Source: Isurus oxyrinchus (taxonomy: Eukaryota). Taken from it: a stretch of DNA of 64,000 nucleotides. Within the stretch, counting starts at the first letter, position 1. Each line of letters opens with the position of its first letter. The stretch lies in the NCBI GenBank assembly GCA_026770705.1, contig JANJGN010000071.1, positions 310,001 to 374,000 on the forward strand, in the 5' to 3' direction. The notes below the pieces were generated by a model. The model had not been told where the DNA came from, made no database searches, and was given only the letters and a program-made list of their open reading frames with translations. Both the position numbers and the translations under genes were made by a program. Below, piece by piece: positions 1 through 64,000 of this stretch.

Positions 1-57
1 TGAAATCTAACACAGGCATCAGATGAAATTTTGTGCAATTTGTACAATGTTCTTTAG

Positions 58-540
58 ACAGCACAGCACTCCCTCAGTTCAAACCCTCCAACAGCGCAGC
101 ACTCCCTCAGATCAGACCCTCCGACAGTGCAGCACTTCCTCAGTTCAAACCCTCCGACAGTGCAGCTCTCCCTCAGTTCATACCCTCCGACAGTGCAGCA
201 CTCCCTCAGTTCAAACCCTCCGACAGTGCAGCACTCCCTCAGTTCAGAGCCTCCGAAAGTGCAGCATTCCCTCAGTTCAGACCCTCTGACAGTGCAACAC
301 TCCCTCAGCTCAGACCCTCCGACAGTGCCGCACTACCTCAGCTCAGACCCTCCGACAGTGCAGCACTCCCTCAGTTCAGACCCTCCGACAGTGCAGCACT
401 CCCTCAGCTCAGACCCTCCGACAGTGCAGCACTCCCTCAGCTCAGACCCTCCGACAGTGCAGCACTCCCTCAGTTCAGACCCTCCGACAGTGCAGCACTC
501 CCTCAGTACTGAACCTCCGACAGTGCCGCACTACCTCAGT
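58..540 (+). repeat. 33-bp minisatellite (ACAGTGCAGCACTCCCTCAGTWCWGACCCTCCG)
   Basis: Direct tandem units; 11-aa periodic ORFs. Also at 7238-7565, 9575-9850, 24995-25350, 30955-31330, 37505-38355, 48360-48635, 56480-56780. Confidence 0.95.
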
Positions 541-1784
541 TCTTCTCTGCCGATGCTGCCAGACCTGCTGAGTTTTTCCAGGTATTTCTGTTTCTGTTTC
601 TGTTTTGAATTTCCAGCATCTGCAGTTTTTTTGCTTTTAGTGCTGGGCAGTTCCTCAGCAAGGATTCAGGCCACAAAACATTGCGAGTGCTGTGGGTCTG
701 CGCCACGATTTAGAGAGCTGTGCTTGGCACGCCTATTCTAGTCCCAGTCCAGTGTGGTGGGGAGAGCCTGGCAGTCCTGGGTTGGTCGTGCCCAGCATGG
801 TTTGCAGGACGTGGTCAGTCCCTCACACACGTCGGTCCTGGGGGTGGGTGGCTTGATACTAGGCCGCAGGTGGCACAATCCCAGTCAGGGGAGGCATCTG
901 CAGCCGGTCAATGGGGAGCAGGTAATATAGAGAGTAGGGGTGGGGCTGGGAATCGAGGGGGGCCGGTGGTCTCTGTAAGTCACAGTACAATGGGCCTCTA
1001 GTTGGAGAGAGGTCAGGTCTACATGGGGCATTGGGATGTCAACATCAGACAGTCTAGGGAGGAGGACTGGGATGTCAACCCCCAACACAATAAGATCAAG
1101 GATTAGAGAGGAAGGGAGGAGACTGATTGGAAGGAGGGGAATGTGCACATTATGCTCCTCCAGCACGATGGGAGGGACTGTGATGGTTACGGGGGTGGGG
1201 GGGGTGACGTGTGAGGGGATAGACGCTTACCTGGTGGTATTGCCTCAGCCCCACCCTTTTTCAAGCTGATCCAATGTCGCAGTTGAAGAATAAGCTACAA
1301 AACAAATTGGCAGGGGAGGTCTCCCAGGGCCTGTGGGAGACATCACCCACTGCATCTTCGGCCTGTTTGAAGGGGCACCCGAACAATTCCGGCTTTTCCA
1401 AATGATGAGGAAGACACAGCTGCACCCCGAGTCCCCTACTGGGGATCCAGAAGGTTGCAATAGCGCTGCGAGGGACTCATGGGCTCCACAGTGACTCCCT
1501 AATTAGCGACTGGAAGGTTTATGTTCATTTATCTTTATTATCCGTTCATATTGAGCAATGGAGCTCCTGATTTGTCACCTTCCTGTACCTCGTCCAATGC
1601 TTCTGTTATCAGGACTTCCACATCGATGTGAAAGAGCCATGATGATAGCAGACAGTCGCACAATGGGAATGGCACTAGGCCAGTGAAGCAGAGGCCCAGG
1701 TGAATGCTTTGAAGACACGGGTTCAAATCCCACCACGGCAGCTGGAGGAATTTCAATTCGATTAATCAATAAATTTAATTGATT

Positions 1785-4330
1785 GATACATTTTTTTCTT
1801 ATTCATTTCAGGGATGTTGGTGTCGCTGACTAGGCCAGTATTTGTTGCCCATCCCCATTTGCCTTTGAGAACATCTGGATATCTGAGTTAGGATCAGGAG
1901 TAGGTCACTCAGCCCCTCGAACCTGCTCCGCCATTCAGTAAGATCATGGCTGATCTGATTGTCACCTCAACCTCACATTCCTGCCTACCCCCAATGACCT
2001 TTCACCCCCTTGTTAATCAAGAATCTATCTAGCTCTGTGGAAGGGGAGCCAATCAATCGGGCTGCTTTGTCCTGGATGGTGTCAAGCTTCTTGAGTGTTG
2101 TTGGAGCTGTGCTCATCCAGGCATGTGGAGAGTATTCCATCACACTCCTGACTTGTGCGTTGTAGATGGTGGACAGGATTTGGGGAGTCAGGAGGTGAGT
2201 TACTGTCTGCAGGGTTCCCAGCCTCTGACCTGCTCTTGCAGCCACAGTGTTTATATGGCTGGTCCAGTTCAGTTTCTGCTCAATGGTAACTCCCAGGATG
2301 TTGATATTGGGGGATTCATTGATGGTAATGCCATTGAATGCCAAGGGGCGATGGTTATGAATGGTCTGTGGGATACTCTGGTACAAAATTTCAACACTCG
2401 GACTCCAGATGCAATATTCAAGTGGTTCCTTTATTAGGCATGTGGGGAGCAAACGCTGGTCAGTACAGGTGCTTCTCCACCGAGGTTCAAATGAGCACAG
2501 TTTATATATTTTTTACTCTCAGTTACAAGGTAATGGTATTAGTTAGACAAAGGCCACAGCACAATGATCCTCCGGTGGGCTGATAATTGTGTTCTTGTAC
2601 AGTAATTACAGGGCAGAGACTGGCTATTGTCCTTTTGAGACAGCAAAGAATCTATGTTTGTTCGATACAAAAGGTTTCCGGAGGCTGACTGGATGTGGTT
2701 CAAGGCCATCGGAGGGTGTGAAATAACCTTCCCCATTTCTTGATTGAGTCACCCTGTGTCCTTGTGTATGTGTCTCCCATTTCCTCATTGCAAATTTACA
2801 GCTGAGCCCTTTGTACAGGTTTTTAGCTTTCACGTAAGGATGTGTACGCTTTGGCACCCTAGCTGCTGGTCCTGGCTGGCTCTTTAAAATAAATCCAAAT
2901 TTTCTGCGCCTTCAGTTAGATTCTCTCTTGTTGGAGCTGGTCATTGCCTGGCACTTGTGTGGCATGAATGTTACTTGTCACCTGTCAGCCCAAGCCTGGA
3001 TGTTGTCCAGGTCTTGCTGCATTTGGACATAACTTGCTTCAGTATCTGAGGAGCCGTGAATGGTGCTGAACATTGTGCAAACATCAGCAAACATCCCCAC
3101 TTCTGACCTTATGATGGAAGGAAGGACATTGATGAAGCAGCTGAAGATAGTTGAGCCTCGGACACTACCCTGAGTAACTCCTGCAGTGATGTCCTGGAAC
3201 TGAGATGATTGACCCCCAACAATCACAACCATCGTCCTTTGTGCTGGGTATGACTCCAAGCAGCGGAGAGTTTTCCCCCGATTCCCATTGACTCCAGTTT
3301 TGCTCGGGCTCCTTGTTTTGCCACACTCAGTCAAATGCTGCCTTGATGTCAAGGACAGTCACTCTGACCTCACCTCTGGAGTTCAGCTCATTTGTGCATG
3401 TTTGAACCAAGGCTGTAATGAGGCCAGGAGCTGAATGATCCTGGTGGAACACAAACTGAGCGTCAGTGAGCAGGTTCTTGCTAAGCAGGTGCTGCTTGCA
3501 AGCGCTGTTGATGACCCCTTCCATCACTTTAGTAATGATCAAGAATAGACTGCTGGGAAATTGGCTGGGTTGGATTTGTCCTGCTTTTTGTGTACAGGAC
3601 GTACCCCATAGCCGGGTAGTTGCCAGTGTTGCAGCGGTACTAGAAAATTCCAGAAAAGCTTGGCTAGGGGCGCAGCAAGTTCTGGAGCACAAGTCTTCAG
3701 TACTATTGCCGGAATAATGTCAGGGTCTGGAGCATTTGCAATATCCAGTGCCTTCAGCCCTTCCTTGATATCACGTGGAATTAATCGAATTGGCTAAAGA
3801 TTGGCATCTGTGATGCTGGGGACCTCCGGAGGAGGCCGAGATGGATCAGCCACTCAGCACTTCTGGCTGAAGATTGTTGCGCATGCTTCAGTCTTGTCTT
3901 TTGCACCGATGTGCTGGGCTCCTCCATCATTGAGGATGGGGATATTTGTGGAGCCTCCTCCTCCAGTGAGTTGTTTAATTGTCCATGACTGGATGTGACA
4001 TCTGGAATGCGAAGCTAGTCTCAGTAATGGTGACCATGAAACTAAGGCCAATTGTTGCAAAAACCCATCTGGGTCACTAATGCCCTTTGGGGAAGGAAAC
4101 CTGCCGTCCTTACCCATTCTGGCCTACGTGTGACTCCTGACCCACAGCAATGTGGTTGACTCTTAACTGGCCCCTGAAATGGCCGAGCAAGCCACTGAGT
4201 TATATCAAAACCCGCCACAGACCAGTCAAACCAGGCGAACTGCAGCACTTCGAAAAGGCAGCTCAGCACCCCCTTCTCAAGGGGTCAGTCAGGAACAGGT
4301 AACAAACGCTGTCCACATCCCGTGAAAGAA
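1785..4330 (-). mobile_element. Degenerate CR1-group LINE RT and 3' region, interrupted by a solo LTR
   Basis: RT motifs LDIKAAFD, GVTQGS..., MFADVC, MQQDLDNIQAWAD, AQVRSVMEYSP in minus-strand ORFs. Confidence 0.85.
2358..2914 (-). mobile_element. Solo LTR (TGAA...TTCA) with 4-bp target-site duplication GTTA
   Basis: GTTA at 2354-2357 and 2915-2918; LINE sequence resumes across it; TATA-like ~2505 and AATAAA ~2432 on minus strand. Confidence 0.8.
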
Positions 4331-5634
4331 TTTTGGTAAAAAGGTAGCCGTGTATCACCACCCACGGCCAGCGCCAACCCCCCCAACCCTACCTGATTGC
4401 ACCAGTTTCAGATGACACCAGGTCAATGAACGGATAGAAACTCAAACCAATGAGATGAGCACAGAGAAGGATCAAGCCAGAGAGAGTTGGTGGGAAGAAT
4501 TGGGAAAGCAACAAAAAAGGCAGAGCGGACACTAACACTATAACAAAGTAAAGACCAGAGGAGGAAGGAAGCAAGTGTGAAGAGGAATTGAGAGTAGAGC
4601 TGGTAGGCTGCTTGTCGAAGCCAAGGACCCTCCATAGGTCACACCCACAGTGCTTTTGGGGAGGGAGATACATGATTTTGACCCAGGATCATCAAGTTTT
4701 GCACGGGCAGAGCCTTTAAAGAAAAGGGACCTTCACTACCCGTGTCCCCTGCCCAACAAAGCTGTTGACATGCCGAGTCCACCTGTACAGGCAACCTCCA
4801 GACAGTTGACTACAAAGGCCATTGCAGCTGCTGAATATGACTTCCAGTTTCAAAACCTTCATGAATACAAGGATGGGGGATTCAGCAGGAATATTCCTGC
4901 ACATCCTGTGGCAGATCCTGTAAATAAAAGGGACCTTCACTCACTCCTCAAAGCTGCTGACCTGCTGATTCACATCTACAGGCAACCTCCAAACAGTCGA
5001 CTAGAGAAGACAATGCAGCTGCTGAATGTGACTCCTAGTTTCAAACCCTTCACTCTGGAAAGAAGGAATCCAGAGCAATGGGCCTCACTATAATACTTGA
5101 CAGAAACTGATTTTAACTCTCATCTCTAAGTATTATTTTTCCTTTGCTTACATTTTAATCCTTGCACCTGATGGCTTTATCGCTTCAACTTAAATAACTT
5201 TCAGCAGGAGCCAGGTTCAAATTGAATGGACAAGCAGGCTTGGGGGGCCAAAAGGCCTACTCCTGCTTCTGTTTATTTATGTTTGTGTTGTTATGTAGTG
5301 GAACTAGAGAGGTTATAGCAGTTATGAGAGCATTAAGCAAACAGCAGCAAGAATTGAACACCTACGTTGTGGTTTATGAAAAGCTTTTCTACCTGGTCAA
5401 CTGGTAAAATCTGTTGAAAGTGGGCTATCATGGCGTGTGCCCTTTGTGAGATATTTGTAACAACGTTCTCGATGTCGGAACAGTTTGCATTGAACAAAGC
5501 TGATCTTTACCCAGAACTTCAGAGGAAGGGGGGACAATTGTTCCCTGGTGTGGGGGGCATGGTGGGGGGGGAGGGTGAGGGGGAGACAAGTAGCCTGAAA
5601 TACCAAGCCAGACACTTTGTGAAGACAGAAGTTG

Positions 5635-5640
5635 TTTATT
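5635..5640 (-). terminator. Candidate hepcidin polyadenylation signal AATAAA
   Basis: First minus-strand AATAAA I found downstream of the stop, ~1 kb away. Confidence 0.35.
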
Positions 5641-5859
5641 CATTTTTTTTTACAAATCATAATCTTTACAATTAAAGTCCCGACAAGATAATGGTGAATC
5701 ATGAACACATTGTCGGGGTGAATCTGTGCCCGGGAGCATAAAGCAGCAAAATCAGGAGCCCGCTTTACATCTCTCTGAATTTTAACTATCATTAACCCCA
5801 GTAACATCCATTCAAATGACTTAGTCATAAGATTCCTCACACATTCACTTGCACACTCA

Positions 5860-6310
5860 CACACCCACACCCACACAGACACACTGACACACTCACTCAT
5901 TCACATTGACACACACTGACACAGTCACACACACCCACACAGACACACTGACACACTCACTCATTCACATTGACACACACTGACACAGTCACACACACCC
6001 ACACAGACACACTGACACACTCACTCATTCACATTGACACACACTGACACAGTCACACACACCCACACAGACACACTGACACACTCACTCATTCACATTG
6101 ACACACACTGACACAGTCACACACACCCACACAGACACACTGACACACTCACTCATTCACATTGACACACACTGACACAGTCACACACACCCACACAGAC
6201 ACACTGACACACTCACTCATTCACATTGACACACACTGACAGTCACACACACCCACACAGACACACTGACACACTCACTCATTCACATTGACACACACAT
6301 ATTGACAGTC
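5860..6310. repeat. 64-bp CA-rich tandem repeat, ~7 near-perfect copies
   Basis: tcacattgac recurs every 64 nt. Confidence 0.9.
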
Positions 6311-6659
6311 ACACACACACACACACACGCTCATAAAGACAGACACAAACACAGTCACGTGAGGTGAATAGTGTCGATGTATTTAAGGGGAAGCTGGATA
6401 AACACACGAGGGAGAAATGAATAGAAGGATATGGTGATGGGGTGAGATGGAGAAGGGGTGGGCGGAGACTCGTGTGGAGCAGAAACTCCAGCATGGAGCA
6501 GATGGGCCGAATGGCTTCTTTCCCTGCTGTAAAACGCAGGTAAAGTTTCAGTTGGAATTAATGAACAGGGCCTGTGTGAAATAGATTGCTAAGCAGTAGA
6601 TAAGGAGGGGAGAGGCTGTGGCATGGTGCAGGATGACCTTGCGTGAATGAGGCCAGGGT

Positions 6660-6770
6660 CTAATATCTACAGCAGAGACCACAAGTCTCATTTGATTCTC
6701 TCGAATTACAGCAGTTACAGCAGAATCTGCAGAATCTGCCCATTCTCTTCTGGCGCTGCAGCAAGGAGCC
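6660..6770 (-). CDS. HAMP: Hepcidin exon 3 (GSLLQRQKR|MGRFCRFCCNCCNSRESNETCGLCCRY*)
   Basis: ttttccag acceptor, 111 nt to TAG; RQKR furin site followed by the hepcidin C-x2-CC-x-CC-xn-C-x2-CC 8-cysteine pattern. Confidence 0.93.
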   Translation of the reverse strand, partial: GSLLQRQKRMGRFCRFCCNCCNSRESNETCGLCCRY

Positions 6771-6857
6771 CTGGAAAAGCAGGAGCACAATAGGTGAGAA
6801 CATTCCGGAAAGAAAGAAGGCATCATTTCAATCAAGCGCGTCATTGGAAGGAGGATG

Positions 6858-7240
6858 GCGCATTTCTATAGCGCCTTTCCCCTCCTCAGGATGGCCCAAA
6901 GTGTTCCACAGCTGAAGGAAGGACTTTTTCTGAAGTGGGCTCACCGCTGTAATGTAGGAAACGCAGCAGGCAATTCACGCACAGCAAGATCCCACAAACA
7001 GAAATGTGATAATGGCCCCGATTTTCAGTTTTTTACCAATGTCAGTTGAGGGATAAATGTTTGCCCCAGGAAAGTGGACATAACTCCACCCCATCCACCC
7101 CCCACTACCCCCTCCACACATACCCCCAACTCCTGACGCACTTCATTTAAATTGTGGCCATGGAATCCTCTATATCCACCTGAGAGGGCAGATTGGTTGC
7201 CCCAGTTTAATGTCTCATCTGAAAGACAGCGCCTTCAACA
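6858..7240 (-). mobile_element. DeuSINE (SacSINE1/AmnSINE1-like) copy running into a 33-bp array
   Basis: Recognisable core (cacagcaagatcccacaaac...gagagggcaga...gtttaatgtctcatc); other copies 9260-9570, 23695-23960, 48645-48945; family name from recall. Confidence 0.65.
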
Positions 7241-9103
7241 GTGCAGCACCCCCTCAGTACTGACCCTCCGACTGTGCAGCACTCCCTCAGTACTGACTCT
7301 GACAATGCAGCACATCCTCAGTACTGACCCTCCAACAGTGCAGCACTCCCTCAAGACTGACCCTCTGACAATGCAACACTCCCTCAGTACTGACCCTCCG
7401 ACTGTGCATCCCCCCGCCGGTACTGACCCTTCGACAGTGCAACACTCCCTCAAGACTGACCCTCTGACAATGCAGCACTCCCTCAGTACTAACCCTCTGA
7501 CAATGCAGCACTCCCTCAGTACTGACCCTCTGACAATGCAGCACACCCTCAATACTGACCCTCCGATAGCTCGGTCATTCCTCAATTACGCCTGGTGGTC
7601 CTTTTAACTCAGAGCTGAGAGTCGCAGAGAATCGAGCAGACACCCTGAACTGACACTTGCAGTGCAAGTACTGGGAGCGCGCTGGTCATTATCATGCTGC
7701 TGTCTGTGGGATCTTACTGTGCGCCAATGGATGATTCTTTTCCCACATTACATCAGTGACCTCACATGAAAGAAAAAAGCACTTGATTGTCTGCGAAACA
7801 CTTTGGGACGTCCTGATGTGTTGGAAGGCGCTAGAGAAATGCAAGTCCTCTTTGTCTTTCACTCGATCCTCTAAGGTGTCTGTTGATTAACCAGCCTCTC
7901 GGTGTTTGATGTAGGCCTGGTTATAAACAGTTAGAAGGATCAAATATCAAAAGTGCTTTGGCTGACAGTCAAACCGATTGTGCATTCGGAGAGATTAGAT
8001 ATGGTCTGCACACAATGACTCCAGCCTCTGGCACTGACTGCCGCCTGGGGTCTCCCTTCCACATAACACTCACAACTTGCATTTACACAGCGCCTCTGGC
8101 ATTGCAAAATGTCCCAGCCCACATTACTGGAGCGTAAATCAGAGAGAAGTCCAACACTGAGTCACATATGGAGATATTAGGGTTAGGTGATCAAAAGCTT
8201 GGTCAAAGATGTCAGTTTTTAAGGAGCGTCTTAAAGGAGAGAGAGAGAGAGAGGCAGAGAGGTTAAGGGAGGGTATTCCGGAGCTCAGGGCCCCAGGCAG
8301 CTGAAGGCACGGCCACCAATGGTGGAGCGTTGGGAATCAGGGGGACCCGGGAGATGCAGTAATGTCAGAGATTTTGGAGGAACATCGGGACCGGAGGAGG
8401 TGTTCTCCTGCTCCATATCTCTCTCTCTCTTCCTCTCTTCCACTCCTCCTCTCCCTGTCTCTCTCTCTCCTACTCTTCCGCTCAATTGCCCTCTCTCCCA
8501 ATCTTTCTCTCCTCTCTCCCTTTTCCTGTCTCTCTCCCTCTCTCTCCCCTGTCTCCTTCTCCCACTCTGTATCTCTCCCTCTCTCTCACACTATTTTTGT
8601 ACCTTTCGCTCAGTCTGTAACTCTCCCTTTCCTGTTAATTTCTCTCTCTTGGACAATCTCTCTTCCCTTTTCACTTTCCCTCACTCTGCATCTCTTCTTT
8701 AATTTCTCCCTCTGTCACTCTCTCCCACCTATGTTCTTTCCCTTTCACCCCTCCCCGTCCCACTCTGTGTCTCTCTCTTCCAATCCCTCCCTCCCCCATT
8801 CCATCCCTCTCTCCGACTCTCGACTCCCAGCCTCTCTTTAACCCACTCCCAGGCTGGATCAGTCTCCCTCTCACTATTCCCGGCGTGGGTTACATTTATA
8901 ATTCCTGTGGGGATATGTTCACTTCCTTGGAATTGTCTCTTCCCAGCTTTGCAAAAAAAGGGGGCGGGGGGGTTCGATTTCAAACATGCCTCCTGAGTAT
9001 AACCGAGACAGACTGCCACTGAAATCAGCTTGAAATCAGAAAACTTTCTGTGGAAGAAACGAGCAGGGAGAAACCTTAAAATAAGGAATGAATTTCCACC
9101 TAC

Positions 9104-9160
9104 CGTGTCCGGGGAATCCACAGATTTCTCAATCGTCGAAGAACCTAAAGCAGTGTCAAC
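9104..9160 (-). CDS. HAMP: Hepcidin exon 2 (propiece VDTALGSSTIEKSVDSPDT)
   Basis: Polypyrimidine tract + tgcag acceptor, ACG|gtaggt donor, 57 nt, phase 0-0; similar in size and phase to vertebrate HAMP exon 2. Confidence 0.8.
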
Positions 9161-9914
9161 CTGCAAAAAGAAAGAATTTATCAGGGAGAAAGTGAGAGGA
9201 GGATTGAGGGAGAGGGAGAGAGAGAGAGAGAGGTACAGGAGAGAGAGGGGGAGGAGGACAGACTTGCATTTCTCTAACGCCTTTCACCACATCCCAAAGC
9301 ATTTCACAGCCACTGAAGGATGTTTTTGAAGTGCACTCACACTGTAGGAAATGTGGCAGCTGATTTGTGCACAGCAAGATCCCACAAATAGCAATGTGAT
9401 CATGGCCTAGATCATCTGTTTTTGGTGATGTTGGGTGAGGGATAAATATTGGTCCCAGGACACCGGGGAGAACACCCCCTGCTCTTCCTCCAAATAGTGG
9501 CTGTGGGATCTTTCACACCCGCCCGAGAGGGCAGACGGGGGACTCGGTTTAATGTCTCATTCAACATTGTTGTGCTCCCTCAGTACTAACCCTTTGACAC
9601 TGCAGCACTCCCTCAGTACTAACCCTTCGATAGTGCTGCACTCCCACAGTATTGTCCCTCCGTCAGTGCAGCGCTACCTCAGTACTGACCCTCCGACAGT
9701 GCAACACTTCCACAGTACTGACCCTGTAACAATGCAGCACTTCCTCAGTACTGACCTCCGACAGTATAGCACTCACTCAGTACTGTCCCTCCAATAGTGC
9801 AACACTTCCATACTACTGACCCTCTGACAGTCCAGCACTCCCTCAGCACGGAGTGTTGACCGACGTTATGGGACTGAATTCCCTGGAGTGAGACTCAGAC
9901 CAGAGATTTAGGTA

Positions 9915-10790
9915 GGGTTGTTCCGGCTGGAGGAGGTTACAGAGATAGGGAGGGTTGTAGAGGCTGTAGGAGGTAACAGAGATAGGGAGGGTTCTAGAGG
10001 CTGTAGGAGGTGACAGAGATAGGGAAGGTTGTAGGGGCTGTAGGAGGTTACAGAGATAGGGAGGTGAGTAGGGGCTGTAGGAGGTTAAAGAGATGGGGGG
10101 GTTGTGGGGGCTGGAGGAGGTTACAGAGGTAGGGAGGGTTGTAGAGGCTGGAGGAGGTTACCAAAATAGATACTGTTGTAGGGGCCACAGTAGGTTACAG
10201 AGATAGGGAGAGTTATAGTGTGGAGAGGACGTTATAGAGTTCATGAGCATTGTAGGGGCTGGAGGAGGTTACAGTGATTCTGAGGGTCGTGGGGCCTGGA
10301 GGAGGTTACAGAGATAGGGAGGGTTGTAGGGCCTGGAGGAGGTTACAGAGATAGGGAGGGTTGTAGGGTCTGGAGCAGGTTACAGAGATAGGGAGGGTTG
10401 TAGGGTCTAGAGGAGGTTACAGTGATCATGAGGGTTGTGGGGCCTGGGGGAGGTTACAGAGATAGGTAGGGTTGTAGGGGCTGGAGGAGGTTACAGAGAT
10501 AGGGAGGTTTATAGGGGCTGGAGGAGGTTACAGAGATAGGGAGGGTTGTAGGGGCTGGAGGAGGTTACAGAGATAGGGACAGTTGTAGGGGCTGGAGGAA
10601 GTTACAGAGATAGGGATTGTTGTAGGGGCTGGAGGAGGTTACAGATATAGGGAGGGTTGTAGCGGCTGGAGGAGGTTACAGAGATAGGGAGGGGTGTAGG
10701 GGCTGGAGGAGGTTACAGAGATAGGGAGGGTTGTAAGGCCTGGTGGAGGTTACAGAGATAGGGAGTGGCTGAGGAGGGATTGAAAACAAG
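9915..10790 (-). repeat. 37-bp minisatellite (CCCTCCCTATCTCTGTAACCTCCTCCAGCCCCTACAA) in hepcidin intron 1
   Basis: Tandem units; also 13375-13622, 44285-44530, 46280-48295. Confidence 0.95.
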
Positions 10791-10966
10791 AATGAGAATT
10801 TCAGGGGAAACGACAGAAGGAAATGATGTTAAATTCATAGAGGGCGACAATATTAAAGGCACGAACATAATAATATCAAACTGCGGAAGAGACCAGTCTA
10901 TCTGGGTGGTAGACGTAGAGTCATGTGCAAGAAACACCTCACCCAGAGGGACATCTCTTAGCTTAC

Positions 10967-11059
10967 CCTCGACAAGGAGAAGAAGTGACTCAGCTGCAGG
11001 GAGAGCAGCAAAGTCAGAGTGAACAAGACAAGTCGCCATTTCATCTGGGAGCTTCCCAT
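10967..11059 (-). CDS. HAMP: Hepcidin exon 1 (signal peptide MGSSQMKWRLVLFTLTLLLSLQLSHFFSLSR)
   Basis: ATG at 11059 in good Kozak context (gagATGG), second in-frame ATG at 11044; hydrophobic leader; 93 nt ending at phase-0 donor AGG|gtaagc; TATAAGA ~70 nt upstream. Confidence 0.85.
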
Positions 11060-11129
11060 CTCTGCCTGTCTCTTCTGATCTTCTGGCTCTGCTTTGATGC
11101 TTTGGTTTGTAACTAGAGGAGCTTCCTGC

Positions 11130-11320
11130 TCTTATACCTGAAACACTTGAAGGGGACAGCCGGGGGCGGGTTGCTGTGTGGTATCACACCCATTTCTGGA
11201 TATTGCAGTGTCGATGTTCCCTGTCCCACTGGCCTGGGACCAGCAGTAAGGTCACTGGGACATTGACTGTCTGGCACCGAGAACTATCAGTCCCTCCGCA
11301 ACGCCCTTCACCTTGTGCAA
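11130..11320 (-). promoter_or_regulatory. Hepcidin proximal promoter, complete copy: TATAAGA, GC box, variant BMP element GGTGCC+CAGAC, C/EBP-like TTGTGCAA
   Basis: TATA 11130-11136, GGGGCGGG 11163-11170, GGCACC (minus GGTGCC) 11273-11278 abutting a SMAD element, TTGTGCAA 11313-11320; motif matches only. Confidence 0.55.
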
Positions 11321-11689
11321 ATATGTGTTCATACTGATGCAACACAACATAGCAAAAACAGAGGGGCTGGTTCTTATGTCGGCAAATCAGGTGAACCGCA
11401 TGCCCCCTAACCCCTTACTCCTCTCATTGCTACACTTACTATTTTACAAATTGTGTGCGTTGCTTTTATTTTGGACAAGGGGCCTCGAGGGGGAACTGAT
11501 TTACGCTGAGGTTTAGGGGTTAACTGTTTACCATGTGGAGACTGTCTGTCACCAGCTTTGTTCATGGTTTATCCAGGAACATTGAAGGGCATGAACGTTC
11601 TTGCTTTGTATGGAACAAGTTACCAACTGGGTTCAGTCATCGACTCAGACTCACATCAACATAAACTGGCTTCTGACAGGTAAGTTTCT

Positions 11690-12300
11690 ATTACATGAGG
11701 GTAGGAGGAGGCCATTTGGCCCCTCGAGCCTGCTCCACCATTCAATGAGATCATGGCTGATCTGCAAACTAGCCCCATATGGCTTTGTCCCATCTCCTTT
11801 AATACCTTTGGATAACAAAAATCTATCAGTCTCACAGGTTTAAAATGAACAACTTGATCGTGCATCAGTTCCTGTTTGGGGAAGAGAGTTCCAAATTTCT
11901 CCCACCCTTTGTACTTCCTAATTTAATTCCTTTTTAGGCTCTGACCCCGAGTCCCAGACTCCCCCCAACCAGGGGAAATGGTTTCTCTTTATCGCCCCCG
12001 ATCTGTTCCCCTTATTATCATGTGAACTTTCATCAAATCTCCTGCTTAACATTCTAACTTCCAGGGAATACAAGCCGAGTTTGTGTTTAATCTCTCCTTG
12101 TGATTTAACCCTTGGAGTCCCGGTCTCATTCTGGTAAACTGACACTGCTCTCCCTCCGAGGTCAATATATCCTTCCTAAGGTGTGGGGCCCAGAATGTCT
12201 CACAGTGACTCCAGGTGTGGTCTAGCCAGGGCTTTATGTAGACTGAAGCATGACCTCTGCCCCCTTATATTCTAATCCGTGAGATAGAAAGGGCAGAGTT
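11690..12300 (-). mobile_element. CR1 LINE 3' fragment (mirror 44820-45430)
   Basis: GLEYKGAEVMLQ, KLGLYSLE..ML motifs. Confidence 0.7.
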
Positions 12301-13623
12301 CCAGAATTGTTGTGTTTATTCGACAACAGAATAACAGAGGAAGGTTTCCTCTCTGCCCTCTTCAGCCCCACTGGGAAGGTCAGGATGAGAAGGTTGGGCT
12401 GGGTCCCCTGTACTGGACACTCGCTGAATCTTCCAATGATAGTTCTGGGCTGGATTTCAAAACGCATAGACAAGGATTCAGTGTTCCATCACATTCTGCC
12501 TTTGTCTCTTTTCCTCTCGTTCTCTTTCTCTACCATCCTCTCTCTCTATCTATCTATCTTTCTCCTCATTCTCTCCTGCTTCATCTCTATCACTTTCTTT
12601 CTACTTCTTTGTGTGTCTCTGTCTGTCTCTCTCTCTCACTCTTTCTTTCCTTGTCCTTATCTCTTTCAGTGTCTCCCTCTTTCTCTCTCTCTCTCTCTCT
12701 CTAAATGTGCCCCTCTCTAACAGTTTGGCCCAGTACTCTTATTTCCCTGTTTTACTGGTGTTCCATTTGAAGGTATACAAGACCAGATCAGACCAGAATG
12801 TTTATTTTCCAGTGTTTACTGTGTTTTTTTCATTCTGGGTGTCTCTCGACTCTGTCTGTCCCTCTCTGTCCTTTTATTTCATTCTTTCATGTGATGTGGA
12901 CATCACTGCCTAGGCCAGCATTTATTGCCCAACCCTAACTGCCCTTGTTCAGAGGCCACTTTTTAAAAGTGAACCACATTGCTGTGGGTCTGGAGTCACA
13001 TGTAGGCCAGACCAGGTAAGGACAGCAGATTTCCCTCCCTAAAGGGCATTTGTGACCCAAATACAAGAATCAGCAATGGTTTCCTGGTCATCATCGGACT
13101 TTTAATTCCAGGTTTTTATTGAGTTCAAATTCCACCAACTGCTGTGGTGAGATTCTAACCAGGGTCCCAGGAGCATTACACTGGGTCTCTGGATTACTGG
13201 TCCAGTGAAAATACCATCAGGCCAACACCTCCCCACTCTTCCCTTCCACCATCTTTCACACTTGTTCTGTCTCTCTCTCACTCTCCTTCTCTCTTCTCCC
13301 TCTCTCAGTCTCTGTCTGTCTCTCAATCTCTCTATCGCTCTCTATCTCCTGGAGGCTCTCTCTCTGACTGTCTCCCTCCCTATATCTGTAACCTCCCCTC
13401 TCTCTCCCTTTCCTCCAGCCCCTACAACCCTCCCTAAGGCAGCCTCCACCTGCCTCTACAATCCTCCCCATCTCTGTAACCACCTTCAACCCCTACACCC
13501 CTCCCTATATCTGTAACCACCTCCAACCCCCACAACTCTCCCCATCTCTGTAACCACCTTCAACCCCTACACCCCTCCCTATACCTGTAACCTCCTCCAG
13601 CCCCTGTAACCCTCCCTATCTCT

Positions 13624-14854
13624 TGAAGGGTTCTCAAATTTCCCACATTTTCCACATCATCAACAAGGATATCACTTTTGCACCTTTAAACTGCTGAGTT
13701 AAGTGGAAAACCCTGCAGACAGGAGGCTGGGCCCATGAAGGCCTGGGGCTGCACATGTCCGGGCTTATTGAGAGCAGTGTGGAATGTTTGGCCTGAAACC
13801 AGACAACGAGAGGAGACAGAATACGCATTCTTCCCTTTAATACAATCAACCCAGAGAAAGACTTCACTTCACACGCAACTGAAGCCCATCTAAATCTTGC
13901 ATCAATAATCGCTCCTAACTTCTGAGGCCGGCAATTTAATTATGCGAACCCATCAATACTCCACACATACAATGGCTTTCAGTTCAAAACTAGTTACTGG
14001 GCAAGAAGACAATGATAAACATCATGCGAGCCCATTAACAACAACGAGACATCAATCACCTGGGGAAGCCCACCAAAGACAAACAAAGAACGAACCTTGA
14101 TTTGGATTGCGATAAGAAACTCGAAAGGCAGTATAACTGGGCAGTCAGTTGGGAGAGAAACCAGCCAGCAGAAGGGTTGCAGTGTTGAAAGCTGACACAG
14201 GGCAGTGAGCAGTTGGGAGCGGCTGAAGCAGAGTTTAAGCAAGGAGATCTGGAGGTTTGCAGGCCCACAGGCAACATCACGGTGAGGGGCACGGGGTGGC
14301 AGGCTCAACCGAAGACAACAAGGCCACAACCGCTGCCCTCCATGAAGATCGACCACCCACAACCGCGCCCTCCACCCAACTGAAGACCCTTCACAGATTC
14401 CACAGACCAGGACCACGTGGGGATGACAGGCCCCAGAGGACACTAAGAGCGTCCCCCAAAACTGCAACCGGCTTACCTGGCTGGATTTCCAACTGTCGAG
14501 GAACCCTGGGTTGGTGAGCGTGACCCCTGACCTCTCCTAGTGCAATTTAGTTAGGGATGGGGGGTGGGACAAGGGTAAGGGCATTAGTAGCGTGATTCTC
14601 CCTCGTTATGCCATGTGTTCCCTATTCTTAACTCAGTGTACTTTGTAAGTCTGTATAATCTCAGTGTCATCCTAATGTTAGAAGTTCATTTGTGACTTCA
14701 ATAAACTCAGTTTTTGTCTTGCACCAAAACCAGTTGTCTGCTGCACTTTGTGACAAGCCCCGAATAAGTCCAAGGTCTAGAACCCAGGGAGTGGGAGTGA
14801 TTCAGACGGCTCAGAAGTCGCAGGTGAAGCTGACACACACCACCACACCCTACA
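13624..14854 (+). mobile_element. Probable solo LTR ~1.2 kb (mirror ~43052-44282)
   Basis: TGAA start, CA end, AATAAA ~14700; sits between two different satellites; no TSD. Confidence 0.5.
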
Positions 14855-15265
14855 AGGGGCTGAATGGCCTCCTCCTGTTCCTGTGTAACGGGCATCAGTG
14901 GCTGAATGGGCCTCGTCCTTTTTCTGTGTAACAGGCTCAATGGGGCTGAATGGGCCTCCTCCTGTTCTTGTGTAACAGGCTCGAGGGGGCTGAATGGGCC
15001 TCCTCCAGTTCCTGTGTAACAGGCTTGAGGAGCTAAATGGGCCTCCTCCTGTTCCTGTGTAACAGACATCAGTGGCTGAATGGGCTTGCTCCTGTTCCTG
15101 TGTAACAGTCTTGAGGGGGCTGAATGGCCTCTTCCTGTATCTGTGTAACAGGCTCAATGGGCTGAATGGCCCCCTTCTGTTCCTGTGTAACAGTCTCGAG
15201 GGGGCTGAATGGGCCTCTTCCTGTTCCTGTGTAACAGGCTCAAGGGGCTGAATGGCCTCCTTCTG
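14855..15265 (-). repeat. 43-44-bp minisatellite (ACAGGAACAGGAGGAGGCCCATTCAGCCCCTCGAGCCTGTTAC); mirror 42725-43050
   Basis: Tandem units. Confidence 0.9.
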
Positions 15266-15504
15266 CTCTGTAAACTTGTTGTGATACTGTAACTGCCTCT
15301 TTGGTTTCATTCAGCTGAATCTTCAGCTCTTCAGTCTCTTCCTTGTATCTCTTGCCTTCCTCCTGGAACATTGGACATGGTTGGGTCTTCCCTGCCAACT
15401 GTTTCTTCAGTTTGCTCAGAGCGGCACAGAATTCGCTTTCTTTCTCTTCAGGATTTTCCAGTGGAACCAACTCTGACCTGAGGGACACTTGCAGCCTGTG
15501 AGGA

Positions 15505-16206
15505 TGCTTCAATTCTTCAAACTCATTCCGAGATACACTCTCATATTCCCCCAGCAACTCAGCAACTCCTCCAGTGAAACATTTCAGAGCAGCTGAGCTT
15601 GGTTTTCTGGAACCAGTCTCGGCCCAGAAGACTAGGGCCCTCACCTGTCGCTATGATCACTGGAAGCTGGGCTGTCTGCTGCCTGTAGGACACAGGTACT
15701 GGGATGAGGTCCTTTCCCTGTATGGATTCTCCAGTGTGTGTCTTCAGCTGATCCATTGTTGGCTCTAAATTCAGCGTCTGGGTTCCTTCATTTAGCTGTT
15801 TAAATGTGGGCTCTTCCACCACTGTGTCTGAGGCTCCCGTATCTGCCCCATTACTAGTGGCTGCCCATTCACTTGGGTTGTGATGGTTATAGGTTCAGTT
15901 TTTACCACTGTGACATTGGACAGGGAATAGACATCGGTATCAGCAGCTTCAGGCTCTGTGATATTATTCACTTCCATCATGTTGGTGCACTGCCTGATGG
16001 GCTGTCTCGATTTCACCCTGCATTGCTTTATTACCCGCCCCTTTCTTGTGGCAGTGATGGCATTCTGCCCCCTTGGACCTGCAGGTGTCCAGTACGTGCT
16101 CAATGCCCCCCACATCGAGAACAGACCAACTTCGGAGTTGCTGCTGAAATACTCCCACGAAGCCTTTTAGTTTCTGGAGCGGCAGAGACTGTCTCTCGCT
16201 TGGCGG

Positions 16207-16245
<39 letters not shown>

Positions 16246-16645
16246 GTTTGAGCCTCACGCCCGGTGGTTGTTTCCTGTCCCAGCTGAGGACTGGTGCCAT
16301 GTTGTACATCCTGTAAATCCCGCCAGTCTCTCCCAGCACTTTCCATGCCTGGCGCTATTTTCATGGAGCGCTTCAAATTGATGTCGGCTTCTGCGAGTAA
16401 ACGGCTCTGAATGGCGTTGAGGTGAACGACACAAACCAATCGGCCCCGCAACATGTCATTGAGTGTGTCTCCGAGGTCCCAGTGCTCAGTCACCTGCTTC
16501 CACTTCACTGTATAGGTTGCGATGGACTCTCCCTGGGCCCTTACTCTGGAGTTAAACTTAAACCTTTTCATTATTACCCACGGCTTCAGCTGAAAACACA
16601 TCTTCATGAGGTCGACTAATTGGTGAAAAAATTTAGAATTGGGTG
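15505..16645 (-). mobile_element. Gypsy (K02A2.6-like) gag-protease relic, left arm
   Basis: RFKFNSR, LNDMLRGRLVC, CCHC remnant, DTGAS, GPSLLGRDW. Confidence 0.85.
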
Positions 16646-17802
16646 CAATACATGTCACTGTCTTCAGCTCTGAGACTGTCAATCCTCACCAAACAATTCT
16701 TCCCTTCCAAGTCGCCGATTATTTTAGCACGTCCCACGAATGTGGCCACCCCATAATTGGGATCTTTGGTGTATGTGATGGTATATTTCCATCTATACCA
16801 ATATTTATACCAAGCTCCGTGCAGTGCTGTGTAAGAGTGGGAAGGAAAGTCAAAAAGCTACACGGAATAACCACACAAGAGCTGCTGATGGCCCTCCGAG
16901 GTAGCGCCTTCATAGACCATCCCTCTGACGTCACTCCTGAAAGGCAACAAGGGAGGGGACTGAACATCAAAAAGCAGAATATTACTTCAATGGAGAGAGT
17001 CTACAGAATGCGGTACAGAGGGATCTGGGTGTCCTTGTACATGAATCACAGAAAGTCAGCATTCAGGAACAGCACGGAATGAGGAAGGCAAGTGGAATGT
17101 TGGCCTTTATTGCAAAGGGATGGAGTATAAAAGGAGGGGAGTCTTGCTACAACTGTACAGGGCGTTGGTGAGATTGTATCAGGAGCAGTGTGTACAGTTC
17201 TGGTCTCCTTACTTAGGGAGGGATAGACTCTGCATTGGAGGCAGTTCAGAGGAGGTTCACTGGGCTGATTCCTGGGATGAAGGGGGTTTGTCTTATGAGG
17301 AAATGTTGAGCAGGTTGGGCCCTGTATCCATTGGAGTTTAGAAGAATGAGAGGTGATCTTATTGAAACATATAAGATTCTGAGGTGGTGGGGGGTTTGAC
17401 AGGGTGGATGCTGAGGGGATGTTACCCCTTGTGGGGGAATCCTGTGAAGCAATAAGGATGTTTTACTGCATTAAAGGTGCTATATAAATGCACTGTCATT
17501 CCTATTGAAACAAGCTCTCTGATGCACAAACAGAAAATGCTGGAAAAACACAGCAGGTCTGACAGCATCTGTGGAGAGAGCAACAGAGTTGGTGTTTCGA
17601 GTCCGTATGAGACTTTTGCTTTTGCTAAATTCTCTGACTCGCTATTCACTCACTCTCTGTGTGATCACTAACCCTGTTCTCTATAATTAAATGTTCACTT
17701 CCTCACTCCAGGAAAGAATCCAATTCCCTGAGTTCCGATCAGTAATGAATTTGTACCTTGCAGCAAGCTGATGAAGATCAATATCAGACCGACCTCTCCC
17801 AT
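16634..17802 (-). pseudogene. Siglec-like pseudogene, left arm: leader exon 17802-17757, V-set exon 16936-~16645
   Basis: Leader MGEVGLILIFISLLQ|gt; V-set SCVVIPCSF...GDLEGKNCLVRIDSLRAEDSD; 2-nt insertion frameshift at ~16852 (A5 vs A3 in the right copy); cut by Gypsy gag before the F-strand Arg. Confidence 0.85.
17025..17440 (+). mobile_element. CR1 LINE 3' fragment in pseudogene intron (mirror 40560-40980)
   Basis: MEYKRRGVLLQLYRALVR...CVQFWSPYL. Confidence 0.8.
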
Positions 17803-18065
17803 CTTCAGTTCCTCATCTAAATGGAAATGATAAAGACAGAGACTTTTTCAGAAATTGTCCCCAGCGTTTCTTCCTCAAACAACAACTTGTGGTTAAATGG
17901 CACCTTTCAGTGAGTTAAACAGCCCCAGGGAATAAACTAATGTCAAGACAAGGAAGGAGAGATTGAGAAGGGACATCGCAAACCAATTCACCAAACACGG
18001 CAAAAATTCATTGTTCCCTCACTCCCTGTGCTGGGTGTCCAGCTTTTTCTCTCAGTGAGTTTAGT

Positions 18066-20132
18066 CCTCACAATCTGTCTCTATCACACTCTTCTGCTCT
18101 ATCTCTCTCTCTCACACACACATTCTCTCTCTAACGCTCACAATCTGTCTCTATCACACTCTTCTGCTCTCTCTCTCTCTCTCTCACACACACACATTCT
18201 CTCTCTAACACTCACAATCTCTCTCTATCTCACTCTTCTGCTCTATCTCTCTCTCTCTCTCACACACATTCTCTCTCTAACACTCACAATCTCTCTCTAT
18301 CGCACTCTTCTGCTCTATCTCTCTCTCTCACACACACACACATTCTCTCTCTAACACTCACAATCTCTCTCTATCACACTCTTCTGCTCTATCTCTCGTT
18401 CACTCACACACATTCTCTCTCTAACACTCAATCTCTCTCAAATGCACTCTTCTGCTCTATCTCTCTCTCACACACACACATTCTCTCTCTAACACTCACA
18501 ATCTATCTCTATCGCACTCTTCTGCTCTATCTCTCTCTCTCACACACACACCTTCTCTCTAACACTCACAATCTCTCTCTATCACACTCTTCTGCTCTAT
18601 CTCTCTCTCTCACACACACACATTCTCTCTCTAACACTCACAATCTCTCTCTATCACACTCTTCTGCTCTATCTCTCTCTCTCACAAACACATGCTCTCT
18701 CTAACACTCACAATCTCTCTCGCACTTTTTTGCTGTATCTCTCTCTCTTTCACACACACACATTCTCTCTTTAACACTCACAATCTCTCTCTATCACACT
18801 CTTCTGCTCTATCTCTCTCACACACACACCTTCTCTCTCTAACAAACACAATCTCTCTCTATCGCACTCTACTGCTCTCTCTCTCTCTCTCACAAACACA
18901 ATCTCTCTCTATCGCACTCTTCTGCTCGCTCTCTCTCTCTCACACACACACATTCTCTCTCTAACACTCACAATCTCTCTCTATCGCACTCTTCTGCTCT
19001 ATCTCTCTCTCACACACATAATCTCTCTCTCTAACAATCACAATCTCTCTCTATCGCACTCTTCTGCTCTATCTCTCTCTCACACACACACATTCTCTCT
19101 CTAACACTCACAATCTCTCTCTATCACACTCTTCTGCTCTATATCTCTCTCTCTCTCACACACATTCTCTCTCAAACACTCACAATCTCTCTCTGTCACA
19201 CTCTTCTGCTCTATCTCTCTCTCTCACACACACATTCTCTCTCTAACACTAACAATCTCTATCACACTCTTCTGCTCTATCTCCTTCTCTCTCACACACA
19301 CACATTCTCTCTCTAACACTCACAATCTCTATCTATCGCACTCTTCTGCTCTATCTCTCTCTCTCACACACATTCTCTCTCTAACACTCACAATCTCTCT
19401 CTATCACACTCTTCTGCTCTAACTCTCTCTCTCACACACACACATTGTCTCTCTAACACTCACAATCTCTCTCTATCACACTCCTCTGCTCTCTCTCTCT
19501 CTCTCACACACACACATTCTCTCTCTAACACTCACAATCTCTCTCTATCACACTCCTCTGCTCTCTCTCTCTCTCTCACACACACACATTCTCTCTCTAA
19601 CACTCACAATCTCTCACTATCGCACTCTTCTGCTCTATCTCTCTCTCTCACACACACATTCTCTCTCTAACACTCACAATCTCTTTCTATCGCACTCTTC
19701 TGCTCTATCTCTCTCTCACACACACACATTCTCTCTCTAACAAACACAATCTCTCTCTATCGCACTCTTCTGCTCTATCTCTCTCTCTCTCACACACACA
19801 TTCTCTCTCTAACACTCACAATCTCTCTCTATCACACTCTTCTGCTCTCTCTCTCTCTCTCTCACACACACACATTCTCTCTCTAACACTCACAATCTCT
19901 CTCTATCACACTCTTCTGCTCTATCTCTCTCTCTCACACACACATTCTCTCTCTAACACTCACAATCTCTCTCTATCACAATCTTCTGCTCTCTCTCTCT
20001 CTCTCTCACACACACACATTCTCTCTCTAACACTCACAATCTCTCTCTATCACACTCTTCTGCTCTATCTCTCTCACACACACACACATTCTCTCTCTAA
20101 CACTCACAATCTCTCTCTATCGCAATCTTCTG

Positions 20133-20163
<31 letters not shown>

Positions 20164-21686
20164 TCTCTCTCTAACACTCACAATCTCTCTCTATCGCAAT
20201 CTTCTGCTCTCTCTCTCTCTCTCTCACACACACACATTCTCTCTCTAACACTCACAATCTCTCTCTATCACACTCTTCTGCTCTCTCTCTCTCACACACA
20301 CATTCTCTCTCTAACACTCACAATCTCTCTCTATCACACTCTTCTGCTCTATCTCTCTCTCTCACACACACACATTCTCTCTCTAACACTCACAATCTCT
20401 CTCTATCGCACTCTTCTGCTCTATCTCTCTCTCTCACACACATTCTCTCTCTAACACTCACAATCTCTCTCTATCACACTCTTCTGCTCTATCTCTCTCT
20501 CTCTCACACACACATTCTCTCTCTAACACTCACAATCTCGCTCTATCGCACTCTTCTGCTCTATCTCTCTCACACACACACATTCTCTCTCTAACACTCA
20601 CAATCTCTCTCTATCACACTCTTCTGCTCTATCTCTCTCTCTCACACACACATTCTCTCTCTATCACTCACAATCTCTATCACACTCTTCTGCTCTATCT
20701 CCCTCTCTCTCACACACACACATTCTCTCTCTAACACTCACAATCTCTATCTATCGCACTCTTCTGCTCTATCTCTCTCTCTCACACACATTCTCTCTCT
20801 AACACTCACAATCTCTCTCTATCACACTCTTCTGCTCTAACTCTCTCTCTCACACACACACATTGTCTCTCTAACACTCACAATCTCTCTCTGTCGCACT
20901 CTTCTGCTCTATCTCTCTCTCACACACACACACATTCTCTCTCTAACACTCACAATCTCTCTCTATCACACTCTTCTGCTCTATCTCTCTCTCACACACA
21001 CACATTCTCTCTCTAACACTCACAATCTCTCTCTATCACACTCCTCTGCTCTCTCTCTCTCTCTCACACACACACATTCTCTCTCTAACACTCACAATCT
21101 CTCTCTATCGCACTCTTCTGCTCTATCTCTCTCTCTCTCACACACACATTCTCTCTCTAACACTCACAATCTCTCTCTATCTCACTCTTCTGCTCTATCT
21201 CTCTCTCTCTCACACACATTCTCTCTCTAACAAACACAATCTCTCTCTATCGCACTCTTCTGCTCTCTCTCTCTCTCTCACACACACATTCTCTCTCTAA
21301 CACTCACAATCTCTCTCTATCACACTCTTCTGCTCTCTCTCTCTCTCTCTCACACACACACATTCTCTCTCTAACACTCACAATCTCTCTCTATCACACT
21401 CTTCTGCTCTATCTCTCTCTCTCACACACACATTCTCTCTCTAACACTCACAATCTCTCTCTATCACAATCTTCTGCTCTCTCTCTCTCTCTCTCACACA
21501 CACACATTCTCTCTCTAACACTCACAATCTCTCTCTATCGCACTCTTCTGCTCTCTCTCTCTCACACACACATTCTCTCTCTAACAATCACAATCTCTCT
21601 CTATAACACTCTTCTGCTCTATCTCTCTCTCTCTCACACACATTCTCTCTCTAACACTCACAATCTCTCTCTATCGCAATCTTCTG

Positions 21687-21718
<32 letters not shown>

Positions 21719-21904
21719 TTCTCTCTCTAACCCTCACAATCTCTCTCTATCACACTCTTCTGCTCTATCTCTCTCACACACACACACATTCTCTCTCTAA
21801 CACTCACAATCTCTCTCTATCACACTCCTCTGCTCTATCTCTCTCTCACACACACACACATTCTCTCTCTAACACTCACAATCTCTCTCTATCGCAATCT
21901 TCTG

Positions 21905-21937
<33 letters not shown>

Positions 21938-23150
21938 TCTCTCTCTAACACTCACAATCTCTCTCTATCACACTCTTCTGCTCTATCTCTCTCTCTCACA
22001 CACACACACATTCTCTCTCTAACACTCACAATCTCTCTCTATCACACTCTTCTGCTCTATCTCTCTCTCTCTCTCACACACACATTCTCTCTCTAACACT
22101 CACAATCTCTCTCTATTGCAATCTTCTGCTCTCTCTCTCTCACACACACACACATTCTCTCTCTAACACTCACAATCTCTCTCTATCGCAATCTTCTGCT
22201 CTCTCTCTCTCTCTCTCACACACACACATTCTCTCTCTAACACTCACAATCTCTCTCTATCACACTCTTCTGCTCTCTCTCTCTCACACACAAATTCTCT
22301 CTCTAACACTCACAATCTCTCTCTATCACACTCTTCTGCTCTATCTCTCTCTCACACACACACACATTCTCTCTCTAACACTCACAATCTCTGTCTATCG
22401 CACTCTTCTGCTCTATCTCTCTCTCTCACACACACACATTCTCTCTCTAACACTCACAATCTCTCTCTATCGCACTCTTCTGCTCTATCTCTCTCTCCTT
22501 CACACACACACATTCTCTCTCTAACACTCACAATCTCTCTCTATCGCACTCTTCTGCTCTATCTCTCTCTCTCTCACACACACATTCTCTCTCTAACACT
22601 CACAATCTCTCTCTATCGCACTCTTCTGCTCTATCTCTCTCACACACACACATTCTCTCTCTAACACTCACAATCTCTCTCTATCACACTCTTCTGCTCT
22701 ATCTCTCTCTCTCACACACACATTCTCTCTGTCTCCCTCCCTCAAATACATTCTCTCTCTCTCTCAGACACAAACACTCTCTCACACACTCACACACTTT
22801 CCCTAAAACTAACACAATCTCTCTTTCTGTCAAGCACCCACTCTCTCTCACACACACACACTCTCTCTCTCAGACACACACATTCTCTCTCTCTCAAACA
22901 TTTAACATTTCTCTTCATCTCGATCTTCTGCTGTCTCCCTCTTTCTCTCCCTCGCACACACACACACTCTCTGTCACAAACACACTCTCTCTCCCACACA
23001 CTCTCTCTCATGCACTCTCACATGCACACTCTCTCCCTCATATACAAACACTCTCCCTCACACATGCACACACTCTCTCTATCTCTTTTTCTCTCTCACA
23101 CAGTCTCTCTGTCTCTCTCTGTCTCTCAGACACTCTCTCTCTCTCTGATA
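18066..23150. repeat. ~70-bp CT/CA compound satellite (~4.7 kb) and degenerate flank
   Basis: Unit ctcacaatctctctctatcacactcttctgctctatctctctctcacacacacattctctctctaaca; only a few units (plus an N gap) at 39140-39930. Confidence 0.95.
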
Positions 23151-26100
23151 CAGAATGTTTTAAGACCTGCTCATGTTTTCAGCTCAAAACCTAGGTAGAT
23201 TCTCCCCAGTGAGGGAGTGGTGAGGGAGTGCTGCACTGGCAGAGGATCAGTACTGAGGGCGTGCTGCACTTTCAGAGGATCAGTACTGAACACAATGTCC
23301 ATTCAGAACAGCTCGGTCCCCGATCAGAGAAACAGCCTCAGACAGAACCAACTGACGCTGGAATCCATACAATTCATCAACGTGTTGGGAGTTAGTTTGA
23401 TGCCGGAGTTGGAGTGTTACTGGGAAGGATGGAACCCGTCAGGATGAACAGCTCGATGTACGACAAGGAAAGGATGAGCTAAGAGGGGTTGGTCACGGAC
23501 AAACGGAGCGTGTGAAGACTCAACAAGCTAATGGCAGGTGAAGAGCTGGAAAGGTGTCTTTTCAACACAAGGTTTAGACACAGAACTCGATGTTTGATTG
23601 GGTATTTCAAACCAGAGAAACTCTTTACAGGGTGTTTGGACCTTGTCAATAATCCATCCAGCCAACCTCGCCTGGAGATTAGTCCAATATTAGACACTAA
23701 ACCGAGTCCCCCGTCTGCCCTCTCGGGCGGGTGTGAAAGATCCCACAGCCACTATTTGGAGGAAGAGCAGGGGGAGATCTCCCCGGTGTCCTGGCACCAA
23801 TATTTATCCCTCACCCAACATCACCAAAAACAGATGATCACATTGCTGTTTGTGGAAGCTTGCTGTGCGCTAATTGGCTGCTGCGTTTCCTACATTACAA
23901 CAGTAACCACACTTCGAAAAAAGGGTGAACTCAACTGTAAAGTGTTCTGGGACATCCAGAGACCATGCTGTACAGAAGAGATTTGACAGGAGCAGCAAGT
24001 GTTTTACTTACAGGAGAATGAGTCCCCAGGGTTGTAGAGTCAATCCTGTCAGATGAATGACTAACTGGAGACACTTCAGGGAGCTGATCTAATTCTGGAA
24101 ATGTTCAGTTTAGCAGGATCGGAGGAGAGATGATCTTCCTCTCCTGACTGCATCGGACACGAGGTGAACTGGCTCTGGGAGGAGGGTCAGTGTTAACCCA
24201 GTTTTTCTGTGTTTGAGGGAGATGTGAAACTGGGGAAGTCACGTGGTTTTTTGGTGTGGTCACTCCATGTCTTTATTTGGTGCAGCACTCATTTAGTTCA
24301 TGTCGTTGTTTCAATGCTACAAAACCACAGCGCATTCTGGACTATTCCTGCCTGACCTGCTGTCAGATACACACAGTCTGACAGAGAGGAGGAAAAGTGA
24401 TCCCTAGCAACGTGTGAAACTGTAAACTCGACTCAGTCAGATTGCACACGCAGACACACACACACACGTACACACATTTTCTCTTGTTCATTCTTTTAAA
24501 CACACACACTCCCTCTCAAATACACACACCCTCTCTCGCACACTCCTTCTCTCAAACACATACACCCTCTCTCTCAAACACACACACACACACACGCTCT
24601 CACGCACACGCTCTCTCACATACACACTCTCTCTTTCACACACACACTATCTAACACCCACAGATTCTCTCTCTTTCTTTCACTCTCACACATAAGCTCT
24701 CTCTCTAACACAGACATTCCCTTTCTCTCACACACACTCTCTCTCTCACACAATTCAGCTACCTCACTCTCTCATGCGTACACACTCTACCTCTCTTTTG
24801 CTCTCTCACACATTTTCTCTTTCTCTCTATCCTTCTCTCTCGCACACATACGCACTGTCACTCTCTCACACACACATTGTCTCTCTTTCTCACACACGCA
24901 CTCACTCTCTCTCTCTCTCTCTCCAAGACAGCAGGTTGGGGTTTTCAAACCATCTCAAGGTTTCAGCTCAAAACCCAGATGGACTCTCCCCAGTGAGGGA
25001 GTGCTGAGGGAGTGCTGCACTGTTGGAGGGTCAATATTGAGGGAGTGCTGCACTGTCAGAGGGTCAGTACTGAGGGAGTGCTGCACTGTCAGGAGGTTAG
25101 TACTGAGGGAAACCCTGCTCTATCAAAGGGTCAGTACTAAGGCAGTGCTGAACTGTCAGAGGGTCAGTACTTAGGGAGTGCTGCACTGTCAGAGGGTCAG
25201 TACTCAGGGAGTGCTGCACTGTTGGAGGGTTAGCACTGAGGGAGTGCTGCACTTCCAGAGGGTCAATACTGAAGGAGTGCTGCACTCTCAAAGCGTCAAT
25301 GCTGAGGGAGTGCTGCACTGTCAGAGGGTGGACACTGAGGGAATGCTGCTCTGTCAGACCTGCCATATTTCAGATGATGTTTGAAATTAGCAACATGCCT
25401 CATGTATAATTATATATCATCAACTCAAAATAAATAGATTATTCCTGTACATTTCACTTTACTGTAAATTGTTTGCAGTTTCATCTCCTTAGAAGCCAGG
25501 CTTGTGTGATCACTATTTTTAAATAACATTAATAATAAAGATGCGACAATCCACATGCACACATGTACACACACACACACACACACACACACTCTCATGT
25601 GTAGGCACATACATGCACATTTACACACAGTCATACACGTGCAAAAACCTACACAGAAACATACACACACTCAACTCACACACACACACTCACACGTGCA
25701 CACACATACACATACACATGTACACACATTCACTTATGCACAGAAATATACACAAAGACACACGCACATTTGCGCAAACACATACACACATGCACACACA
25801 GACACATGCATGCATACTCACACAAACATACTCACATATGTAGAAACACAAACACATACACATAAACGCGCGTGAGGTCCCTCTTCTCTCTCAGGGCTGC
25901 ACTGGAGTCTCGGTGTCAGCTCCGATTCTGTGTTGAAGGAAGGTAAACTCCAGATCAACAAGACCCTGAACTGGATGAGCAACCTCCTGAACAGAGAATT
26001 GTAGATTTACCCCTCAGTGCTCCATCGATCAAATACAATTCATTCCCGTAAATCCCTTGGCAAAATCCAGAGGATGTGAAAGTTTCTTTCATTCTAGGTG

Positions 26101-26299
26101 GACAGCGCCTCTACTGGTGGGAGAATGTAACTGTAGTTTGACTGTTTACATCGGCAGTGTCCATTATAAATTTGACAGTGGAAGTTATATGGAGGGAAGG
26201 TATCTGGAAATGCATACAGACATCAGATACAGAGAGATGATGCATGGAGTCTTGCTGTGCACGCTGCTTGCTCACATTAAACACTTGATTTGTTCTTAG

Positions 26300-26581
26300 A
26301 TGCTCCACAGAATCTCACATTTACTTCTCTTGAAATGATTAATGCTTCATCGATCAATATAATTGAGGGGAATTCTGCAGTGATAATCTGCTCTGTCGAG
26401 AGCTTCCCAGCTTCTAACCTGACGTGGCGACATCTTAATGTCCCAATGAACAGAACAAGTTCCAACAATGAGCTGTGGTTGGTGATTCCTCACGTTACAT
26501 CCAGGGACACTGGAGACTATCAGTGTGTGGCAGAGAATGAACATGGAGCAGTGGAGGGATTCATCACCATCACTGTGGAAT
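26300..26581 (+). CDS. Siglec-like receptor Ig C2-set exon (copy 1)
   Basis: ttag|AT...GAA T|gtgagt, 282 nt, phase 1-1; APQNL...CSVESFPASNLTW...DTGDYQCVAENEHG. Confidence 0.88.
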
Positions 26582-27335
26582 GTGAGTGTACACAGACTTC
26601 AACATCACTCACACACACACATACTCACACATGCAAAAACACTCATGTGTAGACACAAACATGCACGCTTACACACAAACATACGTTCAAACACATACAC
26701 AGAAACACACACAAACTCAACTCACACATACAAACATTCATGCGCACACAAAGACACACACATGCACACACACTCCCTCAAGCACAGACATACAGACATA
26801 CACACACAGACACACACACACACACACACACGCGTCCACACATGTGCTGACAGACACGCGCATACACACAAATACAAACTCACGTGCAGAAGTACACACA
26901 CAAGTGCGAGCTCCCTCTCCTCTTTCAGTTCTGCACTGGAGTCATGGTATCAGCTCCCATTCTGTGCTGAAGGAAGGTAAACTCCAGATCAGCAAGACCC
27001 TGAATTGGATGAGCAACCTCCTGAACAGAGAAATGTAGATTTAGCCCTCAGTGCTCCATCGATCAAATACAATTCATTGCCTATCAAGCCCTTGGGGATA
27101 TCTTGAGAGTGTTAAAGGATGTTTCTTTCATTCTAGAGGGTTAGCAACTCTACTGGCGGGAGGAAGCAACTGCAGTGTGACAGTTGACATAGGAAGTGTC
27201 CATTATAAATATGACAGTAATTTTTCATGAGGGAAGGTACCTGGAAAAGCATTCCAACATCAGATACAGAGAGATGATGCATGGAGTCTTGCTGTGCACT
27301 ATGCTTGCTCACATTAAAATCTTTATTTCTTTTAG

Positions 27336-27616
27336 ACGCACCCAGAATCTCTCAATTAATTCTCTTGATATGATTAACGCTTCATCGATCAATATAATTG
27401 AGGGGAATTCTGCAGTGATAATCTGCTCTGTCGAGAGCTTCCCAGCTTCTAACCTGACGTGGCGACATCTTAATGTCCCAATGAACAGAACAAGTTCCAG
27501 CAATGAGCTGTGGTTGGTGTTTCCTCATGTTACATCCAGGGACACTGGAGACTATCAGAGTGTGGCAGAGAATGAACATGGAGCAGTGGAGGGGTTCATA
27601 ACCATCACTGTGGAAC
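27336..27616 (+). pseudogene. Ig C2-set exon copy 2, defective
   Basis: 281 nt (1-nt deletion near start gives early TGA) and YQC changed to YQS; splice dinucleotides retained. Confidence 0.8.
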
Positions 27617-27656
27617 GTGAGTTACTGCAAACTTCAACATCACTCACACACGCACA

Positions 27657-27694
<38 letters not shown>

Positions 27695-28411
27695 CACACA
27701 GACACACACACACACAGACAGAAACCTGTAGGCACACACATGCATAATTATCCACACACAGTCATACACATACAAGCACATACACAGGAAAATACACACC
27801 CATCTGAAACACACACACACATTCATGCCCACACATAGACACACACATGCACATACTCTCACTCATGAACAGACGTAGACACACAGACACATGCGCATGC
27901 GCACACACAGACACACGTGTGCATACACACACAAACACACTCACATGTGCAGAAACACAAACACACAGATACACACACGTGAGTTCCCTCTCCTCTCTCA
28001 GTGCCGCACTGGAGTCTTGGTATCAGCTCCGATTCTGTGTTGAAGGAAGGTAAACTCCAGATCAACAAGACCCTGAATTGGATGAGCAACCTCCTGAACA
28101 GAGAATTGTAGATTTACCCCTCAGTGCTCCATCAATCAAATACAATTCATTGCCTGTCCAGCCCTTTGCGAAATCCTGAGGATGTGAAAGCAAGCTTCTT
28201 TCATTCTAGATGGACAACACCTCTACTGGTGGGAGAATGCAACTGCAGTGTGACAGTTTACATAGGCAGTGTCCATTAAAAATGTGGCATAAGACGTTAT
28301 CCTGAGGGAAGTTACCTGGAAATGCATTCAGACATCAGATACAGAGACATGATGCATGGAGTCTTGCTGTGCAATAGGTTTGCTCACATTAAACACTTGA
28401 TTTGTTTTTAG

Positions 28412-28693
28412 ATGCACCACAGGATCTCTCATTTACTTCGCTTAATATGATTTACGCTTCATCAATCAATATAATTGAGGGGAATTCTGCAGTGATAATC
28501 TGCTCTGTCGAGAGCTTCCCAGCTTCTAACCTGACGTGGCGACATCTTAATGTCCCAATGAACAGAACAAGTTCCAACAATGAGCTGTGGTTGGTGATTC
28601 CTCACGTTACATCCAGGGACACTGGAGACTATCAGTGTGTGGCAGAGAATGAACATGGAGCAGTGGAGGGATTCATAACCATCACTGTGGAAC
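28412..28693 (+). CDS. Siglec-like receptor Ig C2-set exon (copy 3)
   Basis: 282 nt, phase 1-1, both canonical cysteines intact. Confidence 0.88.
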
Positions 28694-29502
28694 GTGAGTG
28701 TGGAGATACATTTGTTTGTTTGTTGTCTCCGTGGTCTCCATGGAGCCATTGGGATCGTGTTGTTTTTAATCCAGTTTTCTTCAATCCTCGCTCAGTCCAC
28801 GTTATCCACACATCCAATTTTTCCTCTCCCTTTCTGTTTTTGCTCTCAGTTTCTCCTTCAATGGTTGTGAGGACAAGGCTGTCAGGTCTTCGTTTCCAAT
28901 CTCCGTACTTGACGACCTTTCTCTCTCTAACTGTCGTGAACAACCCTTTTAATTGCTGAACTTCTCATTCTTTAATTGATAAATATTATATATAAATGTT
29001 ACATGTTGAAATGCAACACCTGTATTCATAAATTGCTTAGAAATTACTAAACATTCAACAGCCAATGCAGCATTATCGAAGTGAGCTCACTGTTGTAATG
29101 TAGGAAACACAGGTACTGATTTGTGCACAGCAAGATCCCGCAAACCACCGTGTGATAATGACCTGATAGTCGATTATTTCAGTGAGGTTGGTTGTTACAT
29201 GTGTAGAGACTACATACCCTTTAGGGAGGGAAGCATGTCTCGATGTGGATGTGACTCCAGTCTCAGACACCATCATGGTTAACTCTTACCTGCCCTCTGA
29301 ACTGCTCTCCCAGTTTGGGACAAACCAGTGGTTCAGGAGGAAGACCCCCCACCACCTTCTCAAGGGAAACTAGGCATGGACAATAAATGTCAGCATTGCC
29401 CGAGAATGAGTATTTAAACACTGAGTGAGTGTATCGCTTCTCGAGATACATCGGAGCATCATTGTAAACCTGTAGTGCAGTAATTAATGGCTGTTTTTAC
29501 AG

Positions 29503-29599
29503 GTAGAGACTCCAGTAAATGGACAGTAGGATTGTTCACGGCTGGGATCATGTTGAGTGTTTTCCTGGCTGGAATCTTCATCTTCATCTGTGTGAGAAA
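29503..29599 (+). CDS. Transmembrane exon (RRDSSKWTVGLFTAGIMLSVFLAGIFIFICVRK)
   Basis: tttttacag acceptor, gtaagt donor, phase 1-2, uncharged hydrophobic span followed by basic residues. Confidence 0.88.
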
Positions 29600-29631
29600 G
29601 TAAGTCTGAAGATTTAACTTGATTTTAATAT

Positions 29632-30100
29632 AAACATTTGCTTCAATGTTCTTTCCTTAAGTCGGTGATTGTTTCCCTTGGGATCAGCACCAGGTCCCTC
29701 TCTGTAAGTGATCCCTGTGTCCACTCTGATCCGGAGAGAACCTTTCAATGTCCTGTATCCAGGTAAACCATCACGAGACCCAGAGATTCCTCACTCTGCA
29801 CGATTACTCCGGGATAAATATTTGCTTCAATGTTCTTTCCTTAAGTCGGTGATTGTTTCCCTTGGGATCAGCACCAGGTCCCTCTCCGTAACTGGTCCCT
29901 GTGTCCACTATGATCCGGAGAGAACCTTTCATTGTCCTGTATCCAGTAAACAATCACGAGACCCAGAGATTCCTCACTCTGCACGATTACTCCTGGATAA
30001 ATATTTGCTTCAATGTTCTTTCCTGAAGTCGGTGATTGTTTCCCTTGTGTTAAGCACTAGATGCCTCTCCGTAACTGGTCTCTTTTGTCCCTTACGATCC
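29632..30100 (+). repeat. ~184-bp tandem repeat, ~2.5 copies, in the intron after the TM exon
   Basis: tttgcttcaatgttctttcc at 29637, 29821, 30004. Confidence 0.85.
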
Positions 30101-30660
30101 AGACAGTGTTTTTCATTGCCCGTTATCCAGATGAATAATAATCAGTTGCTGTGATCTGGAAGGTGCTGCCTGAAAGGGCGCTGGAAGCAGATTTAATAGG
30201 ATCTTTCAAAAGGGGAATTGGATAAATATTTGAAGGGGGAACATTTGAAGGGCTATGGGGGGAAGAGCAGGGGTGGAGGGGGGGTCAAAGATATGGCGTG
30301 TCATTATAATGATATTATACCTTAGGCTTATTTATTGTACAAGAAACAAAGCACCAATCGCTCACAGGGATTGGGTGAGAATGTTAATGATTTGTTTATC
30401 AAGACTCGGCACGAGAACAGTTATACATATGGAGAAAGATTGAAGGTATCAGAGCTGTGAGTGTGTGCTCTGCTCAAAGCAAAAGTCAAACTAAGATTGG
30501 ATCACATGACACACTTCCATTATAGTGATGTCACGCTGATATCCCTTATTGGAACTAGAGACAGTCCATTCGTTGGTGTAAGGTTACACTGGGCTCTGTG
30601 TCTGTGCTGCACTGACTCTCTGCTATATGATAACCACAGTGTGATATTGTGTTATTGCAG

Positions 30661-30742
30661 GAGAAAGACAGCGATGGAGGAGAGAGTTTCAGGGACCAGT
30701 GACATTGCATTGACCCCCAGTCCACTCTCTGTGAAGTACCAG
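30661..30742 (+). CDS. Cytoplasmic exon 1 (RKTAMEERVSGTSDIALTPSPLSVKYQ)
   Basis: ttgcag acceptor, CAG|gtacag donor, phase 2-0 bridges the TM and terminal exons in frame. Confidence 0.78.
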
Positions 30743-31790
30743 GTACAGGAGCTGTTTACACTCACTCCAAAGCTTCAATCTCAGTGTGTAGACAACACAT
30801 GTCCCAGATTCCCAGCCAGGTTACCCACAGATATCTACCTGTGGAGTCAGATATGGCTCAGTAGGTAGCATTGTCTCTCGCTCCCTCCCCCTCTTCCCTC
30901 CATCACTCGCTCTTTGACCAGAAACCTGAACGCAATAATGACAAGGCACCAGATGTCAGTAGTGAGGGAGTGCTGCACTGTCCTAGGGCCTGTGCTGAGG
31001 GAGTGCTGGAGTGTCAGAAGGTCAGTACTGAGGGAGTGTTGCACTGTCAGAGGGTCTGTACTGAGGGAGAGCTAGACTGTCAGAGGGTCAGTACTGAGGG
31101 AGTGCTGCGCTGTCATAGGGTCAGTACTGAGGGAGTGCTGGACTGTCGGATGGTCAGTACTGAGGGAGTGCTGCACTGTCGGAGGGCCAGTACTGAGGGA
31201 GTGCTGCACTGTCGGATGGTCAGTACTGAGGACAGTACTGAGTGAGTGCTGCACTGTCAAAGAGTCCATTTTCAAGGGGTGCTGCCCTCTTGAAGGGGCA
31301 GTTCCGAGGGAGTGCTGCACTGTCAGCAGAGAGCACTGAGAGAACATTGCAGTGTTCGAGATGCCTCTTTCAGAATAGTTGTATAATGCTGACCATGTTT
31401 ACCATCTTATCTGGTACCATGGCCACATTTCCAACACTGTAGCAGTGTCGCCCTTCAATAAAATTCCTTCATTGGCGTGAGGTTCTTTGTGTGTCTGTGT
31501 TTGTGAATAATGGGGCACAAATCTCATGATTGGGATGGTAACATAGGACTTCAAGACTCAGGTCTGCGATAGCGAGAGAGATTACATGATAAATAGAGAG
31601 AGAAAGCAAGAGAGAGAGAGAGAAAGAGAGACAGAGAAAGAGATTGAAAAAAAGGAGACAGAGAAAGAGAGTGAAAAAGAGGGTTAAACCCATTGAGACA
31701 TGACTGACAGTAACGAGGCTGCAGAATAACTTAACCCTATCAGTGCCAGTAAATGATGTGAGGATGTCTTCTGTTTCTATTTCTCTGTAG

Positions 31791-32039
31791 GGCAAACAGA
31801 ACGTGCTGATTACTGAGCCCCAGAACACAACCAGAGACACAACTAGTGAGGGGGAGACCCCAGCTCCCCGGGGTCTCTCTGAAGGTCCAGTGGGAGGCGA
31901 TGTTGGACATGGAAACCCCGACAAACCCGACGAGCTTTTCTACGCCAACATCAACTTTTCAAAGCTGCCCGGCGGTGACAGGACTGTGCACAGGAGCGAG
32001 GACACGGAATACGCACAGATCAGGTTCCAGAAAAACTGA
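31791..32039 (+). CDS. Terminal cytoplasmic exon with ITIM (LFYANI) and ITSM/ITIM-like motif (TEYAQI)
   Basis: ttctctgtag acceptor, 249 nt to TGA; motif pair typical of inhibitory Siglecs. Confidence 0.88.
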   Translation, partial: GKQNVLITEPQNTTRDTTSEGETPAPRGLSEGPVGGDVGHGNPDKPDELFYANINFSKLPGGDRTVHRSEDTEYAQIRFQKN

Positions 32040-32229
32040 GTGTGAAACAGGGAGCGGGGCTGTGGGGTGTGTGCAGCCAACATGGCCAAATAGTAATGAA
32101 CACAAATATGATGTTGCTCAACTTTTTTTTATTGGTTTTAACTGAGCTTTCTGAATGCTGCACCTTTTTCCATGCTGTAAAAGATTGTGAGAAGCTTATG
32201 AATTATGTATAATTTTACATCTGTTAATA

Positions 32230-34300
32230 CAAGGTGAGGTGACAGTGACTGCCTTTGACATCAAGTCTGCATTTGACCGAGTGTGGCATCTAGGATCCCA
32301 AGTAAAACTGGAGTCAATGTGAATCAGGGGTGGTACGAAAGTATAATAATTTGCTTAATATTTTCCTGGTTTGTTGTAAACTAGGTTTATGGGTGTGAGT
32401 GTAGATGGGTCTGTCTGTGTAGTTTAATTACATCTGGAGACAGGTACACTGCAAGTTTGAGATTATCAAAAGAAGCTAGATGTAGAAATGTACTTGAAAT
32501 GCTAATGAGAACACATGGAGGCTGCCTTAGCATGTAAGGTGTGAAGGGGCTGTTTAGATTTCAAAGGGATGTTGGTCTGTTTAGGACAAGCCCAATAAGC
32601 AAAGCTAAGGAGTTTTTTTTTTAATTTTACCCAAACTTCATTGACAATATTGGCAACATGAAAGTTTATATTATGGGAAAGGTACAGTTCCAAAGAATTT
32701 ACACATCAAAGAGAGAGAAACATGTATAAAGGAGAATGAAAGGCTATGTTGGGGGCCATGTAAGATCTAACAGGAGTGTGTGAAACAGGCTTGAAGAAGC
32801 CTCCAGGCATTTGTGCATAAGTCTGTTATGTTCAGTAAATAAAGTTGGAGAAATCCATTTAGAATTCCAGTGTCAAGTGTGTGCTGTGTTAACTCGCTGG
32901 GTTTGTTTTTAATCTAAAATCTTATTTTGGACTGTTGCCTTAAACAGGCTCTGTAACTGGGAGTCAGGTTAATTAGGAATTTGAGAATATATTTTAGCTG
33001 TAACTAACCGTGGTATTATGTCTGTGCTTGAAATCTTTTATTTTGTTAATAAATATCTTAATTGAATTTTTAAAATCTCTAAAGGTTGTGGTCAACTCAT
33101 TACTCCTGAATTCAGTGCACACTTCTTGTAATAAATACAAATTGCAAAACTATTGTGATAGCATGACCAATTTTCCCTTGTGGATTTGGAGCACCAAGCA
33201 CACATCATCTGCCATGTCATGTCACAGGGAAAACTCTCCACTCGTTGGATTCATACCAAGTACAAAGGAAGGTGGTTGTGGTTGTTGGAGGTCAGTCATC
33301 TCAGTTCCAGGACATCACTGCAGGAGTTGCTCAGTGTAGTGTCCTAGGCCCAACCATCTTCAGCTGCTTCATCAATGACATTCATTCTATCAGATGGTCA
33401 GAATTATGGAAGGTCGCTGATGATTGCACAACGTTCAACATCATTCATGACTCATCAGATGCTGAAGCAGTCCATGTCCAAATGCAGCAAGACCTGGACA
33501 ATATCCAGGCTTGGCCTGACAAGTGGCAAGTAACATTCATGCCACACAAGTGCCAGGCAATGACCATTTCCGACCAGAGAGAATATATCTATCTCCCCTT
33601 AATGTCCAATAGCATCACCATTGCTGAATCCCACACTATCAACACTCTGGGGGTTACCAATGACTAGAAACTGAACTGTACTAGCCATATAAACACTGTG
33701 ACTATAAGAGCAGGCCAGAGCCTGGGAATCCTGTGGTGAGTAACTCACCTCCTGACTCCCCAAAGCCTGTCCACCAACCTCAAGGCACAGGTCACAAGTG
33801 ATGGAATACTCTCCACTTTCCTAGATGAGTGCAGCTCCAACAACACTCAAGAAGCTCGACACCGTCCAGGACAAAGCAGCCCCGCTTGATTTGCGCCCCG
33901 TCCACAAACATTCTCTCCCTCTACAACTGACGCACAGTGGCAGCAGTGTGTGTACCATCTACAAGATGCAATGCAGGGAGTCACCAAGCCTCCTTAGACA
34001 GCACCTTCCAAACACATGATCACTACCATCTAGAAGGACAAGGGCAGCAGACACATGGGAACACCACCACCTGGAAGTTCCCCTCCAAGTCACTCACCAT
34101 CCTGACTTGGAAATATATCACCGTTCCTTCACTGTCGCTGGGTCAGAATCCTGCAACACCCTCCCAAACAGTTCTGTGGGTGTACATACACCACAGAGAC
34201 TGCAGCAGCTCAGGAAGGCAGCTCACCCCCATATTCTCAAGGACAATTAGGGATGGGCAATAAATTCTGGCCTAGCCAGTGTCAGTGAATGAATACAAAA
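32230..34300 (+). mobile_element. CR1-group LINE 3' half interrupted by an LTR-like insert
   Basis: FDIKSAFDRVWH, SVLGPTIFSCFIND, ADDCT, QQDLDNIQAW. Confidence 0.85.
32331..33226 (+). mobile_element. Probable solo LTR (TG...CA, ~0.9 kb)
   Basis: Splits LINE sequence atcagggg|gggaaaactctcc; TATAAA ~32725, AATAAA ~33048; G-run TSD. Confidence 0.6.
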
Positions 34301-35577
34301 AAGAAGCAATTAAAATGCCCTGACATTTCTGTACATTTTTATCAAATTAAATACGTACTCTGCTGAATAATTCCATTCTCCAAGGCACCACTTCCTGTTG
34401 TCACATGCCCTTCTGATTATTTAAATTCCTGTGTCATTGGTAATGGAACATTCCCATGTAAACATGTCACACTGTAATTATAACCTCCTGCCAGTGGTGG
34501 TGCTCTAGAGTCCTAGTTTTGCTTCTCTGAGACTGGAGGATCTCGATACGTTGTGTTTACAATATTAGTAATACTCAGGAGTGACCAAGGAGATTCTTTT
34601 GGCCAAGTTTACGATGTTGCTAAGATACAATGGCCCGGTGGGATTTTTCCTACTGCGTTTACAAGGTTGAATTGAAGAGATTTTTGAAGTGTCTGGCACA
34701 GTTTTATTAAGGTCCCCTCACATCCAATCTGGTGTCACTGGGTTCAGTTCTGGGTCCGGCACCTCAGGGAGGATATACTGTCCTCGGAGGGGGTGCTGTG
34801 CAGAGTCACCAGGATGATCCCGGGGCTGAAAGGGTTAAATCCCGAGGACAGGTTGCACAGACCAGGCTTGTGTTCCCTCGAGTCTCAAAGATTAAGGGGT
34901 GATCTAATCGAGGGGTTTAAGATGAGCCGTCTCTGTGACCTGCTTCAACCCTGTGAGTCAGCAATGACAACATGAGTTGATGTTAGCCTGATATGTAGTG
35001 CATGGAGGGATATTACTCTCCAGGGTGTGTGTGCATCACAGTGCTCATTCACATGTGTTCCATGTGCACCTACATCAGCTGTGTAGACATACAAGCCTCA
35101 ATGCTGCATCCGGGGAATGTGCCATGTCTCACACCTTAGCTGCAGCACGACCCTTCCCTTGGAGCTCTGTGTGCTCGAGACCTATTTTGTTATTTTTTCC
35201 TGCTGTCTCTGTGTCCCCCGACCCGGGAGTGAAAATCCAGCCTTAACTTCCACTTTCTAGTGTCTGAGACAAGAGGCAATGAGTGAGTGGGCTGACGGTC
35301 AGGATTAATGCTGTTAATCTGTGTTTGAGGGGCTGTGAATTCTCGGGGGACTAGTTACTCTCTGAGCAGCAGCTTCCAAATCCTTATTTGATGCCGTGCA
35401 TGTGGGGTTGGAAGATTTTTTTTAAAACCACAGGCAGTTCACAGAAACCCACAGGAAACCCACAGAGAGACAATCACTGGAATACACACTCACTCCTTGT
35501 GGTTTCACCTTTTAACCACATCCTGTCTGTGTGGCTTAAATGTTAAACACAGCGGCCACACTCAGGGAGGTATCACT

Positions 35578-36102
35578 NNNNNNNNNNNNNNNNNNNNNNN
35601 NNNNNNNNNNNNNNNNNNNNNNNNNNNNNNNNNNNNNNNNNNNNNNNNNNNNNNNNNNNNNNNNNNNNNNNNNNNNNNNNNNNNNNNNNNNNNNNNNNNN
35701 NNNNNNNNNNNNNNNNNNNNNNNNNNNNNNNNNNNNNNNNNNNNNNNNNNNNNNNNNNNNNNNNNNNNNNNNNNNNNNNNNNNNNNNNNNNNNNNNNNAG
35801 ACACACCCACTCACACACACACAGACACACACACACACTCTCACTCACACACATACAGACATGTACACACANNNNNNNNNNNNNNNNNNNNNNNNNNNNN
35901 NNNNNNNNNNNNNNNNNNNNNNNNNNNNNNNNNNNNNNNNNNNNNNNNNNNNNNNNNNNNNNNNNNNNNNNNNNNNNNNNNNNNNNNNNNNNNNNNNNNN
36001 NNNNNNNNNNNNNNNNNNNNNNNNNNNNNNNNNNNNNNNNNNNNNNNNNNNNNNNNNNNNNNNNNNNNNNNNNNNNNNNNNNNNNNNNNNNNNNNNNNNN
36101 NN
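35578..36102. other. N gaps (35578-35798, 35872-36102; also 39230-39386) within CA/GA tracts
   Basis: Runs of n. Confidence 0.99.
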
Positions 36103-37504
36103 ACACACTTACAGACACACACATACACACATACTCACACACACAGACTCACTCACACACACACACTGACACACACACACACAGACACACACACTCACAC
36201 ACACAGACACACACACACACTCTCACACACACTCACAGACACGCTCACACACATACACAAACACGCATACACACGATCACAGACTTACAGACAGACACAA
36301 ACACACTCACATTCTCACACACACAGACTCACTCACACACACACAAACACACACACAAATATCCTGACAGCAAACTGTGATTAAGAGCTTCCTACAACTT
36401 AACTAACAGACCAAAAACATATTGAACTGTCTAAAAGTGACCTGTTTTTCAAAGAAATACAAGATTGTACACAGATCAAAAATGGCTGACACAAGTCATC
36501 TGATTGCTGATACTGTGAAGTTGATCACTTCTCTGGAACGGTTCAAATGAATTGCACTGCAGACCTGTTGCATCGAAGTTCATGCCTGGCTAGTGTCAGG
36601 GTCCACTTCAAACAGGGACACTCTTAAAAGGAAGGCATTAAAATGCAAAGTGCTGGACTTTGATCAGCTGTAGTTCTATCAAAACAGTGGGAACTGCTCA
36701 TCAAGCGGATAATCATCAGCCATTCAAAACCGCCTGTGGAGGATACAATACCCCCGTCTCCTGTTGATTTATATCTTGAAATGCATCAAATGTTTCAGAG
36801 ATGCAAAGATAAAAAATGGGAATACTTGGTCTATAACAATGAATGCAAAACATGCTGATTGAATTCCCTTCAGGAATATACAGACAGGAGTTTAACAACA
36901 GGTTCTGTCATGCAGATATAAGAGAAAGTAGGAGGAAAAAGAAAGATGGCAGTCACCCAAAAACACTGCTGGAAAATAGCAGAAATTCTCTCTCTCCCTC
37001 TCTCTCTCTCTTTCTAAAGCTAACAGAGCATCTTCAACAAAGTGCAAATCTGAATCAAATCATCACAAGGATGCCACAGGAAACCAATTAACTTTGAAGA
37101 GCTGCAACCTTCAACAACCTACACCTCAAAGACAAGCAAATGTGCTAATCATGTATTCTTTTAAATTTTTTTAAACTTTTTAATTATGACATGTGTGTCT
37201 GTGTGTGTGTGTCTGTGTGAACGTGTGTGAAAATGTGTGTGTGTGTATGTGTGTGTGTGTGTATGTGTCTGCGTGTGTCTGTACGTTTTGTGTGTGTACC
37301 TGTGTGCATGTGTATTGTCACATCTTTATTCTTAATGTTATTTAAAAATAGTGATCACACAAGCCTGGTTTCTAAGGAAATGAAACTGCCAACAATTCAC
37401 AGTAAAGTGAAACGTACAGTAATAATCTATTTTGAGCTGATGATATATAATTATACATGAGGCATGTTGCTAATTTCAAACATCATCTAAAATATGGCAG
37501 GTCT

Positions 37505-38355
37505 GACAGACCAGCATTTCCTCAGCGCTCACCCTCCGACAGTGCAGCACTCCCTCAGCACTGAGCCTCCGACAGTGCAGCATTTCCTCAGTGCCCACCC
37601 TCTGACAGTGCAGCACTCCCTCAGTACTGACCCTCTGACAGTGCAGCACTCCCTCAGCACTGACACTCTGACAGTGCAGCACTCCCTCAGTACTGACCCT
37701 CTGACAGTGCAGCACTCCCTCAGTACTGACCCTCTGACAGTGCAGCACTCCCTCAGTACTGACCCTATGACAGAGCAGCATTCCCTCAGTGCTCACCCTC
37801 TGACAGTGCAGCACTCCCTCAGTACTGACCCTCCGACAGTGCAGCACTTCCTCAGCACTTACCCTTTGACAGTGTGGCACTCCCTCAACACTGACCCTCC
37901 GACAGTTCAGCACTGCCTCAGTACTGTCCTTTGACAGTGCAGCACTCCCTCAGCATTGACCCTCTGGGAGTGCAGCACTCCCTCAGTACTGACCCTCTGG
38001 GAGTGCAACACTCCCTCAGTGCTGACTCTCCGACAGTGCAGCACTCCCTCAGTACTGACCCTCCGACAGTGCAGCACTCCCTCAGTACTGAACCTCTGAC
38101 AGTGCTGCACTCCCTCAGTACTGACCCTCCGACAGTGCAGCACTCCCTCAGTACTGACCCTCTGGGAGCGCAACACTCCCTCAGTGCTGACTCTCCGACA
38201 GTGCAGCACTCCCTCAGTACTGACCCTCTGACAGTGCAGCACTCCCTCAGTATTGAACCTCTGATAGTGCTGCACTCCCTCAGTACTGACCCTCCGACAG
38301 TGCAGCACTCCCTCAGTACTGACCCTCCAACAGTGCAGCACTCCCTCAGCACTCC
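37505..38355 (+). repeat. 33-bp minisatellite array
   Basis: ~25 tandem units. Confidence 0.95.
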
Positions 38356-38867
38356 CTCACTGGGGAGAGTCCGTCTGTATTTTGAGCTGAAACCTTGAGA
38401 TGGTCTCAATACCCCAAACTTCCATCTTGGAGAGAGAGAGTGCGTTTGTGTGAGAGGGAGAGACAATGTATGTGTGAGAGAGAGAGAGTGTGTGTGAGAG
38501 AAAGACAATGTCTATGTGGCAGTGAGAGAGAGTTTATGTGTGAGAGAGAAAGATAGAGAGAGAATGTGTGTGTGAGATAGTGTGTGTGCAAAAGAGACTG
38601 TGTGTCTGTGAGAGAGTTGGTGTATGTGAGAGACTGTGTGTGAGATCATGTGTGTGTATGTGTTTGAGAGAGAGGGTGTGTGTTTTTGAGAGAGGGAGTG
38701 TGCGAGAAAGATGGTGTGTGTGTTTGAAAGAAAGGGAGATTGTGCGTTTGAGAGAGGGAGTGAGAGAGAACATGTGTGTGAGAGAGTATCTGTGTATGTG
38801 TGTGCGTGAAAGAGTGTTTGTACAAAAGAGTGTGTGTTTGAGAGCATGTGTGCATGTGTGTTTGTGT

Positions 38868-38904
<37 letters not shown>

Positions 38905-40197
38905 TGTGTGTGTGTGTGTGTGTGTGTGCATTCTGACTGAGCCAAGTTCACAGTTTCACACGTTGCTAGGGACCACTTTTCCGCCTCTCTGTCAGACTGT
39001 GTGTATCTGACAGCAGGTCAGGCAGAAATAGTCCAGAATGCGCTGTGGTTTTGTAGCACCCTCAGTCCTCCCTCACTGGGGAGAATCTGCCTGGGTTTTG
39101 AGCAGAAATCATGAGCACGTCTTAAAACCACAACCTTCCGTATTAGAGAGAGTGTGTCTGAGAGAGAGAGAGACAGAGAGAGACAGAGAGAGTCTGTGAG
39201 AGAGAAAAAGAGTTAGAAAGAGTGTGTACNNNNNNNNNNNNNNNNNNNNNNNNNNNNNNNNNNNNNNNNNNNNNNNNNNNNNNNNNNNNNNNNNNNNNNN
39301 NNNNNNNNNNNNNNNNNNNNNNNNNNNNNNNNNNNNNNNNNNNNNNNNNNNNNNNNNNNNNNNNNNNNNNNNNNNNNNNNNNNNNNTGTGTGTGTGAGGG
39401 AGAGATTGTGCGTATCAGAGAGAGTGTGTGTGTGTGAGGGAGGATGTGTGTGTGAGGGAGAGAGTGCATGAGAGTGAGAAAGAGGGAGACAGCAGAAGAG
39501 AAAGATAGAGAGAGATGGTAAATGTTTGAGAGAGAGAGAATGTATGTGTGTGAGAGAGAGAGAATGTGTGTGTGTGAGAGAGAGAGAATGTGTGTGTGTG
39601 AGAGAGAGATAGAGCACAGGAGTGTGATAGAGAGAGATTGTGAGTGTTAGAGAGAGAATGTGAGTGTGTGAGAGAGAGATAGAGCAGAAGAGTGTGATAG
39701 AGAGAGATTGTGAGTGTTAGAGAGAGAATGTGTGTGTGAGAGAGAGAGATAGAGCAGAAGAGTGCGATAGAGAGAGATTGTGTTTGTGAGAGAGAGAATG
39801 TGTGTGTGTGAGAGAGAGAGAGATAGAGCAGAAGAGTGTGATAGAGAGAGATTGTGAGTGTTAGAGAGAGAAGGTGTGTGTGTGAGAGAGAGAGAGAGAG
39901 CAGAAGAGTGCGATAGATAGATATTGTGAGGACTAAACTCACTGAGAGAAAAAGCTGGACACCCAGCACAGGGAGTGAGGGAACAATGAATTTTTGCCGT
40001 GTTTGGTGAATCCGTTTGCGATGTCCCTTCTCAATCTCTCCTTCCTTGTCTTGACGTTAGTTTACTCCCTGGGGCTGTTTAATTCCCTGAAAGGTGCCAT
40101 TTAAACACAAGTTGTTGTTGTTTGAGGAAGAAACACTGGAGACAATTTATGAAAAAGTCTCTGTCTTTATCATTTCCATTTAGATGAGGAACTGAAG

Positions 40198-41365
40198 ATG
40201 GGAGAGGTCGGTCTGATATTGATCTTCATCAGCTTGCTGCAAGGTACAAATTCATTACTGATCGGAACTCAGGGAATTGGATTCATTCCTGGAGTGAGGA
40301 AGTGAACATTTAATTTTAGAGAACAGGATTAGTGATCACACAGAGAGTGAGTGATTAGCGAGTCAGAGAATTTAGCAAAAGCAAAAGCCTCATACGGACT
40401 CGAAACACCAACTCTGTTTCTCTCTCCACAGATGCTGTCAGACCTGCTGAGTTTTTCCAGCATTTTCTGTCTGTGCATCAGAGAGCTTGTTTCAATAGGA
40501 ATGACAGTGCATTTATACAGCACCTTTAATGCAGTAAAACATCCTTATTGCTTCACAGGATTCCCCCACAAGGGGTAACATCCCCTCAGCATCCACCCTG
40601 TCAAACCCCCCACCACCTCAGAATCTTATATGTTTCAATAAGATCACCTCTCATTCTTCTAAACTCCAATGGATACAGGGCCCAACCTGCTCAACATTTC
40701 CTCATAAGACAAACCCCCTTCATCCCAGGAATCAGCCCAGTGATCCTCCTCTGAACTGCCTCCAATGCAGAGTCTATCCCTCCCTAAGTAAGGAGACCAG
40801 AACTGTACACACTGCTCCTGATACAATCTCACCAACGCCCTGTACAGTTGTAGCAAGACTCCCCTCCTTTTATACTCCATCCCTTTGCAATAAAGGCCAA
40901 CATTCCACTTGCGTTCCTCATTCTGTGCTGTTCCTGAATGCTGACTTTCTGTGATTCATGTACATGGACACCCAGATCCCTCTGTACCGCATTCTGTAGA
41001 CTCTCTCCATTGAAGTAATATTCTGCTTTTTGATGTTCAGTCCCTTCCCTTGTTGCCTTTCAGGAGTGACATCAGAGGGATGGTCTATGAAGGCGCTGCC
41101 TCGGAGGGCCATCAGCAGCTCTTGTGTGGTTATTCCGTGTAGCTTTGACTTTCCTTCCCACTCTTACACAGCACTGCACGGAGCTTGGTATAAATATTGG
41201 TATAGATGGAAATATACCATCACATACACCAAAGATCCCAATTACGGGATGGCCACATTCGTGGGACGTGCTAAAATAATCGGCGACTTGGAAGGGAAGA
41301 ATTGTTTGGTGAGGATTGACAGTCTCAGAGCTGAAGACAGTGACGTGTATTACACCCAATTCTAA
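40198..41365 (+). pseudogene. Siglec-like truncated gene, right arm: leader exon 40198-40243, V-set exon 41064-41365 open to stop
   Basis: Phase-1 leader and acceptor intact; V-set reads through ...DSDVYY into Gypsy sequence (TQF*); lacks the essential Arg and G strand. Confidence 0.85.
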
Positions 41366-41752
41366 ATCTTTTCACCAATTAGTCGACCTCATGAAGATGT
41401 GTTTTCAGCTGAAGCCGTGGGTAATAATGCAGAGGTTTAAGTTTAACTCCAGAGTAAGGGCCCCGGGAGAGTCCATCGCAACCTATACAGTGAAGTGGAA
41501 GCAGGTGACTGAGCACTGGGACCTCGGAGACACACTCAATGACATGTTGCGGGGCCGATTGGTTTGTGTCGTTCACCCCAACGCCATTCAGAGCCGTTTA
41601 CTCGCAGAAGCCGACATCGATTTGAAGCGCACCATGGAAATAGCGCCAGGCATGGAAAGTGCTGGGAGAGACTGGCGGGATTTACAGGATGTACAACATG
41701 GCGCCAGTCCTCAGCCGGGACAGGAACCAACCACCGGGCGTGAGGCTCAAAC

Positions 41753-41785
<33 letters not shown>

Positions 41786-42486
41786 CCGCCAAGCGAGAGA
41801 CAGTCTCTGCCGCTCCAGAAACTAAAAGGCTTCGTGGGAGTATTTCAGCAGCAACTCCGAAGTTGGTCTGTTCTTGATGTGGGGGGCATTGAGCACGTAC
41901 TGGACACCTGCAGGTTCAAGGGGGCAGAATGCCATCACTGCCACAAGAAAGGGGCGGGTAATAAAGCAATGCAGGGTGAAATCGAGACAGCCCATCAGGC
42001 AGTGCACCAACATGATGGAAGTGAATAATATCACAGAGCCTGAAGCTGCTGATACCGATGTCTATTCCCTGTCCAATGTCACAGTGGTAAAAACTGAACC
42101 TATAACCATCACAACCCAAGTGAATGGGCAGCCACTAGTAATGGGGCAGATACGGGAGCCTCAGACACAGTGGTGGAAGAGCCCACATTTAAACAGCTAA
42201 ATGAAGGAACCCAGACGCTGAATTTAGAGCCAACAATGGATCAGCTGAAGACACACACTGGAGAATCCATACAGGGAAAGGACCTCATCCCAGTACCTGT
42301 GTCCTACAGGCAGCAGACAGCCCAGCTTCCAGTGATCATAGCGACAGGTGAGGGCCCTAGTCTTCTGGGCCGAGACTGGTTCCAGAAAACCAAGCTCAGC
42401 TGCTCTGAAATGTTTCACTGGAGGAGTTGCTGAGTTGCTGGGGGAATATGAGAGTGTATCTCGGAATGAGTTTGAAGAATTGAAGC
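41354..42486 (+). mobile_element. Gypsy gag-protease relic, right arm
   Basis: Same motifs as the left-arm copy. Confidence 0.85.
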
Positions 42487-45400
42487 ATCCTCACAGGCTG
42501 CAAGTGTCCCTCAGGTCAGAGTTGGTTCCACTGGAAAATCCTGAAGAGAAAGAAAGCGAATTCTGTGCCGCTCTGAGCAAACTGAAGAAACAGTTGGCAG
42601 GGAAGACCCAACCATGTCCAATGTTCCAGGAGGAAGGCAAGAGATACAAGGAAGAGACTGAAGAGCTGAAGATTCAGCTGAATGAAACCAAAGAGGCAGT
42701 TACAGTATCACAACAAGTTTACAGAGCAGAAGGAGGCCATTCAGTCCCCTCGAGCCTGTTACACAGGAACAGGAAGAGGCCCATTCAGCCCCCTCGAGAC
42801 TGTTACACAGGAACAGAAGGGGGCCATTCAGCCCATTGAGCCTGTTACACAGATACAGGAAGAGGCCATTCAGCCCCTCGAGCCTGTTACACAGGAACTG
42901 GAGGAGGCCCATTCAGCCCCCTCGAGCCTGTTACACAAGAACAGGAGGAGGCCCATTCAGCCCCATTGAGCCTGTTACACAGAAAAAGGACAAGGCCCAT
43001 TCAGCCACTGATTCCCGTTACACAGGAACAGGAGGAGGCCATTCAGCCCCTTGTAGGGTGTGGTGGTGTGTGTCAGCTTCACCTGCGACTTCTGAGCCGT
43101 CTGAATCCCTCCCACTCCCTGGGTTCTAGACCTTGGACTTATTCGGGGCTTGTCACAAAGTGCAGCGGACAACTGGTTTTGGTGCAAGACAAAAACTGAG
43201 TTTACTGAAGTCACAAATGAACTTCTAACATTAGGTTGACACTGAGATTATACAGACTTACAAAGTACACTGAGTTAAGAATGGGGAACACACGGCATAA
43301 CGAGGGAGAATCACGCTACTAATGCCCTTACCCTTGTCCCACCCCCCATCCCTAACTAAATTGCACTAGGAGAGGTCAGGGGTCATGCTCACCAACCCAG
43401 GGTTCCTCGACAGGTGGAAATCCAGCCAGGTAAGCCGGTTGCAGTTTTGGGGGACGCTCTTAGTGTCCTCTGGGGCCTGTCATCCCCACGTGGTCCTGGT
43501 CTGTGGAATCTGTGAAGGGTCTTCAGTTGGGTGGAGGGCGCGGTTGTGGGTGGTCGATCTTCATGGAGGGCAGCGGTTGTGGCCTTGTTGTCTTCGATTG
43601 AGCCTGCTACCCCGTGCCCCTCACCGTGATGTTGCCTGTGGGCCTGCAAACCTCCAGGTCTCCTTGCTTAAACTCTGTTTCAACCGCTCCCAACTGCTCA
43701 CTGCCCTGTGTCAGCTTTCAACACTGCAACCCTTCTGCTGGCTGGTTTCTCTCCCAACTGACTGCCCAGTTATACTGCCTTTCGAGTTTCTTATCGCAAT
43801 CCAAATCAAGGTTCGTTCTTTGTTTGTCTTTGGTGGGCTTCCCCAGGTGATTGATGTCTCGTTGTTGTTAATGGGCTCGCATGATGTTTATCATTGTCTT
43901 CCTGCCCAGTAACTAGTTTTGAACTGAAAGCCATTGTATGTGTGGAGTATTGATGGGTTCGCATAATTAAATTGCCGGCCTCAGAAGTTAGGAGCGATTA
44001 TTGATGCAAGATTTAGATGGGCTTCAGTTGCGTGTGAAGTGAAGTCTTTCTCTGGGTTGATTGTATTAAAGGGAAGAATGCGTATTCTGTCTCCTCTCGT
44101 TGTCTGGTTTCAGGCCAAACATTCCACACTGCTCTCAATAAGCCCGGACATGTGCAGCCCCAGGCCTTCATGGGCCCAGCCTCCTGTCTGCAGGGTTTTC
44201 CACTTAACTCAGCAGTTTAAAGGTGCAAAAGTGATATCCTTGTTGATGATATGGAAAATGTGGGAATTTTGAGAACCCTTCAAGAGATAGGGAGGGTTAC
44301 AGGGGCTGGAGGAGGTTACAGGTATAGGGAGGGGTGTAGGGGTTGAAGGTGGTTACAGAGATGGGGAGGGTTGTGGGGGTTGGAGGTGGTTACAGATATA
44401 GGGAGGGGTGTAGGGGTTGAAGGTGGTTACAGAGATGGGGAGGATTGTAGAGGCAGGTGGAGGCTGCCTTAGGGAGGGTTGTAGGGGCTGGAGGAAAGGG
44501 AGAGAGAGAGGAGGTTACAGATATAGGGAGGGAGACAGTCAGAGAGAGAGCCTCCAGGAGATAGAGAGCGATAGAGAGATTGAGAGACAGACAGAGACTG
44601 AGAGAGGGGGAAGAGAGAAAGGCAGAATGTGATGGAACACTGAATCCTTGTCTATGCGTTTTGAAATCCAGCCCAGAACTATCATTGGAAGATTCAGCGA
44701 GTGTCCAGTACAGGGGACCCAGCCCAACCTTCTCATCCTGACCTTCCCAGTGGGGTTGAAGAGGGCAGAGAGGAAACCTTCCTCTGTTATTCTGTTGTCG
44801 AATAAACACAACAATTCTGGAACTCTGCCCGTTCTATCTCACGGATTAGAATATAAGGGGGCAGAGGTCATGCTTCAGTCTACATAAAGCCCTGGCTAGA
44901 CCACACCTGGAGTCACTGTGAGACATTCTGGGCCCCACACCTTAGGAATATATTGACCTCGGAGGGAGAGCAGTGTCAGTTTACCAGAATGAGACCGGGA
45001 CTCCAAGGGTTAAATCACAAGGAGAGATTAAACACAAACTCGGCTTGTATTCCCTGGAAGTTAGAATGTTAAGCAGGAGATTTGATGAAAGTTCGCATGA
45101 TATTAAGGGGAACAGATCGGGGGCGATAAAGAGAAACCATTTCCCCTGGTTGGGGGGAGTCTGGGACTCGGGGTCAGAGCCTAAAAAGGAATTAAATTAG
45201 GAAGTACAAAGGGTGGGAGAAATTTGGAACTCTCTTCCCCAAACAGGAACTGATGCACGATCAAGTTGTTCATTTTAAACCTGTGAGACTGATAGATTTT
45301 TGTTATCCAAAGGTATTAAAGGAGATGGGACAAAGGCATATGGGGCTAGTTTGCAGATCAGCCATGAACTCACTGAATGGTGGAGCAGGCTCGAGGGGCC

Positions 45401-45740
45401 AAATGGCCTCCTCCTACCTTTATGTAATAGAAACTTACCTGTCAGAAGCCAGTTTATGTTGATGTGAGTCTGAGTCGATGACTGAACCCAGTTGGTAACT
45501 TGTTCCATACAAAGCAAGAACGTTCATTTACCCACTGGTGGGTAAATCAGTTCCCCCTCGAGGCCCCTTGTCCGAAATAAAAGCAACGCACACAATTTGT
45601 AAAATAGTAAGTGTCTGGCAGGAAGGAGGAGCAATGAGAGGAGTAAGGGGTTAGGGGGCGTGCGCTTCACCTGATTTGCCGACATAAGAACCAGCCCCTA
45701 TGTTTTTGCTATGTTGTGTTGCATCAATATGAACACATAT

Positions 45741-45931
45741 TTGCACAAGGTGAAGGGCGTTGCGGAGGGACTGATAGTTCTCGGCGCCAGACAGTCAATG
45801 TCCCAGTGACCTTACTGCTGGTCCCAGGCCAGTGGGACAGGGAACATCGACACTGCAATATCCAGAAATGGGTGTGATACCACACAGCAACCCGCCCCCG
45901 GCTGTCCCCTTCAAGTGTTTCAGGTATAAGA
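45741..45931 (+). promoter_or_regulatory. Promoter of truncated hepcidin copy with intact BMP-responsive element GGCGCC+CAGAC
   Basis: GGCGCC 45783-45788 overlapping CAGAC, GC box ~45891, TATAAGA 45925-45931. Confidence 0.55.
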
Positions 45932-46001
45932 GCAGGAAGCTCCTCTAGTTACAAACCAAAGCATCAAAGCAGAGCCAGAAGATCAGAAGAGACAGGCAGA
46001 G

Positions 46002-49000
46002 ATGGGAAGCTCCCAGATGAAATGGCGACTTGTCTTGTTCACTCTGACTTTGCTGCTCTCCCTGCAGCTGAGTCACTTCTTCTCCTTGTCGAGGGTAAGT
46101 TAAGAGATGTCCCTCTGGGTGAGGTGTTTCTTGCACATGACTCTACGTCTACCACCCAGATAGACTGGTCTCTTCCGCAGTTTGATATTATTATGTTCGT
46201 GCCTTTAATATTGTCGCCCTCTATGAATTTAACATCATTTCCTTCTGTCATTTCCCCTGAAATTCTCATTCTTGTTTTCAATCCCTCCTCAGCGACTCCC
46301 TATCTCTGTAACCTCCACCAGGCCTTACAACCCTCCCTATCTCTGTAACCTCCTCCAGCCCCTACACCCCTCCCTATCTCTGTAACCTCCACCAGGCCTT
46401 ACAACCCTCCCTATCTCTGTAACCTCCTCCAGCCCGTACAACCCTCCCTATCTCTGTAAACTCCTCCAGCCCCTACAACCCTCCCTATCTCTGTAACCTC
46501 CACCAGGCCTTACAACCCTCCCTATCTCTGTAACCTCCTCCAGCCCCTACACCCCTCTCTATCTCTGTAACCTCCTCCAGCCCCTACAACCCTCCCTATC
46601 TCTGTAACTTCCTCCAGCCCCTACAACCCTCCCTATCTCTGTAACCTCCTCCAGCCCGTACAACCCTCCCTATCTCTGTAACCTCCTCCAGCCCCTACAA
46701 CCCTCCCTATCTCTGTAACCTCCTCCCGCCCCTACAACCCTCCCTATCTCTGTAACATCCTCCAGCCCCTACAACAATCCCTATCTCTGTAACATCCTAC
46801 AGTCTCTACAACCCTCCCTATCTCTGTAACCTCCTCCAGTCCCTATAACCCTCCCTATCTCTGTAACCTCCTCCAGACCCGACAACCCTCCCTATCTATG
46901 TAACCTCCTACAGTCCCCACAACACTCCCTATCTCTGTAACCTCCCCCAGGCCCCACAACCCTCACGATCACTGTAACCTCCTCCAGACCCTACAACCCT
47001 CCCTATAACTCAGAATATTTGACAGTTTTACACACGGACAGCTTTGCCTTCCTTCTCTCTTTCAGTTATCTTGCTCCCTTATTGAAGTATCTAGCAAGGT
47101 GAGAATGGACAGGAAGTGTGACACTGAACAGCCTGTCTATTCTAGGAGCTGCTGTGTTGTCTTCATGGGAAATTCTGACTAAAATCAGCAAAAGACACTA
47201 ATTTCAGGCCATTGCTGTCAGAGTCCTAGCCACAAGATAGACTTCATCCCCTGAATTTTGTGTCCGATTTTCCACTCAAGCTTTCACCTCCGCACACACC
47301 CACCCCGACCCCACAAGTCACTCGCTGACCTACACTGGCTCCCAGTCCAACAACACCTCGATGTGATTATTTTCACACTTGATTTCCAATCCCTCCATCA
47401 CTCCGCTCCACTCCGTGTCTCTGTAACCTACTCAAACCTACAACCCTCTGTGATCTCTGCACTCCCCCAATTCTGCTGTCAGACAGGGAGTCAGTGTATA
47501 TCAGTGAGCACAGGGGTGATGGGTGAATGGGACTTGGTGTGAGTTTGTGCACTGGGTCACTGCTGAATTGGTTCCGAATCACAGCTCAATAAGAATGACC
47601 TCAATAACCTCCTCCAGCCCCTACAACCTTCCCTATCTCTGTAACCTGCTCCAGACCCTACAACCCTCCCTATCTCTGTAACCTGCTCCAGACCCTACAA
47701 CCCTCCCTATCTCTGTAACCTGCTCCAGACCCTACAACCCTCCCTATCTCTGTAACCTGCTCCAGACCCTACAACCCTCCCTATCTCTGTAAAATCCTCC
47801 AGGCCCCACAACCCTCACAATCACTGTAACCTCCTCCAGCCCCTACATCCTCCTGAACTCTATAAGCTCCTCTCCACACTATAACTCTCCCTATCTCTGT
47901 AACCTACTGTGGCCCCTACAGCAGTGTCTATTTTGGTAACCTCCTCCAGCCTCTACAACCCTCCCTACATCTGTAACCTCCTCCAGCCCCCACAACTCCC
48001 CCATCTCTGTAACCTCCTACAGCCTCTACAACCCTCCCTATCTCTGTAACTTCCTACAGCCCTTACAACCCTCCCTATCTCTGTAACCTCCTACAGCCTC
48101 TACAGCCCTCCCTATTTCTGTAACCTCCTCCAGCCCCTACAACCCTCCCTATCTCTGTAACCTCCTACAGCCTCTACAACCCTCCCTATCTCTGTAACTT
48201 CCTAGAGCCCTTACAACCCTCCCTTTCTCTGTAACCTCCTACAGCCTCTACAGCCCTCCCTATCTCTGTAACCTCCTCCAGCCCCCACAACCCTACCTAA
48301 ATCACTGGTCTGAGTCTCACTCCAGGGAATTCAGTCCCATAATGTAGATCAACGCTCTGTGCTGAGGGAGTGCTGCACTCTCAGAGGGTCAGTAGTGTGG
48401 AAGTGTTGCACTATTGGAGGGACAGTACTGAGGGAGTGCTATACTGTCGGAGGTCAGTACTGAGGGAGTGCTGCTGTGTCGAAGGGTTAGTACTGAAATA
48501 GAGCTGCACTGACGGAGGGACAGTACTGAGGGAGCGCAGCACTGACGGAGGGACAATACTGTGGGAGTGCAGCACTATCGAAGGGTTAATACTAAGGGAG
48601 TGCTGCAGTGTCAAAGGGTTAGTACTGAGGGAGCACAACAATGTTGAATGAGACATTAAACTGAGTCCCCCGTCTGCCCTCACGGGCGGGTGTGAAAGAT
48701 CCCACAGCCACTATTTGGAGGAAGAGCAGGGGGTGTTCTCCCCGGTGTCCTGGGACCAATATTTATCCCTCAACCAACATCACCAAAAACAGATGATCTA
48801 GGCCATGATCACATTGCTATTTGTGGGATCTTGCTGTGCACAAATCAGCTGCCACATTTCCTACAGTGTGAGTGCACTTCAAAAACATCCTTCAGTGGCT
48901 GTGAAATGCTTTGGGATGTGGTGAAAGGCGTTAGAGAAATGCAAGTCTGTCTTCCTCCCCCTCTCTCTCCTGTACCTCTCTCTCTCTCTCTCCCTCTCCC

Positions 49001-49104
49001 TCAATCCTCCTCTCACTTTCTCCCTGATAAATTCTTTCTTTTTGCAGGTTGACACTGCTTTAGGTTCTTCGACGATTGAGAAATCTGTGGATTCCCCGGA
49101 CACG
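46002..49104 (+). pseudogene. HAMP: Truncated hepcidin duplicate: exon 1 (46002-46094) and exon 2 (49048-49104), no exon 3
   Basis: Both exons identical to the left copy with intact splice sites; homology ends at 49843 inside intron 2, followed by a Gypsy integrase fragment. Confidence 0.85.
47013..47597 (+). repeat. Direct copy of 54973-55556 (gene B intron 1) inserted in the right-arm hepcidin intron 1
   Basis: Near-identical ~585 bp, absent from the left arm. Confidence 0.88.
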
Positions 49105-49879
49105 GTAGGTGGAAATTCATTCCTTATTTTAAGGTTTCTCCCTGCTCGTTTCTTCCACAGAAAGTTTTCTGATTTCAAGCTGATTTCAGTGGCAGTCTGT
49201 CTCGGTTATACTCAGGAGGCATGTTTGAAATCGAGCCCCCCCCCCCTTTTTTTGCAAAGCTGGGAAGAGACAATTCCAAGGAAGTGAACATATCCCCACA
49301 GGAATTTTAAATGTAACCCACGCCGGGAATAGTGAGAGGGAGACTGATCCAGCCTGGGAGTGGGTTAAAGAGAGGCTGGGAGTCGAGAGTCGGAGAGAGG
49401 GATGGAATGGGGGAGGGAGGGATTGGAAGAGAGAGACAGAGAGTGGGACGGGGAGGGGTGAAAGGGAAAGAACATAGGTGGGAGAGAGTGACAGAGGGAG
49501 AAATTAAAGAAGAGATGCAGAGTGAGGGAAAGTGAAAAGGGAAGAGAGATTGTCCAAGAGAGAGAAATTAACAGGGAAGGGAGAGTTACAGAGTGAGCGA
49601 AAGGTACAAAAATAGTGTGAGAGAGAGGGAGAGATACTGAGTGGGAGAATGAGACAGGGAGAGAGAGAGAGAGAGAGACAGGAAAAGGGAGAGAGGAGAG
49701 AAAGATTGGGAGAGAGGGCAATTGAGAGGAAGAGTAGGAGAGAGAGAGACAGGGAGAGGAGGAGTGGATGAGAGGAAGAGAGAGAGATATGGAGCAGGAG
49801 AACACCTCCTCTGGTCCCGATGTTCCTCCAAAATCTCTGACATGACTCGAAGACTTTCAACCAGTGAATAAAAATTGTT

Positions 49880-50792
49880 CCAAACCACCTGAGACCACAG
49901 CCCTTAGTTACTATTCAGCACTTCATCACCCATATCAAACCCTCACCCTACCGCCCAGCATCGAACGGCAGGGCTGAGCAGGGCATCCAAACCTTTAAAT
50001 CCAGGGTGAGAAAGATGGAAGGGGATTCCATCGGCACGAGATTGTCCCGGTTCCTCTTCACAAACTGGGCCAGGCCACAAACAACGACCAGCATTGGCCC
50101 TGCAGAACTACTAATGAAGAGACATCTCCGCACCCACCTGACCCTTATCCAGCCGGATTTAAAGGGGAGGCTGGAGAAAAGCCAAGAGACGCAGGAGACC
50201 AGGCACGATGGTCATGCTGGGAAAGAACTTTCACTGTGGGAGGTGCAGTCCTCGCGATGAACTATGGAGATGGGTCCAATTGGCTGTTAGGCGAGGTGAG
50301 TGCAGTAACTGGATCCCTCTCCTCTCATGTATCAGTAAACGACACGTGGATCATTTCCCCAAAATAACGCTGGTCCCACAAGAAGAAATGAAGTCTTCAT
50401 CTCCACTTGAGTCTGTGCCTCATGTAGAGGACAGGTCCCAAAATTTGGAAGGAGCAACATTCGAGAAAGCCTCCTGAGAGACTTGATTTGTAAATAGTTA
50501 TTAGTGTAATTAGTTCACTGGTTATTAAGTTTGTCAACTGCACTTTTTAAGTAAAGGGGGAAGGATGTGGTAAAGTGGAGTTCCTTGTACAGTTAAGAGA
50601 ATGCAAGTGGATAAACCATGTGACAGTGCTGCCCAATCATTGTACAGTGCGGGCTACTGGTTAACTGTAAGTCTAGAGCTGGAGGTGAGTGTGGGAACAT
50701 GCAAGGATTTAGTGCTCTGCCCTCTTGCAATAAATAATCAGCTTGTTCTAATGTCGGTCTCTCTTGGTTATTGATAGCGAGCATCAACTAAC
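49880..50792 (+). mobile_element. Gypsy integrase fragment, polypurine tract and short 3' LTR
   Basis: ASNGRAEQGIQTFK...RLSRFLF...PAELLM; aaagggggaagga followed by TGT at 50566. Confidence 0.75.
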
Positions 50793-50869
50793 AAGTGTAT
50801 ATGAAGGAGTGCAATTTGAGTTTACCATACCACTGAACTCATAGACTCAAGATATAAAACCAACAAACA

Positions 50870-52560
50870 GTCAGGGAGAGATGGACAATCCAACATGTGA
50901 TCACATTTCAGAGATGTGTAAGAATAATAAAGCAGTAATACTCAGGGATTTTAACTACCCAAATATTAACTGTAACAGCTTTAGTGAGCAAGGTAGGGAG
51001 GGAGAAAAATTCTGAAGTTGCATCCAGGAGAAGATTTTTAGTCTGTGCATAGAAAGCTCAACAAGGGAGGGGACAGTTCTGGACCTAATATATGGAAAAG
51101 CGCCGGGAAAGGTGGAAAGCGTATCAGTAGGGGAGATAGTTACTGTAACTCAATTGGATTTAGGACAGTTATGGAGAAGGATAAGTTTGTGCTGGGAATA
51201 AAAATTCTAAACTGGGGAAAGGCTAATTTTACTAAGATGAGATATGATTTAGTCCAATTGGACTGGGAGAAGCTATTTGCAGATAAAACTGTGTCAGAGC
51301 AGTGGGAGGCATTCAAGGAGGGAATAGCGAGAGTACAGAGCAGATATCTTCCTGTAAAGACAAAGAGGGAGACCAAGTCTGGAGAACCCTGGAAGACAAG
51401 GAACATAAAGGTTAGGATTGAGAAAAAAGAGAAGCTTATGGCAGATACTGAGGGCTCAATACAGCAGAGTCCCTAGAGGAGTATAAATAGTGCAGAGGGG
51501 AACTGAAAAAGTACATTAGGAAAGATAAGAGAGTGCATGAGAAAGCACTGGTGGGTAGAATAAAGCAAAACCCAGAGGGGTTTTTTAAATATGTAAAGAG
51601 CAGCAGAATAACTCGGTAAAGAGTGGGGCCGATTAGGGACTATCGAGGTGATGTGTGTGTGGACCTGGAAGACGTGGGTACAGTCCTCAATGAATACTTT
51701 GCATCAGTCTTCACAATGGAAAAGGATGATGCAGGTATAACATCAGGGTGGAGGACAGTGAAATATGAGAGGAAATTAACACAGAGAGAGGAGGTACTAG
51801 TGGGTTTAGCGGCCTGAAAAGTGGATAAATCCACAAGCCTGGATGAGATGAATCCAAAGCTGTTGAGGGAGGAAAGGGAAGAGATATCAGGGGCCCTGGC
51901 AGTAATTTTCAAATCCTCTCTGGCCACAGGTGAGGTGCCAGAGGACTGGAGGATGGCTAATGTTGTCCCATTATTAAAAAAGGGAGGAAGGGATAGATCA
52001 GGAAATTACAGGCCAGTCAGTCTAACCTCGGTGGTGGGGAAGTTACTAGTAAGAATTCTGAAGGACAGAATGAATCTGCACTGGGAGAGACAAGGATTAA
52101 TCTGGGATATTCAGCTGGATTTGTTAAGGGAAGGTCATGTTTGACAAACCTGATCAAATCTTTTGAGGAGGTAACCAGGAGTGTTGATGAGAGTAATGCC
52201 TTTGATGTGGTCGACATGGGCTGAGGAAGGCATTTGATAAGGTGCCTCTTGGCAGAGAGGCCAAGAAAGTAAGAGCCCATGGGATCCAAGGCAAAGTGGC
52301 ACGTTGGATCCAATATTGGCTGAGGCAGGAAGCAGAGGGTGATGGTGGAGGGATGTTTCTGTGACTGGATGTCTGTTTCCAGTGGGGTTCCACAGGGCTC
52401 AGTGCTGGGGCACTTGCTGTTTGTGGTGTATATAAATGAATTGGACTTATATAAAGGGGAAATGATCAAGACGCAAATGGAATTCAACCTGGAAATATGT
52501 GAGGTGATGCACTTGGGGAGGGAGTTGCTGACCAGCATGGACATGATGGGCTAAATGGCC
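50870..52560 (+). mobile_element. CR1 LINE ORF2 relic (endonuclease to RT)
   Basis: DFNYPNI, NWGKANF, DWRMANVVPLLKKG, GNYRPVSLTSVVGK, SGVPQGSVLG. Confidence 0.9.
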
Positions 52561-52765
52561 TCCTTCTGTCTATGTGTCTATGAGTCTATGAGTCCATGAT
52601 GCATTGTCGGAGAGTCAGTAGTAAGGATGTACTGCCTGTCAGGGGTCAGTTTTTACCAGTGAAACACCAATGGTTTGTTGGTAAACAAAGTGCTGTATGT
52701 GGGAGCTTGCTGTGCACATTTGATACTATTCCAGCTAATGTAGAAAGAAGGGTGTTTGTACTTAC

Positions 52766-53062
52766 ATAGCACTGTCATTACGAGGGTCCGCTTCGATGAA
52801 ACAGATGGATATCTCACTCTGCAGCTGAGAGTGTGTCCGTGGTGTTTGAGTGATGGGATCAGGGTCAGAACAGAAGTATAGGTCAGAGTGACAGCATGCT
52901 GAGTTACAGTGTTTGAGACTGATCCAGGTACGTCAGTGGGAATGTCCCAGGTTAAGACAGGTGCTGCTGTTCCATTGCACGTTGTGTTGAAGGTGCAGCT
53001 TACATCCACACGCTTTCCTGCAATAATTTCAGCAGGGAATATCGTGGGTTTATCTGTGAAAT
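52766..53062 (-). CDS. Siglec domain-2 C2-set exon (gene B)
   Basis: 297 nt, phase 1-1; DFTDKPTIFP...SCTFNTTC...LTW...TSVLTLIPSLKHHGHTLSCRV; extra Cys expected for the V/C2 interdomain disulfide. Confidence 0.9.
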
Positions 53063-54377
53063 CTAACAGACAGAGAATGGATCCTTTTAGAGAAATATAA
53101 CGTGAAGCATCAGTTCAAATAGAAACCACAGTCCCACAAGAGAAAGCACTTTTACAAGGATGATATCAGAACTGAGAGGTTACAATGATCATTAAAGAAT
53201 TGTCTATTTTTACACTTGTTGAATCTCTGTCACTCAGATTAATACACGCTCACTCAGTGACCCTTGATTTGACCAGACTGGGTGAGGGTGGAGGAACAGC
53301 TCACAGCTCGGGGAGAACAGACTCAGCATTTGGAAAAGGATATAGAGACACTGGAGAGGGTGGTAAAAAGCTTCACAAGGATGATCTCAGCAATGTGAGG
53401 CTTTACCTATCAGGAGAGGGTGAACAGGCTGGGTGTCTGTTCTCTTGAACAGAGAAGGTTGAAGGGTGACATCATTTGACCTTTGAAGTAATGAAAGGTT
53501 TTGATCGAGTAGACATGGAGAGAGTGTTTCCACTCCTCACAATGAACAAAACCAGAGGCTGACAATATAAGATCCTCACTAATAAATCCAATGGGGAATT
53601 CAGGAGAAACTTCTTTACCCAGAGACTGGGGAGAATGTGTGCTTCAAGAATCACTTCATTGACTGTGAATTGATTTAGGATCGTCCTGAGGTGGTGAAAG
53701 GCGCTATGGAAATGCGAGACTTGGTTTTGTATTTTGAAAGCAGGTTTCCAAGGATGAGATGGGAACTGAGAGGTAACAACAATCAGCAGCAACTTTCCTA
53801 TTTTCAAACTTGGTGGGGAATGTGTCACTGAGCTGAATACACTTTCACTCCCAGACCCTTGAATTGCCAACACTGGGGTGTGGGTGATGGAGCAGTCCAC
53901 AGCTCATGGAACCCTGGCTCATCATTCTCTCAGAGATCTGGGTCACTGATCCCATTGCTCTCTGTGGGAGCTTCCTGTGCACAAACTCACTGCCACGTTA
54001 GACAGTGACTATACTTCAAGAATTTCTTCATTGTCTGTGAAATGATTTGAAGTTTGCTGAGGTGGTGTAAGGCGCAATAGGAATGCACATCCTTCTTTTG
54101 TCAAATTGTTAGACTTTTAAAAAGCATTAGGGAGACTAATGGGAGTGGATAACCTGATAACATTGATGGACACAGTCAATACATTTAATCATTGATATTA
54201 AAGTGAGTAATAGAGGTTGCTTTAGGACTGAACTGGAAGTTATCACCCGGTTATTGAGAATCAGACAGTGTGTTATAATAAACTGTATTTTGTGTTAATA
54301 TGTAAACGTCACAGTTTGTGTTATCTCCCATTGAGTGTTGGATGTGAATTGTTGAGTAATTATAACACAGCACTTAC

Positions 54378-54746
54378 CAGAAACGTGAAGCCGGGTTACA
54401 GGGTAATAGTTATGGCTCGGACCATTGTCAAATTCTATTCTGAAAAAATAAGGTCCTGCATCTTCCCGTCTGATGTTGTTTATAATCAGGGAACAGTCGC
54501 CATCTTTCAGGTCTCCAGACAGCCGGGTCCGATGGTGGAACCGTGGTAACTCGTGACTGTGATCCTTGGAGTGAAAGGCAATGGGAGCCCAGGGAATCTG
54601 TTTCTCATTATTAAACCAGACTCCACCTCGCGGTTGGTTTTCCAGACACGATGGATAACTGTAATGACATGGAATCTGTACACACGAACCTTCCTGCACT
54701 GTCACCTCTCGTGGAGTTTCACCTTTCCACTCTTGTGACAGTCCAA
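54378..54746 (-). CDS. Siglec V-set sialic-acid-binding domain exon (gene B)
   Basis: 369 nt, phase 1-1; W near N-terminus, SCVQIPC, GDCSL and YFFRIE with the essential Arg: Siglec signature. Confidence 0.92.
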
Positions 54747-55571
54747 CTGTGGAGAGAAATATCAATATTTAACCCTGGATCCTCATTGTCTAAGGGATTA
54801 TTTCTGATCCAAACCCCATATTGTTGTATTGTTGATTCCGATGCAGCATTGTAGACTGACTTGTCCCCAAGCTCAGCACTGACCCTACTCCAGCAGAGAC
54901 TGTGAAACACACTAACAAAGTGCCTCTAGCCTGAGCTCTGCATGTGTCGAGAGAAAGACAAATATACAAACTGAATATTGACACCTTTACACACGGACAG
55001 CTTTACCTTCCTTCTCTCTTTCAGTTATCTTGCTCCCTTATTGAAGTATCTAGCAAGGTGAGAATGGACAGGAAGTGTGACACTGAACAGCCTGTCTATT
55101 CTAGGAGCTGCTGTGTTGTCTTCATGGGAAATTCTGACTAAAATCAGCAAAAGACACTAATTTCAGGCCATTGCTGTCAGAGTCCTAGCCACAAGATAGA
55201 CTTCATCCCCTGAATTTTGTGTCCAATTTTCCACTCAAGCTTTCACCTCCGCACACACCCACCCCGACCCCACAAGTCACTCGCTGACCTACACTGGCTC
55301 CCAGTCCAACAACACCTCGATGTGATTATTTTCACACTTGATTTCCAATCCCTCCATCCCTCCGCTCCACTCCCTGTCTCTGTAACCTCCTCAAACCTAC
55401 AACCCTCTGTGATCTCTGCACTCCCCCAATTCTGCTGTCAGACAGGGAGTCAGTGTATATCAGGGAGCACAGGGGTGATGGGTGAATGGGACTTGGTATG
55501 AGTTTGTACACTGGCTCACTGCTGAATCGGTTCCCTATCAGAGCTCAATAAGAATGGTCTTATACAAACAC

Positions 55572-56301
55572 TATTAACCATAAATCTGTCCAAGCTGACG
55601 ATGATATTACCTTGGAGAAGTGACAGGAGGAAGTAAGATTTCCCGATCATCGTCCACTCCCAGATATTCCTTTAGCTTCTGACTCTCAAACTCTGAAAGA
55701 GAAAGGAGTTAATGAGACCTCACCTCTTGTCCGACAGCTCTCGAGAGATCAGAACTGCTTTTAGACAATGTCCTCTGAGACTAATTTGGTTCTCTGTGGG
55801 ATGACAGGTGCTCTGCAGAGAGTTAAAAAGCTTTAAAAAAATTAATCAATGAAGGACTTGCATTTCTATATCGCCTTTCACCACCTCAGGATGTCCCAAA
55901 GCTCATGTCCCTGCTCTTCCATCATCCCTTGAGCTAGAAAGATGTTCTGTACAACAGACTTGAGCCTCACACCCAGATCTCAATAATCAGTAGAAATCTT
56001 TCAAAGGCATCAATCATTGGAATCTGTCTTTATAAAGTCACAACATCAACAAAGGACGGTGTTGGTCGTGGAAGTGAATTCCAATCGTTCCGTTACTTAC
56101 CCAGGACCTGTCCGACTGCTCGCCTGGGGAGGAACTGCCCACACGCTCTGCTTGGGCTGAATGACCTCTTCCTGTGCTGCTCCCTCTGTGTATTTAATGA
56201 GAAAGGGTTGATGTGTCACTGTGAGACAAAATGAGGAAGTTGCATCAAAGTGACAGAACAGCTCGTGTTTTGAGTTTTTTGAAGCTGTTAACCCTTTGCG
56301 T
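55572..56301. repeat. Inverted repeat pair with 63044-63778 (promoter, UTR exon and leader of genes B and C)
   Basis: 56030-56185 is nearly identical to the reverse complement of ~63165-63330; flanks more diverged. Confidence 0.88.
55611..55650 (-). CDS. Siglec-like gene B leader exon (MIGKSYFLLSLLQ)
   Basis: 40 coding nt, CAAG|gtaata phase-1 donor; acceptor at 55692; probable non-coding exon ending tgg|gtaagt at ~56101. Confidence 0.8.
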
Positions 56302-56899
56302 TCTGGACTTGTGATGATATTTCTGCTCAAAAGCGGAAAGTCATTGACCAGGAATTCTCCTGTGGGACACTGGATTTCGAACCCTCTCTCTCTCTGAGTG
56401 AGAAGGTCGTCAGTTCGAAATTCATTTGGCAAAATTCAGGCTGGCAAACCAGACCGGCACTCGGTGTCAGGACTGAGAGTCCTGCACAGTCGGAGAGTCA
56501 GTACTGAGGGAGTGTTGCACTGTTGGACGGTCAGCACTGACTTAGTGCTGCACTGTCGGAGGGTCTGTACTGCGAGTGTTGCACTCTGGGTGTGCCAGTG
56601 CTGAAGGAGTGCTGCACTGTCAGATGGTCAATGCTGAGGAAGCGCTACACTTTTCGAGCATCAGTACCTAGGGGCTGCTGCACTATCAGGGGCTCATGAC
56701 TAAGGGACCACTGCACAGTCGGAGGGTCCGTACCCAGGGAATGCTGCACTGTCGCAGGCTCAGTACCGAGGGAGTGCAAACTAAAGTAGTGACAAGGGTT
56801 GAATAAACTGGTGATGAGGTGAAAAACAAGGAAGAAAAAGCAAGGAATGAGAGCAAGGGAACCGAAATCGGGCTGTGCCTCGCACAGTGATTATAAATA

Positions 56900-59800
56900 T
56901 AATTTCCATCCTAATAACCGAAGCAGTCCCCTCGAAGAATGCTGCAGTTTGGAAGAGTTGATCCTTTCGACCCAACGGTGGGCGATTGGTCTCATTATGG
57001 TGAACTCCTCGCGTTCTTTTTCCAAGTGAATGACATTGATGGGGAGGAGAAGAGGCGAGCGACCCTCTTATCCACGTGTGGCAGTAAGATTTAGGGATTG
57101 ATGCGAACTTTAATGTCACCCAGTGCCATGGATTCAAAAAGTTTAGATGATATAGTGAACCTTGTGAAGATTCCTTCCCAGCCCCAGCCCTCGGTAACGA
57201 TGCAACGGTCCAAATTTAACTCAAGAAATAGAGTCCCAGGGGAGGCAGCTGCATGTTATTTGGAAAGTCTGAAACAGTTAATAGGACATTGTGAGTTTGG
57301 TAAATCTATAAATGATATGCTGAGAGATCAACTGGTGTGCAGTATAAATGAAGATTCGATTCAGAAGAGATTACTGTCTGAAACAGATTTGGATATTCAG
57401 AAAGCTCTGGGAATAGTGCTGGCTATGGAAAGAGCAGTGAGGGACTCGAAAAACATATGGAGAGTGCAAAATGTCACCGTCCTCATGTTGGGTGAGGAGC
57501 CTCAGCCAAGAAGTGCGGGAAAATGTACAGCTCTGATGAGAAGCGGGAAACCTCCACCACTAGCAGCAAATAAAAAGGAATGACTTAGCAGAGAAAACAT
57601 GGAATAATGTGAACAGAGGTGAAGCAGACAACCTCGTAGTGAATGGAACTTTAAAAAAACAATTGTTTTTACTGTCATCGAAACAGAGAGCCCATGAGAG
57701 ATTGCAAGGATAGAATCAGGCAGAGTTTCAACCAAGAGAGAAAACCCTGTGAGATCCATAACATAGAAGAGCCTGAAGTAACAGATTCAGATAGTTATTC
57801 ATTGTATAATTTAAAGGTAGGAAGAACAGAGCCAATCTATGTAACAGTGAGGGTGAATGATAGAGCTCTCAGAATGGGGGTGGACACAGGAGCTAACACT
57901 ACGCTAATTGGTGAGCATACTTTCAAATACTGGAATCATGGGGAAAGTCAATTAAATTTGGAAGAAACAGATGACTAATTGAAAACTTACACGGGAGAAG
58001 ACATTCAAGCCAAAGACATAAGCAGGGTTGTTATACAGTATGGAAGTCAATCAGTAAAATGACCCTTGATGATGGGAGCTGGTGAGGGACCAAGCCTCCT
58101 TGGACGAAACTGGCTGAAAGATATTAAACTGGATTGGTCTGAGATCTTCCAACTGAGAGCCAGTGGGCTACCTGAGCTACTACAAAAATACATCTCAGTT
58201 TTCCAAGATGAACTCGGGGAGATCCAGGGGCTGCAAGCAAAAATTCATGTGGATCCAGACTCTACCCCTCTGATTTATGAAGGCACGACCAGTACCTTAT
58301 GCAATGTGGGAAAAGGCAGATGCTGAATTGGGCAGGTTCTAGAAACTGGGAGGGATACAATCTGTGCTGCCCTCAGAATGGGCAGCACCAATAGTCCCTG
58401 TACCTGAGCCTGGCCAAAGTGTTTGTGGAGATGACAAGAATTGACTGGAACGGCCTACACGGAGCTGATATGAGCCATGCTTATCAACAATTGGAGTTCG
58501 AGAAGGCCTCCCAGAAGTTTGTCACAATTAATACACACAAAGGGTTGTATCAATAAACCGGTTTGCCTTTCAGAGTCTCCTCTGCAGGATCACAGAGTCT
58601 TAATGGCACAGCAGGAGGCCATTCAGCCCATCGTGTCTATCCCAGCTCTCCAAATGAGCATCATGACCTAGTGTCATTGCCCTGCCTTTCCCCATGCCCC
58701 TGCACCTTTTCTCTATCCAAATAACCATCTAATGCCCTCCTGAATGCCTCGATTGAACCTGCCTCCACAACACTTCCAGGCCGTGCATTCCAGGCCCAAA
58801 ACTTAGTTGTGTGAAAAAGTTTTTTCTCACGTCACATTTGCAACATCAGTCATGCTAAATGTCAGCGGGAAGGTGGAAAGGAGTCCAGGAAGACAGGAAA
58901 CTGGACATGACTGGCATAGCCATGACAGGAAGCTGACCGTAGGAGAGACGGTATATGTGAAGGATTTTAGAGAGGGGCCAAAGTGGTCACCGGGTGAAAT
59001 AAATGCAGTGATTGGAACTCTTTCTCACCATGTGAAAGTGGAAGACCGAGTCATATGGAGACATGTGGGTCATATAAGGAGGAGAGAAACAAAGTACCAA
59101 GAAACAATCCCACCAGTCTTCACGGCTGCGTCTATGTCTCCTGTTGAAAGAACTCAGCTGAGAACAGATGTGTCTGAAGGGTCCGTTGTACCTGCAAGAG
59201 TTGAGGAAACAGGTTTGCAGGTGTCCACCGAAGAAGCTGGTGTTGGGACAACATCAGAAAAGGAGACTCCTGACAAAGTATCTGAAGCTGTGGATCTGAG
59301 ACGTTCCAGACGCATAAGGAAACCCCCCAGAAAGACTGAATTTGTAAATTACTGATCTGTGTAAATCATCTGATACTTTGAGAAAATGGTAAAAGTAAGT
59401 GTAAAATGTATTTCTGAGTAAAGGGGGAGGGTGGTGGTAATCTGATGTGTGATGTACCTTTAAGAAGAAGGTTACAATGGAAGATAACATGAGCTCAGTG
59501 TTGTGGTGTGTTCTCAGAATCAACCTCAGGCCTGGCTAAAAACAGAACTCTACCCATTACAGGGAAACCATCTTTTTTGTTCACAGAGTTAGTCACGTAC
59601 ACATTGGGTTATTTAAATTCAAATCTTGTCAGTACATAATCACATAATAAGCAGATGTTCCCAGTCCCAGGTACATATCTGCTCCTTACCCAAGCAAGAA
59701 CTGTTTATCTCGTTCTAGCCTGGTGCTGTTTGCCTTTACCTTATCTGTTTACCCTCAGAATCTCTTTATGTCTGTTCTCGAGTTAATCCCTCGTGATCTT

Positions 59801-60140
59801 CAAGGCCTTTCTGGAGAGTTCTGCTGATGTCAGCCCCATGGTGCACAAGGTTCACCTGGAGAATTCTGCTGACCTTTGGTTTTCACTAATAGAAGTCCCT
59901 GTTTAACTCTTATATCAGTGTCCAACAGCCGAGTGGCGCAGGTACCTCAGTAGTCGGTCACCTTTGGTTAGAGCCTGTAATGCGGAGACAGGGCTTGAGT
60001 TGAAAGCACACAAGTGTAGCTGCTGAGTTCCTTTGTAAATAAGCAGAATGTGTTTCATCTAAGAACTGTCTGCTGATCTACTCTGTCTATTGTACCTACT
60101 CAGCCTCTCCAAAACAAGCCTGGATCCATAAGTCCCAACA
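56900..60140 (+). mobile_element. Degenerate Gypsy (K02A2.6-like) element: gag, protease, partial RT, integrase C-terminus, PPT, probable 3' LTR
   Basis: QRSKFNSR, NDMLRDQLVC, VDTGA, GPSLLGRNWL, LRRSRRIRKPP; PPT aaagggggagg ~59420; SINE-like insert 58587-58840. Confidence 0.85.
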
Positions 60141-60271
60141 AACTCGTGACCAGCATCCAACAGTATCAATAATTAATGTATGTATTGTGGGTGGAATTTT
60201 TGATTTGGATCAATAATACTAAACACTGATCACTCTGATTGTCACTCTGATCATTTCTGTTTCTATTACAG

Positions 60272-60388
60272 AAGAAAGATGAGAAGGATCTGGAAATGAA
60301 ATCTAACCGCGGAGTCAATCCTGATACAGATGATGATCTTTACGCAAACTGTGATTTTGCCAAGGATTCTGTTTATGGGAATTTATAA
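60272..60388 (+). CDS. Orphan terminal cytoplasmic exon KKDEKDLEMKSNRGVNPDTDDDLYANCDFAKDSVYGNL*
   Basis: ttctgtttctattacag acceptor; phase-0 frame open to TAA with two YxN motifs, the last fitting ITIM-like SxYxxL; no upstream exons found. Confidence 0.65.
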   Translation, partial: KKDEKDLEMKSNRGVNPDTDDDLYANCDFAKDSVYGNL

Positions 60389-61719
60389 ACTGAGCAAGAA
60401 TGAGACACACACAGTGTGGGGAGAATACAGAACGGGAGAATCATTCAAAACTCCATTTTACCTTCCTAATATCCACAGGAACTCACTCCCAGGAAATGGA
60501 TTTAAACCTCTTGTTACAAACTGATGGAATTTCTTCGGAATGATCTATCCAGGATGATTGTCTGTGGGTTTCAATTCGAACATCCTCCTTCAGATTTGTC
60601 CCTCACTGTTGGAAACATCCTTCTCTCCAATCTGATTGTAAATGTCTTTAGATATCGTTCGATGATGTACCAGGACAGAACGGACAAATTCAATCCCGTG
60701 TCCTTGATTATGAGTTAATTTTCATTCTGTTATTCACCTTCCTGTCTGTCAGTTTTTACAGAATATTCATTAGCCAGTGTAGACTTCAGGAAATGCAGGA
60801 TCGGTGGATAATTGGAGCAGAAGAGATTGGTAAAATTTACTCAGCATTTTGTAGTCAAATGTATTTTCAGATATATATTTGGATTTTACACTTCATCGTT
60901 AAACAGCAAAACCATCAGCAATCCCGGAAACAGGGAAACAATTTGATTGGAGATTTGAGAAATTCTCTGCAGCTCAGAGGATAACAGATGTGATACAGTG
61001 CCACCACTGGTGGGAGGACATCATTTCAGCGTGACATGTTTACATTGATGTTGCCAATGAACATAGGAAATTATGATGTGAAAAATTGGTTGCAGGTTTA
61101 CCTTCTTCAATATGTCATGGATGGATGAGACAGCTTTGACAACAGAATGAGATATAGCTGCAATAAACCATCATTTTAGTCTTTCACACTTGGAGAGTAC
61201 AATGAGCATCCATCCTGAAGGCTGAGTGGATGGGTGGACTGTGCGATGTGTTACAGATCACAGAGACCAACATCCTTGATCCTGGTTCTGCTCTGTGTTT
61301 GATGAGATACTTGGATAAAAGATTGGGAAAATAAATAATCCTCCGGCATTAACCTGTAACTGGTCTCTCCATCTGTCAATGTCCTGAGGACAGAATTGGG
61401 TTCGAGGTCCAAAATCAGACATTCTTTGACTGCCCATTGAATAGGAACAGGAGGAGGCCATTCAGCCCCCTCGAACCTGCTACACAGGAACAAGAGGGCA
61501 CCTGATACAAAAACAGAAAATGCTGGAGAAACTGAGTAGGTCTGGCAGCATCTGTGCAGAGATAAACAGAATTAGCATTTTGTGTCCGTATGACCCTTCT
61601 TCAGAGTCTATAAGCAAAAACTCTGTTTCTCTCTCCACAGCTGCTACCAGACCTGCTGAGTTAATGCAGCATTTTCTGTTTTTATTTCAGATTTACAGCA
61701 TCTGCAGTATTTATTTTTA

Positions 61720-63005
61720 ATGACAGGAGGACATTCAGCCTCTTGATCCTGTTACACAGGAACAGCAGGAGGCCATTCAGCCCCCTCGAGCCTGTTACAC
61801 AGGAACAGGAGGAGGCACATTCAGCCCCTCGAGCCTGTTACACAGGAACAGGAGGAGGCCCATTCAGCCCCCTCGAGCCTGTTACACAGGAACAGGAAGA
61901 GGCCCATTCAGCCTCTTGATCCTGTTACACAGGAACAGCAGGGGGCCATTCAGCCCCCTCGAACCTGTTACACAGGAACAGGAGGAGGCCCATTCATTCC
62001 CTCGAGCCTGTTACACAGGAACAGGAGGAGGCCCATTCAGCCCCCTCGAGCTTGTTACACAGGAACAGGAGGAGGCCTATTCATTCCCTCAAGCCTGTTA
62101 CACAGGAACAGGAGGAGGACCATTCAGCCACTCAAGCCTGTTACATGAGGACAGGAGAAAGCCCATCAGCCTCTTGAGCCTATTATACAGGAACAGGAAC
62201 AGGAAAAGGACATTCAGTCCCTCAACACCCTTCCACAGGAACAGGAGAGAGTCTCAGCTCCTCGAGCCTGTTACCCAGGAACAGGAAGAGGACATTCAGT
62301 CTCTCAACCCACTTACACAGGAATAGGAAACCCATTCAGTCCCTCGTGCCTGTTACACAGGAAAAGGAGGAGGCCCATTCTGTTCCCTCGAGCCTGTTAC
62401 ACAGGAACAGGAGGAGGCCCATTCTGTCCCCTTGAGCCTGTTACACAGGTACAGGAGACCCATTCAGCCTCCACAAGCTTGTTACACAGGAACATTAGGG
62501 GCTCCATTTAGCCCCATCAAGCCTGTTACACAGGAACAGGAGGAGGCCCATTCAGCCACTCAAGCCTGTTAGATAGGAACAGGTGGAGGCCCATTCAGCC
62601 CCATGATGCTGTTACACAGGAACAGGAGGAGGCCCATTCTGTCCCCTTGAACCTGTTACACAGGAACAGGAGGTGGCCCATTCAGACCATCTAACCTGTA
62701 AGACAGGAAAACAAGGAGATCCATTCAGCCTCTTGAGCCTGTTACACAGGAACAGGAGGAGGCCTATTCGGACACTCGAGCCTGTTACACAAGGACAGGG
62801 GGAGGGCATTCAGCACCTGGAGCCTGTTACACAGGAACAGGAGGAGGCACATTCAGCCCTGCCAAAGACTGTTACACAGGAACAGGGGGAGGCTTAATCA
62901 GCCACACAATCATGTCACACTGGAACAGGAGGAGGCCCATTTAGACCCCTCGAGCCTGTTACACAGGAACAGGAGGAGGCCCATTCAAACCCTCGAGCTT
63001 GTTGC
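61720..63005 (+). repeat. 43-44-bp minisatellite array directly upstream of the gene C promoter
   Basis: ~29 tandem units. Confidence 0.95.
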
Positions 63006-63699
63006 ATATGAACAGTCAATGGCCCTTCAACCACATTATTGGCACGCAAAGGGTTAACAGTTTTCTAACAGTGCGAGGCAAAGAGTTGCTTTCTCACTTG
63101 GTACCAAGCACTTCCACATTTTGACTCACAGTGACACATGCACCCTTTTTAATTAAACACAAATAGGGAGCAGCACAGGAAGAGGTCATTCAGCCCAAGC
63201 AGAGCGTGTGGGCAGTTCCTCCCCAGGCGAGCAGTCGGACAGGTCCTGGGTAAGTAACGGAACGATTGGAATTCACTTCCACGACCAACACTGTCCTTTG
63301 TTGATGTTGTGACTTTATAAAGACAGATTCCAATGATTGATGCCTTTGAAAGATTTTTACTGATTATTGAATTCTGGGTGTGAGACTCAAGTCTGTTGTA
63401 CAGAACATCTTTCTAGCTCAAGGGATGAGGGAACTGCAGAGACATGAGCTTTGGGATGTCCTGAGATAGTGAAAGGTGCTATAGAAATGCAAATCAATCA
63501 TTGTTTGTCTTACTTAAAGACTTGTAACTCTCTGCAGAGCACCTATCATCCCACAGAGAATCAAATTAGTCTGTGAAGACATTGTCTAAAAGCAGTTCTG
63601 ATCTCTCGAGAGCTGTCGGACAAGAGGTGAGGTCTCATTAACTCCTTTCTCTTTCACAGCTTGAGAGTGAGAAGTGGATGGAATATCTGGGAGTGGACG

Positions 63700-63739
63700 A
63701 TGGTCAGGAAATCTTACTTCCTCCTGTCACTTCTCCAAG
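63700..63739 (+). CDS. Siglec-like gene C leader exon (MVRKSYFLLSLLQ); gene continues beyond window
   Basis: Inverted paralog of the gene B leader with the same phase-1 donor; upstream UTR exon ends ~63249. Confidence 0.75.
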
Positions 63740-64000
63740 GTAATATCATCATCAGCTCGGACAGATTTATGGTTAATATTCTTTGTAAAAGATCATTCTT
63801 ATCTCTTTATCTCTGTAACCTCCTGCAACTCACCCAAACAACTTCCCAGATCTCTGTGTTACTCCAATTCCGGCCTCTTGACCATCCCCCGATTCCCATC
63901 ACTCCAATACTGGCGGCCGGGCCTTCAGCTGCCTGGGGCCTGAGCTCTGGAATTCACTCCCTAAACCTCGGGATGGAGGAGCTCAGAGGGTTTCATTTTA

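What the first reader, a model, noticed from the sequence alone, without database searches (positions are those of the whole stretch)
6660..11059. Atypical shark hepcidin with an extended loop, a glycosylation sequon and no ferroportin-binding N-terminus
Seen: the mature peptide after RQKR is MGRFCRFCCNCCNSRESNETCGLCCRY (27 aa, 8 Cys, net about +2). It has 8 residues between Cys5 and Cys6 (human has 4, HRSK), including an N-E-T sequon. Established: the DTHFP/QSHL-type N-terminus is needed for ferroportin regulation, and teleost hamp2 peptides lacking it (CRFCCNCC...CGVCCRF type) are mainly antimicrobial. Inference: an independently derived hamp2-like antimicrobial hepcidin in cartilaginous fish, possibly glycosylated. 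The ORF track misses it entirely.
Basis: partly seen in the sequence, partly recalled or inferred. Interest (0 to 1): 0.8.

Follow-up and report, generated by a model that had tools for sequence, protein, structure and literature searches.

The report
Expressed long-loop hepcidin gene copy
This is a real, correctly spliced and strongly transcribed gene for a hepcidin-type peptide that lacks the usual iron-hormone front end and has a hairpin loop twice the human length, so it is probably a defence-type sister of the iron hormone, though no function was tested.

Summary
On the minus strand lie three exons (CDS 11059-10967, 9160-9104, 6770-6660) with GT..AG introns and a TATAAG box. It matches Pfam Hepcidin (E 6.3e-6). 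Its Cys5-Cys6 loop has 8 residues and carries N-E-T. In the PDB alignments the human loop has 4 and the bass loop 5. One RNA-type run (X1) holds both exon junctions exactly, with exon depth 100-900 times intron depth. The other 3 of 4 runs laid show no exon.

The same run holds sister transcripts that share the RQKR-M stretch and then diverge. One reads SHLSIC, like the fish type-1 iron-regulatory motif. So this is a diverged, type-2-like copy, not the animal's only hepcidin.

The scan has met this gene kind many times on other DNA of the same genome. Specific to this copy are a shorter N-terminus (4 residues before Cys1) lying in a perfect 2 x 9-base tandem repeat, and a truncated inverted sister copy in the window.

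Antimicrobial action, glycosylation and independent origin remain untested. No relatives from other species could be fetched.

The parts
11131..11136 (-). TATAAG box, 77 bases upstream of the first ATG
   Evidence: consensus match only, no transcript start mapped
10967..11059 (-). Exon 1 coding part: 31 codons, MGSSQMKWRLVLFTLTLLLSLQLSHFFSLSR. Signal peptide by eye; a second in-frame ATG lies at 11044
   Evidence: joint 9160|10967 in 11 contigs of X1
9161..10966 (-). Intron 1 (GT..AG), mostly a roughly 37-base tandem array at 9880-10765
9104..9160 (-). Exon 2: 19 codons, VDTALGSSTIEKSVDSPDT (propeptide)
   Evidence: both flanking joints in X1
6771..9103 (-). Intron 2 (GT..AG). A minor alternative acceptor at 7916 gives a short tail and a stop
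   Evidence: joints 6769->9103 (cut +1; 9 contigs) and 7915->9103 (1 contig, depth 844); tail read by hand
6660..6770 (-). Exon 3 coding part: 36 codons plus TAG, GSLLQRQKR + mature peptide
   Evidence: no 'other letters' listed at 6660-6770 in X1
6744..6755 (-). RQKR proprotein-convertase site. RMGR, three residues further on, is a possible second minimal R-x-x-R site
   Evidence: sequence; cleavage is inferred from the family, not shown
6663..6743 (-). Predicted mature peptide, 27 residues, Cys at 5, 8, 9, 11, 12, 21, 24, 25
6684..6707 (-). Hairpin loop NSRESNET (8 residues) with the sequon N-E-T at 6684-6692
   Evidence: glycosylation not tested
6720..6739 (-). Perfect tandem repeat of 9 bases (20 bases in register) that encodes R-F-C R-F-C at the N-terminus
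   Evidence: 0 of 5000 shuffles of exon 3 reach it
6500..6659 (-). 3' untranslated region, at least this far. The only poly(A)-signal-like hexamer found is AATACA at 6383
   Evidence: highest depth bin in X1; transcript end not mapped
46002..46094 (+). Exon 1 of a truncated inverted sister copy; coding sequence identical
49048..49104 (+). Exon 2 of the truncated sister copy, identical. Homology ends at 49847 and no exon 3 follows

Best explanation
A real three-exon gene of the hepcidin family.

Shown:
- Canonical splice sites and both junctions present in RNA-type contigs.
- Very high exon depth in one run.
- A hepcidin 8-Cys domain behind an RQKR site.
- Siglec-type genes as neighbours.
- Sister transcripts in the same run with other N-termini, one of them type-1-like.

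Inferred: the roughly 86-codon precursor (31 + 19 + 36; never joined in a tool) is secreted and cut after RQKR. It folds into the four-disulfide hairpin with the 8 extra-long loop residues at the turn.

It has only 4 residues (MGRF) before Cys1 instead of 6, and none of the type-1 motif. So it most likely does not drive ferroportin. It more likely acts as a type-2-like host-defence (or otherwise non-iron) peptide, while a sister gene with the SHLSIC-type end keeps the iron-hormone role.

It is one copy of a lineage-specific multi-copy family spread by segmental duplication together with Siglec genes.
For: Gene model.

Family: Pfam Hepcidin E 6.3e-6. The best PDB matches that are hepcidins are 1s6w (E 0.12) and 1m4f (E 3.2), with all aligned Cys in register.

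Chance: 1 pattern hit in the window against 0 in 300 simulated windows.

RNA (run X1):
- Joints 6770|9104 (9 contigs, plus 1 variant contig of depth 13,927) and 9160|10967 (11 contigs, plus 1 variant), both CT..AC on the plus strand, which is GT..AG on the minus strand.
- Exon bins have depth 108,359-654,377. Non-repeat intron bins have about 650-810.
- No other letters are listed in 6660-6770.

Sister forms: loose ends at 6741 (SHLSICMYCC by hand translation) and 6735 (MGR-QQLCRF) in X1.

Type definitions: PMC8502971 Discussion passage. Hamp1 but not Hamp2 acts on ferroportin: title and passages of PMC5665920.

Neighbours: V-set exon 54298-54765 has best PDB hits Siglec-5/-8/-7, CD33 and MAG (E 4e-16 to 1e-13). 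That human HAMP lies beside MAG is recalled, not from a call.

Multi-copy: a truncated copy in the window. The scan's notes on other DNA are leads, not tested here.
Against: - No function was tested.
- Net charge is only +2 with two Glu in the loop, weak for a membrane-active peptide. Sea bass Hamp2 as printed is no more cationic.
- The Phe two residues after Cys1 and the C-terminal CG-x-CC-R/K-aromatic are kept. The review says the N- and C-termini are what is buried in ferroportin and the loop is outside. So some ferroportin binding is not excluded.
- The RNA cannot be assigned to this copy. Exons 1-2 are identical in the window's second copy.
- The deepest exon 2-3 junction contig carries a base not in the window (Thr to Met, last codon of exon 2).
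- X1 intron contigs differ from the window at 0-8 letters per 128-360 (table 8).
- 3 of 4 runs laid (X5, X7, X8, another organism label) have depth 0 in all five exon-bearing bins.
- X1 is on record only as 'RNA? (a guess)'.
- Exon 3 alone is 0.2 bit below Pfam's cut-off.
- The single-sequence AlphaFold model is helical, not a hairpin, and its five models disagree (pLDDT 76, 62, 57, 50, 50).
Confidence: 0.6

Rival explanations
1. It is, or still acts as, an iron-regulatory hepcidin: it binds ferroportin despite the altered N-terminus, as agonist, weak agonist or antagonist.
For: It sits at a HAMP-like locus beside Siglec/MAG-type genes. Expression is very high in one run. The Cys frame, the Phe after Cys1 and the C-terminus are conserved. 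The long loop would lie outside ferroportin.
Against: None of the six positions of the type-1 motif quoted is kept. There are 4 rather than 6 residues before Cys1. A sister transcript with SHLSIC exists in the same run. In sea bass the type lacking the motif does not regulate ferroportin (PMC5665920: title, search listing and passages).
Confidence: 0.15
2. This particular copy is a silent or decaying recent duplicate, and the RNA seen comes from sister copies with the same exon 3.
For: The family is multi-copy. The window's second copy is already truncated. The dominant junction contig and several intron contigs of X1 differ from the window. This copy has GGTGCC where the sister promoter has GGCGCC.
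Against: The frame is intact, with four canonical splice sites and a TATA box. Nine contigs carry the junction exactly as in the window. No other letters are listed over the mature-peptide coding part. Three X1 intron contigs match with 0 differences (143, 193 and 145 letters).
Confidence: 0.12
3. It is a secreted peptide with a new, non-defence role. One example would be a glycosylated ligand or metal-binding peptide whose extended acidic, sequon-bearing loop is the working part.
For: The loop is the most changed part (8 residues, two Glu, N-E-T). Cationic charge is low. It is co-amplified with lectin-type receptor genes.
Against: Nothing points to a specific partner. Co-amplification is explained by segmental duplication of neighbouring genes. 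The sequon lies 7 residues from the C-terminus, where use is uncertain (recalled knowledge of oligosaccharyltransferase behaviour, no call).
Confidence: 0.08

Closest known systems
Teleost type-2 hepcidin (hamp2), e.g. sea bass Hamp2 / PDB 1s6w bass hepcidin
   Same: It lacks the type-1 N-terminal motif. The core CRFCCNCC is identical and the tail is CG-x-CC-R-aromatic. It is multi-copy and co-exists with a type-1-like gene. Net charge is similar.
   Different: The loop has 8 residues instead of 5 and carries N-E-T and two Glu. Its origin is probably separate, but no tree could be built. Antimicrobial action is shown for sea bass Hamp2 in the cited papers and not for this peptide.
Type-1 / mammalian hepcidin (human hepcidin-25, PDB 1m4f, 2kef, 6wbv)
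   Same: The eight-Cys frame and a three-exon gene with the peptide in exon 3 behind a basic convertase site. The locus lies beside Siglec-type genes; the human HAMP-MAG neighbourhood is recalled. The Phe two residues after Cys1 is kept.
   Different: There are 4 residues before Cys1 instead of 6, and no DTH/QSH-type start. The loop has 8 residues instead of 4.
The other long-loop hepcidin copies that this scan noted in the same genome (e.g. s1-864172, s1-863544, s1-869579)
   Same: By their notes they are the same gene kind: three exons, long loop, atypical N-terminus, very abundant spliced RNA, and Siglec neighbours.
   Different: One note speaks of a 29-residue peptide. This copy has 27. 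Run X1 holds a form MGR-QQLCRF that would be 2 residues longer. I could not read the other copies myself.

Membership tests
Hepcidin (Pfam PF06446) | Profile match at or above the curated score | tested here: inconclusive
   Exon 3 alone scores 26.8 bits against a cut-off of 27, E 6.3e-6. The 47-aa ORF scores 27.5 bits. Profile positions 24-52 of 53 are matched. The joined precursor was not scanned, by rule.
Hepcidin (Pfam PF06446) | Eight Cys as C-x2-CC-x-CC-loop-C-x2-CC | tested here: met
   Direct reading. The Cys align with 1s6w and 1m4f.
Hepcidin (Pfam PF06446) | Three-exon gene: signal peptide, propeptide, basic convertase site directly before the mature peptide in the last exon | tested here: met
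   with both junctions. The signal peptide is judged by eye only, and cleavage is not shown.
Hepcidin (Pfam PF06446) | Four-disulfide beta-hairpin fold | tested here: inconclusive
   The single-sequence AlphaFold model is helical and its five models disagree. No alignment was available to improve it.
Type-1 (iron-regulatory) hepcidin | N-terminal motif Q-S/I-H-L/I-S/A-L (fish) or its mammalian counterpart, six residues before Cys1 | tested here: not met
   The peptide starts MGRF then Cys. The motif is as quoted in PMC8502971.
Type-1 (iron-regulatory) hepcidin | Causes ferroportin occlusion or endocytosis; expression follows iron | not testable with these tools
   Needs a peptide assay and challenge experiments.
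Type-2 (hamp2-like) hepcidin | Lacks the iron-regulatory sequence and co-exists with a type-1 gene | tested here: met
   A type-1-like SHLSIC transcript end is in the same run (1 contig, loose end at 6741).
Type-2 (hamp2-like) hepcidin | Common descent with teleost hamp2 | not tested
   No relatives could be fetched, so no tree was built.
Type-2 (hamp2-like) hepcidin | Direct antimicrobial activity | not testable with these tools
   Needs MIC assays.

The most novel reading that the evidence does not exclude
Cartilaginous fish evolved their own non-iron (type-2-like) hepcidin subfamily, separately from teleosts. It was amplified together with Siglec receptor genes by segmental duplication. Its doubled hairpin loop is N-glycosylated in vivo, which would make it the first glycosylated hepcidin. 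The copies diversify mainly at the N-terminus: MGRF-, MGRQQL- and MSHLSI- forms occur in one animal.
Probability: 0.2. Interest if true: 0.65.

Novelty: new variant of a known kind. Interest (0 to 1): 0.45.

Why it matters
Hepcidin biology in cartilaginous fish is almost unwritten. My five searches on hepcidin in sharks and their kin and one motif search of the held library found no paper that describes such a peptide. They gave only a remark that hepcidin was among nurse-shark plasma proteins (PMC9207270, one passage), and a review stating that the hepcidin-binding cysteine of ferroportin first appears in cartilaginous fish (PMC8235187).

A second case of hormone-versus-defence splitting of hepcidin at the base of jawed vertebrates would show that this split is a repeated outcome. 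It would also offer natural variants for asking which parts of hepcidin ferroportin needs: a shortened N-terminus and a doubled, possibly glycosylated loop.

Tried and rejected
Relatives:
- The word search found no candidate.
- The all-against-all HMMER search with exon 3 gave 1 protein at E up to 0.001. This was P0001, a 105-aa repetitive protein without the Cys frame, which I reject as a chance match.
- The ESM Atlas gave no usable hit.
- A 36-residue query cannot reach significance against 1.8 billion proteins except for near-identical relatives. So these blanks say nothing about other sharks.

Structure: the single-sequence AlphaFold model was helical and unstable across models. I did not search folds with it.

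Second full copy in the window: rejected. There is only one CC-x-CC in six frames, no SHLS next to a Cys frame, and homology of the sister copy ends at 49847.

Exon 2 (19 residues) could not be scanned against Pfam. Exon 1 gave only a chance-level DUF hit (E 2.8).

Runs X5, X7 and X8 held only the repeats of the introns. The species was not identified.

Origin of the RFC-RFC repeat: it could be a 9-base duplication, or a 6-base loss plus one C-to-T change from the MGR-QQLCRF form. The two could not be told apart.

Supplementary files were not asked for. Those of PMC9207270 (nurse-shark plasma proteome) may hold a shark hepcidin sequence that bears on whether the long loop is general.
Full report
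WHAT IS THERE. On the minus strand of 6660-11136 lies a compact three-exon gene.
- A TATAAG box sits at 11136-11131, 77 bases before the first ATG.
- Exon 1 (CDS 11059-10967, 31 codons) reads MGSSQMKWRLVLFTLTLLLSLQLSHFFSLSR. It has a basic start, a Leu-rich core and a polar end, so it is a signal peptide by eye. A second in-frame ATG lies at 11044. It ends at AGG|GTAAGC.
- Exon 2 (9160-9104, 19 codons, VDTALGSSTIEKSVDSPDT) lies between TTTTTGCAG| and |GTAGGT.
- Exon 3 starts behind TTTTCCAG| at 6770. It reads GSLLQRQKR followed by MGRFCRFCCNCCNSRESNETCGLCCRY and TAG at 6662-6660.
- All three borders are in phase 0, so the precursor would have 86 residues.
Every search was made exon by exon.

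IS IT MORE THAN CHANCE.
- The full hepcidin Cys pattern occurs once in the six frames of the window and in 0 of 300 simulated windows of the same first-order composition.
- Exon 3 alone matches Pfam Hepcidin with E 6.3e-6 and 26.8 bits, a hair under the curated 27. The 47-aa ORF that runs into the intron gives 27.5 bits.
- Among solved structures, the hepcidin entries are the only matches with all Cys in register: 1s6w (bass hepcidin, E 0.12) and 1m4f (human, E 3.2). The other three listed matches (E 1.5-2.4) are unrelated Cys-rich or chance hits.
- Those alignments show the loop between the fifth and sixth Cys as 8 residues here, 5 in bass and 4 in human.

IS IT TRANSCRIBED AND SPLICED AS READ. 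The look-up of sequencing runs listed 14 runs, none on record as RNA. I laid four from four studies (X1, X5, X7, X8).

Run X1 (organism label A):
- It holds a joint 6769->9103 (cut +1, i.e. 6770|9104; CT..AC on the plus strand; 9 contigs).
- It holds a joint 9158->10965 (cut +2, i.e. 9160|10967; CT..AC; 11 contigs). These are exactly the borders read from the sequence.
- The five exon-bearing bins have word depths of 108,359 to 654,377. Non-repeat intron bins have about 650-810. That pattern is that of a very abundant mRNA with some precursor, not of DNA.
- No differing letters are listed within 6660-6770.

Runs X5, X7 and X8 (organism label B) have depth 0 in all five exon bins and cover only the intron repeats.

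So 1 of 4 runs supports expression. Tissue and species are hidden by the coding of names.

WHICH COPY IS TRANSCRIBED cannot be settled.
- The deepest exon 2-3 junction contig (depth 13,927, against 2,475 for the nine exact ones) has one other base. It turns the last codon of exon 2 from Thr to Met.
- A minor exon 1-2 contig (depth 766) changes the first codon of exon 2 from Val to Gly.
- The eight longest X1 pieces (seven in the introns, one in the upstream flank) differ from the window at 7/360, 3/350, 8/340, 4/221, 0/143, 0/193, 0/145 and 1/128 letters (table 8).
- Exons 1 and 2 with the promoter are duplicated in the window itself (see below).
- The RNA therefore proves that this gene kind, with exactly this mature-peptide coding sequence, is expressed. 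It does not prove that this locus is the source.

SISTER TRANSCRIPTS. Two loose ends in X1 are informative (table 7; translated by hand and sent to no tool).
- A contig that lies on the pro-region down to 6741 (the Met after RQKR) continues with letters that read SHLSICMYCC. This fits 4 of the 6 positions of the fish type-1 'iron-regulatory sequence' Q-S/I-H-L/I-S/A-L quoted in the Discussion of PMC8502971 (passage). It has six residues before Cys1.
- Two contigs that lie on it down to 6735 continue as QQLCRF. That gives MGRQQLCRF, two residues longer than the window's MGRFCRF.
- The same animal therefore expresses at least three N-terminal forms behind one shared pro-region.
- Each is supported by one or two short contigs only.

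WHAT IS SPECIAL TO THIS COPY.
- The N-terminus lies in a perfect tandem repeat of nine bases (20 bases in register, 6739-6720) that encodes R-F-C R-F-C. 0 of 5000 shuffles of exon 3 reach such a repeat.
- It may be a microduplication. Or it may be the result of a 6-base loss plus one C-to-T change from the QQL form. I cannot tell which.
- Either way, only four residues precede Cys1.

SURROUNDINGS.
- The window holds an inverted duplication, 8358-18580 against 49847-39417, at 92-97.5% identity.
- Its right arm carries the same promoter, exon 1 (46002-46094) and exon 2 (49048-49104), with identical coding sequence.
- Homology stops inside intron 2, and there is no exon 3. This is a truncated copy.
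- In the 400 aligned bases around exon 1 the copies differ at two places. One turns GGCGCC (sister, 45783-45788) into GGTGCC (this copy, 11278-11273).
- Around the genes lie immunoglobulin-type exons. Exon 54298-54765 (minus strand) matches Pfam V-set and Ig_CD22, and its best solved relatives are Siglec-5, -8, -7, CD33 and MAG (E 4e-16 to 1e-13).
- That human HAMP lies next to MAG is my recollection, not a call. If right, the locus is the old HAMP neighbourhood, amplified.

HOW IT MOST LIKELY WORKS.
- Shown: gene structure, splicing, abundance, family membership by Cys frame and profile, absence of the type-1 motif, and co-expression of a type-1-like sister.
- Inferred from the family: secretion, cleavage after RQKR (RMGR three residues on is a possible second site), and the four-disulfide hairpin with the long loop at its turn.
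- Inferred from teleosts: where two types exist, the one with the motif regulates ferroportin and the one without does not, and is mainly antimicrobial (PMC5665920, title and passages; PMC8502971, passages).
- I therefore read this peptide as a type-2-like, non-iron copy, probably a defence peptide, with confidence about 0.6.

REASONS FOR RESERVE.
- The charge is only +2.
- The loop, which is what looks most odd, is called 'highly variable' and 'largely extracellular' in the ferroportin complex, while the N- and C-termini are buried (PMC8235187, section 5 read whole).
- The Phe after Cys1 and the C-terminal motif are kept.
- The N-E-T sequon is real. But it sits seven residues from the C-terminus and next to a disulfide Cys. 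Whether it is used is open. What I know of oligosaccharyltransferase preferences is recalled and not from a call.

COMPARISON WITH WHAT IS KNOWN.
- It works most like teleost hamp2. The core CRFCCNCC is identical to sea bass Hamp2 as printed in PMC5665920 and to 1s6w.
- Membership by descent could not be tested. Three protein searches returned nothing usable.
- The sister transcripts share about 30 identical bases of pro-region with this copy. That hints at recent duplication or gene conversion within the lineage, hence a separate origin from teleost hamp2. This is a hint only.
- In print I found nothing on the peptide. Searches were: hepcidin with shark (208 papers hold both terms, 25 listed), with cartilaginous fish (47, 25 listed), with elasmobranch (16, 15 listed), with Callorhinchus (13) and with Chondrichthyes (11), plus a motif search (0).
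- Most of the listings I judged by title and abstract start only. I opened six of those papers by passages, plus PMC5665920 and PMC8502971 from the hamp1/hamp2 search.
- Subscription journals and supplements were not covered.

THE SCAN HAS SEEN THIS BEFORE. A word search of the scan's notes says that 179 findings hold the word hepcidin. In some searches I saw eleven follow-up reports on other DNA of the same genome. Nine of them call a copy a real, spliced, strongly transcribed long-loop or atypical hepcidin gene. Several place it among Siglec genes. Two say that the same animal expresses a standard-looking hepcidin. I reached the same reading from my own calls (the loose ends came before I read those notes), but the notes are not independent evidence.

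VERDICT. It is a new variant of a known kind, of moderate interest. Function, glycosylation and origin are open.

Noticed in passing
window 8358-18580 and 39417-49847: An inverted duplication with arms of about 10 kb at 92-97.5% identity. The right arm carries a truncated hepcidin copy (promoter, exon 1 at 46002-46094, exon 2 at 49048-49104, no exon 3). Whether its two exons splice onto something downstream was not tested.
   Followed up: partly
window 11273-11278 versus 45783-45788: One of only two differences in 400 aligned bases around exon 1: GGTGCC upstream of the complete copy, GGCGCC upstream of the truncated one. The same point was noted by the scan as a possible BMP-responsive element. 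No function was tested.
   Followed up: partly
window 54298-54765 (-), 52656-53009 (-), 41030-41362 (+), 26290-26649 (+), 28402-28956 (+): Siglec-type immunoglobulin exons around the hepcidin copies. The V-set exon at 54298-54765 has best solved relatives Siglec-5/-8/-7, CD33 and MAG. The others match C2-set, Ig_3 or I-set profiles. 41030-41362 is below the Pfam cut-off.
   Followed up: partly
window 7916 (minus strand acceptor in intron 2): In run X1 one contig (depth 844) joins exon 2 to an acceptor at 7916. Read by hand, the frame then runs nine codons to a stop, so this minor form would lack the mature peptide.
   Followed up: no
window 9105 and 9159: Junction contigs of X1 carry single-base variants: Thr to Met at the last codon of exon 2 (the deepest contig) and Val to Gly at its first codon. 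These are alleles or sister copies.
   Followed up: no
window 9880-10765 (intron 1) and 7150-7600, 9560-9850 (intron 2 and intron 1): A tandem array of a roughly 37-base unit, and SINE-like repeats with the recurring frame 'VQHSLSTDP'. Both are very deep in all four runs laid, including those without any hepcidin exon, so they are transcribed or abundant genome-wide.
   Followed up: no
P0001: The only hit of the big protein search is a 105-aa repetitive protein with units like HRMGRFSDFCPNPCNE. It resembles the query by a short stretch only and lacks the hepcidin Cys frame.
   Followed up: yes
window 35578-35798, 35872-36102, 39230-39386: Three runs of N (609 bases in all) inside microsatellite-like sequence. 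They were left untouched.
   Followed up: no

Follow-up and report, generated by a model that had tools for sequence, protein, structure and literature searches.

The window analysed was a 64,000-nucleotide stretch of the lamniform shark Isurus oxyrinchus (assembly GCA_026770705.1, contig JANJGN010000071.1, positions 310,001 to 374,000). It contained Siglec exons on both strands and two hepcidin copies, arranged in and around a long inverted duplication. The left arm of the duplication was located at 8362-25669 (~17.3 kb) and comprised a core (8362-18620), a 70/72-bp minisatellite (18067-22730) and a diverged inner part ending at ~25575-25669. Its inverted copy, the right arm, occupied 37192-49843 (~12.7 kb); both arms are given without strand. 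The high-identity core aligned from 8362-18620 on the left to 49843-39387 on the right. Across the cores, 108 of 7287 non-satellite positions differed (1.48% divergence, 98.5% identity); core identity reached 99.7%, and the longest identical stretch between the arms was 828 bp. The outer edge was sharp at 8362/49843. Beyond the 70-bp minisatellite, weaker homology resumed (left 23068-25575 against right 39227-37290, 83-95% identity) and stopped in a CA microsatellite.

Arm-specific indels comprised 785 bp found only on the left and 1037 bp found only on the right, the latter including a 585-bp insertion (47013-47597). On the strength of these indels and the 1.48% divergence, the arms were treated as two genomic copies and not as one locus assembled twice. 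Two haplotypes of a single locus were also considered and ruled out, as there are four distinct arm/unique junctions and each lies within gap-free sequence. Long, near-identical inverted repeats are thereby placed around a unique segment of ~11.5 kb, the configuration looked for in an NAHR inversion. Identity was uneven along the arms, at 0-14 mismatches per 500 columns (chi-square p = 0.001). We infer from this patchiness, which suggests gene conversion, that the arms still recombine, and for that reason the orientation of the spacer may vary between individuals.

The complete hepcidin gene was located on the minus strand at 6660-11059 (exon 1, 11059-10967; exon 2, 9160-9104; exon 3, 6770-6660), with the arm edge at 8362 falling in its intron 2. 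Its product is an 86-aa prepropeptide encoded by three exons with phases 0-0, in which a furin site (RQKR) is followed by 27 aa containing eight cysteines. The Pfam Hepcidin score of exon 3 was 26.9 bits, just under the cut-off of 27, and exon 2 was assigned by splice-site scan alone. A protein search with exon 3 returned no match. The truncated copy, which ends without an exon 3, was found on the plus strand at 46002-49104 (exon 1, 46002-46094; exon 2, 49048-49104). Each arm also carried the dead 5' end of a MAG-like Siglec. The left copy (16606-17802, minus strand) has its leader starting at 17802 and a V exon that is truncated by retroelement-like ORFs and carries a frameshift. The right copy (40198-41362, plus strand) has the same leader and truncated V exon, for which the Pfam V-set match was below threshold. 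The transposon ORFs likewise gave only sub-threshold Pfam matches, so that retroelement-like and transposon-like serve here as weak labels.

The spacer between the arms (25670-37191, no strand assigned, ~11.5 kb) carried a Siglec 3' module on the plus strand. Its first exon (26300-26581) is an intact C2-type exon of phase 1-1 with Pfam Ig_3/I-set matches and splice sites, and is 94-96% identical to Siglec repeats of Carcharodon and Cetorhinus. It is the first of three tandem copies. The second (27336-27616, 281 nt) is a pseudo-exon that has lost 1 nt after the acceptor and has Ser in place of the conserved Cys, and the third (28412-28693) is again intact by Pfam and splice sites. These are followed by a transmembrane exon (RDSSKWTVGLFTAGIMLSVFLAGIFIFICVRK; 29503-29599, phase 1-2), a short cytoplasmic exon (RKTAMEERVSG...; 30661-30742, phase 2-0) and a terminal cytoplasmic exon (31791-32039) with an ITIM (LFYANI), an ITSM-like motif (TEYAQI) and the stop codon. 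The C2-set domains (C2-set_2/Ig_3 matches), transmembrane segment and ITIM/ITSM-like motifs by which an inhibitory Siglec is recognised are all present, but on the strand opposite to the V exon.

That V exon belongs to a Siglec 5' half in the right flank, on the minus strand. The leader exon (MIGKSYFLLSLLQ; 55650-55611) is identical to the leader of the annotated relative P0005. The V-set exon (54746-54378; Pfam V-set, E = 4e-12; Ig_CD22, E = 1e-8) retains, in the motif YFFRIE, the essential arginine (YFFR) predicted to serve in sialic acid recognition. The first C2-set exon (53062-52766; Pfam C2-set_2) is 94% identical to P0005 and has a phase-1 donor after 52766. A further piece (49848-50094, minus strand) abuts the right arm and lies antisense to a transposon-like ORF. 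A Siglec is expected as one transcript from one strand; in the assembly its 5' exons lie on the minus strand at 52.8-55.7 kb and its 3' exons on the plus strand at 26.3-32.0 kb. When 226 family proteins were searched against the window, no further Siglec exon was found on the required strand. Elsewhere in the window a head-to-head leader pair was noted (55548-56301 and 63802-63044), as was a plus-strand pair of ITAM-like terminal exon and head type at 60272-60388 and 63700.

This layout agrees with an earlier note on the same DNA, which had described long, similar inverted arms at 8362-25600 and 37190-49843, limits that the arm alignments bear out. It had also described a spacer with only the 3' half of a Siglec on the plus strand (C2 exons, transmembrane segment and ITIM/ITSM tail, the middle C2 exon now being recognised as dead), a Siglec with only a 5' half (leader, V and C2 exons) on the minus strand just beyond the right arm, and a second hepcidin promoter with a single exon 3. 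That exon was found only at 6770-6660 on the minus strand, and promoter and exons 1-2 in both arms.

The note had further proposed that the two halves are phase-compatible, join as VLYAPQNL and would be brought together by one inversion. Donor 52766 and acceptor 26300 were both found to be phase 1, as described. The match in phase says little by itself, because every Ig exon in the family is phase 1-1. The junction is of more use; ...TV(L/Q)|YAPQNL is the norm in the family, as seen in P0005 and P0082. The geometry also holds, in that one inversion between the arms would place the donor 16-21 kb upstream of the acceptor on the same strand. The resulting order, leader-V-C2-C2-C2-TM-cyt-ITIM/ITSM, is the exact architecture of the annotated relatives P0162, P0157, P0160 and P0082. 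A basking-shark (Cetorhinus) gene model, P0071, has a homologue of the right-flank piece (50094-49938, minus strand) joined on one strand to sequence just upstream of such a C2 exon; P0071 is a paralogous unit whose orthology is not proven, its tail is of a different type and the shared piece is transposon-derived, which makes this comparative evidence indirect. Because the C2-to-C2 junction is the family norm and P0071 has the two parts on one strand, the halves probably originated as one compact gene. The closest database proteins to the window exons were from Carcharodon and Cetorhinus (91-97% identity), and in protein searches with the exons queried singly no database protein was 100% identical to any of them. 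Both halves are fully open at an arm divergence of ~1.5%, an observation no less compatible with recent or ongoing use than with a split gene that is dead.

The same junction can be read in another way, in which nothing was split. The spacer exons would then be the 3' half of a plus-strand Siglec whose leader, V and D2 exons lie to the left of the window, with hepcidin nested antisense in an intron of ~27 kb, and the leader-V-C2 exons on the right would be a truncated copy. Any D2-type exon would yield the same phase-1 ...|YAPQNL junction. Family genes of this architecture, however, look compact, and in P0071 it is the right-flank piece, and not a distant head, that stands upstream of such a C2 exon. 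We regard an unsplit gene as rather unlikely.

Assembly error was weighed against the position of the gaps. N runs were present at 35578-35798 and 35872-36102, in the CA-rich microsatellite of the spacer, and at 39230-39386, in the 70-bp minisatellite of the right arm. No reading frame is at stake in these runs, since no exon lies near them, and the order across 39230-39386 agrees with that of the gap-free left arm. A flip of the entire right-hand contig was tried and rejected, as it did not improve gene order. An error of narrower scope would leave the arms real but the orientation of the spacer, or the join across 35578-36102, wrong, or the assembler may have swapped the arms in their near-identical core; in that event the Siglec would be intact in the true genome, with a 16-21 kb intron that contains the right arm. 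All three N runs lie beyond the Siglec 3' exons, in the spacer or in the right arm itself, and the only link from the gene-bearing part of the spacer to the right-arm contigs crosses the runs at 35578-36102. Flipping the spacer alone gives a complete gene of normal family architecture from two undamaged halves, and an assembler could be misled by a core that reaches 99.7% identity and includes an identical run of 828 bp. Against this, a single gap-free stretch (1-35577) runs from the left flank through the left arm to the 3' exons of the Siglec, the inner parts of the arms beside the spacer are 5-17% diverged and hard to mix up, and with identical runs below 1 kb, reads of a few kb can separate the arms. 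Such an error is improbable, though the likeliest of the alternatives considered here. It would mark a spot where the reference and the gene annotation derived from it are wrong.

The earlier note had also raised a somatic flip-flop that would toggle the inhibitory Siglec while choosing between two hepcidin promoters. An inversion could place either promoter before exon 3, and to that extent promoter choice is geometrically possible. It nevertheless looks empty, because the copies do not differ at all in exons 1-2, 5'UTR or core promoter, and differ by just eight substitutions from -100 to -500. One of these falls within a BMP-element-like site (GGTGCC in the left copy, GGCGCC in the right) and is, with the geometry, what speaks for a switch. 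Programmed inversion would be expected to use short sites, and no RSS-like heptamer/nonamer pair was detected on either strand of the window (at least 6/7 heptamer and at least 7/9 nonamer matches, spacers of 12 or 23 nt, each ±1 nt), nor is there a recombinase context. The arms themselves are long, diverged, laden with satellite and littered with pseudogene debris, unlike short recombinase sites. To our knowledge, no programmed inversion over 10-kb repeats exists in vertebrates. The somatic proposal is unsupported and a regulated flip-flop is highly improbable; the locus is most likely germline structural variation and not a regulated switch.

The reading that we favour, at about an even chance, is that a recent inverted segmental duplication was accompanied by an inversion that split a Siglec gene within a Siglec/hepcidin cluster. 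The duplicated piece would be DNA that formerly lay downstream of a compact, ~12-kb inhibitory Siglec gene and contained the dead MAG-like 5' end together with the hepcidin promoter and exons 1-2. Its second copy would lie, inverted, in the intron that separates the first C2 exon of the Siglec from the repeated ones. The assembled orientation of the DNA between the copies would then separate the 5' exons (minus strand) from the 3' exons (plus strand), and in that orientation, we infer, the two halves do not give rise to a full receptor. This could have arisen in one step, by staggered breaks that inverted the segment and duplicated its flank, or in two, by inverted duplication and subsequent homologous recombination between the arms.

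Known systems offer partial parallels. In the F8 intron-22 (int22h) inversion of human haemophilia A, recombination takes place between a ~10-kb intronic repeat and its inverted copy beyond the gene. The intervening segment flips and leaves the 5' and 3' halves on opposite strands, and a second exchange would restore the gene. On the favoured reading, the shark locus would resemble it in that a repeat lies inside an intron, a segment flips and a gene is cut into opposite-strand halves. It differs in scale and state; at F8, hundreds of kb separate the copies and inversion gives a rare disease allele, whereas the shark spacer is ~11.5 kb and the assembly has the split state. On the best reading the duplication would, as at F8 intron 22, still be prone to re-inversion. 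The human 19q13 region holds a HAMP-MAG-CD22 neighbourhood, and the shark hepcidin likewise adjoins MAG/CD22-type Siglecs. In humans and apes, recurrent inversions have been traced to inverted repeats of 5.6-37.6 kb in a study that also mentions 'the inversion causing hemophilia' (Aguado et al. 2014, PMC3961182). The shark arms are in the same size class with high identity, and toggling and gene conversion would be expected, but both orientations were genotyped in those cases and the shark locus is known from one assembled orientation. Inverted duplications at inversion breakpoints have been explained by staggered breaks (Ranz et al. 2007, PMC1885836). The shark arms would similarly bound an inverted segment with inverted copies of one breakpoint's flank, which take in a partial gene, namely hepcidin exons 1-2; outgroups proved the ancestral state in that Drosophila work, whereas the shark outgroup is a single paralogous gene model. 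SIGLEC11 and SIGLEC16 form a head-to-head pair subject to gene conversion (PMC5701461), and are comparable as inverted Siglec duplicates, a few kb from each other, between which sequence passes; the head-to-head leaders in the shark window add to the likeness. SIGLEC11 and SIGLEC16, however, are two complete genes with opposite signalling, and the shark arms carry only the dead MAG-like 5' end and partial hepcidin. Neither a Tandem Repeats Finder run nor the literature on shark Siglecs and shark hepcidin yielded anything specific to the locus.

An extension of the favoured inversion, which we consider unlikely, is that it segregates and recurs as a germline toggle. The 3' module would complete the right-hand head on the minus strand in one orientation, or serve a plus-strand head left of the window in the other, and the two hepcidin upstream regions, which differ slightly, could be swapped with it. 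The ligand-binding head connected to the inhibitory tail, where there is one at all, would vary from animal to animal. If the split itself is real, the locus would be a clean case from a non-mammalian vertebrate of an immune-receptor gene cut by inversion between long inverted duplicates, with both halves intact so that one exchange could repair the gene. It would provide a simple locus for genotyping an inversion polymorphism, and would show how 'headless' signalling modules and truncated hepcidin copies originate in shark Siglec/hepcidin clusters.

A large inverted repeat was present in the window on self-comparison, and alignment together with this comparison upheld the arm limits proposed in the earlier note: a left arm of approximately 17.3 kb (8362 to about 25669), a right arm of approximately 12.7 kb (about 37192 to 49843) and a spacer of approximately 11.5 kb. 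The outer edge of the arms was sharp (8362/49843). Global alignment of the arm core, left 8362-18620 against right 49843-39387, gave 98 to 99.8% substitution identity in most 500-column bins, with arm-specific indels of 785 bp (left only) and 1037 bp (right only). With satellites excluded, 108 of 7287 aligned columns diverged (1.48%). Mismatches were patchy (chi-square p = 0.001): a 500-column stretch held anywhere between 0 and 14 of them, and the longest run identical between the arms was 828 bp. On the spacer side of a 70/72-bp minisatellite (4.6 kb on the left; 0.5 kb plus an N run on the right), arm homology resumed at 83 to 95% (left 23068-25575 versus right 39227-37290) and subsequently petered out in a CA microsatellite. 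Sequence was gap-free at all four arm/unique junctions and each arm carried private indels; the arms are therefore two genuine copies, and the same features ruled out two haplotypes of one locus.

Other repeats were also recorded. A 33-bp minisatellite occurred at at least six sites, on both strands (57-542, 7238-7566, 25000-25358, 30955-31231, 37502-38353 and 56466-56777), and a 43-bp satellite was repeated at 14855-15265, 42733-43051 and 61725-63015; these arrays produced many spurious repeat matches. A 585-bp piece found only in the right arm (47013-47597), within the hepcidin intron-1 minisatellite, was 97% identical in direct orientation to 54973-55556, which lies 8 kb away in the intron between Siglec leader and V exon. 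The piece showed no clear target-site duplication; it could be a dispersed repeat, or else a templated insertion.

Siglec exons were located on both sides of the right arm. Adjoining it on the right, on the minus strand, were an intact leader exon (55650-55611; MIGKSYFLLSLLQ), an intact V-set exon retaining the essential Arg (54746-54378; Pfam V-set and Ig_CD22) and an intact C2-set exon (53062-52766; Pfam C2-set_2), each with splice sites. The spacer carried, on the plus strand, a 1.05-kb unit in three tandem copies with one C2-type exon each. The first (26300-26581) and third (28412-28693) were intact; the second (27336-27616) was a pseudo-exon, lacking 1 nt and having Ser in place of the conserved Cys. 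These were followed by a transmembrane (TM) exon (29503-29599), a short cytoplasmic exon (30661-30742) and a terminal exon containing LFYANI and TEYAQI (31791-32039). Spacer exon phases were, in order, 1-1, 1-1, 1-2, 2-0 and 0-stop. A search of 226 family proteins against the window revealed no further Siglec exon on the strand needed by either half. Protein searches used single exons as queries, and no database protein identical to any window exon was found. A second inverted duplication (55548-56301 versus 63802-63044, 89.6% identity) covered the leader and upstream exons of each of two Siglec genes arranged head to head, namely the minus-strand head described above and a plus-strand gene (leader 63700-63738) leaving the right end of the window.

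Phase compatibility of the two halves is weak evidence that they formed one gene, because every Ig exon here is phase 1-1. Relatives gave better evidence and bore out the C2/C2 junction predicted in the earlier note: annotated Siglecs of Carcharodon, Cetorhinus and Mustelus (P0005, P0082, P0157, P0160 and P0162) are arranged as leader, V(n), C2, repeated C2(n), TM, cytoplasmic exon and tail, and show ...TV(Q/L)|YAPQNL. The most informative match was to P0071, a Cetorhinus maximus gene model whose residues 1-52 matched window positions 50094-49938 (minus strand) at approximately 92%. The C2 donor lies 2.7 kb upstream of this piece, which abuts the right arm on its outer side. After residue 52, P0071 matched the sequence immediately upstream of the 26300 exon (plus strand) and then carried a C2 exon of the spacer type, TM and tails. 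Since all parts of a gene model share a strand, the two matched sequences are collinear in C. maximus; in the window they lie on opposite strands, separated by 23.6 kb. P0071 represents a paralogous unit and is not a demonstrated orthologue, because the matched piece at 50094-49938 overlaps a transposon-like ORF in antisense and the tail of P0071 is of another type. Flipping the spacer would give a compact Siglec gene of approximately 12 kb, followed on the same strand by a MAG-like remnant and hepcidin.

The spacer module might instead serve a plus-strand Siglec head left of the window, across an intron of approximately 27 kb. This arrangement was considered quite improbable. The window contains three N runs. 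The first two (35578-35798 and 35872-36102) sit in CA-rich microsatellite, and are separated by a 73-base CA-rich island. They matter because nothing else joins the part of the spacer that carries genes to the right-arm contigs; an error of spacer orientation in the assembly was judged unlikely. The third (39230-39386) sits in the 70-bp minisatellite, and order and orientation across it match the gap-free left arm. Every N run is at least 0.8 kb from the nearest exon, so reading frames are unaffected. Overall, the most likely account of the locus is an inverted duplication in the germline, accompanied by an inversion that broke a Siglec gene in two.

The layout is that of an inversion with the flank of one breakpoint present, as inverted copies, at both of its ends. 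The nearest functional analogue is the F8 intron-22 inversion. Such a layout could have arisen by one route in a single step, staggered breaks being known to yield an inversion bounded by inverted flank copies (PMC1885836). In a two-step route, inverted duplication into a Siglec intron would have been followed by recombination between the copies. Inverted repeats of the same size and identity class as these arms drive recurrent human and ape inversions (PMC3961182). The patchy arm identity fits gene conversion between the arms. Nothing indicates the somatic or regulated flip-flop that had been suggested: no RSS-like sites were found in the window, and the arms are long, decaying duplicates packed with satellites and pseudogene debris. 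The observation in the earlier note stood, and its interpretation was supported in part.

A complete hepcidin gene was present on the left only, on the minus strand (exon 1, 11059-10967; exon 2, 9160-9104; exon 3, 6770-6660). Its 86-aa product contains RQKR, after which comes a peptide of 27 aa with 8 Cys. The mature peptide (6660-6770, minus strand; MGRFCRFCCNCCNSRESNETCGLCCRY) has an extended loop and an N-E-T sequon and is without the usual N-terminal motif. Because the arm boundary falls inside hepcidin intron 2, the right arm has hepcidin sequence from the promoter through exon 2 (exons at 46002-46094 and 49048-49104, plus strand) and lacks exon 3. For the proposed hepcidin promoter choice, the geometry was correct (crossover between 8362 and about 11270), but the two copies are identical across exons 1-2, 5'UTR and core promoter. 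Eight substitutions and some indels were present at -100 to -500, among them GGTGCC at 11273-11278 in the complete copy versus GGCGCC at 45784-45789 in the truncated copy.

Both arms also carried the leader and V exon of a separate MAG-like Siglec. The V exon is truncated by retroelement-like ORFs, a label for which Pfam support was below threshold, and the left copy is additionally frameshifted. An orphan ITAM-like terminal exon (60272-60388, plus strand; KKDEKDLEMKSNRGVNPDTDDDLYANCDFAKDSVYGNL and stop) has a phase-0 acceptor, and the truncated hepcidin has a phase-0 donor (after 49104) on that strand 11 kb upstream. Given the matching phase, shared strand and 11-kb distance, a hepcidin-Siglec-tail chimera spliced from the 49104 donor to this exon is possible. 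Such a chimeric transcript, if made, would cross the Siglec 5' half antisense.
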